DNA from: Candidatus Rokuibacteriota bacterium
GTDB lineage: Bacteria > JAUVQV01 > DATDCY01
Length of the DNA stretch: 45,667 nt
NCBI GenBank assembly: GCA_031406795.1
Contig: JANOHV010000107.1
Coordinates: 1-45,667, forward strand
Direction of reading: 5' to 3'
In this document: positions 1 through 45,667 of the stretch, piece after piece
Layout of the letters: each line of letters starts with the position of its first letter
Numbering within the stretch: position 1 is the stretch's first letter
Notes under the pieces: generated by a model
Told to the model about the DNA's origin: nothing
Databases searched by the model: none
The model's input: only the letters and a program-made list of their open reading frames with translations
Program-made: the position numbers and the translations under genes

Positions 1-57
1 CGGGGAGAAGAGCAGGATGCCGGCCAGGACGGCCACACCGAACGTCCGGATGTGCAT
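1..57 (-). CDS. 5' end of an exported protein (signal peptide), truncated by the window edge
   Basis: ATG at 57 preceded by AAGGAGG; reads MHIRTFGVAVLAGILLFSP, a basic N-terminus plus hydrophobic core; not in the ORF track. Confidence 0.6.
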   Translation of the reverse strand, partial: MHIRTFGVAVLAGILLFSP

Positions 58-228
58 CGATCGCCTCCTTGTGTGCATTGACGAGACCCGGGCCGGATTC
101 ATAGTAGGACCTCGCGGCCGACAGGTAAAGGTCGATCCGCGCGTGATCGTCGCCGGGATGTCGCGGTGCGCCGGGCTGGGGAGCGCGTCAGGGCCAAGAA
201 ACGCCCCCGTCGGGCCGGGCGGGCGGGT

Positions 229-843
229 TCATCTGCGCTCGTCAGCCCGGAAATCCCACGGCGGCACCGGGTCCTGCGTCGCCCAGAGGCCCCGTCGCGC
301 CGCACGCGCCTCCCGCTCCAGCGCCTCCAGCCCCCGGTCGCTCGAATGCTTGCGATACCACCAGGCACTGCCCGCCGCAACCAGCTCGCGGTTGAGCGAG
401 CGCCCGTCGGCCAGAAAGACCTCCGCCAGGACCCTGCCGTACTTGTCCCGCCCCTTTTCGACGAGGCGGACCGCCTTCCCGAGGACCAGGTCGGACGTGT
501 ACTGTTTCGCCTTCCACCCGAACGCCTGCGCCAGCTCCGGGCAGTCGATGCCGTCCAGACGCACTTCGATGCCGACCCCGTCGCGCTGCACCGCGATGCT
601 GTCACCGTCCCGAACGCGGAGGACCCGGCCCCCGGCTTCGGCCCGCGGGGAGCGGGGCGCCGCCTTTGCGTCCTGCGCTGCCCGGAGCGCAACCGCGCCC
701 GGCGCTGCTCCGACAGTCCCGGTGGGGGGGCGGTCCACACGATTGCGCTCCGGGTCGGCGCAGTCGCAGCCGCGGCCAATGCCGAAGGCAAGCGCGGCGA
801 GCAACAGGAGAGTCATCCAGCGTTTGACGCGCCGCTTGAACAC
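229..843 (-). CDS. Thermonuclease (SNase-like) family protein with N-terminal signal/anchor
   Basis: Motifs VRDGDSI, VRLDGIDCPE, DKYGRVLA, LNRELVAAGSAW, ARRGLW; GTG start with AGGAGG. Confidence 0.9.
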   Translation of the reverse strand: MFKRRVKRWMTLLLLAALAFGIGRGCDCADPERNRVDRPPTGTVGAAPGAVALRAAQDAKAAPRSPRAEAGGRVLRVRDGDSIAVQRDGVGIEVRLDGIDCPELAQAFGWKAKQYTSDLVLGKAVRLVEKGRDKYGRVLAEVFLADGRSLNRELVAAGSAWWYRKHSSDRGLEALEREARAARRGLWATQDPVPPWDFRADERR

Positions 844-864
844 GCGAGACCTCCTGTTTCCCCA

Positions 865-1036
865 GGGCGGGGATCAACCCCGCCCCTACGGCCGGCTTGA
901 GGAACGACGGATGGGAGGGTTGATCCCCTTTCATCCGTATGAAGCGTTGACGCAACAGCCGGCGCGGGAACGCTGTAGGGGAGGGGTTGATCCCCTCCCG
1001 TATTGCCACGGGCGGGAGTACAACCCGCCCCCTCTC
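865..1036. repeat. Cluster of GTAG-type REP-like palindromes
   Basis: GTAGGGGCGGGGTTGATCCCCGCCC (minus, 865-889), GTAGGGGAGGGGTTGATCCCCTCCC (plus, 975-999); degenerate copies at ~913-929 and ~1010-1036. Confidence 0.75.
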
Positions 1037-3895
<2,859 letters not shown>

Positions 3896-4073
3896 CGTCC
3901 CTCCTGTTCCCGTGCGGACTGCGGGGTCCTGTCGCTGCGGACCTCCACCGTGCTCGCTACGCTCCGCCGATGGAGACCTCCCCTCCGCGCCACCCCTCCG
4001 TCCAGGACGTCTTCAAGAGCAGCAACTCCCGATACGGCGAGAATTTTCTGTCGCCTCAATCCCGTTGCCACCT

Positions 4074-4098
4074 GTAGGGGAGGGGTTCATCCCCTCCC
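4074..4098 (+). repeat. GTAG-type REP-like palindrome
   Basis: GTAGGGGAGGGGTTCATCCCCTCCC, one mismatch to the copy at 975-999. Confidence 0.75.
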
Positions 4099-4132
4099 GC
4101 CCGTTCCCGATACATGCAACCTCCCCGATTAT

Positions 4133-5104
4133 TTACCGGTAGTGGCAGCGGTAGGTGTGCCCCGGACTCGCGACGCTGAGGGCGGGATAGATGCGGTCGC
4201 AGCCGTCGCCGCGGATCGGGCAGCGCGGGTGGAACGGGCAGCCCGGCGGCGGGGTGATCGGGCTGGGCACGTCGCCGCCGAGCAGCACGCGCTTGAGCCC
4301 GCGGCGCGCCGGGTCCGGGACCGGCACGGCCGCGAGCAGCGCCTCCGTGTAGGGGTGGCGCGGCCGGGCGTAGAGTTCGGCGGCCGGCGCGGTCTCCGCA
4401 ATCCGGCCGAGATACATCACCGCCACGCTGTCGCTGATGCGCTCGACGAGACTCAGGTCGTGCGAGATGAAGAGGTAGGCGAGGCCGAACTCCTGCTGCA
4501 GATCGAGCATCAGGTTCACGACCTGGGCCTGGATCGAGACGTCGAGCGAGGAGACCGGTTCGTCGGCGACGATGAGCTTGGGCCGCAGCGCCAGGGCCCG
4601 CGCGATCCCGACGCGCTGGCGTTGCCCGCCGGAGAACTCGTGCGGGTAGCGGTAGCGGTCCTCGGCCTTGAGCCCGACGCGTTCGAGCAGTTCGATCACC
4701 GCGCCCTCGAGTCCGCGTCTTGGCACGATCCCGTGCAGCAGCAGCGGCTCGCCGACCGTCGACTGCACGCTCATGCGCGGGTTGAGCGAGGAGTAGGGGT
4801 CCTGGAAGATGATCTGCATCTGGCGGCGGGCGAGGCGCAACTGCTCCTTGCCGAGGGCCAGCAGGTCGGTGCCGTTGAACCGGATCTCCCCCGCCGAGGG
4901 TTCGATCAGCCGCAGGGCGACCCGCCCGGTCGTGGACTTGCCGCAGCCCGTCTCGCCGACGAGGCTCAGCGTCTTGCCCGGCGCGAGGTCGAAGTCGACG
5001 CCGTCGACCGCGTGCACCCAGCCCACGGGGCGCTGCCAGAAGCCGCCGCGGACGGGGAAGTGTTTGACGAGCCCGCGGACGCTGAGCAATGGTTGCTCTT
5101 CCAT
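4133..5104 (-). CDS. Oligopeptide/dipeptide ABC transporter ATP-binding protein (OppF/DppF-like)
   Basis: [25 protein letters not shown] motif, C-terminal GCPFHPRC; start set at MEEQPLL, which overlaps the upstream stop (TGATG). Confidence 0.93.
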
Positions 5105-6075
5105 CACGGCGGCACCCAGCATCGCGCCAGGCGCCCCGGGGATTTCTCCTCGAGCACCGGCATCTGCTCTGCGCAGATCTGCTTGCGCCGCGGACAGCGC
5201 GGCTGGAAAGAGCACCCGGGCGGCAGATGCTTGGGGTCCGGGACCGTGCCCGGGATCGCGTCCAGGCGCCGTCCCTCGCCGCGCTTGCCGAGCACCGGAC
5301 GCGAATGCAGCAGCCCGGCGGTGTAGGGGTGCCAGGGCGCCTCGAACAGCGGGCGGCAGGCCGCCTGCTCGACGATCCGGCCGGCGTACATCACCGCCAC
5401 GTCGTCGGCCGACTCGGCGACGACCCCCAGATCGTGCGTGATCAGCAGCAGCGCGGTTCCCATTTCGTCGCGCAGCTGCTCCATCAGGTTCAGGATCTGC
5501 GCCTGGACCGTGACGTCGAGCGCCGTCGTCGGTTCGTCGGCGATCAGCAGCTTCGGCCGGCAGGCGAGCGCGATGGCGATCAGCACCCGCTGGCGCATCC
5601 CGCCGCTCATCTGGTGCGGGTACTCGCGGGCGCGCCGCGCCGGATCGGAAATGCCGACCTTCTCGAGCATGCCGACTGCGCGTTCGAAGGCCTCCTTCTT
5701 CCCGAGCTTCAGGTGGATCCGGTAGACTTCCGCGACCTGATCGCCGGTGGTGAAAACCGGGTTGAGCGAGGTCATCGGCTCCTGGAAGACCATCGACATC
5801 TCCTTGCCGCGCAGGCCGGAGAATTCCTTGTCGGTCAGGGGAACGAGGTCGCGCTGATCGAACCAGATCCGACCCGCGGCGATCCGCCCCGGGGGCGAGG
5901 GGATCAGCCGCATCACGGCCAGCGAGGTCACCGTCTTGCCTGATCCGGACTCGCCGACCAACCCGAGGGTGCGCCCGCGGTCGAGCTTCAGACTCACGTC
6001 GGAAACCGCCGCGAATGTCAGACCCTTGGCGGCAAACTCCACCCGGAGGTCTTCGATTTCGAGCAATTGGCGCAC
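5104..6075 (-). CDS. Oligopeptide/dipeptide ABC transporter ATP-binding protein (OppD/DppD-like)
   Basis: [38 protein letters not shown] motif. Confidence 0.95.
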
Positions 6076-6104
6076 GCGGTCACCCCCCGTGGTTCAAGTC
6101 GGGA

Positions 6105-6113
6105 AGTATAGCA
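6105..6113 (-). promoter_or_regulatory. Extended -10 promoter element for the ABC ATPase genes
   Basis: TGCTATACT on the minus strand about 30 nt upstream of the GTG at 6075. Confidence 0.4.
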
Positions 6114-6121
6114 TGCAATAT

Positions 6122-6150
6122 CCGGCCGACCGGCCGGTCAGAGGCTAGCC
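6122..6150 (-). promoter_or_regulatory. Candidate bacterial SECIS element
   Basis: CCGGCC-GGTC-GGCCGG hairpin whose GGUC loop begins 19 nt after the in-frame UGA at 6151-6153. Confidence 0.55.
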
Positions 6151-6369
6151 TCAGGAAAAGGGGCTCTTGCCGCCCCCGCAGCCGGCCGGCGTCGACGAAA
6201 CCGAGCCGCTGCTGCCGCAGCAGGTCGAAGCGAACGTTGAAAACACCTTCTTTACCGGGCCCTTGCCGCACTTGACGCAGGACAGGACTTCGCTTTCGGC
6301 ACTCTTTCCGGCGCTGTAGCGCTCGAAACTCTCACCGCAGCGATCGCACTTATACTCGTACATCGGCAT
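6145..6369 (-). CDS. FmdB-family zinc-ribbon protein; candidate selenoprotein (ends at 6151 if UGA is a stop, at 6145 if read as Sec: ...SPFS-U-G)
   Basis: MPMYEYKCDRCG...CVKCG zinc ribbon; Gly/Ser/Cys tail; TGA GGC TAG followed by a SECIS-like hairpin. Confidence 0.85.
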
Positions 6370-6533
6370 GGTCATCCCCCTTTTTTCTCTGAACCGCCCC
6401 GGTGGTCAGATAAAGTATAGCCTTTTTTGCCATTCGCATTATATTATCGATGCACGAGCGGCATAATAGTTGCTTGATCGTGCGTTGGCGTTTGGTTTCA
6501 GAGGAAGCAGGCGGGGCGGGGTTGCGTTGAGAG

Positions 6534-7352
6534 ATGCCGGAACTTCCTGAAGTAGAGACCATGGTAGTCGGTCTGCGCGAGAGCGTTCTCGGGCAGCGCG
6601 TCGAACGGGTCAGATTATTCTGTGATCGGCTCAAGGGCCGCAAGACCGAGTCCGCGTTGCGTAAGGTGCGCGGCGGGCGCGTGATCGGCCTCAGCCGCAA
6701 GGGCAAGTTCCTGCTCTTCCACCTCTCGAACGGATTCATGCTGGTCTTTCACCTGCGCATGACCGGGAAACTGCTGCTCGTCCCGAGCGACGACCCGCCC
6801 ACCAAGCGGGATCGGCTGCGTCTCGATTTCTCCGACTGGGACTGGGCGCTCGCCTTCGAGGATTCGCGGCGATTCGGCTCGCTCGATGTACTCCTCGGGT
6901 GGGAGTCCGGCACCGGCCTGCTCAAGGAACTCGGGCCGGACGCGCTGGTCATCGACCTGGTCGATTTCAGGGAGCTGCTCTTCGAGAGCCGCCGCCCGAT
7001 CAAGGCCCTGCTGCTCGACCAGCGGGTGATCGCCGGGCTCGGCAACATCTACGTCGACGAATCCCTCCACCGCGCGGGCATCCACCCCTTGACGCCGGCT
7101 GCGGAAATCAGCGCCTCCGACGCGCGACGCCTGCATGCGACGATGCGCAAGGTCCTGCGCAAGGCCATCGACTGCCACGGCTCCTCCGTCTCGGACTACC
7201 GGGACAGCAACAACCGGCCCGGCTCCTACCAGAAGTTCCACCTCGTCTACCAGCGCTGCGGCGAGCCCTGCACCACCTGCGGCGAGTCCATCGAACACAT
7301 CCGGGTCGGCGGACGCGGCACCCACATCTGCCCCGGATGTCAGAAACTCTAG
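6534..7352 (+). CDS. mutM: Formamidopyrimidine-DNA glycosylase
   Basis: N-terminal PELPEV, RKGKFL, HLRMTG, H2TH motif GLGNIYVDESL, C-terminal CxxC-CxxC zinc finger. Confidence 0.97.
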   Translation: MPELPEVETMVVGLRESVLGQRVERVRLFCDRLKGRKTESALRKVRGGRVIGLSRKGKFLLFHLSNGFMLVFHLRMTGKLLLVPSDDPPTKRDRLRLDFSDWDWALAFEDSRRFGSLDVLLGWESGTGLLKELGPDALVIDLVDFRELLFESRRPIKALLLDQRVIAGLGNIYVDESLHRAGIHPLTPAAEISASDARRLHATMRKVLRKAIDCHGSSVSDYRDSNNRPGSYQKFHLVYQRCGEPCTTCGESIEHIRVGGRGTHICPGCQKL

Positions 7353-7559
7353 CCCAAATCCGCGCGTAACGCGCGGATCAGGAGAGTCAGCCTTGTCACC
7401 TGGTCCGGTTTATCCCGGTCGTTGCCCATATCTGATCGCAATGCATGCTTCAAGCGAAACTTGACCTCTGCCACCCGTGCTTCCTGCAAGAAATCGTGCT
7501 TTTTCAGCGGTTGAAATGCCTTCTCTGCTGCTGGATCCGCGCGTACGCGCGGATCTGGG
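7353..7559. repeat. ~205-bp non-coding element bounded by inverted palindromes; homologous to 34292-34446
   Basis: ATCCGCGCGTAACGCGCGGAT at 7358-7378 and GATCCGCGCGTACGCGCGGATC at 7534-7555; the interior is colinear with the copy at 34.3 kb. Confidence 0.75.
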
Positions 7560-7573
7560 TCTCGGGCCCGTTC

Positions 7574-7603
7574 TTGACAGGATCCGGCGGTCTTGTGTAC
7601 AGT
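7574..7603 (+). promoter_or_regulatory. Sigma70-type promoter for ferredoxin-iscU
   Basis: TTGACA-18 nt-TACAGT with TG dinucleotides just upstream of the -10. Confidence 0.55.
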
Positions 7604-7632
7604 CCCGCCGTTCCCCAATCGAGGAGGAGGCC

Positions 7633-7803
7633 GTGAGCCATCGGATCAGCGAGGAGTGCATCGTCTGCGGCGCCTGCGTTGCTGAGTGCCTGGAGCAGGC
7701 CATCAGTGAAGGGGCGGACATCTTCAGTGTCGACCCGGAAAAATGCAGCGACTGCGGGACCTGCGCCGAGGTCTGTCCCGTCGGCGCCTGCCTGCCCGGG
7801 TAG
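7633..7803 (+). CDS. Clostridial-type 2[4Fe-4S] ferredoxin, 56 aa
   Basis: CIVCGACVAEC and CSDCGTCAEVCP; GTG start after GAGGAGG (the ORF-track start at 7477 is too far upstream). Confidence 0.92.
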   Translation: MSHRISEECIVCGACVAECLEQAISEGADIFSVDPEKCSDCGTCAEVCPVGACLPG

Positions 7804-7882
7804 CTTCCGCATTGCACGGCGCCGCCACGCCGGCCGCGGCGCTTTCTGTTAGACTGACAACATTCAGATAGAGGAGACCGCA

Positions 7883-8308
7883 ATGGCGATTTACACTGAA
7901 AAAGTGATGGAGCATTTCCAGAACCCGAGGAACGTCGGCGAGATCGCCGATGCGTCCGGTGTCGGGACGGTCGGCAACGCCGCGTGCGGCGACATCATGA
8001 AGATCTACATTAAGGTCGAGGACAACAAGATCGTGGACGCCAAGTTCAAGACCTTCGGGTGCGGCGCCGCGATTGCGACCAGTTCGATGTGCACCGAAAT
8101 GGTCAAGGGCAAGACGATCGAGGAAGCGCTGGCGATCACGCGCGAGCAAGTGGCGGAGGAGCTCGGCGGCCTGCCCCCGGTGAAGATGCACTGCTCCAAC
8201 CTCGCGGCCGATGCGCTGCACGCCGCGATCAACGAGTATCAGTGCAAGCAGAAGGGCGACCAGACGGGCTGCCAACAGCCGGTGATCGAAGCGCCGAAGC
8301 CGGCCTGA
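7883..8308 (+). CDS. iscU: Fe-S cluster scaffold protein, IscU/NifU N-terminal type
   Basis: YTEKVMEHFQNPRNVG, ACGD, FKTFGCGAAIA, LPPVKMHCSNLA. Confidence 0.93.
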   Translation: MAIYTEKVMEHFQNPRNVGEIADASGVGTVGNAACGDIMKIYIKVEDNKIVDAKFKTFGCGAAIATSSMCTEMVKGKTIEEALAITREQVAEELGGLPPVKMHCSNLAADALHAAINEYQCKQKGDQTGCQQPVIEAPKPA

Positions 8309-8333
8309 TCACCCCGGGCGATGCGGGGCGCTG

Positions 8334-9161
8334 TCAACGACAGCGCTCCGCGCACTCCCGGTCGCTGTAGGGCTTCACGGCCTGAAGTTTCCACCCTTCC
8401 CCCGCGACCATTTTCTCCAGCAGTTCGACCCGCTTCTCGGAGGCGGGGTGAGTCGAAAACCAGGCGCTCGCCTCGCTCTGGTGGGCTTCCGCATCCATCG
8501 TCCTGAAGAAATCGACGACCCCGCCGGCATGTCCGTACAGTTCGTTCACCAGACGCGCGCCGACGCGGTCGGCGGCCTCCTCCTGCGCCCGGCTGAACCG
8601 GAACGAGGTGATCCCGACGAGGTTCTGCAAAGAGGCGGGCAGCCCCTGCTGGTTCCCGAACAGCGACGTCGTCAGCGCCATGATGACCAGCGTGCGTCCC
8701 AGACCCTTGAGATGGTCCCGCGCCGCGAAGTGCCCGATCTCGTGTCCCAGGACCATCGCCAGTTCGTTCTCGCTGCGCATGCGGGAGATCAGGCCGGAGA
8801 ACACCAGCACCGTCCCCCCGGGCAGCGCCACCGCGTTGACCTCGGCCGAACAGGCGATCTTCGCGCGCAGCGGACCCTTGACCGCCGGCAGCAGGCGCGC
8901 GAGCCGGTCGAGCAGTTCCTGCACCTCCCGCTCGTCGGGCGTCTGTCGGCTGGCATCGACCGGGATGCTGATCATGGCGGCCAGCCGGCCCTCCGCTTCG
9001 GGGGAGAGCCGATCGACGAGCCGGTCGGCAGCCCACCCGAGCGCGAAAAAGACTCCCACGACCAGCACGAACAGGCCGCCCGCGAGAGCCAGGGCCTCCG
9101 CCAGATGGTTGGTCGGCGGGTTGTTGATCCCCTCCGGCGCCTCGCGGTACGTGTACTTCAA
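8334..9161 (-). CDS. M48 family zinc metallopeptidase with N-terminal TM segment
   Basis: NAVALPGG, HEIGH zinc motif, QEEAAD, STHP; TTG start overlaps the upstream TGA (TTGA). Confidence 0.88.
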   Translation of the reverse strand: MKYTYREAPEGINNPPTNHLAEALALAGGLFVLVVGVFFALGWAADRLVDRLSPEAEGRLAAMISIPVDASRQTPDEREVQELLDRLARLLPAVKGPLRAKIACSAEVNAVALPGGTVLVFSGLISRMRSENELAMVLGHEIGHFAARDHLKGLGRTLVIMALTTSLFGNQQGLPASLQNLVGITSFRFSRAQEEAADRVGARLVNELYGHAGGVVDFFRTMDAEAHQSEASAWFSTHPASEKRVELLEKMVAGEGWKLQAVKPYSDRECAERCR

Positions 9162-9610
9162 CGGATCTTCAGAGCCGTCCCCGAAGCGAGAACCTCCACG
9201 CAGGCGATGCTCTGGTTGTTCCCTTTCGCGCCGCTGATCGAGGAGGTTTCGATCCGGACGTTGATGACCATCGTGGCCCCGAGCTTCCGCGCCTCCTCCT
9301 TCATGCGCAGCACCGCCTCGCGGCGGGCCCGGTCCAGCAGGGTCTCGTAGGCGCTGACCCGGCCGCCGAACAGGTTTCTCAAAGACGCCGCGACCCGCTT
9401 GAAGTAGTCCACGGAGACCGCCGTGCTCCCGGTGACCAGGGAGGCCGCGACGACGTTCCAGGCGGGATCGATCGCCTTGTTGCAGTTGATCTCCATCCGC
9501 CGCGAGGCCCGCTCGCGGTTGCGGATCGACTTGTAGTGACTGGCCTCGTTGGCCCGGCCGAAGACGTAGCCCAGAAGGATCAGGCTCAGGAAGACGATCA
9601 GATCGAACAT
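9158..9610 (-). CDS. YbjQ/UPF0145 family protein with N-terminal TM helix
   Basis: RNLFGGRVSAYETLLDRARREAVLRMKEEARKLGATMVINVRIE...EVLASGTA. Confidence 0.85.
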   Translation of the reverse strand: MFDLIVFLSLILLGYVFGRANEASHYKSIRNRERASRRMEINCNKAIDPAWNVVAASLVTGSTAVSVDYFKRVAASLRNLFGGRVSAYETLLDRARREAVLRMKEEARKLGATMVINVRIETSSISGAKGNNQSIACVEVLASGTALKIR

Positions 9611-9613
9611 CGG

Positions 9614-9928
9614 CTACTCCAGGCGAACGGCCGTGCCGTAGGCGTAGAGTTCGGCGGCGCCCGCGGCCACCGACGAGGTCGAGAAGCGGACGTTGACCAC
9701 GGCGTTGGCGCCCAACCCCTTGGCCATGGCGACCATCCGGCTCACCGCTTCCCTGCGCGACTCCTCGAGCAGTTCGGTGTACCCCTTCAATTCGCCGCCG
9801 ACGATGTTCTTCAGGCCGGCCATGAAATCCCGGCCGAAATGCTTGGACCGCACCGTGCTCCCCGACACCAGGCCGAAGTGCTCGACGATCTGCTTCCCCG
9901 GGACGTTCTCCACATTCGTCAGGATCAT
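9614..9928 (-). CDS. YbjQ/UPF0145 family protein
   Basis: MILTNVENVPG, GLKNIVGGELKGYTELL, GANAVVNVRF, ELYAYGTAV. Confidence 0.92.
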   Translation of the reverse strand: MILTNVENVPGKQIVEHFGLVSGSTVRSKHFGRDFMAGLKNIVGGELKGYTELLEESRREAVSRMVAMAKGLGANAVVNVRFSTSSVAAGAAELYAYGTAVRLE

Positions 9929-10017
9929 CCGAACCCCCTTTTGTAGACCCGAAACCCCAATGCCGCATCTTTCGCCGCGGAAAAGGGGAAGTCAAGGCAA
10001 CAGCAACCGGGCCTTCT

Positions 10018-11421
10018 TCAGCGACCGGACTGCCGGCGCAGACGCAGCAGCGTCCGGAACATCGGCTCCGCGAGCCCCTGCTCGCGGCAGATCCGCGCGG
10101 CCTCCTGCAGCATCGCGGGCGGCGGCGTCGATTCGGAGGACCTGACGCAGTTCGGCCGCGTCGCGATCTCGCGGCTGACGATCTCCAGCAGCCGCTCCCG
10201 GCCGAGTTCCGGGGAGACATAGAAGCGCCGCAGCAGCAGCGATTCCCCCGCCTCCACGAAGCCCTCCTCGAGGGCCGTTTCGTGCAGACCGGTGTGCGGG
10301 TAGATGCGCAGCCCCTCGCTGATGTGGACCATGTCCTCGGGGTCCACGAAGCGGTCGACGAACGCGAAAGTCTCGGCGATCGTCTGCTCGGTCTCTCCCG
10401 GACCGCCGAGCAGGAAGAACCACATCGTCGGCATCTTCGCCTCGCGCACGATCGTCGCGGTGCGCTCCAGTTCGGCGAGCGTGAAGTTCTTGCGCAGACG
10501 CCGGAGCATCGCCGGCGAGGCGGAATCGGGGGTCGAGTCGATCTGCGCGAAGCCGGCGGCGGCCATCAGGTCGATCAACTCGCGCGTCACCTGCGCCGGG
10601 TTCACGCCCATGGTGCGCAGGCGGACCTGCAGGCCGCGCTGCGCGATCTCCCAGCAGATGCTCTCGGCGTGCCCCGGCGGGTCGTTGAAGACGGAGTCGA
10701 CGAACTCGAACGCGACATCGCCGAGGCGCTCGCGCACCTGCTGGATCTCGTCGACGACGATTTCGGCGGGGCGGCAGCGGAAGTTCCGCCCCTCGACCTG
10801 CGGATAGGAGCAGTAGAGGCAGCCGCGGGCGCACCCGCGCTTGGTCTGGATCGGGTAGGCGCCGCGCTCGCGGTAGGGCGCGTAGTCGATCCGCTTGTCG
10901 ATCTCGGGGAACGGGAGCAGATCGAGCAGCACCGGCCGCGCGGCGCGCAACGGGGCCGGGCCGCCGGGGGCGACGACGCCGGGAACCGCGAGCGGATCAA
11001 AACCGCGCTCGAGCGCTTCGAGCAGCGCGGGGAATGCGGCCTCCCCCTCGCCGACCACGCCGTAGTCGGCCTCGCACTCCTCGAGCCACTCCTGCGGAAA
11101 GATCGAGAAGCCGCTGCCGCCGAGGATCAGCGGCGCCTGCGTCAGCCGGCGCAGCGGGCGCGCGAAGCGCTCGCGCACGTCGTTGACGAAGGAGACCCCC
11201 GCTTCCATGACGATGTCGTCGATGTTACGAATGCCGAGGCCGACGTAGTCCGGGGCGAACTCCGCCACCACCGCGGCGAGACCCGCCCCTTCGGCGAGCG
11301 GGTCGTGGATGCGCACCTGCCAGCCGGGCTCGAGCGCCGCCGCGACGAGACAGAGGCCGATCGGACTGACGGGATAGGGCACGCGCAGGGAGTTGGAGCC
11401 GACGAGCAGGACCTTTTTCAC
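10018..11421 (-). CDS. B12-binding domain radical SAM protein (lipid-biosynthesis type)
   Basis: N-terminal cobalamin-binding region (PYPVSPIGL, GIRNIDD, LGGSGFS, GEGE); QTKRGCARGCLYC CxxxCxxC; GGPGET. Confidence 0.92.
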   Translation of the reverse strand: MKKVLLVGSNSLRVPYPVSPIGLCLVAAALEPGWQVRIHDPLAEGAGLAAVVAEFAPDYVGLGIRNIDDIVMEAGVSFVNDVRERFARPLRRLTQAPLILGGSGFSIFPQEWLEECEADYGVVGEGEAAFPALLEALERGFDPLAVPGVVAPGGPAPLRAARPVLLDLLPFPEIDKRIDYAPYRERGAYPIQTKRGCARGCLYCSYPQVEGRNFRCRPAEIVVDEIQQVRERLGDVAFEFVDSVFNDPPGHAESICWEIAQRGLQVRLRTMGVNPAQVTRELIDLMAAAGFAQIDSTPDSASPAMLRRLRKNFTLAELERTATIVREAKMPTMWFFLLGGPGETEQTIAETFAFVDRFVDPEDMVHISEGLRIYPHTGLHETALEEGFVEAGESLLLRRFYVSPELGRERLLEIVSREIATRPNCVRSSESTPPPAMLQEAARICREQGLAEPMFRTLLRLRRQSGR

Positions 11422-11693
11422 TGATCCGTGCGGTTGGCCCGGACGAACTCGGCGATGCGGTCGACGCTCTGCAGAACGTCCCGCGCGAGGTTCTGGTCGT
11501 CGATCTTCGCACCGTAGGTCTTCTGGAGCGCCACGAACAGCTCCACGGCGTCGAGCGAGTCCAGATCGAGCTTCGGGTTGCCGAAGATCGGCGCGCCGTC
11601 CTCGATGTCGTCGGGGGTGACGTCGGCGATCCTCAGCGCGTCGATGATCAGTTGCTTGATTTCGCGGTTGAGTTTTTTCGCGTCGTTGTCCAT
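11418..11693 (-). CDS. Acyl carrier protein
   Basis: LDLDSLDAVEL phosphopantetheine site; acidic ~91 aa; GTGA overlap with the radical SAM gene. Confidence 0.92.
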   Translation of the reverse strand: MDNDAKKLNREIKQLIIDALRIADVTPDDIEDGAPIFGNPKLDLDSLDAVELFVALQKTYGAKIDDQNLARDVLQSVDRIAEFVRANRTDQ

Positions 11694-11711
11694 GGTCGCG
11701 CCCTTCACCAT

Positions 11712-11760
11712 GCAGGCCGCTGAAAAAGGCCCATCTGCTGGACCTTTTTGATCAGCCTGC
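11712..11760. repeat. Short inverted-repeat element (MITE/IS-end-like remnant)
   Basis: GCAGGCCGCTGAAAAAGG...CCTTTTTGATCAGCCTGC imperfect inverted repeat in the BtrH-ACP spacer. Confidence 0.5.
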
Positions 11761-11820
11761 CCGTTTCGAGTTGCTCAATACCCTGTGATCGTATCCTGGC
11801 AAAGTGTACCAATTCCAACG

Positions 11821-12822
11821 CTACTTTACGAGCCTGCCCAGACGGCGGAAGATCGCCTGCTCGGCGTCGGCGCGCTCGAGGATCATGTCGCCGAGCTCGC
11901 GCAGCTTCTCCGGCCCGAGATCGCGCCGCTTGCCCATCCGGGCGGCCGCGATCGAGACGTCGCGCCAGCGGTCGCCGTTCTCCATCATCGCCTTGGCGAC
12001 GTCGGCGACCTCGGGGTTGTCGAGGATCTTCGCGGCCTCCTGCAGGAACGTCGCGTAGAGGTAGCGGAAGCCGCCGCCGCCCGTCCCCCGCTCCTCGAGG
12101 ATCACGGCGATCATCATGACCTCGTGGGAGAGGTGATCGAGGTCCCGCGTGAGCCTCGGCCACTCCCGGACCTTGCGCGCGAAAAAGCGGATGCCGCGCA
12201 CGCCGAAGAACGGAATCGGCAGTTTGACCATGTAGAAGACCGCGTCCTTGATCCCCTGGCGCACGGCCGCCTTCAGGTCGGGCCGCTCGGGGACCGAGGC
12301 CGGCCAGAAGAGCAGCCCCTTCGGCGCGAACTGCCCGCGCGCGAACCGCGCCGTCCGGAAGACCGCTGCGTCGAGGCTCGTCGGCGCCGGGAAATAGGTA
12401 TCGCTGATCAGATAGCGCCCGTCCTTCTTTCCCGTCACGATCACGTAGTGCGCGTTGAAGTGGGCCCGGGTGTATTCGGGCAGGTAGTCCATGTAGAAGT
12501 AATCCACCTGCGCGCCGACGGGAACTCCGCGCTCGAGGAGCGCATCGAGCTCGCGCGTCGCCGCCGCCGGGTCGCGAAAGTTCAGCGTGTTCATCGGCAC
12601 GCCGAGGCGCGCCGGGGATTTCAGCCGGATCCGGCCGGGCTTGTTGCGCAGCGCGATCGTCGGGAAGGGGAGCATCGGGATGCTGAGGTACCCGAAGAAG
12701 AGCGCCCCGCTGACCCCGAAGACCAGCGACTCGGTGACCTCCATGCCGGCGCCTCGCAGCAGCGCGGTCACGGCGCCCGACTCGCAGTGCGCCGCCATCT
12801 TGTGGGTGAACGGCGCGCTCAT
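11821..12822 (-). CDS. BtrH N-terminal domain / DUF4872 protein (papain-like Cys-His-Asp)
   Basis: HCESG, FGVSGALFF, HFNAHY, ISD, EERGTGGGGFR; ATGA overlap with the upstream gene. Confidence 0.85.
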   Translation of the reverse strand: MSAPFTHKMAAHCESGAVTALLRGAGMEVTESLVFGVSGALFFGYLSIPMLPFPTIALRNKPGRIRLKSPARLGVPMNTLNFRDPAAATRELDALLERGVPVGAQVDYFYMDYLPEYTRAHFNAHYVIVTGKKDGRYLISDTYFPAPTSLDAAVFRTARFARGQFAPKGLLFWPASVPERPDLKAAVRQGIKDAVFYMVKLPIPFFGVRGIRFFARKVREWPRLTRDLDHLSHEVMMIAVILEERGTGGGGFRYLYATFLQEAAKILDNPEVADVAKAMMENGDRWRDVSIAAARMGKRRDLGPEKLRELGDMILERADAEQAIFRRLGRLVK

Positions 12823-13316
12823 CGACCCGCCCCCGCGTCGCCCTCTGCCGCAGCCGGGTCGCAGACTCCGACACGGGTCTTCGTCAGTAGCGGGTTCGCC
12901 GTGCGCTCCTGCCGCAACTCGACCCGGCCGTCCTGCGCCGCGATCACCTGGAACAGGTTCGCCACCGGGACGCCGAAGACCTCGGCGTAGCGGGCGGCGA
13001 GGCGCAGCTCGATCTCCCCGAACCCGGCCGGCGTCAGGTGCCGCCGCACGGCGCGACGGCTGACGCCGACGCGAACGGCGAGATCGGCCTCCGCCAGCCC
13101 GAGAGTCTGGAGGTAAAACCAGACCGCGCTGACCTCCCCCGCCTCGAGCTTGCGCAGGCACTCGAGCCGGTAGCGCTCGCGCTTCTCGAAGAAGTCGTCG
13201 ATGAACTCCTGCGCGAGGTAGGAGCCCGTCTGGAGCGGCCCGTAGCTGGCGTCGTCGCGCTCGACGTACAGCACCACCTGGTGCGGGTTCACGGCCTTCA
13301 TGTCCTGTTCTTTCAC
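12819..13316 (-). CDS. Conserved protein with XRE-like HTH (BtrH-associated)
   Basis: LAEADLAVRVGVSRRAVRRHLTPAGF...YAEVFGVPV helix-turn-helix-like segment; coupled to the BtrH-like gene. Confidence 0.7.
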   Translation of the reverse strand: MKEQDMKAVNPHQVVLYVERDDASYGPLQTGSYLAQEFIDDFFEKRERYRLECLRKLEAGEVSAVWFYLQTLGLAEADLAVRVGVSRRAVRRHLTPAGFGEIELRLAARYAEVFGVPVANLFQVIAAQDGRVELRQERTANPLLTKTRVGVCDPAAAEGDAGAGR

Positions 13317-13320
13317 GGCG

Positions 13321-14595
13321 CTACTCCCTTCTGCGGAAGACCAACACGGCGATACCCAGCGTCGCCGCGCCGAACGCGACGAGCTTCGCGAGCTTCGGCA
13401 GCACGCTGGCGAGCGTCCCGCCGCGCAGGAAGAGGTCGACGAAAGCGCTCAGGCCCCACTGCAGCGGCGAGAGCTGCCCGATCTGCTGCATCTTGGCGGG
13501 CATCAGGAAAGAGGGGACCATGATCCCGCCGAGCGCGGCGGCGATCACGACCGCGGTGGCGCAGAAGACGGACGACTGCTCGGTGGTCCGGTTGATCGCC
13601 CCCATCATGATCCCGAACCCGGTGGCGGCGAACGCGGCGGCCAGCGCGGCGGCGGCGATGGCGGCGTACTGGGTCCCCACCTCCAGCGACGCCGTGCCGA
13701 GACGGGGCAGCACCTGCGCGCCGATCACCAGCAGGAAGCTGAACTGGATCAGGCAGACCCCCATGTAGACGATCACCTTCGCGGCGAGGATCGTCACCGG
13801 GGAAACCGGCAGCGTGCGCAGGCGCACCAGCGTCCCGCCGTCGCGCTCGCGGATGATCCCCCCGGAGAGCGGTATCGAGATCATGAACATCGCGAAGAGC
13901 GTCCAGGCCGGAACGTTCTGCTGCACCGAGCTGGGCATCACGTCCGCGCCCCCCTGCCCGGCGAAAAACTCGCGGACCGTGATGTGCTGCTCGGCCTCCC
14001 ACGACGAGCCATCCGCGGGCTTGCCGGTGACGCCGCTCATGAACCCCTGGATCTTGCCCATCATGACCTTGATCTCGACGCCCTGCGAGAGGCGCTCCAG
14101 CGCGGTGATCACGGCCCGGCGAAACGGCGGGCGCACCGCCGGGTCGAAGTAGACGGCGATCTCCCCCGGCGGCTCGGCGGTGGCGACGGCCGGGGCCATC
14201 ATCGCGGGCAACATCCGCGCAAGCAGCCGGTCCGCGCCGGCGGCCACCCGCTCGGCCACGCCGGGGGGCACGACGATCCCCATGGTGTGGGTCCCGGCCT
14301 GCAACTCCTCGCGGATGATCTCCGCGGTCACCGCGCCCCCCCGCAGCTCGCGCACCACCGTGAATGCGCCCGTGCCGTCGAGCCCCTTCGCGACCGCGGC
14401 GCCGAACTCGTCCCCCGCCGTCACGGCGACGAGCACCGTCGTTCTGCCGCCCTGGACGGCCCGCAGCGCGTCCTCCTGCACGAGCGTCGTGATCAGCACC
14501 ATCGCGGTGGGCATCACGAACAGGACCGCGACCCCGCCGCGGTCGCGCAGCAGCAGCAGCAGTTCCTTCCAGACGACGGCCAGCAGTCTTCTCAT
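13321..14595 (-). CDS. ABC-2 type exporter permease
   Basis: WKELLLLLRD, SVQQNVPAW, IIRERDGGTLVRL, multiple TM segments, LGGIMVP. Confidence 0.92.
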   Translation of the reverse strand: MRRLLAVVWKELLLLLRDRGGVAVLFVMPTAMVLITTLVQEDALRAVQGGRTTVLVAVTAGDEFGAAVAKGLDGTGAFTVVRELRGGAVTAEIIREELQAGTHTMGIVVPPGVAERVAAGADRLLARMLPAMMAPAVATAEPPGEIAVYFDPAVRPPFRRAVITALERLSQGVEIKVMMGKIQGFMSGVTGKPADGSSWEAEQHITVREFFAGQGGADVMPSSVQQNVPAWTLFAMFMISIPLSGGIIRERDGGTLVRLRTLPVSPVTILAAKVIVYMGVCLIQFSFLLVIGAQVLPRLGTASLEVGTQYAAIAAAALAAAFAATGFGIMMGAINRTTEQSSVFCATAVVIAAALGGIMVPSFLMPAKMQQIGQLSPLQWGLSAFVDLFLRGGTLASVLPKLAKLVAFGAATLGIAVLVFRRRE

Positions 14596-14596
14596 G

Positions 14597-15346
14597 CTAG
14601 TCCCTCAGGCTCCTTCCGGTCAGCTCCAGGAAGAGCTCCTCCAGGTTGCGGCACCCGGGGCGCTCGGCGACCAGCTGCGCCGGCGGCCCCTGGAGCAGCA
14701 CCTTCCCCGAGTCCATGATGGCGACGCGCGTGCAGAGCTTCTGCGCCTCCTCCATGTAGTGGGTCGCGTAGACCATGGTCTCCCCGGCGCCGCTCAGCGC
14801 CCGCAGGTTCTCGAAGATCAGGCCGCGCGACTGCGGGTCGATCCCGACGGTCGGCTCGTCCAGCACGAGCAGCCGCGGGTGGTGAAGGATCCCCGCGGCG
14901 AGGTTTGCCCGGCGCTTCATGCCGCCCGAGTACTTCGATACCCGGCGGTCGGCGCTCTTCTCGAGGCCGACCACGTTCAGCAGCTCGTCGACCCGGCTCT
15001 TCAGCGCCGCACCGTACAGGCCGTGCATCCGCCCGAAGAATTCCAGGTTCTCCCGCCCGGTCAGCGTCTGATACAGCGCAATGTCCTGCGGGACGAACCC
15101 CAGCAGGTGCTTGATGCGGCCCGGATGACGGATGACATCCTCGCCGAACACCCGGACCTCGCCGCTCGTGGCCTTCAACAGCCCGCAGACGATCGAGAGC
15201 GTCGTCGTCTTGCCCGCCCCGTTCGGCCCGAGCAGCCCGAAGATCTCGCCCTCGCGCACCTCGAGGTCGAGTTCATTCACCGTGGCCTCGTCGTTCCCGT
15301 GGTAGCGCTTCACGAGGCCGCTTACCCGTATCGCCGCCGTCTCCAT
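14597..15346 (-). CDS. ABC exporter ATP-binding protein
   Basis: GPNGAGKTT, YSGGMKRR, LDEPTVGIDPQSR, THYMEEA; start chosen at METAAIR (15361 also possible). Confidence 0.93.
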   Translation of the reverse strand: METAAIRVSGLVKRYHGNDEATVNELDLEVREGEIFGLLGPNGAGKTTTLSIVCGLLKATSGEVRVFGEDVIRHPGRIKHLLGFVPQDIALYQTLTGRENLEFFGRMHGLYGAALKSRVDELLNVVGLEKSADRRVSKYSGGMKRRANLAAGILHHPRLLVLDEPTVGIDPQSRGLIFENLRALSGAGETMVYATHYMEEAQKLCTRVAIMDSGKVLLQGPPAQLVAERPGCRNLEELFLELTGRSLRD

Positions 15347-15472
15347 CCCCTGCCTTTGCATGTTGAGTCGGTCATGGTAACTGCGATCGAGGGTTGCTGC
15401 AATCGGTGGCAAGGCGTTTCTGGCCGACGGGGACACTTGCATGTCGGCCCTTTGGGGCGAATACTGTGGTAA

Positions 15473-17758
<2,286 letters not shown>

Positions 17759-17918
17759 TCGTTCCAGGAGCGGCTTCACGGGCACCTGACCGGGCGGAAA
17801 AAACAGGAAGCGAGCCGGCCTCGTGACGGAAATGCCGTCTGCGAGGCCGGCTGCCGGAAGGCTTCCGCCCCTGCCCTGCCGCGGACCGCGAGGCCCGGGC
17901 CATTGCCGGGGTGCCCGC

Positions 17919-18356
17919 TCAGGCGTACGGATACATGCCGCGCTTGACCTGGTCGAGGGCGCGCAGCAGGCCGGCGTGCTTCTTCTCGTCCTGGAGCAGG
18001 AAATCCAGCAGATACTCCTCAACGAGCATCTTGTGGCCGCGCAGGCTGGCCGCCGAGTCGTTCACCGCCTCGACCATCTGGTTCTCCAGCAGCAGGTGGT
18101 GCTCGAGAAGCGATGAAATCTCGCCCATGTCATCGGGGCTCAGCGTCACCGGCTTGGTCTCGACGGCATCGATGATGAACTGCTGGATGCGGTCGTGAAG
18201 CTCGGAATCGCGACGGATGATCTCCATGACCAGACGCAGTAACGGATGGTTCGTCTTCGCGAGCACGGCGGTCATCGACGCCACCGACTCGCGCTCCACC
18301 CCCTGCCAGAACTGCATGCGCTTCGCCAGGTCCTCCCGAATCTGCTTCGTCGTCAT
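17919..18356 (-). CDS. Ferritin-like four-helix-bundle protein
   Basis: Helical; repeated acidic/His motifs (RDSELHDRI, QDEKKH); GGAGG RBS before MTTKQ. Confidence 0.65.
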   Translation of the reverse strand: MTTKQIREDLAKRMQFWQGVERESVASMTAVLAKTNHPLLRLVMEIIRRDSELHDRIQQFIIDAVETKPVTLSPDDMGEISSLLEHHLLLENQMVEAVNDSAASLRGHKMLVEEYLLDFLLQDEKKHAGLLRALDQVKRGMYPYA

Positions 18357-18562
18357 CGGTCCCCCTCCCGCCTTGTCCGCCAACTGCAGTGCCCGCGCCG
18401 CGACTTCCTGTGCATACCTGAACCGGTAGGCCCCGAAAATATCCCGCCTGAGTCCGGCCCGCAATGGTGGAATCTGCCTATCTCCGGCTCACCCGGCCCG
18501 CGTCGATGCCAGGCGGTACCGATCGAAAACGATGTAAGCGTTCAATGAAGTGCGGTAACTTC

Positions 18563-18644
18563 TCCCGTTCGTGGTGAGCCTGTCGAACCACGAACGGGAA
18601 AGAGTCTTCATACAAGCGCCCTTCGACGGGCTCAGGGCGAACGG
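18563..18644. repeat. Pair of palindromic REP-like repeats (TTCGAC/GTCGAA type)
   Basis: TCCCGTTCGTGGTGAGCCTGTCGAACCACGAACGGGA and the inverted relative GCCCTTCGACGGGCTCAGGGCGAACGG. Confidence 0.7.
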
Positions 18645-18796
18645 TACTGATCGGGCCACCGTTCACTGAAGGGTTACGAGAACGATTCACTTTGTTCTTG
18701 CAGGCGTTCGTGCGAAGAGTATATTCGAGACGGCTCGCGCGCCGGTTCCGTTCTGGAGGCGGCGCCTCACGTCCAACGCAGTCGGGAGGGTGCGAC

Positions 18797-19186
18797 ATGA
18801 AGAAGATCGTACTGTTTCTGCTCGCAGTCATCATGGTCGCCGGCGGGGCGGGCTGCAGCGGGGACGACTTCTCCCCCACCACCAGCAACATGGCTGGCAT
18901 CTACAACTTCACGAAGATCACGGTCACGGACGGCGGGGTCACGGGAACCATCATTGCTCCGGACGTCTCGGGCACGATCATCTTGACGAGCATTGGAACC
19001 TACACCGTCGATATCAGAATCGGAGGGGACAGAACCGCGGGCTCGGGAACCTACGCAATCTCCGGCGACACCATCATCATCGATAACGGCGATGGGATCG
19101 GGCCCATCACGGATGATGGCCGGAAATTTTCCTTCACCACGGTCGAGGGCGGCACGACAGGTGTATTCGAGTTCACTCGATCCTGA
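18797..19186 (+). CDS. Lipoprotein, lipocalin-like beta-barrel
   Basis: MKKIVLFLLAVIMVAGGAGC lipobox; beta-strand-rich with GIYNF and GSGTYAI; GGAGG RBS. Confidence 0.75.
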   Translation: MKKIVLFLLAVIMVAGGAGCSGDDFSPTTSNMAGIYNFTKITVTDGGVTGTIIAPDVSGTIILTSIGTYTVDIRIGGDRTAGSGTYAISGDTIIIDNGDGIGPITDDGRKFSFTTVEGGTTGVFEFTRS

Positions 19187-19304
19187 CCGGGGTTCTCCCT
19201 CACGACTTTCGAGCAGGACACCGGGAAGCATCCCCGGCCGGTTCGCTCCTGTTGAATGACCCGGCGCGTTGCTGAGCGCGCGTCACAACCAAAGGAGGCT
19301 GCAC

Positions 19305-19664
19305 ATGCGTTACGTCGATGGCTTTGTCCTGGCGATCCCGAAGAAGAACCTCCCGGCCTACCTGCGCATGGCGCGGAAAGCCGGCAGGATCTGGCGTGAC
19401 CATGGCGCCCTCGAGTACCGCGAGGCCGTCGGCGACGACCTCAAGGTGAAGATGGGGCTCCCCTTTCCCCAGCTGGTCGGGCTGCAGCGAGGCGAGACCG
19501 TGGTGTTCTCGTGGATCGTGTTCAAGACCCGGGCGCATCGCGACCGCGTCAACGCCAAGGTGATGAGGGACCCGCGAATGGCGAGCATGATGGATCCGAA
19601 GTCCATGCCCTTCGACATCAAGCGCACGACGTACGGCGGGTTCAAGGTGCTGGTCGACGCCTGA
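19305..19664 (+). CDS. DUF1428 (YbaA-like) protein
   Basis: MRYVDGFV...HGALEYREAVGDD...ETVVFSWI...MPFD...YGGF; AAAGGAGG RBS. Confidence 0.9.
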   Translation: MRYVDGFVLAIPKKNLPAYLRMARKAGRIWRDHGALEYREAVGDDLKVKMGLPFPQLVGLQRGETVVFSWIVFKTRAHRDRVNAKVMRDPRMASMMDPKSMPFDIKRTTYGGFKVLVDA

Positions 19665-19814
19665 GACCGGGCGCCGCAGACGGAGCATGAAGCCTGCAGT
19701 TCTCGCCAACTCCGCCGTTTGCGTTATATCTGCGATTCGTGCACCCTACGCGCAGCCTTCAACCATGATCCTCCGCACGATCGGCAAACGACAGACAACC
19801 AAGAGGTGGCGAGC

Positions 19815-20252
19815 ATGAACAGAAACATTGTGGCTATCGTGGCGGTCGCGGGCATCGTCGTCGCCTGCGCCCCGGTTTCGAAGACGCCTGCAAACCCGGC
19901 CCCGTCAAGTTCCCCGCAGGGAGCCGCAACGTCATTTGCCGGGATCGGTAAAGCGGACCAGACCGTTGCCGAAATCTATGCGGGCAAGGATCGTCTCGCG
20001 GAAACCGTGGTCAAGGTGCGGGGCAAAGTCGTCAAGTACAACTCCCAGATCATGGGCAAGAACTGGGTCCACATCCAGGACGGTACCGGCGCGAGCGGCA
20101 CCAACGATCTGCTGGCCACGACCGCGGATACCGCGAAGACCGGCGACATCGTCGTCGTCTCGGGCAGGATCTCGCTGGACAAGGATTTCGGCAGCGGCTA
20201 CCGCTACGAGCTGATCATCGAGGACGCGAAACTCGTCGTCGAGCCGCAATAG
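19815..20252 (+). CDS. Lipoprotein with OB-fold domain
   Basis: Lipobox VVAC; VRGKVVKYNSQIMGKNWVHIQDGTG, DKDFGSGYRY. Confidence 0.75.
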   Translation: MNRNIVAIVAVAGIVVACAPVSKTPANPAPSSSPQGAATSFAGIGKADQTVAEIYAGKDRLAETVVKVRGKVVKYNSQIMGKNWVHIQDGTGASGTNDLLATTADTAKTGDIVVVSGRISLDKDFGSGYRYELIIEDAKLVVEPQ

Positions 20253-20256
20253 CGGC

Positions 20257-20281
20257 GGCCGGGCCTTTTTCGGCGCCCGGC
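20257..20281. terminator. Possible hairpin terminator between convergent genes
   Basis: GCCGGGC...GCCCGGC inverted repeat between the stops at 20252 and 20281; the T-run lies inside the loop, which is atypical. Confidence 0.3.
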
Positions 20282-21621
20282 TAGATCGTCTCCGTGCCCA
20301 GGCGGATCGGCCAGAGGGCGCCGACCTGCTCGTAGAACCGCTCGAGGGGCAGCTTCGTCTTCAGCACGCAGTTGAAGAAGTTGTATTTCGCCAGATCGCG
20401 ATCGACGATCTCCGCGGCGACCTCCCGGTGAAACGCGGTCCCCGGCATCGGCGTGAGGATGGTGTAGCCGGCGAAGGCGACGGTGTGCTGGGCGGCGTAT
20501 TCGGCCAGGTCGGCGAACTGCTCCTCGCCGTAGTCCGGCCGGACGATGTAGTTGCCGCGAAGCATGACCCCGTTGTCGTGGAAGACCTTGATCGCCTCGC
20601 CGATGAGATCGGCCTTCAGGTTCTTGCCGTACCGCCGCAACTCTTCGCGATCCGGCGACTCGAAGCCGGTGATCACCACCCGCAGCCCGCCCTTCGCCAG
20701 CAGCGCGATGAGGTCCGGGTTGTTGGCCGCGGTGTCGGCTCGGATATCCATCACGAAGGTCTTGCTGATCCCCTCGGCGGCGATGCGCTCGAAGAGGCGG
20801 CGCGCGAAGCCGAGGTCGACGAGCGTATTGGCGTCGGCGAAGCGCACGACCTCGTACTCCTCGAGCGTCTTGAGCTCCGCGATCACGCTCTCCACCTCCC
20901 GCTGGTGGTACGCGCCACCGTACTGCGGCCAGATGGAGCAGAAGGAGCACCGATAGGGGCAGCCGAGCGACGTGAAGACATAGGTGGAGGGCCCGCTCGC
21001 GCGGCCGACGACGTAGGTCGAGAGCCAGGGCTTCAACAGCGAGCGGTCGGGTGCGATGAAATCGCTCCCGGCCGAGTCGCAGGCCGGCGCGGCACCAGTC
21101 GGCCGCAACCCACCCGCCGCGCGCAGCAGCAGGCCGCCGATCCCCTTCAGGGGCCGGCCCGCCTCCAGCGCGTCGGCGAGCTCGCGAAAGACGTGCGCTC
21201 CCGGGCCGGGGATGACGACGTCCACGGCGGGGTCGTCGAAATCCCCGGGGCACAGCGTGCAGTGCAGGCCGCCCGCGACCGTGACGATTTCCGGATCGAA
21301 GGCCTTGACTGCCCGCAGGATCGCCAGGCCGGCCGGGTGCTCGGACGCGATGAAGGTCAGGCCCACCAGCGCGGGGCGCTCCCGCTCGAGCCAGACGCGG
21401 ATCAATTCCGCGGGCGGAGCGGCCGCGGGGTCCAGGTCGTAAACCCCCTTCATCTCGCAGAGGGCGACCTCGTGGCGGCCGCGCACCGCGGCGACGAGGG
21501 TCAGCAGCCCGAGCGGCGGCCCGATGAGCCGGCGGTGAATGAAGCGCTTCGCGTGCTCCGGCGCGTGGTCGAAGATGGCGTTGTGGGGCGAACGCGGCGG
21601 GTTGACGAGCAGGATCTTCAC
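20281..21621 (-). CDS. B12-binding domain radical SAM protein
   Basis: LLVNPP, PPLGLLTL, VAGGLHCT cobalamin domain; TSLGCPYRCSFC; ILTPMPGT. Confidence 0.92.
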   Translation of the reverse strand: MKILLVNPPRSPHNAIFDHAPEHAKRFIHRRLIGPPLGLLTLVAAVRGRHEVALCEMKGVYDLDPAAAPPAELIRVWLERERPALVGLTFIASEHPAGLAILRAVKAFDPEIVTVAGGLHCTLCPGDFDDPAVDVVIPGPGAHVFRELADALEAGRPLKGIGGLLLRAAGGLRPTGAAPACDSAGSDFIAPDRSLLKPWLSTYVVGRASGPSTYVFTSLGCPYRCSFCSIWPQYGGAYHQREVESVIAELKTLEEYEVVRFADANTLVDLGFARRLFERIAAEGISKTFVMDIRADTAANNPDLIALLAKGGLRVVITGFESPDREELRRYGKNLKADLIGEAIKVFHDNGVMLRGNYIVRPDYGEEQFADLAEYAAQHTVAFAGYTILTPMPGTAFHREVAAEIVDRDLAKYNFFNCVLKTKLPLERFYEQVGALWPIRLGTETI

Positions 21622-22283
21622 GCCGCGACCCGCTCGACGAGCCGCCGCGCGGCATCAAGCAGCTCGCGGCGGCCGACGACCGCATCCACGAGCCCGATCT
21701 CGAGCGCCTCCGCGGCGTCCACGAGGCGCCCCGAGAGCAGCAGTTCGACCGCGCGTCCCCGGCCCGCGAGCAGCGGCAGGCGCACCGTGCCGCCGCAGCC
21801 GGGCATCAGGTCGAAGGTGGTCTCCGGCAGCGCGAACACGGCGTTCGCGGCGGCGACTCGCCACCGGCAGGCCAGCGCGAGCTCGAGACCGCTGCCGAGG
21901 CAGCAGCCGCCGACGGCCGCCACGGTGGGGTACGGCAGCTCGGCCAGGGCCTGAAAACATCTCGTCGCGGCCAGAAGCGCCTGCCCGTCGAGGACCGGCT
22001 GCGCATCGACGAGCCCCGCCTTCAGCGCGCCGACGTCGGCCCCGGAGGAGAAGTGGCGGCCCGCGCCGTGGACCACGAGCCCGCGCGCCGGAAGATCTTT
22101 GAGCGTCCCGACCAGCGCGTCGAGGCGGCCGAAGAAGTCCCGGCCCATCTCGTTGCGCGGCGGCGCGTCGAGTACGAGGCGGGCGATCCCCCCGTCCGGC
22201 TCGACGACGAGTCGCAGCTCCCCCTCGCCCGAATGGGGCGCGACCCCGGGAAAGGCCGGCGACGGGCGGCCCTCACTCCCCAC
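21618..22283 (-). CDS. Enoyl-CoA hydratase/isomerase family protein (short)
   Basis: FSSGADV, CLGSGLELALACRWR, FALPE..LMPGCGGTVRL. Confidence 0.85.
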   Translation of the reverse strand: MGSEGRPSPAFPGVAPHSGEGELRLVVEPDGGIARLVLDAPPRNEMGRDFFGRLDALVGTLKDLPARGLVVHGAGRHFSSGADVGALKAGLVDAQPVLDGQALLAATRCFQALAELPYPTVAAVGGCCLGSGLELALACRWRVAAANAVFALPETTFDLMPGCGGTVRLPLLAGRGRAVELLLSGRLVDAAEALEIGLVDAVVGRRELLDAARRLVERVAA

Positions 22284-22986
22284 GTGCCACCTTCATGAAC
22301 AGTTCCGTCTCGCGCCGCAACGCCTCCGCGAGCGGCAGCCGCCGGGCGTTGTTGAGGGATTCCATGACGGCGCGGACTTGCAGCAGGGTGCGTTTGCCCA
22401 CCAGCTCGCGGAGGTACTCCCGGGCGTTTTGCTCCAGCGCGGCCGCGGGACAGACGCGATCCACGATGCCCAGACCGTGGGCCTCCGCCGCGCCGATCAT
22501 GCGGCCGGAAAGCAGCAGGTCGACGGCGGCCCGCCGTGTGGCGACACCGTCGAGGAAGAGCGGCCCGCCGAAGCCGGGGATCAGTCCCAGCTCGACCTCG
22601 GGGAAGCCGAAGAGGCTGCTGGAGGCGGCGAAGCGGAAGTGACAGCACAGCGCGATCTCGAGACCGGCGCCGAGGCAGCCGCCACGGACCAGAGCGAGCA
22701 CGGGGATCGGCGCTTCGGCGATCAGGGCGAGCAACTCCTTCCCGCGGTCCAACTCCTGCTGGAAAGCCGGGGTCCGCAGCTGGGCCCGCAGCCGCTCCGG
22801 GTCGGCCCCGTGCGAGAAGTGCCGCCCGTCGCCCTGGAGAATCAGCGCCTTCTGCCCCGGGTGGTTCAGCACCTTCTCCAGCTGCGCCCGCTCGGCGAAT
22901 CGCGGCTCCTCGAGGGTATTGCGCGGCGGGTTCGACAGCACCAGCGTCCCGATGTCATCCGCGCCCGGGGTGAAAACGACCTTCAT
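22273..22986 (-). CDS. Enoyl-CoA hydratase/isomerase family protein
   Basis: FSHGAD, CLGAGLEIALCCHFR, FGFPEVELGLIPGFGG; ATGA overlap at the start. Confidence 0.88.
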   Translation of the reverse strand: MKVVFTPGADDIGTLVLSNPPRNTLEEPRFAERAQLEKVLNHPGQKALILQGDGRHFSHGADPERLRAQLRTPAFQQELDRGKELLALIAEAPIPVLALVRGGCLGAGLEIALCCHFRFAASSSLFGFPEVELGLIPGFGGPLFLDGVATRRAAVDLLLSGRMIGAAEAHGLGIVDRVCPAAALEQNAREYLRELVGKRTLLQVRAVMESLNNARRLPLAEALRRETELFMKVARGE

Positions 22987-24104
22987 GGCGCCACCGTCCT
23001 CGATCGCGTCCCCGGCTCGAAGTACGAACGGCCGCTCGCGCGGCAGAGGCGGGCCAGCTGACCGATCCCGCCGGTTTCCCGGAGGCGGCGGCGCTCCTCG
23101 TCGGCCGGGACCGCGGTCGCGAAGAGCGACGAGAAGGCCAGATCGAGGCTGTCGGCGGCGATGTCGCCGGATTCGATCGCCCGAAAGCAGGTGTGGGCGG
23201 CGAGCGCGCGGAAATCGGCGGCCAGGGCTTCGGCGTCCTCGCGCGTACGATCGCCGGCCGCCCACGGGAGCGGCGCGCCGCAGAGAAAACCGTCGCGGTT
23301 CTTCCGGCCGCGCTTGCCGGCCGCGACCAGCTCCTGGAGTGTTTCGTCCAGTTCGGCGTAATTCCGGCCCTCGTCGGGCGAGAGCCGGCGGCGGTAGTTC
23401 GCGACGGCGGCCGCGATCACCTCCAACCCCACGGCGTCCATCAGGGCGAGCTGCCCGAACGGCACGAGCGGCGTGATCGAAGCGCGGTCGACGATCGCCG
23501 GCGCCCAGCCGGCGCGCAGCGCGCGCACCGCCTCGGCCTGGAGCGGCAGCAGCAGCCGGTTGACGGCGAAAGCGTTCGAGGGACTCTGGAGGATCGCGTG
23601 CAACCCGGCGCCCCGGAGCAGTTCCAGCAGCGCCCCCGCGTCGCGGTCGTCGGCCGCGGGAGGGATGACCGCCTCGACGAGCCGGGTCATCTCCAGCGGG
23701 AAGAAGCAGTGCGCGCCGAGACAACGCGGGTGGATCTCCCCCGGCAGAATCGACGAGGAGACCGAGGCGAGCGGCGCCTGTGCCGCGAGCAGCGGCGCAA
23801 CGCGGCGAAAGACCTCCCGCTTCAGGGCGACGTCCTCGCCGACCGCCTCGAGGAAGAGATCCGCGGCGGGCATCCCGACCGCGCCCGCTTCGTCGAAGAG
23901 CAGTACCCGCGCCGCGTCCGCGCCGTCGCCGCCCGGATCGGCTCCCTCCAGGCGCCGCTGCTCGCGCGCGATGCGCCGGGCGAACTCGTCGCGGCGGCCC
24001 GGGTCGGCGCAGAGCCAGGTCACCCGCCAGCCGCGCCGCAGAAAGTACTGGCCGCAGTCCAGGCCCATCTTGCCGGTGCCGGCGAGCAGCAGGTGCCGCT
24101 TCAA
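22983..24104 (-). CDS. 3-hydroxyacyl-CoA dehydrogenase family protein
   Basis: GTGKMG Rossmann motif, LEAVGEDVALKREVF, AHCFFP, LMDAVGLE, GRKNRDGF; TTG start overlapping the FabD stop. Confidence 0.85.
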   Translation of the reverse strand: MKRHLLLAGTGKMGLDCGQYFLRRGWRVTWLCADPGRRDEFARRIAREQRRLEGADPGGDGADAARVLLFDEAGAVGMPAADLFLEAVGEDVALKREVFRRVAPLLAAQAPLASVSSSILPGEIHPRCLGAHCFFPLEMTRLVEAVIPPAADDRDAGALLELLRGAGLHAILQSPSNAFAVNRLLLPLQAEAVRALRAGWAPAIVDRASITPLVPFGQLALMDAVGLEVIAAAVANYRRRLSPDEGRNYAELDETLQELVAAGKRGRKNRDGFLCGAPLPWAAGDRTREDAEALAADFRALAAHTCFRAIESGDIAADSLDLAFSSLFATAVPADEERRRLRETGGIGQLARLCRASGRSYFEPGTRSRTVAP

Positions 24105-25048
24105 ATGCGCAGCTTCCAGGCCGAGGTCTTCGTGTTCACATGCTTCGGCGCTCCCGGAATGAACGAGGCGTGCTGGGTCAGCGAGATCCCGGGCCCGCAC
24201 TCCACCGCCACCGCGACGCCGAGCGCCGCCAGTCGTTCCACGACCTTCTGCCAGCGGATGGGCGTCGAGATGTTGCAGGCGGTGTACTCGAGCAGTTCCG
24301 CGGGGTCCTGCAGCAGCGCCTGGTCGATCGAGGAGACGAGGGGACAGCAGGGAGCGCTCCAGGCCAGGCTGCCGAGATAGGCGCGGAAGCGATCGGTCGC
24401 CGCGCCCAGATAGCCGGGGTGGTGGTACGGCAGGTCGACGTCCAGCAACACGGCCTTGAAGGCGCCCTCGCGTCTGGCCACTTCGAGGAAGGTCTCGAGA
24501 TCGGCGACGCGCCCCGAGAGGACCGTGGCGGTGTCGTTGTTGACGTTGGCCCGCGCGAGCCCGAGGTGCGCGGGATCGGCCAGCAGGCCCGCGATCTCCT
24601 CGGCGCGCATGCCGATGACGACGGCCATGCCGAGGCTCCCGGGGGGGCAGGCCTCCCGCACGAGGGCGCGCGCCCTCGTCACCATCGCCAGCCCGTCGCC
24701 GAAGCGGACGGCCCCGGTGACGGCCAGGGCGGCGTACAGGCCGAGACTGTGGCCGGCGACGTACGAGGGTTCCAGATCGTACTGCCGGTACACGGTGGCC
24801 ACGGCGCAGTCGAAGGCGTACGTGAACAGCTCCTCCGCGAGCGGGGAGGGTCGCCCGGCGGGCGGGCCGCCCGACCGGCGGGCCAGGGTCGGGTGGGGAT
24901 CCTCCCCCGCGAACGCCAGCGCCTCCTCCAGCAGCGGCTGCATTACCGCCCGGTGCCGCTGGAGAAACTCGCCCTCGTGCCCGCTCGGGGTGACTCCCAC
25001 CCCGGGAAAGACGAACGCGGCCTTCCCCTGCGTCTTCAGGTCCGGCAT
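24101..25048 (-). CDS. fabD: ACP S-malonyltransferase-like acyltransferase
   Basis: AFVFPGVG, AGHSLG catalytic Ser, ANVN, LPYHH, PIRW, VECGPG. Confidence 0.85.
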   Translation of the reverse strand: MPDLKTQGKAAFVFPGVGVTPSGHEGEFLQRHRAVMQPLLEEALAFAGEDPHPTLARRSGGPPAGRPSPLAEELFTYAFDCAVATVYRQYDLEPSYVAGHSLGLYAALAVTGAVRFGDGLAMVTRARALVREACPPGSLGMAVVIGMRAEEIAGLLADPAHLGLARANVNNDTATVLSGRVADLETFLEVARREGAFKAVLLDVDLPYHHPGYLGAATDRFRAYLGSLAWSAPCCPLVSSIDQALLQDPAELLEYTACNISTPIRWQKVVERLAALGVAVAVECGPGISLTQHASFIPGAPKHVNTKTSAWKLRI

Positions 25049-26178
25049 CGCAGCGCGTACCCGGCCTGCATGAACTTGCTGACCTCGGTCACGAAACTCA
25101 CGATCCGCTCCCCCGGAGCCAGGCGCTCCGACCTGACGATCCGGTCCAGACCGATGAACGCCATCGGCGGACCGCAGTAGCCGAGCTCGCTCAGGTGCGC
25201 GGCGAAGCTCTCGCGCCTGATGCCGATCGCCGCGCACTCCTCGAGAACGGAATCGACGATGTGTTTCGCGGGGAGGTTGACCTGGAAGAACCTGATCGTT
25301 TCCGGCGCGAGGCCGCCGCGGGCGAGCATCCGCTGCAGGCCGTGGAGAAAAACCGACCCACCCTCCTCCTGGAAGACGCCGGTCGCGAGCGCATTGCGGA
25401 AATTCTGGCGCAGGTGGTGCCGCGCCTCCTCGTACTCCTGGCGCGGGTTCATCCAGAGCGCCGGGCGGCGGTTGAACATCAGCGAAGGGCGCCGGCCCCC
25501 GATCGATTCGATGTAGGTCTGCTCGACCTCGAGCGCGGCGGCGCACGCGGGGTCCGTCGTGAGCACGAGCGCCCCGGCCCCGTCGCAGAGGAACCAGCGC
25601 AGAAACAGGGACTCCTTGTCCACGAGCGCCTGGTTGTAGTACTCGGCGCGCAGTTCGGAGGAGGAGACGCTCGCCGAGACGACCAGGGCGGTGCGGTAGT
25701 CCCCGGCAGCCAGGAGCCGGTGAGCGAGATGCAACGCCTTGTAGGCGGAGGTGCAGTTCGCGTGGATGGAAAACTCGGCGCAGGCGTCGATGCCGAGCGC
25801 CTCCTGGATGCGCACCGACGCGGTCGGCATCTGGTCCTGGTGCGCCGAGCCGTAGCAGATCAGCTCGATCTCCCCGGGCGCGATCCCCGCGGCCTCCAGC
25901 GCGGCGCGGGCGGCCTTGGTCGCCATCGTCACGTTGTCGTCGGTGGACTCCCGGGTCAGCGGGTCGATGGCATAGTGAACGTACGCGATGTCGAGCAGCT
26001 CCCGCATGACCGGCGCGGTGTTGGCGATCCAGCGGCGGATCTTCGGCGGGGCCTCGGTGAGTTCGCCGAGCACCTCGCCGCTGCGTTCGAACGGGATCGG
26101 CTCCCCGGGCAGGTACGCCCCCGTCCCGGCGAGATACACCGGCCTTGAGTTTGCATTGTTCCGTTCTGTAGTGATCAT
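25036..26178 (-). CDS. DarB/StlD-like beta-ketoacyl-ACP synthase III family protein with non-canonical active site
   Basis: GAYLPGEPI, HANCTS catalytic Cys, FLRWFLCDGAGA; QVNLP and GYCG where His and Asn are expected. Confidence 0.82.
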   Translation of the reverse strand: MITTERNNANSRPVYLAGTGAYLPGEPIPFERSGEVLGELTEAPPKIRRWIANTAPVMRELLDIAYVHYAIDPLTRESTDDNVTMATKAARAALEAAGIAPGEIELICYGSAHQDQMPTASVRIQEALGIDACAEFSIHANCTSAYKALHLAHRLLAAGDYRTALVVSASVSSSELRAEYYNQALVDKESLFLRWFLCDGAGALVLTTDPACAAALEVEQTYIESIGGRRPSLMFNRRPALWMNPRQEYEEARHHLRQNFRNALATGVFQEEGGSVFLHGLQRMLARGGLAPETIRFFQVNLPAKHIVDSVLEECAAIGIRRESFAAHLSELGYCGPPMAFIGLDRIVRSERLAPGERIVSFVTEVSKFMQAGYALRCRT

Positions 26179-26192
26179 TGTTCTGTACCCGA

Positions 26193-26325
26193 ATGAAGAG
26201 GACGCAGAATCGAGCCGAGACAAGGCGCGCGACGAAGCGAATGCCGAGACGGGCTGGTGCCCGTCGCAGGCAGGCGCGAGGAGCGCAACGCAGTCGCAGG
26301 CCGATTATGCGCCATCGTCTTTGGT
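26193..26325. repeat. MITE-like structured intergenic element overlapping the fabF 3' end
   Basis: Imperfect terminal inverted repeats (GACGCAGAATCG / CGATTATGCGCC) and central hairpin GACGGGC-TGGT-GCCCGTC (26248-26265). Confidence 0.45.
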
Positions 26326-27528
26326 GAAGATTGCCACGCCGTTGTGGCCGCCGAAGGCAAAGGAGTTCGACATCACGTTCCGCAGCGCCTGTCGCCGCGG
26401 GGCATTCGGCACGAAATCCAGGTCCAGCTCCGGGTCCGGGTCGGTGAGGTGCCAGGTCGGCGGGATCACGCCTTCGACGAGGGCTTTGCAGCAGATCACC
26501 GCTTCGACGCCGGCGGCGCCGGCGAGGCAATGACCGGTGAGGCTCTTCGTGGAGGAGACGGCGACGCGTCGGGCCGCGGCGCCGAACACGGCATGGATGG
26601 CCTGCGTCTCGTACAGATCGTTGATGCGCGTCGAGGTCCCGTGCGCGTTGATGTAGTCGATGTCCTCGGGCGCGAGGCCGGCGTTCTCCAGCGAGCGGCG
26701 CATGCACGTCGCCATGCCGACCCCGCCGGGCTGTGGCGAGAGAATGTTGTAGGCCTCGGAGCTGAGCCCCGGGGGCAGCAGCAGGGCGTGGACCCGCGCC
26801 CCGCGCCGGAGCGCGGCATCCCGAGATTCGAGCACCAGCACGCCGCCGCCCTCGCCGATGACGAAACCGCTGCGCTGCCGGTCGAAGGGGCGCGAGGCGG
26901 TGGCCATCTCCCCCGGCTCCTCCGCGAGGGCCATCAGCGAGGAGAAGCCCTGGACGTCGAGGCGGTTCAACGAGGAGTCCGCAGCGCCGGTGACCACGGC
27001 GTCGGCCTGCCCCGAGGCGATCAGCCAGTGCGCGGCCGCCAGTGCGTACGCCCCGGAGGAGCAGGCGGTCCCGACGACGAACGACGGTCCGCCGTACTTG
27101 AACTTCAGGCTGACCCAGGCCGCCGGCGAGTTCGACATCCCGCGCAGGATCCGGTGCTGGTCGATCCCTTCGGCGGCCTCGCTGTAGCCCGTCCCTGTCG
27201 TGCCGAGCACCACGCCGACCCGGCTGCGGTCGACGCCGGCGGCCTCCAGGCCCGCGTCGGCGATCGCCATCTGCGCCGTCGCCAGCGCGATCATCGTCCC
27301 GCGCGTCATCTGGTCGCGGCTGCGCTTCATGATCTGCCGCGCGAACAGCTCGTCGGCGCCATCCGGCAGCTCGACACCGAAGGGGGTCGGCAGGCCGGCG
27401 GGATCGAATAGCGTGAAGCGCCGGACGGTATCCCCGCCGGCAAGCAGCCCGGCCCAGCAGGTCGGGAGATCGAGGCCGAGGCCGGTCATCAGGCCGAGCC
27501 CGGTCACCACGACGGGGCGGGTGTTCAC
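26305..27528 (-). CDS. fabF: Beta-ketoacyl-ACP synthase II
   Basis: VVVTGLG, TACSSG, SRPFDRQRSGFVIGEG, YINAHGTST, KSLTGHCL, SNSFAFGGHN. Confidence 0.95.
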   Translation of the reverse strand: MNTRPVVVTGLGLMTGLGLDLPTCWAGLLAGGDTVRRFTLFDPAGLPTPFGVELPDGADELFARQIMKRSRDQMTRGTMIALATAQMAIADAGLEAAGVDRSRVGVVLGTTGTGYSEAAEGIDQHRILRGMSNSPAAWVSLKFKYGGPSFVVGTACSSGAYALAAAHWLIASGQADAVVTGAADSSLNRLDVQGFSSLMALAEEPGEMATASRPFDRQRSGFVIGEGGGVLVLESRDAALRRGARVHALLLPPGLSSEAYNILSPQPGGVGMATCMRRSLENAGLAPEDIDYINAHGTSTRINDLYETQAIHAVFGAAARRVAVSSTKSLTGHCLAGAAGVEAVICCKALVEGVIPPTWHLTDPDPELDLDFVPNAPRRQALRNVMSNSFAFGGHNGVAIFTKDDGA

Positions 27529-29018
27529 CCGATCTCCCTAGCGGTCTTCTCGGCGGCGGCCACGCCGGCCTTGACGGTCTGCAGGAACCCGCCCATCTTG
27601 TCGCTCCAGGCCGAGGCGAGCGCGAGGCGTCCGATCGGCAGTCTGGCGGCCGACAGCAGCGGCCGGTGCACCCCCATCCGGCACGCGAATCCGAGGATCG
27701 CACCAGCGGGGTTGCCGGTGTAACGGCGCATCGTGCGGGGCGTCGCGAGGTCCGTCACGCGCACGTGCGCCCCCAACCCGGGATAGAGCGCCTCGAGCTG
27801 CGCGAGCAGGGCGGTGACGGTCTGCTGCTTCGCGCGGCGGTACTCCGGCTCGTCCAGGGCGATCCAGGCCTCCGCGTCGGTGCCCGCGGCCACGACCACC
27901 GTCGAGCGCTCCGGCGCGGCGATCCCCGGCTCGGTCAGGGCATGGGCCGTGACGGAGAAGCCCTCGACGGTGCGCCTGCCCCGCTGGCGCTTCATGCAGG
28001 CGTCGATGTCGGCGTCGGGAAACACCAGCGTCAGGTGCCGGTCGATCCCCACGTCCCGGGGCGCGCAGTCGATGCCGAGGCTCAGCACGAGCACCGAGAG
28101 CGACGGGCTCAGCTTCTCCAGGCCCGCGAGCCACGACGCGGGGAAGTGCTCGTCCCCGATCAGCTCGTGCGTCAGGGTCGGCAGGCTGACGCCCGCGACC
28201 ACGGCCGCCGCGGGGTAGACCTTCCCGGCCGCACTCTGCACGGAGACGGCACTGCGGCCCGAAACATTGATGCGCGCGACGGGGCAGCGGCAGACGACTT
28301 CGCCGCCGAGTTCGAGCAGGCGCCGCTCCAGCGCGCGGCTCAGGCTCTGTCCGCCGCCGGCGATCGTGCACAGCCCGCCGCCGAAGAGCACGTGGAACAT
28401 CATCATGAAGTTGACGGCGGGAAACTCGTCGGCGGGAATCCCCATGAAGACCGAGCACTGGAAGAGCAGCGCCGCCAGCCGGGGATCGCGGACGAAACGC
28501 GCGAGGTAGTCCCGGGTCGAAGTCGCGGAGTGCTTGAGGAAGGCGGGGAGCCGCGGCAGGAACAGCGGCACCGAACGCCACTTGCTCACGTCCGCGTCGA
28601 AAAGCGGCGCATAGACGCCGACGTGCGTTTCGAGGTCGCTGCGGAAGCGGCGCAGCCCCTCGCGTTCGTCGGGGAACTCCGCGGCGAGGCGCTCGAAGAT
28701 TTCCGCGTACCGGTTGGGCAGCGAGAAATCAAAGTCGCCAAGACGGACCCGGAACCCCTCCCGCAGCGGCAGGAACCGCACCGCGTCCGCGAGACCGAGG
28801 CCGTCGGCAAGGCGGCGGAACTCCTGCCCCGCGCCGCCGGCGGCGGTGACGTGCAGGGCCGGGTCGAAGACCCAGCCCTGACGGGAGAAGGAGACCGCGT
28901 AGCCGCCGACGTGGGGCTGCGCCTCGAGAAGCGTGACGGCGATCTTTCGTTGCGCCAGCGCCACGGCGGCGCTCAGGCCGCCGAGCCCGCCGCCGACGAC
29001 GACCACCCGCTTCGTCAC
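27525..29018 (-). CDS. Phytoene desaturase (CrtI)/retinol saturase-like FAD oxidoreductase
   Basis: VVGGGLGGLSAA dinucleotide motif, GGYAVSFSRQGWVFD, GGGQSL, ATPRTMRRYTGNPAGAI. Confidence 0.88.
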   Translation of the reverse strand: MTKRVVVVGGGLGGLSAAVALAQRKIAVTLLEAQPHVGGYAVSFSRQGWVFDPALHVTAAGGAGQEFRRLADGLGLADAVRFLPLREGFRVRLGDFDFSLPNRYAEIFERLAAEFPDEREGLRRFRSDLETHVGVYAPLFDADVSKWRSVPLFLPRLPAFLKHSATSTRDYLARFVRDPRLAALLFQCSVFMGIPADEFPAVNFMMMFHVLFGGGLCTIAGGGQSLSRALERRLLELGGEVVCRCPVARINVSGRSAVSVQSAAGKVYPAAAVVAGVSLPTLTHELIGDEHFPASWLAGLEKLSPSLSVLVLSLGIDCAPRDVGIDRHLTLVFPDADIDACMKRQRGRRTVEGFSVTAHALTEPGIAAPERSTVVVAAGTDAEAWIALDEPEYRRAKQQTVTALLAQLEALYPGLGAHVRVTDLATPRTMRRYTGNPAGAILGFACRMGVHRPLLSAARLPIGRLALASAWSDKMGGFLQTVKAGVAAAEKTAREIG

Positions 29019-29054
29019 CGCTCACCGTGCGGTTGCCGCGCGGGCAGCACCCGG

Positions 29055-29363
29055 TCAGAGCTCCCGGCCGACGATGTCGTCACCGTGCCTGACGATGGCG
29101 AGCGTCAGCTCGACGATCTGACCGATGGTGTTCGCCGGCTTGTGCATCAGATGCCGGCCGAGGGTCTTCAGCTCCACGGAGAGGCCGTATTTTCTGCGGA
29201 CCGACTCCAGAAGCGAGAGGAGCATCAGGGAATCCCCCTCCAGCTCCTCGATGATGTCCGTCTCGTCGGTGAGGCGGTCGCGGTCGATGTCGCACTCGCT
29301 GGCGAAATAATCGTACACCAGGTCGCGAATCTCCCGCTCGCCCTGCTGGTCGAACTCCCGCAT
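29055..29363 (-). CDS. Acyl carrier protein (second)
   Basis: EELEGDSLMLLSL phosphopantetheine Ser; acidic helical; start set at MREFDQ. Confidence 0.85.
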   Translation of the reverse strand: MREFDQQGEREIRDLVYDYFASECDIDRDRLTDETDIIEELEGDSLMLLSLLESVRRKYGLSVELKTLGRHLMHKPANTIGQIVELTLAIVRHGDDIVGREL

Positions 29364-29454
29364 CCCCGCGTTCCCCTTGTTTGGCTTTCCGTGTCCGATA
29401 AGCGGTGGAGAATACTCCGAAACGTTCAAAAAATCCAGCCCTCGCGGGGCAGCG

Positions 29455-30504
29455 CTACGCGGGACTTTTCCTGGCCGACACCAGGTAGGAACCGGGGGAG
29501 CGGCGCAGGGAGCGCGTGAACGGCCGCGGACAGCCCGCGGCGACCAGCCACCGCGCCACCTCGCGGGGCTCGTGCAGACAGCCCGGCGTGGCGTTGAAGA
29601 GCTCGAGGGCGATCACCCCGGCGAGGGCGCGCTGGAAAGGCGACGCCCCCGGGCGGGTCTGGTGGTCCACGACCACCGCCAGCCCGCCGGGTTTCAACGC
29701 GGCGACGGCGCGACGCACCAGCTCCTGCGATCGCGCGGCGGGAAAGATCCGCACGAGGTTGAAGAGCAGTACGACGTCGCACTCGCCGGGATACGCGTCC
29801 TGCCAGAGGTCCGCCGCGAGAAAACTCACCCGCTCGCGCATCCCGGCGGCGGCGATCGAGGCCTCGGCGACCTCCCGCGCCTGCGCCCAGTCCAGCACGA
29901 TCGCCGAGAGGTCCGGGTGGCGGCGGCAGAACGCGATGCTGTAGCAGCCGTGGCTGCCGCCGAGATCGAGGAGCCGCCGCGCGCCGGCCGGCAGCCGGAC
30001 CCGCCCGACGATCTCCGGAGCACCCAGGCGGGCCACCGCGCGCAGGCCGGCGTGGTAGCGATCCCAGCTGCCGGGGTGGGCGTCGAACCACTCGGCGGTC
30101 CGGCGCGCCGGCGCGCCCGCCCGCAGGGCGCCCTCGAGCGAGTCCCAGCGCTGCTGCATGTCCTCGAAGAACCCGAAGAGCTCGGCGACGCCGACGGGGG
30201 ACGCGGCGAGCAGCCACTTGGTCGTCGCCGCCGTGTTGCTGAAGCGGCCGCCCCGGGCGCGCACGTACCCGAGAGCCTCGAGGAGCTCGAGCAGCAGCCG
30301 CACGCCGCGCGCGTCGGCGCCGCTGCGCTGCGCGAGAACTTCGGGCTCCAGCGGCCCCGCGGCCAGGATTTCGAACAGACCGAGCCGCAGCGCGACGTTG
30401 ACGGCCCTGGCGGCGAACGGGCCGTAGAGGTCGAGGATCGGCCCGGGGCCGAGATTGCCCTGCAGGAAGATCAGCCGTTCAATCGCGTTCAGCCGCAGTG
30501 GCAT
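29455..30504 (-). CDS. SAM-dependent O-methyltransferase (dimerisation domain plus Methyltransf_2)
   Basis: ALRLGLFEIL winged-helix region, LLDLGGSHG, LKPGG. Confidence 0.88.
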   Translation of the reverse strand: MPLRLNAIERLIFLQGNLGPGPILDLYGPFAARAVNVALRLGLFEILAAGPLEPEVLAQRSGADARGVRLLLELLEALGYVRARGGRFSNTAATTKWLLAASPVGVAELFGFFEDMQQRWDSLEGALRAGAPARRTAEWFDAHPGSWDRYHAGLRAVARLGAPEIVGRVRLPAGARRLLDLGGSHGCYSIAFCRRHPDLSAIVLDWAQAREVAEASIAAAGMRERVSFLAADLWQDAYPGECDVVLLFNLVRIFPAARSQELVRRAVAALKPGGLAVVVDHQTRPGASPFQRALAGVIALELFNATPGCLHEPREVARWLVAAGCPRPFTRSLRRSPGSYLVSARKSPA

Positions 30505-30640
30505 GACATCACCGCTCCGGCCCGGGCCGGGGCCTTCCGCTCTTCGCCGCCCCGTGCCGCCACTCTCGCCGCCGTCATCGCGCACCCCCCGCCGCGCCGA
30601 TCCTGCGCGAGGCGGATCATCGTGCCGGCGGCGGGCGAAG

Positions 30641-31020
30641 TCAAGGCTTCCCCGTCGGCGCCGCGGGCGCCGGCACACGCCGGCGCGCCGCCGTCCGCGC
30701 CAGGCGCTGGAGCAGCGCGTGGAGATGCAGCAGGCCGGTGCCCTTGACCAGGACCCGGCTGAGGACGTAGACCCGCCAGATCGGCTGGCGCGGCAAGAGG
30801 GCCCGGACGATCAGCCGCACCGGCAGCGGGATGCGAGCGCCCGCGCCGTACATGAAATAGCGGGGGCGGGTGGCCGTCGCGGCGGCCGCCAGGGCCATGA
30901 TCTCGTCGATTTCGAGCCCCGGGGGGGCATAGCAGAGCGGCCTGAGGAAATCCTCCCGCGAGCCAGAGCGCGGCGATCGGCGCGCCCTTGTAGACGCGGA
31001 TGCCGACGCCGGTGAAGTTC
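30641..31020 (-). pseudogene. Frameshifted C-terminal remnant of a third B12-binding radical SAM gene
   Basis: Frame A reads GVGIRVYKGAPIAALWL, then after a shift near 30957 frame B reads EDFLRPLCYAPPGLEIDEIMALA...RPRYFMY; this parallels GLRIYPHTGL...ESLLLRRFYVSPEL in 10018-11421; no N-terminal domains. Confidence 0.6.
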
Positions 31021-31066
31021 TTCCCCAGCGCGCGGACTCCTGAGTACATCCCCGGTTGCCCCGCCC

Positions 31067-32293
31067 TCAGAAGGCCTCGGTGATCACCACGATCGGGAAG
31101 ATGCCGTACCGGGAGAAGCCGACATCGATCCGCAGGTTGATCCGATCCTTGGGGTCGAGCGTGACCCGCAGTCCGGCCCCGCCGGTGAGCTGCAGGTCGT
31201 CCAGCGACAGATCCGCGGGTCGCTCGGCGACCTCCCCCACCCCCGCGAACACCGCGCCGCCCACGGCCTTCCAGATCGGAAACCGGTACTCGGCCTGCGC
31301 GGCCACCATCGTCTTGTCGCGGAAGCGTCCGTCGAACAACCCCCGCATCATCCCGATGCCGCCGATGCTCGGCAGCCGGTAGAACGGCGGGTCGCCGACC
31401 ATGACGCGCCCCTTCGCCTGCACCGCCAGCACCTGCCCCGCGCCGAGGGGGAAGAAGCGCCGGAGGTCGAGCAGGTAGTCGTCGTAGGAAAAATCGCTGT
31501 CGAGGTAGTCCCGGTGCAACCCGGCCCAGAACTGCAGATAGGTCCCGGTGGTCGGCGCGTAAATGTTGTCCCGATCGTCCCACTCCGCCTGCAGCTCCAG
31601 GCCGATGTCGGTCCCGCCGTCGCTGCCGGTCAGCGCCCCGCTCTCGAGGATGCCCCCCGGCTCCTTGCCGGGGATCCTCGCCGACCCGAACCAGATTCCC
31701 GGACCGAGGCGCAGCGAGCGGAAGACCTTTCTCGTCGCCGAGAACGTGATGCCGGTGCCGGTCGCGGTGAAATCCTCCCGGGTCCCGTGCTCGCCGGCTT
31801 CGGTGCCGACCCCCCAGATCCTGGCGGGGGTCCGATGGTGGTAGAGCTGGGCCTTGACCAGGTAGTCCTCGTCTTGCAGGTACACCGACGGCGCGAATCC
31901 CACCGCCCACTGGTTTTCCAGCGAATAGAAGGCGGAGACGGCGATCGTGTTCGGACGCGCATCGGCGGCGCGGTTTTCCCAGCGCAGCGCGCGCACCATC
32001 ATCGCGCCGAAGAGAAAGCTCGTCTCCCGCGAGAAGGCGACGATCGGCACCGCGGGGAGGAGCAGCTTCTCCTCCTTTTCGACCTTGGCCGGCGACGCTT
32101 GCTGCGGCAGCGTCTCCTGCGGCGACGTCTCCTGCGGCTGCGGCTGCGGCAGCGGCTGCGGCTGCGGCAGCGGCTGCGTCTCCTGCGGCGGCGCCGGCTG
32201 TTCCGCCTCGGCCGCCGCGGGACCGGCCCACGCGAGCAGCAGCATGCCGCAGAGCGCGGCCCGCGTCAGGGCTTTACCTCGATTCAGCATCAT
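31067..32293 (-). CDS. BamA/TamA (Omp85) family outer-membrane beta-barrel without obvious POTRA domains
   Basis: Signal peptide, Pro/Gln linker, WDDRDNIYAPTTG, MRGLFDGRFRD, GAGLR, C-terminal ITEAF. Confidence 0.85.
   Translation of the reverse strand: MMLNRGKALTRAALCGMLLLAWAGPAAAEAEQPAPPQETQPLPQPQPLPQPQPQETSPQETLPQQASPAKVEKEEKLLLPAVPIVAFSRETSFLFGAMMVRALRWENRAADARPNTIAVSAFYSLENQWAVGFAPSVYLQDEDYLVKAQLYHHRTPARIWGVGTEAGEHGTREDFTATGTGITFSATRKVFRSLRLGPGIWFGSARIPGKEPGGILESGALTGSDGGTDIGLELQAEWDDRDNIYAPTTGTYLQFWAGLHRDYLDSDFSYDDYLLDLRRFFPLGAGQVLAVQAKGRVMVGDPPFYRLPSIGGIGMMRGLFDGRFRDKTMVAAQAEYRFPIWKAVGGAVFAGVGEVAERPADLSLDDLQLTGGAGLRVTLDPKDRINLRIDVGFSRYGIFPIVVITEAF
32101..32190 (-). repeat. Coding tandem repeats (PQET / QPLPQP)
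   Basis: Repeated GGCAGCGGCTGC and CGTCTCCTGCGG units. Confidence 0.7.
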
Positions 32294-33393
32294 GCCTGCC
32301 CAACCCTTTCTGTCGCCGGCTCGCTTGGCCGGCCGGCGCCGGCATCCCCGCCGAGCCGCTCGCGGATCAGCGACTCCTGCTCGGGGTTCGTTGCGTAGCG
32401 GTTCTTGCGGTAGCCGCGCACCGTGCCGAGAAACGCCCGCACGCGCCTCTCGTACTCCGGGTCGAACTCCAGGTCGAGATCGGCGTAGAGCCCGCGCAGC
32501 ACGCGCACGGGGTCCGCCTCCAGCTCCTCGAATTGCACGTCCGCGCGCCGGCCGGCCGGGAGCGCCGCGAACTCGGGCTCGAGCCGCGCCAGCATCCTGC
32601 CGTAGACTTCGACGATCTCCTCGATGCGCGGCGGGCCCCACCAGGAACCCAGCGTCAGACTCTTTCCGAGGAGCGCCCACATCTTCTGCGTCGACGGGAT
32701 CACGGCGAGCGGGTCGCGCCGGATGTGGATGTACCGGGCCTCCGGGAAGAGTGTCTCGAGCAGGGAGATCCGGACCGAGTGGAACGGGTTCTTCAGCACG
32801 ACGCGCCTGCCGGCAGCGAACCCGACTTTCTTGACGAAACCCGCGAGCGCCTCGCCCCAGGCCGCGACCTCCGCCTCGCGGACGAACCGGGGCTCCTCGT
32901 CGAGCAGGAAATAGCGTGCCGAACGCGGGAAGATCAGCCGCTCGAACGGGGAGTGCTCGATCAGTCGCAGCAGCGCGAACTCGTCCTCGTGCGGCTCGCC
33001 GGGGGCCAGGCGCACCTGGTCCATCGGACGGGTGGGGGAGAGCGTGCGGCGCAGCACCGGCTCGACGTACCGGCCGGCGACGAGAAACCCGGAGGGGATG
33101 ACGCACTGGAGCATCGTCGGCGCCGTGAGCCGCGGGTCGAGCGCGAGCAGCTGGTGCAGGAACGTGCTGCCGGTGCGCCAGTGGCCGACGATGATGATCG
33201 GGTCGCGGGCCGGCGGCACGGCGTCGAGACGCGCACCGAAAAGCGCCTGCTCGCGGCGCGCCCAGAACGAAGCCCAGACGCCGACCCAGAGGGCCGGCAG
33301 CAGGCGCGGCAGGGCCGCGGGGCGGATCCGGTTGCGCCGCAGCAGACGCAGGATCTGCCCGAGGGGGGCGCCGGTGAGATGGTGCGGTGTCAT
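32290..33393 (-). CDS. PAPS-dependent sulfotransferase
   Basis: IVGHWRTGSTFLHQLL 5'-PSB loop, RPMD, HEDEF, LKNP, HIRRDPLAVIPS 3'-PB motif. Confidence 0.9.
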   Translation of the reverse strand: MTPHHLTGAPLGQILRLLRRNRIRPAALPRLLPALWVGVWASFWARREQALFGARLDAVPPARDPIIIVGHWRTGSTFLHQLLALDPRLTAPTMLQCVIPSGFLVAGRYVEPVLRRTLSPTRPMDQVRLAPGEPHEDEFALLRLIEHSPFERLIFPRSARYFLLDEEPRFVREAEVAAWGEALAGFVKKVGFAAGRRVVLKNPFHSVRISLLETLFPEARYIHIRRDPLAVIPSTQKMWALLGKSLTLGSWWGPPRIEEIVEVYGRMLARLEPEFAALPAGRRADVQFEELEADPVRVLRGLYADLDLEFDPEYERRVRAFLGTVRGYRKNRYATNPEQESLIRERLGGDAGAGRPSEPATERVGQA

Positions 33394-33399
33394 CCGCGG

Positions 33400-33407
33400 A
33401 TTATACA
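33400..33407 (-). promoter_or_regulatory. -10 element positioned for a leaderless sulfotransferase transcript
   Basis: TGTATAAT then 6 nt then ATG (33393); no Shine-Dalgarno. Confidence 0.5.
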
Positions 33408-33461
33408 TTCACCGCGCGCAATTCCCCGCACCCCGGCCGCGGCATCGCAGTGCGCCGCTTC

Positions 33462-33489
33462 TTGACAATCTCGGCGATTGCGCCACTCT
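33462..33489 (+). promoter_or_regulatory. Putative sigma70 promoter for fabG
   Basis: TTGACA-16 nt-CACTCT. Confidence 0.4.
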
Positions 33490-33533
33490 AGCGGGGTGCC
33501 GAAGAACTCGCAAAGAACGCCGGAGTTGGCCGG

Positions 33534-34262
33534 GTGACCGGAGCGCGGATCGCGCTGGTCACCGGCGCCAGCAAGGGGATCGGGGCGGCGATCGCCCGGG
33601 CGCTGGCGCGCGACGGGTACGACATCTGGCTCAACTACCGCGGCGACGACGACGGCGCGCGGGCGGTGGCGCGCGACATCGAGTCCGGGGGCCGCGGCTG
33701 CAGGCTGCTGAAGTTCGACGTCGCGGACGAGGCGGCCGTGCGCGAGGCGCTCGGGCCGCTGCTGGAGGCGCAGGCGCCGGCGGTGCTCGTCAACAACGCC
33801 GGGTTCGCGCGCGACGCGCTGTTCGTCTGGATGACCCGCGAGGAGTGGCGCGACACCCTGGCCGTGACCCTCGACGGTTTCTTCCACGTCACGAAGCCGG
33901 TGCTGTTCGCGATGCTCAAGCGGCGCTCGGGCAGCATCGTCAACGTCGTGTCCACCTCCGGCCAGACCGGCATGCCCGGGCAGACCAACTACTCGGCCGC
34001 CAAGGGCGGACTCATCGCGGCGACCCGCTCGCTCGCCGTGGAGGTGGCGAAGCGCAACGTCCGCGTGAACGCGGTCGCCCCGGGATTCATCGAAACGGAC
34101 ATGACCAGGGCCCTCCCGCTCGACAAGATCCTGCCGAACATCCCCATGGGCCGGGTCGGGCACCCCGAGGACGTGGCCGCGGCGGTCTCCTTCCTCTGCT
34201 CGCCCGGGGCCGCGTACATCGTCGGCCAGGTGCTCTCGGTCAACGGCGGCGCGTACCTGTGA
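33534..34262 (+). CDS. fabG: 3-oxoacyl-ACP reductase
   Basis: TGASKGIG, NNAG, YSAAK, VAPGFIETDM, VNGG. Confidence 0.95.
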   Translation: MTGARIALVTGASKGIGAAIARALARDGYDIWLNYRGDDDGARAVARDIESGGRGCRLLKFDVADEAAVREALGPLLEAQAPAVLVNNAGFARDALFVWMTREEWRDTLAVTLDGFFHVTKPVLFAMLKRRSGSIVNVVSTSGQTGMPGQTNYSAAKGGLIAATRSLAVEVAKRNVRVNAVAPGFIETDMTRALPLDKILPNIPMGRVGHPEDVAAAVSFLCSPGAAYIVGQVLSVNGGAYL

Positions 34263-34291
34263 CGACGGCGCCCCGGTCCCTGTCCGCAAAC

Positions 34292-34446
34292 CCCACATCC
34301 GCGCGTTACGCGCGGATCAGTTGAGGCAGGCTTGTTGCCTGGTCTTGTTTTTCGGGGCTGGTGGCTCATACCTGACCGTGCTGCTCGCTGCAAGCGTTGC
34401 TTGACCGCTGCCCCCCCTGCTCTTCGTGAGCGAAATCAGGCTGTTC
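34292..34446. repeat. Second, apparently one-ended copy of the 7353-7559 element
   Basis: CCCACATCCGCGCGTTACGCGCGGATCAG followed by colinear blocks CTTGT, CCTGGTC, CATA, CAAGCG, CTTGACC, AAATC. Confidence 0.72.
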
Positions 34447-34460
34447 TAAACCCTCGATTA

Positions 34461-34489
34461 TTGACAAGAATACCGCTGCGTACTACCAT
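34461..34489 (+). promoter_or_regulatory. Sigma70 promoter for the ligase-radical SAM-export operon
   Basis: TTGACA-17 nt-TACCAT. Confidence 0.65.
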
Positions 34490-34601
34490 CTCCGGATGGC
34501 AGTCAGCAGTGCGTGTGCACGAAATCCGGATTCCTCTCCCCGCGGTCGGAACCAACCCCGGAGTCATGGCGAAGCAGTGCCGTTGTCGATGATCAGGCGG
34601 C

Positions 34602-35915
34602 ATGCCTAGACTGTTGCGACATCCGGAGTTGGGACAGGCGAGCGCGGCGGAGCGCGGCGCGGTCAGCATGCGGCTGCTGCGCCGGCACCTTGCCCACGCC
34701 GCGCGCTCCCCGTTTTACCGCGAGCGCTTCTCCCGGGCAGGGTTCGATCCGCGGCGGGTCGGAACGCCGGCCAATCTGGCGCGATTGCCGTTTACCGCGA
34801 AGAGCGACCTCGAGCAGCGCGGACGCGACTTCCTCGCCGCCCCGGCGCACGAGATCGTGGATATCTGCGAGAGTTCGGGAACGACCGGCCTGCCGGTGAC
34901 CCTGCTGCAGACACGCGCCGATCTCGAACGCCTGGCCTACAACGAAGAGACCTCGTTCCGAGCCGCCGGCATCGCCCCCGGCGAGCGGGTGCTCGTCGCC
35001 GCGGCGCTCGATCGCTGCTTCATGGCCGGGCTGGCCTACTTCCTCGGGTTGACCCGCCTCGGGGCCACCGCCATCCGCGGGGGATCCGGCTCGGTCGCCT
35101 TCCTGGCGGAGCTCGTCCTGCGCCACCGCCCCTCGGCCCTGGTCGGGGTCCCCACGCTGCTTGCGGCGGTCGCCGAAAACCTCGCCGCCCGCGGCGAGCA
35201 ACCGGCCGCGGCCGGCGTCGCGCGAATCGTCTGCATCGGCGAGCCCGTGCGCCGCGAGGACCTTTCGCTTTCCCCGTTGGGCGAAAAGCTCACGTCGCTG
35301 TGGGGCGCCGCCGTGCTGGGGACCTACGCCAGCACCGAGATGGCCACCTCGTTCGCCGACTGCTCCTGCGGGATGGGCGGGCATCTGCTCCCCGACCTGA
35401 TAGTGGTCGAGATCGTCGATGAGCAGGGCCAGGCCCTCCCCGCCGGCGTAGCGGGGGAAGTCGTCGCGACCCCGCTGCAGGTGAGCGGCATGCCGCTGGT
35501 GCGCTTTCGCACCGGAGACATCGCGACCCTCCATGCGGGCCCCTGCGCCTGCGGCCGCACCAGCCCGCGGCTGGGGCCGGTGATCGGCCGCAAGAGCCAG
35601 ATGCTCAAGATCAAGGGGACCACCGTCTACCCGCCGGCGATCTTCGCCGCGCTGCAGGAGATGGCCGGGATCCGGGGCTACTTCATCGAGGTGCGCGACA
35701 CGTTCGAACTCTCCGACCGGGTCACCGTGACGGTCGGCGCCGCCGGAGCCGACCTGACCCCGGAGGCGGTGGCCGACCGGATCGCGGTGCGCACCCGGGT
35801 GAAACCCGAGGTCGTCATCGTGGCCCCGGAGCAGATCGTCGCGCGCACCATTCGCGCCGACAAACGCAAACCAATCACCTTTTTCGACCTGCGGGAGAAG
35901 CGACATGTCGATTGA
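34602..35915 (+). CDS. Phenylacetate-CoA ligase (PaaK)-like AMP-dependent ligase
   Basis: SPFYR, LPFTAKSDL, ESSGTTG, TYASTE, RFRTGDI, CACGR, IGR...KIKGTTVYP; start uncertain. Confidence 0.88.
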   Translation: MPRLLRHPELGQASAAERGAVSMRLLRRHLAHAARSPFYRERFSRAGFDPRRVGTPANLARLPFTAKSDLEQRGRDFLAAPAHEIVDICESSGTTGLPVTLLQTRADLERLAYNEETSFRAAGIAPGERVLVAAALDRCFMAGLAYFLGLTRLGATAIRGGSGSVAFLAELVLRHRPSALVGVPTLLAAVAENLAARGEQPAAAGVARIVCIGEPVRREDLSLSPLGEKLTSLWGAAVLGTYASTEMATSFADCSCGMGGHLLPDLIVVEIVDEQGQALPAGVAGEVVATPLQVSGMPLVRFRTGDIATLHAGPCACGRTSPRLGPVIGRKSQMLKIKGTTVYPPAIFAALQEMAGIRGYFIEVRDTFELSDRVTVTVGAAGADLTPEAVADRIAVRTRVKPEVVIVAPEQIVARTIRADKRKPITFFDLREKRHVD

Positions 35916-36957
35916 ACCGGATCGCCCCTGGGGCTCCAATTTTTCCCCCGAAGAGATCGCCGAGACCCGCGCGCGCAAGGGGCTGCTCTCGATGGAGCTG
36001 GAGCTCTCGCGGGAGTGCAACCTGCGCTGCGTCTACTGCTACGCCAGCTCCGGCAAGGCGCTGCACAACGAGCTGACGCGGGAGGAGATCGCCGGCGCCC
36101 TCGACCAGGCGATCGCGCTGGGCGCCCGGCGGATCATCGTGATCGGCGGTGGCGAACCGCTGTTGTACCCCGGCGTCATGGACATCATGCGCGCACTGCG
36201 GGAGCGCGGCATCGCCGTCGACCTGTTCACGAACGGCACGCTGATCACCCCCGAGATCGCCCGCGAGCTGTTCGCGATGGGCGTCTCGCCGGTGGTCAAG
36301 CTCAACAGCATGCGCGAGGAGGTCCAGGACGCGCTCGCGGCGGTCCCCGGCACGTTCAAGCTCATCCAGCAGGGGCTGCGCAACCTGATGGACGCCGGCT
36401 ACCCGACCGCGGAGGCCCCCCTCGGCGTCGAGACGATCATCTGCCGCCAGAACATCCACGAGCTGCCCGGGATGTGGATCTGGGCGCGCGAGCGTGGCAT
36501 CGTGCCCTACTTCGAAATGATCACGTTCCAGGGCCGCGCGAAGCAGAAGCTCGACCTGAACGTCTCCTCCGAGGAGCTGCGCCGCGTCTTCTACGAGCTC
36601 TCCCGGATCGACCGCGAGCGGTTCGGCTTCGTCTGGGAGCCCCACCCCCCGATCGCCGCCCTCTCGTGCAACCGGCACGAGTACTCCTGCACGCTCAACG
36701 CCCAGGGGTACATCCAGCCCTGCGTCGGCGTCGACATGTTCATCGGCAACATTCGCCACGCGCCGCTGGCCGAGATCCTCGCCACCGCGCCGGTGATGGA
36801 GACCATGCGCGGCCTGCGCGGGCGGATCAAGGGGGCCTGCAAATCGTGCGAGCAGGCGCAGCAGTGCTACGGCTGCCGCGGGCTGGCCTATCACGTCACC
36901 GGCGACTTCCTGGAGGCCGACCCGCTCTGCTGGCTCAACCCCAAACGGATCATCTGA
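35905..36957 (+). CDS. Radical SAM/SPASM domain protein
   Basis: CNLRCVYC, GGGEPL, FTNGT; SPASM Cys pattern CNR...PC...CKSC...CYGCR...DPLC. Confidence 0.92.
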   Translation: MSIEPDRPWGSNFSPEEIAETRARKGLLSMELELSRECNLRCVYCYASSGKALHNELTREEIAGALDQAIALGARRIIVIGGGEPLLYPGVMDIMRALRERGIAVDLFTNGTLITPEIARELFAMGVSPVVKLNSMREEVQDALAAVPGTFKLIQQGLRNLMDAGYPTAEAPLGVETIICRQNIHELPGMWIWARERGIVPYFEMITFQGRAKQKLDLNVSSEELRRVFYELSRIDRERFGFVWEPHPPIAALSCNRHEYSCTLNAQGYIQPCVGVDMFIGNIRHAPLAEILATAPVMETMRGLRGRIKGACKSCEQAQQCYGCRGLAYHVTGDFLEADPLCWLNPKRII

Positions 36958-36976
36958 CGCGGGGGGCTGCGCTTCC

Positions 36977-37417
36977 GTGACCTCGTTCCCGGTGCCGATC
37001 GAGCGTCTGCTGCCGCAGCGGCCGCCGATGCTGCTGCTGGACCGGCTGCTGTCGTGCACCCCGACCGAGGGGACGGCGGACGCGCGGCTGACGCCCGGGA
37101 ATCTCTTCCGCCTGGCCGATGATTCCATCCACGCGGCGGCGCTCTTCGAGCTGATGGCGCAGGCGTACGCCGCGGTCCAGGGGTATCAGGACACGCTGGC
37201 CGGAAAACCCGTCGGCATCGGCTACCTCGCCGGGATCACGCGTGCGGTCGTGCACGGCGCCGCCCGGGTCGGCGACCGGCTCCTCGTGAACGTCCGGCAG
37301 ACCGCCGTCGTCCCGCCGTTCGTCCGGGCCGAGGCCCGGGTCCTGCGCGGGGACGAGACGCTGGCCGAGGGGGAACTGACTCTGTTCATCCCGCCCGCGG
37401 CGGAGCGACCCGCGTGA
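36977..37417 (+). CDS. Hotdog-fold 3-hydroxyacyl-ACP dehydratase (ApeP-like)
   Basis: LLPQRPPMLLLDRL, ELMAQ, GYL. Confidence 0.82.
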   Translation: MTSFPVPIERLLPQRPPMLLLDRLLSCTPTEGTADARLTPGNLFRLADDSIHAAALFELMAQAYAAVQGYQDTLAGKPVGIGYLAGITRAVVHGAARVGDRLLVNVRQTAVVPPFVRAEARVLRGDETLAEGELTLFIPPAAERPA

Positions 37418-38025
37418 GCCGCGCCCGCTGGGCCGGCGTCTGCCTGCTGCTCGCCATGGCGGCGCCGCTGCGGGCCGCAAGCCCGCAGGACGAGGTTCTG
37501 GCGCGGCTGGCGCAGGGCGGCGCGGGGATCGAAACCGCGCAGGGGCGCGTCCGGCAGGAGAAACGCCTCGAGATCTTCCAGGACACCGTGGTTTCCTGGG
37601 GCCGCTTCGCCTACCGCCGCCCCGACCGGCTGCGCTGGGAACTGACGGACCCGGTCGTCACCGGCTTCGCGATCACCGGTGGGTCGGGCCGCCGCTGGCA
37701 CGGCCTGACGGGAAAGACCGAACCCTTCACGCTCGAGAGCGACCCGATGATGCGCGTGATCGCCGGCCAGATCCTGGCCTCGGTTCGCGCCGACTTCACC
37801 CCGCTGCAGAAGGAATACCGGATCAGCGTCGCCTCCGAGACGCCGGTGATCCTGCACCTCGAACCGCGGGTCGCCAATCCGTTCGTCGAGCGGGTGATCG
37901 TCACCTTCTCGAAGGGGGCCGGGCACGTCGAGTCGGTCGCGGTACGCGAAAAGGGTGGAGACCAGACGACGTTCAGCTTCAGCGACGTCGAGGTAAACCG
38001 GCCCCTCCCCGATGGCACGTTCTGA
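37414..38025 (+). CDS. LolA-like periplasmic carrier protein
   Basis: Signal peptide, QEKRL, SWGRF..RPDRLRWE..P, GDQTTFSFSDVEVN. Confidence 0.82.
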   Translation: MSRARWAGVCLLLAMAAPLRAASPQDEVLARLAQGGAGIETAQGRVRQEKRLEIFQDTVVSWGRFAYRRPDRLRWELTDPVVTGFAITGGSGRRWHGLTGKTEPFTLESDPMMRVIAGQILASVRADFTPLQKEYRISVASETPVILHLEPRVANPFVERVIVTFSKGAGHVESVAVREKGGDQTTFSFSDVEVNRPLPDGTF

Positions 38026-40387
38026 TTCGCCGGTAGAACCGTTTCTCGAGCGGATCGTTTCGGCGACCCACCGCCGGCTCGCCGGACGGCGCGCGCTGCT
38101 CTCCGCGGTCACGCTCGGGCTCGTGCTCCTCGCCGCGCTGGTGTCGCTGAGCGCGACGATCCGCGAGGATCTCGGCGGGCTGCTCCCCGACGACCGCTCG
38201 GAAGCGGGCCGGAATTTCGCGCTGTTCTCCGGCACACCGCTGGCGCGCCGGGTGCTCGTCTCGCTCACCGCCGCACCCGGCGCCGCCGACGGCGCGCTCG
38301 CCGCGGCCGCCGACCTCCTCGAAGCGAAGCTCGTCCCGCCGCTGTTCGCGCCACCTCCGCCCGCGGGCGGACCGACGGAACTCGCCGCGCTGCTGCCCCG
38401 CGCGCTGCCGGCGATGGCCGGCCCGGAGGATCTCGCGCGGCTGGGCGCCTTCTCGTCGCACGTGGTCCGCGAGCGCCTCTCGGCGGCCTACGCGCTGCTG
38501 CTCTCGCCCGAAGGCCTGGGGGCGAAAGCCTTCCTGCGGGCCGACCCGCTGGGGATCGCCGGGCCGATCCTCGCGCGGAGCAGCCCGATCGGCCTGACCC
38601 CCGGCGCCGGCTCCTCGGAGCGGCGCCTGCGGGGGCCCGACGGGCGCAGCCTGCTGTTGATGCTCGACTCCCCGGTGCCGATGACGGATTTCGGGCAGGC
38701 GCGCGCGATGGAGCAGTTGCTGCAGGCGACCGCCGCGGCGCTGCCCGCCGGGATCGCGATGAAGACGGTGAGCGGGCACCAGTACACGCTGGCGAACTCC
38801 CAGACCATCCGGAAGGACCTGACCACCATCCTGACGCTCTCCTCGCTGGCCATCTTCGCCATTTACGTCTGGTTCCTGCGCACCCGGCTCGCGATCTTCG
38901 TCTTTCTCGTGCCGATGACCGTTCTCGTGCTGGCCACGGCCGGGGTCAGCCTGATGCCCGGGGGCGTGTTCGCGATCACGCTCGGGTTCGGCGGCGTGCT
39001 GCTCGGGATGGCGGACGAGTACGCGATGCACGTCTTCTTCGCCGTCCGTCAGCCCGGCGTCGACCGGGCGGGCGCCGTGGGCGCAGCCGCGCGGCCGGTG
39101 GTCATGGGCGCGCTGGCCACCGCCGCGGCCTTCGGCGTCATGGCCTTTTCCAGCCTGCCCGGGCAGCGGCAGCTGGCCATCTTCTGCCTGATCGGCATCG
39201 GCGCCTCGCTGCTGCTCTCGCTCATCGTACTCCCGCACCTGGTGACGCCGCGCGGGATGACCCTGCCGCCGCTGCCCCGGGCGCCTTCGCTGCCGGCGCG
39301 CGTCGTGCTGCCCGTCTGGGTCGCGCTGGTCGTTCTCGGCGCGGCCGGCGCCACGCAGGTACGTTTCGACGATTCGATGAACTCGCTCAACCACGTCACG
39401 CCGCGGCTGCAGATCGCGGAGGAGGAGATCCGCGAGCGCTGGGGCGACCTGCGCAGCCGGGCCATCATCTTCGCGCGCGGCGCCACGTTCGAGCAGGCAC
39501 TCGAGAGGAACGAGGCCGTCTATCGGCGGCTGGCCGGTACGCTGGCCCCGTCGGAGTTGCTGAGCCTCGCCCCCGTCTTCCCCGGCGCGCAGACCCGCGA
39601 GGCGCGCCGCCGGGACTGGCTGGCCTTCTGGAATGGGCCGGACGGCGCGCGACTGCTCGAGACGCTCCGCGTCGAGGGGGCGGCCCTCGGCTTCTCCGCC
39701 GGGGCGTTCGCGCCCTTCGTCGAGGCGACGTCCCGGCCCGGGCCGGCGCCGGATCCCGGGACGCTGCGCGCCGCCGGGTTCGGGGGGATCGTCGACGCGC
39801 TGCTGCTGCCGGGCGAGGGCGGCGTCACGCTGCTGACGCTTGCCCCCGACGACGGGCGCGCCGCCGCGGCGCTCGCGGGCCCCGGCGCGCTGCCCGGCAT
39901 CGCCGTCGTGTCGCCCGGCAGCTTCGGGGTCTCGATTTCCGACGCGCTGCACCGCGAATTCCTCCGTTATCTGGTCGTCGCCTCCCTGGTGATCCTCGGC
40001 GTCGTCGCGCTGACCTTCCGCGGCGCGCGCGAGCAGCTCCTCGCCCTCGTGCCGGTCTTCACCGGCATGCTCTTCATGTTCGGCGCCATGGGGGCGTTCG
40101 GCATGAAGATCAACCTGTTCAACATCATCGCGACGGTGCTGATCATCGGCCTCTGCGTCGACTACGGCATCTTCATGGTCTCCCACGCCGCAGCCGAAGC
40201 GGACCCGGCGACCTCGCGCGCGGTGCTCGTCTCGGGCCTGACGACGATCGCCGGCTTCGGCGTGCTCGCGCTGGCGAAACACCCGGCGCTGCAATCCCTG
40301 GGGCTGACGGTGCTGCTGGGCTTCGGCGCCGCCGTGCCCGCCGCGCTCTTTGTCATCCCCGCGCTGACTCGCAGGAGCGGACGATGA
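38012..40387 (+). CDS. MMPL/RND family lipid exporter (aryl polyene cluster type)
   Basis: Two TM bundles, DPLG, GMADEYAMH, GLCVDYGIF, TTIAGFGVL..AKHPAL. Confidence 0.88.
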   Translation: MARSDSPVEPFLERIVSATHRRLAGRRALLSAVTLGLVLLAALVSLSATIREDLGGLLPDDRSEAGRNFALFSGTPLARRVLVSLTAAPGAADGALAAAADLLEAKLVPPLFAPPPPAGGPTELAALLPRALPAMAGPEDLARLGAFSSHVVRERLSAAYALLLSPEGLGAKAFLRADPLGIAGPILARSSPIGLTPGAGSSERRLRGPDGRSLLLMLDSPVPMTDFGQARAMEQLLQATAAALPAGIAMKTVSGHQYTLANSQTIRKDLTTILTLSSLAIFAIYVWFLRTRLAIFVFLVPMTVLVLATAGVSLMPGGVFAITLGFGGVLLGMADEYAMHVFFAVRQPGVDRAGAVGAAARPVVMGALATAAAFGVMAFSSLPGQRQLAIFCLIGIGASLLLSLIVLPHLVTPRGMTLPPLPRAPSLPARVVLPVWVALVVLGAAGATQVRFDDSMNSLNHVTPRLQIAEEEIRERWGDLRSRAIIFARGATFEQALERNEAVYRRLAGTLAPSELLSLAPVFPGAQTREARRRDWLAFWNGPDGARLLETLRVEGAALGFSAGAFAPFVEATSRPGPAPDPGTLRAAGFGGIVDALLLPGEGGVTLLTLAPDDGRAAAALAGPGALPGIAVVSPGSFGVSISDALHREFLRYLVVASLVILGVVALTFRGAREQLLALVPVFTGMLFMFGAMGAFGMKINLFNIIATVLIIGLCVDYGIFMVSHAAAEADPATSRAVLVSGLTTIAGFGVLALAKHPALQSLGLTVLLGFGAAVPAALFVIPALTRRSGR

Positions 40388-40974
40388 GAGCCTCTCTCGC
40401 CTGGCTGGCGCTGCCTCTGGCGGCGCTGCTGTTGTGCGGCTGCGCCGCCGCGCCGCGGCAGAGGGCGCCTTCGGCCGCGCCGCCCGCGTGGCTGGCGACG
40501 CCCGCGCTCTGGCGGATCCGGCAGGTGGTCCTGATCGAACTGGGCGAGAAGCAGTTCCCGGTGCAGGGCCTGCTCGAACTGGACACCGCGGCGGGCAGCC
40601 TGCGGCTGGTCGCGCTGGACGACTTCGGCGTCACGCTCTTTCGCCTGACGATCACCCGCGCGGGCGAGCGCGTCGACTTTCTGCTGCCGCTGGTGCCGCA
40701 GGGCGCCGAGGTCACCCGTTCGGTCGCCGCCAGCCTCCGGCGGATCTACCTCGAACCGGCGCTCGTCGATTCCGGTGGCGCCGGAGTCATGCTCGAAAGC
40801 GGGCCCGACGGCAACGTGGCGACGGCGGCCCCCCGCGGCGGCGGCTGGAGGGTTTGGTATGATGCCTACGGCGACGCGGGCGGCGTGCCGGTCCCGCGGG
40901 TGATTCGCTTCCAGCAGCGGGGAGGCGCCAGCCTGAAGATCAACCAGGAGAGCGTGAAGCGTGTCGACAAGTGA
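40384..40974 (+). CDS. DUF3261-like lipoprotein
   Basis: Lipobox LCGC; LRLVALDDFGVTLF; position right after MMPL, as in aryl polyene clusters. Confidence 0.7.
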   Translation: MRASLAWLALPLAALLLCGCAAAPRQRAPSAAPPAWLATPALWRIRQVVLIELGEKQFPVQGLLELDTAAGSLRLVALDDFGVTLFRLTITRAGERVDFLLPLVPQGAEVTRSVAASLRRIYLEPALVDSGGAGVMLESGPDGNVATAAPRGGGWRVWYDAYGDAGGVPVPRVIRFQQRGGASLKINQESVKRVDK

Positions 40975-40992
40975 CTTGAGCGGAGGCCATTT

Positions 40993-43900
40993 CTAGCCAC
41001 CCCTGCGATTCGTCTCAAACATTTCCGCCGGCATCGGATGACGCAGGCGGTAGACCACCTTGATCGGCCGCTCGCTCTCATACCGCTCCACGTCGGCGGG
41101 CCCGAGATAGGTGAAGGGAACCGTCGCACCGTTGCGCTGCTTCACATCGCGGGCGAACAGAAGGATCGTGTATCCCCGCTCTTGGTGTCGGATGATGTTC
41201 TGTCCGGTGGGGCTCGCCTGGCTGGTGTTCGACTGTGACTCCCAATGAAACAGCTCGCGGCTAATCGGGTAGTCGGCATACATGGTGCTTGGCGAGAATT
41301 CTCGCTCTGATTTCTGAAAGGTGACGAGCATGGCGTAGGCGTTGAGGTGGGGTACATGGAGCACGCCGACGCCTATCTGCCCGGTCGTATCGATAGTTGC
41401 CAATCCCAGGGCGGCGCTAATGTCCAGGCTGCCGTATCTCGCGTGCAACTCGAGCGGAGAGGCAAAGGGGAGGGCAATCGTCACGGGTGAGACCCTGGAT
41501 TCCTCGGCAGCCCACTCGAGCACCTCGACCGCATCGGCGAGGATGGCGGGGTTCTCCCCGATCCTCGCAAGGGAATCACGGACCGTCCTAAATTGGCGCT
41601 GACTCCCGCCTCGGCCCCAGTAGCGGTAGTGCGTCGCGACCTCGAAGTTCTCGGCAGCGACCAGTGCGCCATCGACGTCACCGCTGAGGAGCTGGTTTGT
41701 CACGCCGCGAAGTCTGGCGAGTTCCTGCGGTCCATTCACTGAAGCCAGGCGTATCAGGGAGGATCGCAGCTGTTCATGATCGGGATCGGTCGGCGCCGGC
41801 CGCAGCCTGGACCTGGCTTTCCATCCCGACCAGCTCTCCCGCTTGAGAAGTACCTCGGGCTCGTAGTCGTGATAGCGGACGAAGTTGGCAAAGGTCAGTG
41901 ACTGTTGGGCCTCGCTTTCGAAGGTCTGTATCCGCTCGGGGATCTGGACGGCGAGGTTCAACAAGTTGGCCCGGATGTTCGCGAGCACGTAATCCCGCGC
42001 AACCGGATCCAGTTGAATCGAACAACCGGCCGGCAGGTGCGGGAAGTTCTTCTCAACCTCCTTGTCGATGCCGTAGCGGTGCCGCGGCAGCAGCGCTTTC
42101 AGCTTGAGATCGATGCGGTACTTCCTATGAGCCTGCCCAACGAAATCGAGGACCGTCAACGCGTCCTTGTCAGGCGCCCGGCGCAGGCCGCGTCCGAGCT
42201 GCTGCAGGAAGATGGTGAGGCTTTCCGTGGGTCGCAGGAACAAGACGGTGTTAATTTCCGGGACGTCGAGCCCCTCGTTCAGCACGTCCACGGTGAACAG
42301 GAAGGTGAGCTTCCCCGCGCGCAGCTCCTCGATCAGGCGGCCGCGATCGGCATCGCTGGTGTCGCCAGTGAGCACTGCCGAGGGGATCTCCTTCTCCGAG
42401 AACATGCGGGCCATGAACGCGGCGTGCCCGACGTTGACGCAGAAACCAATTCCCTTGACGCGCGTCAGGTCGGGTTCGTACTTCGCGAGCGCGGCCTGGA
42501 TGGCGTCCAGTCGCTGGAGCGCCAGGGCGTGGGCGCCGGTGTAGACTTTCTCCAGTTCGCTGCCGACGTATTTGCCGCCGGCCCAGAAATGGTCGGCATC
42601 CAGAGAGACTGGATCGGTAACCCCGAAGTAGTGGAAGGGGCACAGCAGCTTCTCCTCGAGCGCTTCGGGCAATCTGATCTCGGCGGCGAAACGGTTGCCG
42701 AAGTCCGCTGCCACCGGCTTGCCGTCCATGCGCTCCGGCGTGGCCGTCAGCCCGAGGAGAATGCGGGGCGTGAAGTGATCGAAGAGGGGGCGATAGCTCT
42801 GCGCTGTGCCGTGGTGCGCCTCGTCGACCACGATGTAGTCGTAGAAGTCGCCGCCGACCTGCTCCCAGAATTTCCGGGTGGAAAGCATGCCCACGGAGCA
42901 GAAGAGGTGATCCGCCCGGGCCGGCTGATGAGAGCCGACCAGCAACTCGCCGAAACCTGGCATGCGCAGCACGTTGCGGAAGGTCCCCAGGGCCTGCGTG
43001 AGAATCTCCTGCCGATGCGCGACGTAGAGGAGCCGGGCCTGCCGGCGGCGCGCCGTGTAGAATCGCTCGAAGTCGAAGGCAGCCACGACGGTCTTCCCGG
43101 TGCCGGTTGCGGCAATCACCAGGTTGCGCCAGTGATTATGCGCGGTCCGTTCGGCTTCGAGGGCTTCGAGGATGCGCTCCTGGAAGGGGTGCGGCGTCAG
43201 GTCGAAGAACGGCGCAGCGGCGGGGCCGGTGCGGTTTAACTCACGCGCGATCGCCTCGCGGAAACGCTGCGGGGCGGCGGGGTCGAAGTCCTGGAACTCA
43301 CGACTGTGCCAGTAGGTGTCGAACTCCGCGCGGAAGCGTTCGAGGATGTGCGGCATGTCGCGGGCGGTGACCTTGAGGTTCCACTCCAACCCGCTGGTCA
43401 TCGCGGCGCCGGACATGTTCGCAGAGCCAATGTAGGCGACGGAGAATCCGGAGGCACGGCGCAGGTGGTACGCCTTTGCGTGGAGGCGGGTGCGCTGGGT
43501 ATCGTAGGAGACGCGGACCTTCACGTTCGGCAAGCGGGCGAGCCACTCGACGGCGGGGGGATCGGAGGCGCCCATGTAGGAGGTGGTGATCACCCGGACC
43601 GGGATACGGCGGTCGCGCATCTCCTCGAAGGCTGGCATCAGCAGGCGCAGGCCCGACCACTTGATGAACGAGATCAGGATGTCGACCTGGTCGGCTGAAG
43701 CCATTTCGGCGGCTAGTTCCCGCGCAAGCGGCGGGTCTCCGGGCGCACCGGTAAAGAGCGACGTCTCGGTGAGCGGAGTCTCGGGGCGCACGTAGCGCGC
43801 CGCAAGGGCGTGCGGTGGCGAGATCTCGACGAGGAGGGGTTTGGGGTCGGGCAGCAGAGTTCGGTTCGCGAGGTGATCGTGGTCTTGGAATCCGGAAATG

Positions 43901-44124
43901 ATCTTGATCACCCGGTTGGCGATCTCCAACCGAACAACTGGATTGCGCTCCTCGCGTAATGCCTGCTCAAGGACGCGCGACACGAAGGCGGTGTATCGGG
44001 CCGGTTCCTCTTCGGGGTCGAGCTTGCCGAAGACGCTGCGCAATTCGGGGTGGCGGTCCAGAATCTCCTGGAGGTTTAGATGGCGCAGTTCCTCATAGAT
44101 ACCGAAGGCCGGCACGTCACTCAT
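40993..44124 (-). CDS. PLD nuclease-SF2 helicase-DUF3427 protein, SauUSI-like type IV restriction enzyme
   Basis: RLHAKAY...IGSANMS PLD motif, ATGTGKT, VDEAHH, GLTATPER, QQLGRGLR, C-terminal FHWESQS (DUF3427-like). Confidence 0.88.
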   Translation of the reverse strand: MSDVPAFGIYEELRHLNLQEILDRHPELRSVFGKLDPEEEPARYTAFVSRVLEQALREERNPVVRLEIANRVIKIISGFQDHDHLANRTLLPDPKPLLVEISPPHALAARYVRPETPLTETSLFTGAPGDPPLARELAAEMASADQVDILISFIKWSGLRLLMPAFEEMRDRRIPVRVITTSYMGASDPPAVEWLARLPNVKVRVSYDTQRTRLHAKAYHLRRASGFSVAYIGSANMSGAAMTSGLEWNLKVTARDMPHILERFRAEFDTYWHSREFQDFDPAAPQRFREAIARELNRTGPAAAPFFDLTPHPFQERILEALEAERTAHNHWRNLVIAATGTGKTVVAAFDFERFYTARRRQARLLYVAHRQEILTQALGTFRNVLRMPGFGELLVGSHQPARADHLFCSVGMLSTRKFWEQVGGDFYDYIVVDEAHHGTAQSYRPLFDHFTPRILLGLTATPERMDGKPVAADFGNRFAAEIRLPEALEEKLLCPFHYFGVTDPVSLDADHFWAGGKYVGSELEKVYTGAHALALQRLDAIQAALAKYEPDLTRVKGIGFCVNVGHAAFMARMFSEKEIPSAVLTGDTSDADRGRLIEELRAGKLTFLFTVDVLNEGLDVPEINTVLFLRPTESLTIFLQQLGRGLRRAPDKDALTVLDFVGQAHRKYRIDLKLKALLPRHRYGIDKEVEKNFPHLPAGCSIQLDPVARDYVLANIRANLLNLAVQIPERIQTFESEAQQSLTFANFVRYHDYEPEVLLKRESWSGWKARSRLRPAPTDPDHEQLRSSLIRLASVNGPQELARLRGVTNQLLSGDVDGALVAAENFEVATHYRYWGRGGSQRQFRTVRDSLARIGENPAILADAVEVLEWAAEESRVSPVTIALPFASPLELHARYGSLDISAALGLATIDTTGQIGVGVLHVPHLNAYAMLVTFQKSEREFSPSTMYADYPISRELFHWESQSNTSQASPTGQNIIRHQERGYTILLFARDVKQRNGATVPFTYLGPADVERYESERPIKVVYRLRHPMPAEMFETNRRGG

Positions 44125-44228
44125 TCAACGTCTTTTATGATCGAGCATAAGCGGATTTTGTCATCTCTGGTACAATTTAGCACAAATGATATTGTCCATA
44201 TTCGCATCGTGGCTATGGAGGTGACGTG

Positions 44229-44480
44229 ATGGAGGCTCTTCATCCGCAGTATGTAGTCGATGAACGAGGCATACCACACAGCGTCGTACTGGAAATAGGC
44301 GAATTTCGGAGCCTGCTCCAATCGGCCGGTGTTCAGATGCAGGATCTCCCGCTGGCCCGACCTCTGCGATTGAGCGACCTGGGCTGGGGCGGCGCTGATG
44401 CACTGGATACGCGCATTCGCCTGCGGTCCTTCGAGGATGATTGGGGAGCGCCCGGAATGGATGCTTATGACAATGTTTAA
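44229..44480 (+). CDS. Putative antitoxin
   Basis: Small acidic ORF with GGAGG RBS, overlapping the toxin start; C-terminal WGAPGMDAYD. Confidence 0.6.
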   Translation: MEALHPQYVVDERGIPHSVVLEIGEFRSLLQSAGVQMQDLPLARPLRLSDLGWGGADALDTRIRLRSFEDDWGAPGMDAYDNV

Positions 44481-44814
44481 AAGAGGCGACGTCGTTGTCG
44501 TCCGGTATCCCAACTCCGACCTTGTTACGTATAAGAAACGGCCCGCGCTCGTCGTCCAGGCTGATGACCTGGAAACCGGGATCAATCAGTCCCTGGTAGC
44601 ACTCATGACCACCAATGCGCAGCGAACTGGGCCCACCCGTGTGCCGTTCGAGAGAGCCAGTTCCGGTGGCCGTGCCATGGGGCTGCTCAGTGATTCCATT
44701 GTGGTAACAGACAACCTAGCCACCGTGCTTCACCGCGAAATCGACAAGGTCATCGGAACCTGTCCTCGAATGGCTGACGTTGACGACGCGCTACGTCGCA
44801 CACTGAGTCTGTAA
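44467..44814 (+). CDS. PemK/MazF family toxin
   Basis: KRGDVVVVRYPNSD..KKRPALVVQ, ALMTT, GLLSDS...DNLAT. Confidence 0.88.
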   Translation: MTMFKRGDVVVVRYPNSDLVTYKKRPALVVQADDLETGINQSLVALMTTNAQRTGPTRVPFERASSGGRAMGLLSDSIVVTDNLATVLHREIDKVIGTCPRMADVDDALRRTLSL

Positions 44815-44817
44815 AGC

Positions 44818-45210
44818 GTGTCGGTAACTGACCTGACTGACGCGATCCGCGGCGCCGCTGTCGGCGAGATCGAGCGCCGGGCGGACGGTGGCGTGCGCCA
44901 GCGGTACGTCTTCAACGCGGATTTTCCGGGATTCGCCGGCCACTTCCCGGGGCGGCCGATCCTCCCGGCGGTGCTGCAGATCATGGCGGCGAGCCTGCTG
45001 GTCGAGGCGGCGACGGGAGAGCGCCTGCAACCCGCTGCGATCGAGAGGGCGAAGTTTGTGCTCCCCATCGTCCCGGGAGCGCTGGTCGAGATCGCCTGCC
45101 GCCGCCTTTCCGGGGCGGTCGCCGATCTCTGGGAGATCCGCATCGACGCGGACCGGCAGGCGGCGGCGTCATTTTTCCTGACGCTGCGCGCGCCGGCGGC
45201 GGGCGCGTGA
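44818..45210 (+). CDS. FabZ/ApeI-like hotdog dehydratase
   Basis: FAGHFPGRPILPAVLQI, AKFVLPIVPG. Confidence 0.85.
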   Translation: MSVTDLTDAIRGAAVGEIERRADGGVRQRYVFNADFPGFAGHFPGRPILPAVLQIMAASLLVEAATGERLQPAAIERAKFVLPIVPGALVEIACRRLSGAVADLWEIRIDADRQAAASFFLTLRAPAAGA

Positions 45211-45667
45211 GAAAACCTTATTTCGACGGCCGGGAGGGGGATCCGCCGCCGCTCCGGTCGCTCGTCCGTCGCCGGGTCCGCTTCGAGGAAGTCGATCCAA
45301 TGGGCATCGTCTGGCACGGGCGCTACCCGGGGTATTTCGAGGATGGCCGGGTCGCGCTCGGCAGCCGCTACGGTATCGGGTACGAGGACTTCTTCCGCCA
45401 CGGCGTGCCGGCGCCGATCCGGCGACTCCAGATCGACTACCTGGCGCCGTTGCGGTTCCAGCAGGATTTCTCCGTCGAGGCGATCCTTCACTGGTCGGAC
45501 GCCGCCCGCCTCGATTTCGAATTCCTCATCCGCGGCGAGAGCGAAACCCTCCTGGCCACCGGTTGCTCGGTCCAGCTGATGGTCGACCCGGTGGGGGGTC
45601 TGCTGTTGCTGCCGCCGCCTTTCCGGGGCGGTCGCCGATCTCTGGGAGATCCGCATCGACGCGGACC
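45207..45667 (+). CDS. Acyl-CoA/ACP thioesterase (YbgC/4HBT, ApeK-like), 3' partial
   Basis: GTGA overlap with the dehydratase; RVRFEEVDPMGIVWHGRYPGYFEDGR; no stop, so absent from the ORF track; sequence after ~45609 is suspect. Confidence 0.85.
   Translation, partial: MRKPYFDGREGDPPPLRSLVRRRVRFEEVDPMGIVWHGRYPGYFEDGRVALGSRYGIGYEDFFRHGVPAPIRRLQIDYLAPLRFQQDFSVEAILHWSDAARLDFEFLIRGESETLLATGCSVQLMVDPVGGLLLLPPPFRGGRRSLGDPHRRG
45609..45667 (+). repeat. Exact 59-bp copy of 45096-45154 at the window end
   Basis: CTGCCGCCGCCTTTCCGGGGCGG...GACGCGGACC is identical at both sites. Confidence 0.9.

What the first reader, a model, noticed from the sequence alone, without database searches (positions are those of the whole stretch)
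10018..45667. Hybrid aryl-polyene/DAR-like lipid cluster with an unusually heavy radical-SAM and tailoring load
Seen: two divergent arms with many coupled junctions. The left arm has a sulfotransferase, Omp85, O-methyltransferase, ACP, CrtI-like oxidoreductase, FabF, DarB-like KAS, FabD, 3-hydroxyacyl-CoA dehydrogenase, two crotonases and a B12 radical SAM, then ABC exporter, HTH, BtrH, ACP and a second B12 radical SAM. The right arm has FabG, PaaK-like ligase, SPASM radical SAM, dehydratase, LolA, MMPL, DUF3261, dehydratase and thioesterase. Known: the LolA-MMPL-DUF3261/ApeI/ApeP/thioesterase set marks aryl polyene clusters, and DarB with BtrH and ABC genes occurs in flexirubin/dialkylresorcinol loci. 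FAS II genes together with B12 radical SAMs and phytoene desaturase-like genes resemble the clusters proposed for anammox ladderane/unusual lipids. Inference: the product is an exported, possibly C-methylated or cyclised and sulfated outer-membrane lipid or pigment. I know of no characterised pathway with this combination.
Basis: partly seen in the sequence, partly recalled or inferred. Interest (0 to 1): 0.85.

Follow-up and report, generated by a model that had tools for sequence, protein, structure and literature searches.

The report
Radical-SAM-rich polyene/resorcinol-type lipid gene cluster
This is a real gene cluster from an uncultured sediment bacterium, assembled from widespread but chemically uncharacterised gene cassettes, that most likely makes an exported, heavily modified outer-membrane lipid or pigment.

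Summary
Three things were missed.

- Each arm is split by unrelated DNA. A katG stretch lies at 15530-20252. A 3.9-kb nuclease-helicase/MazF insertion lies at 40993-44814 and is absent from a congener.
- The window is a whole contig. The right arm continues on contig C278 with a KS/CLF pair, three more B12 radical-SAM genes (one a true TIGR04072 member), a GT2 and an LpxL-type acyltransferase. That makes six radical-SAM genes in all.
- The cluster is modular.
  - The right arm is an aryl-polyene-like cassette carrying TIGR04072. The family passes its cut-off in 13 of 401 sampled genomes.
  - The left core is a DarB-like KS with two crotonases, 3HCDH, FabF, FabD, ACP and B12 radical-SAM genes. 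It recurs in 20 of 20 full-flank metagenome loci.
  - The DarH/DarG/ABC module is unlinked in one relative.

All three relatives-plus-self genomes holding the left-arm KS also hold the other modules.

No TAL, no FkbO/Hyg5-type chorismatase and no DarA hit were found, so "aryl" and "resorcinol" remain unproven. I found no characterised pathway. Verdict: a new variant of the flexirubin, aryl-polyene and "ladderane-like" FASII kind.

The parts
10018..11421 (-). B12-binding radical SAM no. 1 (module A)
   Evidence: Pfam B12-binding plus Radical_SAM. The best NCBIfam match is TIGR04072 at 320 bits, below the 360 cut-off. A CxxxCxxC motif lies at residue 197.
11418..11711 (-). Acyl carrier protein 1 (module A)
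   Evidence: Pfam PP-binding. The DSL serine is present.
11821..12822 (-). DarH, a BtrH-related acyltransferase (module A)
   Evidence: Pfam BtrH_N plus DUF4872. NF053550 DarH scores 323.9 bits, above its 300 cut-off.
12819..13316 (-).
   Evidence: No Pfam hit. NF053536 DarG family scores 39 bits, below its 70 cut-off.
13321..15538 (-). ABC-2 permease (13321-14595) and ABC ATPase (14597-15538)
   Evidence: Pfam ABC2_membrane families and ABC_tran. DrrA subfamily scores 252 bits.
15530..20252 (.). Intervening unrelated stretch, not cluster genes: KatG (+), two unassigned ORFs (-), DUF1428 (+), an OB-fold ORF (+)
   Evidence: Pfam peroxidase 242 bits and DUF1428 126 bits. The OB-fold ORF also abuts B12 rSAM no. 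2 in a 92%-identity metagenome relative, L037.
20281..21621 (-). B12-binding radical SAM no. 2 (module B)
   Evidence: Pfam. The best NCBIfam match is HpnR at 139 bits (cut-off 650). A CxxxCxxC motif lies at residue 221. It is present in 15 of 20 full-flank metagenome loci.
21618..22986 (-). Two crotonase-fold enzymes (21618-22283 and 22273-22986)
   Evidence: Pfam ECH_1 at 111 and 128 bits. Both keep the two catalytic Glu positions as judged against solved hydratases. The residue roles are recalled from rat enoyl-CoA hydratase.
22983..24200 (-). 3-hydroxyacyl-CoA dehydrogenase (start codon uncertain)
   Evidence: Pfam 3HCDH_N plus 3HCDH.
24101..25048 (-). FabD/MdcH-like acyltransferase
   Evidence: Pfam Acyl_transf_1. 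TIGR03131 scores 145 bits and TIGR00128 scores 129 bits. A GHSLG motif is present.
25036..26223 (-). Divergent StlD/DarB-related KAS III-fold ketosynthase
   Evidence: NF005293 scores 115 bits (cut-off 450) and DarB NF053539 scores 79 bits (cut-off 550). The only full-length PDB match is StlD 5gk0, E 4.5e-17. C157, H269, H270, N316 and H321 are invariant in 20 homologues.
26305..27528 (-). FabF-type ketosynthase with an intact Cys-His-His triad
   Evidence: Pfam. TIGR03150 scores 382 bits. Motifs TACSSG, HGTST and GHCL are present. It resembles ordinary FabF structures.
27525..29018 (-). CrtI-family FAD oxidoreductase
   Evidence: Pfam Amino_oxidase. TIGR02734 scores 124 bits (cut-off 238). 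It is found only in close relatives and in 0 of 20 full-flank metagenome loci.
29055..29429 (-). Acyl carrier protein 2
   Evidence: Pfam PP-binding. The DSL serine is present.
29455..30678 (-). O-methyltransferase; the likely true start is at 30504
   Evidence: Pfam Methyltransf_2 plus Dimerisation. The first 58 residues of the long ORF are an Arg/Gly-rich stretch, which is my reading of the sequence printed. In G001 a different B12 rSAM occupies this position.
30641..30898 (-). Small conserved ORF of unknown function
   Evidence: No family hit. tblastn matches at 80% identity in G001 and 60% in L068.
31067..32293 (-). Omp85-family outer-membrane protein
   Evidence: Pfam Omp85 at 50 bits. 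NF047779 scores 70.5 bits (cut-off 200).
32290..33408 (-). Sulfotransferase
   Evidence: Pfam Sulfotransfer_3 at 114 bits. The GHWRTGSTF and RRDP..S motifs are seen. Their assignment as PAPS-binding loops is recalled.
33534..34262 (+). FabG/FlxB-like ketoreductase
   Evidence: Pfam adh_short_C2. NF053542 FlxB scores 293 bits (cut-off 340).
34602..35915 (+). FlxY/PaaK-like acyl-CoA (or acyl-ACP) ligase
   Evidence: NF053551 FlxY scores 418 bits (cut-off 520).
35905..36957 (+). Radical SAM/SPASM enzyme
   Evidence: Pfam Radical_SAM plus SPASM. The best NCBIfam matches are AhbD/NirJ2, at 142-148 bits and far below cut-off. It lies next to a FlxY-like gene in G398, G181, G001 and G005 as well.
36977..37417 (+). 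FabZ-like hot-dog dehydratase
   Evidence: No Pfam hit. FabZ NF000582 matches at E 1.3e-6.
37414..40974 (+). LolA-like carrier (37414-38025), MMPL/HpnN-like RND transporter (38012-40387) and DUF3261 lipoprotein (40384-40974)
   Evidence: Pfam LolA, MMPL and a weak DUF3261 match. LolA2_flexi scores 68 bits (cut-off 125) and HpnN scores 102 bits.
40993..44814 (.). Inserted element, not cluster genes: PLD-nuclease/ResIII helicase/DUF3427 (40993-44124, -), an unassigned ORF, and a PemK/MazF toxin (44398-44814, +)
   Evidence: Pfam. It is absent from the syntenic G001 locus. It is flanked by 26-nt direct repeats, 81% alike, at 40954-40979 and 44811-44836. A contig of run X3 bridges its left junction (record 16).
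44818..45210 (+). ApeI-like hot-dog dehydratase
   Evidence: Pfam ApeI-like at 25.6 bits (cut-off 28.5) and FabA.
45207..45665 (+). 4HBT/YbgC-type thioesterase, cut by the contig end; the cluster continues on contig C278
   Evidence: Pfam 4HBT_2. G001 DNA downstream of its thioesterase matches C278:1-7713 at 86% identity and 7908-8729 at 84%.

Best explanation
This is one composite biosynthetic gene cluster for an exported, outer-membrane-targeted fatty-acid/polyketide lipid of the flexirubin type. It is built from four modules.

1. Module R is the right arm plus contig C278. It is an aryl-polyene-like type II system. A FlxY-like ligase loads a carboxylic-acid starter. A KS/CLF pair, a FabG-like reductase and two hot-dog dehydratases extend it into an unsaturated acyl chain. 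A thioesterase, a GT2 and an LpxL-type acyltransferase release or anchor it. LolA, MMPL and DUF3261 move it to the outer membrane.
2. Module B runs from ACP2 to B12 rSAM no. 2. It makes a second building block. The 3-hydroxyacyl-CoA dehydrogenase and the crotonases supply 3-keto and 2-enoyl thioesters. The StlD/DarB-related KS joins these into a cyclohexanedione or resorcinol-type head. The CrtI-like flavoenzyme may oxidise that head in place of DarA.
3. Module A holds DarH, DarG, an ACP, a B12 rSAM and an ABC-2 exporter. The BtrH-type acyltransferase DarH transfers the ACP-bound acyl chain onto the head group.
4. Module C holds the O-methyltransferase, the sulfotransferase and Omp85, which decorate the product and place it in the membrane.

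Five cobalamin radical-SAM enzymes and one SPASM enzyme add C-methyl groups or other radical modifications to the chains.

Shown here: gene content, intact catalytic motifs, conservation, and co-occurrence of the modules. Inferred: every substrate, the order of steps, and the joining of two halves.
For: Families and motifs:
- Searches give the family matches. DarH is above its cut-off (324 against 300). The C278 copy of TIGR04072 scores 600 against 360.
- All six rSAM genes keep CxxxCxxC. FabF keeps Cys-His-His. Both ACPs keep their serine. Both crotonases keep two Glu. The sulfotransferase motifs are present.

Linkage:
- G001 (same genus) and metagenome contig L036 (90% identical KS) keep module B beside the sulfotransferase-Omp85 pair, divergent from FabG-FlxY-SPASM. 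L036 also keeps the OMT. In G001 another B12 rSAM stands at the OMT position.
- G001 runs straight on into the C278 genes.

Genome-level co-occurrence:
- The left-arm KS is in 3 of the 6 genomes of the phylum held here. All 3 also carry module A and an R-type set.

Independent re-association in other lineages:
- G003 joins DarB-like, DarH, ACP and ABC genes with SPASM, TIGR04072, a B12rSAM3w homologue (63% identical to the weak-Pfam B12/rSAM-like gene at C278:1566-2831), GT2 and LpxL-AT.
- Metagenome loci L081, L098, L104, L109 and L113 place ACP, two KS genes, LolA (absent from L081) and GT2 around the module B genes.
- L101 has DarG-DarH-ACP followed by a sulfotransferase at 43% identity.

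Precedent:
- FlxY of Chitinophaga is a proven 4-coumarate-CoA ligase in a flexirubin cluster that also encodes LolA, an exporter, a GT and an acyltransferase (PMC3992019, passages read).
Against: - No match to the FlxA TAL model and none to the FkbO/Hyg5 chorismatase model in a 99.9%-complete genome. No known route to an aryl starter is therefore encoded.
- No DarA hit appeared among the cluster proteins scanned. I could not confirm that the library holds a DarA model.
- The KS scores 115 and 79 bits against cut-offs of 450 and 550.
- FlxY, FlxB, LolA2 and DarG are all below their cut-offs.
- The modules are separable. In G001, module A lies on another contig. In G005, the R-type genes lie about 281 kb from A+B and no LolA, MMPL or DUF3261 match was found beside them.
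- Of 20 full-flank metagenome loci chosen by the KS, only 7 have a GT2 match, 4 LolA, 3 DarH and 1 a sulfotransferase within 10 kb. None has CrtI, OMT, Omp85, FlxY, FabG or SPASM.
- The relatives are few and are kin. No product is known.
Confidence: 0.5

Rival explanations
1. There are two or three independent lipid pathways that happen to lie side by side in this lineage. One is an R-type 'ladderane-like' aryl-polyene-type cluster. The other is a separate module B (with module A) pathway. Each gives its own product.
For: - Module B recurs as a self-contained cassette. In 20 full-flank loci, a crotonase is present in 20, 3HCDH in 19, FabF in 17, FabD in 17, ACP in 16 and B12 rSAM no. 2 in 15. 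R-type genes are usually not within 10 kb.
- R-type sets occur without the B-type KS. G398, G364 and G181 show this. TIGR04072 passes its cut-off in 13 of 401 genomes, against 3 of 401 for the KS.
- G005 keeps them about 281 kb apart, and G001 has module A on another contig.
Against: - All 3 genomes with the KS also have A and R-type genes.
- Unrelated lineages re-associate B-type genes with KS pairs, LolA and GT2, and with DarH/ABC plus TIGR04072.
- Module B has no export, release or anchoring genes of its own.
- The only ACP genes found in G000's cluster lie in the left arm, although the R arm needs a carrier.
Confidence: 0.25
2. Module B is not a resorcinol-type condensing unit. It would instead be a priming or reverse-beta-oxidation-like (or beta-branching-like) unit that feeds a single chain into the R-arm synthase. 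The KAS III enzyme would start the chain. 3HCDH and the crotonases would act as reductase and dehydratase. The B12 rSAMs would C-methylate or cyclise. The end product would be one branched or cyclised acyl lipid, not a two-part ester and not necessarily a pigment.
For: - No DarA, TAL or chorismatase was found.
- The KS is far below the DarB cut-offs.
- The cassette has the same parts list as an AT-ACP-KS-HMGS-ECH-ECH beta-branching set. That parts list is recalled.
- NCBI names TIGR04072 'lipid biosynthesis'.
Against: - FabF keeps its active-site Cys, so it is not a decarboxylating KS.
- The KS matched no HMG-CoA synthase Pfam model. Its only full-length PDB match is the cyclohexanedione-forming StlD.
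- A DarH above cut-off and a DarG-family gene argue for DAR-type logic.
Confidence: 0.2
3. The cluster makes true ladderane (concatenated cyclobutane) lipids, as in anammox bacteria.
For: TIGR04072 membership of the C278 gene. A CrtI-like gene next to FabF and an ACP, as in the anammox-specific set described in PMC13459092 (passages read).
Against: - TIGR04072 is over cut-off in 13 of 401 sampled genomes.
- Ladderane-like clusters are reported from many non-anammox phyla with no ladderanes shown (PMC9902471, passages read).
- Desulfotalea, which has a syntenic cluster, gave no ladderanes (PMC2649909, abstract).
- PDB searches with ACP2, the dehydratase and FabF showed no special likeness to any entry. 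An entry I only guess to be the anammox KS (9s5h) ranked below ordinary FabF.
Confidence: 0.03

Closest known systems
Flexirubin clusters of Chitinophaga pinensis and Flavobacterium johnsoniae (flxA-flxY plus the dar genes)
   Same: A FlxY-like ligase, a FlxB-like reductase, several KS genes, dehydratases, a thioesterase, LolA, an exporter, a GT and an acyltransferase. It also shares DarH (above cut-off), a DarG-family protein, a DarB-related KS, an ACP and an ABC-2 transporter (PMC3992019 passages).
   Different: No TAL and no DarA hit. All matches except DarH are below the NCBIfam cut-offs. This cluster adds five B12 rSAMs, a SPASM rSAM, 3HCDH, two crotonases, a CrtI-like enzyme, a sulfotransferase and Omp85. 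The host is not a Bacteroidota.
Arcuflavin (xanthomonadin-dialkylresorcinol hybrid) loci of Azoarcus sp. BH72
   Same: An aryl-polyene-type export set (LolA, exporter, dehydratase, AMP-ligase, ACP) plus a dar locus with a KS, a BtrH-like protein, a conserved hypothetical, an ABC ATPase and permease, and an ACP. It sits outside Bacteroidota and is split over separate loci (PMC3949708, passages read).
   Different: Azoarcus has DarA and a XanB2-type chorismatase. Neither was found here. No radical-SAM genes are mentioned in that paper (0 occurrences of the term).
'Ladderane-like' FASII clusters of Kuenenia stuttgartiensis and Desulfotalea psychrophila (Rattray et al. 2009), which correspond to the TIGR04072 neighbourhood
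   Same: FASII-type KS paralogues combined with radical-SAM enzymes, a phytoene-dehydrogenase-like flavoenzyme, a 'phenylacetyl-CoA ligase', a glycosyltransferase and a new membrane protein (PMC2649909, section 9). The C278 gene is a TIGR04072 member.
   Different: The product of those clusters is also unknown. The terms enoyl-CoA hydratase and hydroxyacyl-CoA do not occur in the main text of the 2016 expression study of the Kuenenia genes (PMC4790861). Module B, the DarH/ABC module, the sulfotransferase and Omp85 therefore appear to be additions here.
Aryl polyene (ape) clusters of E. coli and Xenorhabdus (names ApeC-ApeR recalled, not from a call)
   Same: A KS/CLF pair, a ketoreductase, two hot-dog dehydratases (ApeI-like Pfam match), a thioesterase, an adenylating enzyme, LolA-MMPL-DUF3261, a GT and an LPLAT-type acyltransferase.
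   Different: This cluster has radical-SAM genes inserted among them. The ACPs lie in the other arm. No aryl-starter route was found.

Membership tests
Flexirubin/dialkylresorcinol (DAR) cluster | DarB/StlD-type condensing ketosynthase | tested here: inconclusive
   NF005293 scores 115 bits (cut-off 450) and NF053539 scores 79 bits (cut-off 550). StlD is the only full-length PDB match, E 4.5e-17. The protein is related but is not a member by the curated scores.
Flexirubin/dialkylresorcinol (DAR) cluster | DarA aromatase next to DarB | tested here: inconclusive
   No DarA-named hit appeared for any cluster protein in NCBIfam or Pfam, and no unassigned gene of about 300 aa lies in the left arm. 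I could not confirm that the library holds a DarA model. Six guessed accessions were other families.
Flexirubin/dialkylresorcinol (DAR) cluster | BtrH-related acyltransferase DarH with a DarG-family protein, an ACP and an ABC-2 transporter | tested here: met
   DarH scores 323.9 bits, above 300. DarG family scores 39 bits, below 70. ACP, permease and ATPase are present.
Flexirubin/dialkylresorcinol (DAR) cluster | Tyrosine ammonia-lyase FlxA supplying 4-coumarate, and the FlxY ligase | tested here: not met
   NF053541 gave 0 matches and 0 first-look candidates in G000, which is 99.9% complete. The same search rang in 5 of 14 control genomes. The FlxY-like gene scores 418 bits, below 520.
Aryl polyene (APE) cluster | Type II KS/CLF pair, ketoreductase, two hot-dog dehydratases, thioesterase and adenylating enzyme | tested here: met
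   Searches cover the window genes. One search covers C278, which has a KS C-terminal part and a KS-N-like gene without an evident active-site motif. The ApeI-like match is just below the Pfam cut-off.
Aryl polyene (APE) cluster | LolA-like, MMPL and DUF3261 export set with a GT2 and an LPLAT-type acyltransferase | tested here: met
   The DUF3261 match is weak (19.6 bits against 22.3).
Aryl polyene (APE) cluster | Aromatic starter acid (4-hydroxybenzoate or a related acid) and a conjugated polyene product | not testable with these tools
   This needs chemistry. The FkbO/Hyg5 chorismatase model gave 0 matches and the TAL model gave 0 matches, so no known dedicated starter route is encoded.
TIGR04072 'lipid biosynthesis B12-binding/radical SAM protein' neighbourhood (ladderane-like FASII clusters) | A protein above the TIGR04072 cut-off (360 bits) | tested here: met
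   C278:2834-4156 scores 599.7-599.9 bits. The window copy at 10018-11421 scores only 320 bits.
TIGR04072 'lipid biosynthesis B12-binding/radical SAM protein' neighbourhood (ladderane-like FASII clusters) | Conserved neighbours: a PaaK-like ligase, a second rSAM, KS paralogues, a GT and a membrane transporter | tested here: met
   The same neighbours, with 40-63% identical proteins, occur in G398, G364, G181 and G003. This agrees with section 9 of PMC2649909.
Anammox ladderane-specific set (amxACP, amxFabZ, KS/CLF, PDH-like enzyme, B12 rSAM) | Specific likeness to the solved anammox proteins | tested here: inconclusive
   PDB searches with ACP2, the dehydratase and FabF gave only generic matches. 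Molecule names in the table do not give the organism, so I cannot be sure which entries are from anammox bacteria.
HMG-synthase beta-branching cassette | A decarboxylating KS (Cys replaced by Ser) and an HMGS-family enzyme | tested here: not met
   FabF keeps Cys in TACSSG. The KAS III-like enzyme has no HMG_CoA_synt Pfam hit and only 34-37 bits to HMGS NCBIfam models.

The most novel reading that the evidence does not exclude
Two conserved, unnamed cassettes together would encode a new class of radical-SAM-tailored ketoacyl lipids in non-anammox bacteria. One cassette holds the StlD/DarB-related KS, two crotonases, 3HCDH, FabF, FabD, an ACP and two B12 rSAMs. The other holds FlxY, SPASM, KS/CLF, B12rSAM3w, TIGR04072, GT2 and an LpxL-type acyltransferase. 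The product would be multiply C-methylated or ring-closed polyene/alkyl-cyclohexanedione esters, O-methylated and sulfated in this lineage, and placed in the outer membrane. The TIGR04072 enzymes would act on ACP-bound acyl chains. That would make this family a tractable stand-in for the unsolved radical chemistry of ladderane biosynthesis.
Probability: 0.3. Interest if true: 0.8.

Novelty: new variant of a known kind. Interest (0 to 1): 0.55.

Why it matters
Radical-SAM modification of non-isoprenoid (ketoacyl) lipids is almost unexplored. A 2026 review names only ladderanes and jawsamycin as proposed cases (PMC13459092, passages read).

Genome-mining surveys report "ladderane" clusters from many non-anammox phyla with no known product (PMC9902471, passages read). 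This locus shows how such a cluster is put together from separable cassettes. Several of those cassettes are highly conserved across phyla: the KS is 64-75% identical and B12rSAM3w is about 60% identical.

The locus also ties the cassettes to DAR-type acyl transfer, sulfation and an outer-membrane export route. It defines a compact gene set that could be expressed to learn what TIGR04072-type enzymes do.

The value is as a lead. The organism is uncultured and nothing here shows the chemistry.

Tried and rejected
- Six guessed NCBIfam accessions, tried to find a DarA model, turned out to be other families. Two of them were still useful: LolB2_flexi gave no match and the FlxA TAL model gave no match. 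I then stopped guessing.
- The beta-branching (HMGS cassette) reading was rejected because FabF keeps its Cys and the KS has no HMGS match.
- The true-ladderane reading is judged unlikely (see the rival explanations).
- PDB searches for likeness to anammox proteins were uninformative.
- The protein atlas returned only generic KAS III clusters.
- The genome-contig scan with the CrtI-like protein gave a single relative.
- Read laying used contigs only.
  - No contig joining 40993 to 44814 (an insertion-free form) was listed in X2, X3 or X4.
  - Many short-sided joints are listed (sides of 19-28 letters). I treat them as noise from other organisms.
  - Stretches without cover in the RNA run X7 carry no meaning.
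  - Small-share runs X4-X12 were not used for habitat.
- My three-way junction alignment used wrong G001 coordinates and shows nothing.
- No KS phylogeny with named DarB, StlD or FabH references was built, because I held no reference sequences.

Full report
**What is in the window**

The DNA is about 69% G+C, so plain ORF lists are swamped by spurious frames. I called genes from the codon-position G+C pattern. I then scanned each call against Pfam and NCBIfam.

Minus strand, moving left from 33408:
- sulfotransferase
- Omp85
- a small conserved ORF
- O-methyltransferase
- ACP
- CrtI-family flavoenzyme
- FabF
- a KAS III-fold enzyme related to StlD/DarB
- FabD-like acyltransferase
- 3-hydroxyacyl-CoA dehydrogenase
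- two crotonases
- a B12 radical-SAM gene

Further left on the same strand:
- ABC ATPase
- ABC-2 permease
- a BtrH-type protein that passes NCBI's DarH cut-off (324 bits against 300)
- ACP
- a second B12 radical-SAM gene

Plus strand, from 33534:
- FabG/FlxB-like reductase
- FlxY/PaaK-like ligase
- radical SAM/SPASM enzyme
- hot-dog dehydratase
- LolA
- MMPL
- DUF3261
- ApeI-like dehydratase
- thioesterase

Positions 1-10000 hold housekeeping genes: an SNase-like nuclease, UvrA, two Opp-type ATPases, Fpg, NifU, an M48 peptidase and two YbjQ genes.

Both arms are interrupted.

- Between the ABC ATPase and the B12 rSAM at 20281 lie KatG, two unassigned ORFs, a DUF1428 gene and an OB-fold ORF, at 15530-20252.
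- Between DUF3261 and the ApeI-like gene lie a 1043-aa PLD-nuclease/ResIII-helicase/DUF3427 gene, an unassigned ORF and a PemK/MazF gene, at 40993-44814.

The second stretch is an insertion.
- In the congener G001, DUF3261 runs directly into the ApeI-like gene.
- In the window the element is flanked by 26-nt direct repeats, 81% alike, at 40954-40979 and 44811-44836. These duplicate the overlap of the two genes, so both ORFs stay whole.
- A contig from another run of the same study bridges the left junction (record 16).

The window is also the whole of contig C176, and its end cuts the thioesterase gene.

**The rest of the cluster**

DNA downstream of the thioesterase in G001 matches contig C278 of the window's own genome. 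C278:1-7713 matches at 86% identity and 7908-8729 at 84%. About 0.6 kb is missing between the two contigs.

C278 encodes, in order:
- the C-terminal part of a KS
- a KS-N-like gene with no evident active-site motif, which I read as CLF-like
- a divergent B12/radical-SAM-like gene (here called B12rSAM3w)
- a B12 radical-SAM gene scoring 600 bits on TIGR04072 (cut-off 360)
- a third B12 radical-SAM gene
- a GT2 with a DUF2062 domain
- an LpxL-type acyltransferase
- an exported protein of unknown family

Unrelated genes follow: a zeta-toxin-like kinase and a topoisomerase III-RecQ fusion.

The cluster therefore holds five B12-type radical-SAM genes and one SPASM gene. All six keep a CxxxCxxC motif. 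The window's own TIGR04072-like gene at 10018-11421 scores 320 bits, below the cut-off.

**Other motif checks**

- FabF keeps Cys-His-His.
- Both ACPs keep the DSL serine.
- FabD keeps GHSLG.
- Both crotonases keep the two Glu positions that align with solved hydratases. The catalytic role of those residues is recalled.
- The sulfotransferase keeps two motifs that I recall as its PAPS-binding loops.

**Relatives and modularity**

The phylum holds only 6 genomes in the held collection. The NCBI title of the closest record names Candidatus Rokubacteria.

The left-arm KS was found in 3 of those 6 genomes: G000, G001 (90% identity) and G005 (56%). It was not found with this query in G002 (88% complete), G003 (95%) or G004 (92%).

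- **G001** keeps the stretch from B12 rSAM no. 2 to ACP2, then Omp85 and the sulfotransferase, divergent from FabG through to the thioesterase and on into the C278 genes. It differs in two ways. A different B12 rSAM stands where the O-methyltransferase is. The ABC-DarG-DarH-ACP-B12 rSAM module (84-90% identical) lies on another contig, C15.
- **G005** has that module directly beside the KS module, in convergent orientation. It has no OMT, Omp85 or sulfotransferase match. An R-type set lies about 281 kb away on the same contig: FabG, FlxY, SPASM, ApeI-like, thioesterase, KS, CLF, three B12 rSAMs, GT2 and LpxL-AT. No LolA, MMPL or DUF3261 match was found in the 60 kb fetched there.
- **L036**, a metagenome contig with a 90%-identical KS, has the window's layout, including the OMT, CrtI, the sulfotransferase, Omp85 and the divergent FabG-FlxY-SPASM.

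All 3 genomes with the KS therefore carry all the main modules, but linkage varies. These genomes are few and are kin, so this is suggestive only.

**The right arm is a widespread cassette**

TIGR04072 passes its cut-off in 13 of 401 sampled genomes (G000 included) and in 0 of 14 control genomes.

Around the best hits in unrelated genomes, the same neighbours recur.
- G398 has FabG, FabF, ACP, FlxY (45% identity), SPASM (44%), a dehydratase, LolA, MMPL, ApeI-like, KS, B12rSAM3w (62%), TIGR04072 (40%) and GT2.
- G364 and G181 have parts of this set.
- G015 and G203 showed only the rSAM gene, with little else matching.
- G003, a congener without the left-arm KS, has its own version. It joins a 27%-identical DarB-like KS, DarH (41%), ACP and ABC genes with SPASM, TIGR04072, B12rSAM3w (63%), LpxL-AT and GT2.

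This is the kind of cluster described in 2009 for Kuenenia, Desulfotalea, Geobacter and Pelobacter. That description lists radical-SAM enzymes, a phytoene-dehydrogenase-like enzyme, a phenylacetyl-CoA ligase, a GT and a new membrane protein (PMC2649909, section 9 read). Desulfotalea gave no ladderanes (abstract of the same paper).

Surveys report such 'ladderane' clusters from many non-anammox phyla with unknown function (PMC9902471, passages read).

**The left core is also a conserved cassette**

The KS is rare among species representatives. It was found in 3 of 401 genomes at E <= 1e-25, all from its own phylum.

It is common in metagenomes. There were 1236 proteins with E <= 1e-10 among the 8000 candidates scored. 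The 120 listed are 64-92% identical and are named, at most, '3-oxoacyl-ACP synthase III'. In an alignment of 20 of them, C157, H269, H270, N316 and H321 are invariant.

A metagenome scan gave 413 pattern matches. Of these, 320 encode a relative, and 80 loci were kept.

I ran tblastn with all cluster proteins at E <= 1e-8 and kept the best non-overlapping hits. In the 20 loci that have full 10-kb flanks:

| Match | Loci of 20 |
|---|---|
| a crotonase | 20 |
| 3HCDH | 19 |
| FabF | 17 |
| FabD | 17 |
| ACP2 | 16 |
| B12 rSAM no. 2 | 15 |
| a best hit to the second crotonase, ECH2 | 14 |
| B12 rSAM no. 1 | 10 |
| a B12rSAM3w-like gene | 9 |
| GT2 | 7 |
| ACP1 | 6 |
| LolA | 4 |
| DarH | 3 |
| DarG | 3 |
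| MMPL | 1 |
| ABC ATPase | 1 |
| sulfotransferase | 1 |
| CrtI, OMT, Omp85, FlxY, FabG, SPASM | 0 each |

Caveats: the loci were chosen by the KS, some are near-duplicates (L074 and L075), and genes more than 10 kb away are unseen.

A second architecture recurs in L081, L098, L104, L109 and L113. It places an ACP, two KS genes, LolA (absent from L081) and GT2 around the cassette. L101 has DarG-DarH-ACP followed by a sulfotransferase at 43% identity.

**How it most likely works**

The best-supported reading is flexirubin-type logic, as set out under the best explanation.

- An R-arm type II system builds an unsaturated acyl chain from a ligase-activated starter. It carries the release, anchoring and export genes.
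- The left core builds a second unit. The dehydrogenase and the crotonases make 3-keto and 2-enoyl thioesters, the two substrate types of StlD/DarB enzymes. That substrate pairing is recalled from the StlD/DarB literature, not from a call.
- DarH joins the two parts.
- The O-methyltransferase, the sulfotransferase and the radical-SAM enzymes tailor the product.
- The ABC-2 transporter, LolA, MMPL, DUF3261 and Omp85 place it in the outer membrane.

All substrates and steps are inferred.

Against this reading:
- No TAL and no FkbO/Hyg5 chorismatase were found in a 99.9%-complete genome.
- No DarA hit was found.
- The KS lies far below the DarB cut-offs.
- The modules are separable.

'Aryl' and 'resorcinol' therefore remain labels of resemblance. 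The main rivals are independent neighbouring pathways, and a single-chain pathway in which the left core is a priming or processing unit.

**Expression and occurrence**

Three runs of one study, labelled freshwater sediment metagenome, hold 0.79-0.98 of the sampled words. One of them may be the source.

A metatranscriptomic library from another study (X7) contains eight listed short contigs of 191-422 nt. They lie on CrtI, ACP2, Omp85, the sulfotransferase, the ligase, LolA, MMPL and the thioesterase. The first six differ from the window by about 1-4%, the MMPL contig by about 6% and the thioesterase contig by about 7%. The tool warns that DNA can be present in RNA libraries. This is a weak hint that a close relative's cluster is transcribed.

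**Literature**

Searches combining flexirubin and dar names, ladderane, radical SAM, aryl polyene, TIGR04072, BtrH, sulfotransferase and enoyl-CoA hydratase found no characterised pathway with these cassettes.

Supplementary tables were closed, and subscription journals are not covered, so prior description elsewhere cannot be excluded.

**Verdict**

The locus is a real, apparently intact mosaic of conserved but chemically uncharacterised cassettes. It is a new variant of the flexirubin, aryl-polyene and 'ladderane-like' FASII kind, not a new kind of system.

Noticed in passing
window 40954-44836: A 3.86-kb insertion carries a PLD-nuclease/ResIII-helicase/DUF3427 gene and a PemK/MazF toxin gene and sits inside the operon. 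It is flanked by 26-nt direct repeats, 81% alike, that duplicate the DUF3261/ApeI gene overlap, so both flanking ORFs stay intact. It is absent from the congener G001.
   Followed up: partly
L018 (G000:C278) 10129-14103: A single 1324-aa ORF matches DNA topoisomerase III over residues 23-621 (644 bits) and RecQ helicase over 666-1005 (498 bits). This is a natural TopoIII-RecQ fusion. It lies just past the cluster, next to a zeta-toxin/AAA_33-like kinase ORF (9549-10139).
   Followed up: no
L018 (G000:C278) 1566-2831, and homologues in G398, G364, G003 and G005: A divergent B12/radical-SAM-like protein has Pfam matches below cut-off but an intact CxxxCxxC motif. It is 60-63% identical across unrelated genomes, whereas its neighbours are only 40-45% identical. 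It always lies directly upstream of the TIGR04072 gene where that gene is seen.
   Followed up: partly
L012 (G001:C7:22001-42000), first ~15 kb: The region upstream of the G001 cluster is full of repeated segments of about 110-130 bp. They match many places on G000 contigs C157, C235, C210, C133 and C255 at 82-99% identity. This is a dispersed or tandem repeat family of unknown nature.
   Followed up: no
window 30641-30898: A small ORF directly after the Omp85 stop codon, in the same frame, has no family match. tblastn finds it conserved in G001 (80% over 45 aa) and in L068 (60%), each time next to a B12 radical-SAM gene.
   Followed up: partly
G001 (L012-L014, L118) and G005 (L015-L017, L115-L117): Many cluster genes in these two assemblies appear as two or more adjacent tblastn pieces or carry in-frame stops. 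This looks like assembly frameshifts rather than decay, but I did not test it.
   Followed up: no
window 9158-9928: Two adjacent YbjQ-family genes lie next to an M48 peptidase immediately outside the cluster border. They have no evident link to the cluster.
   Followed up: no
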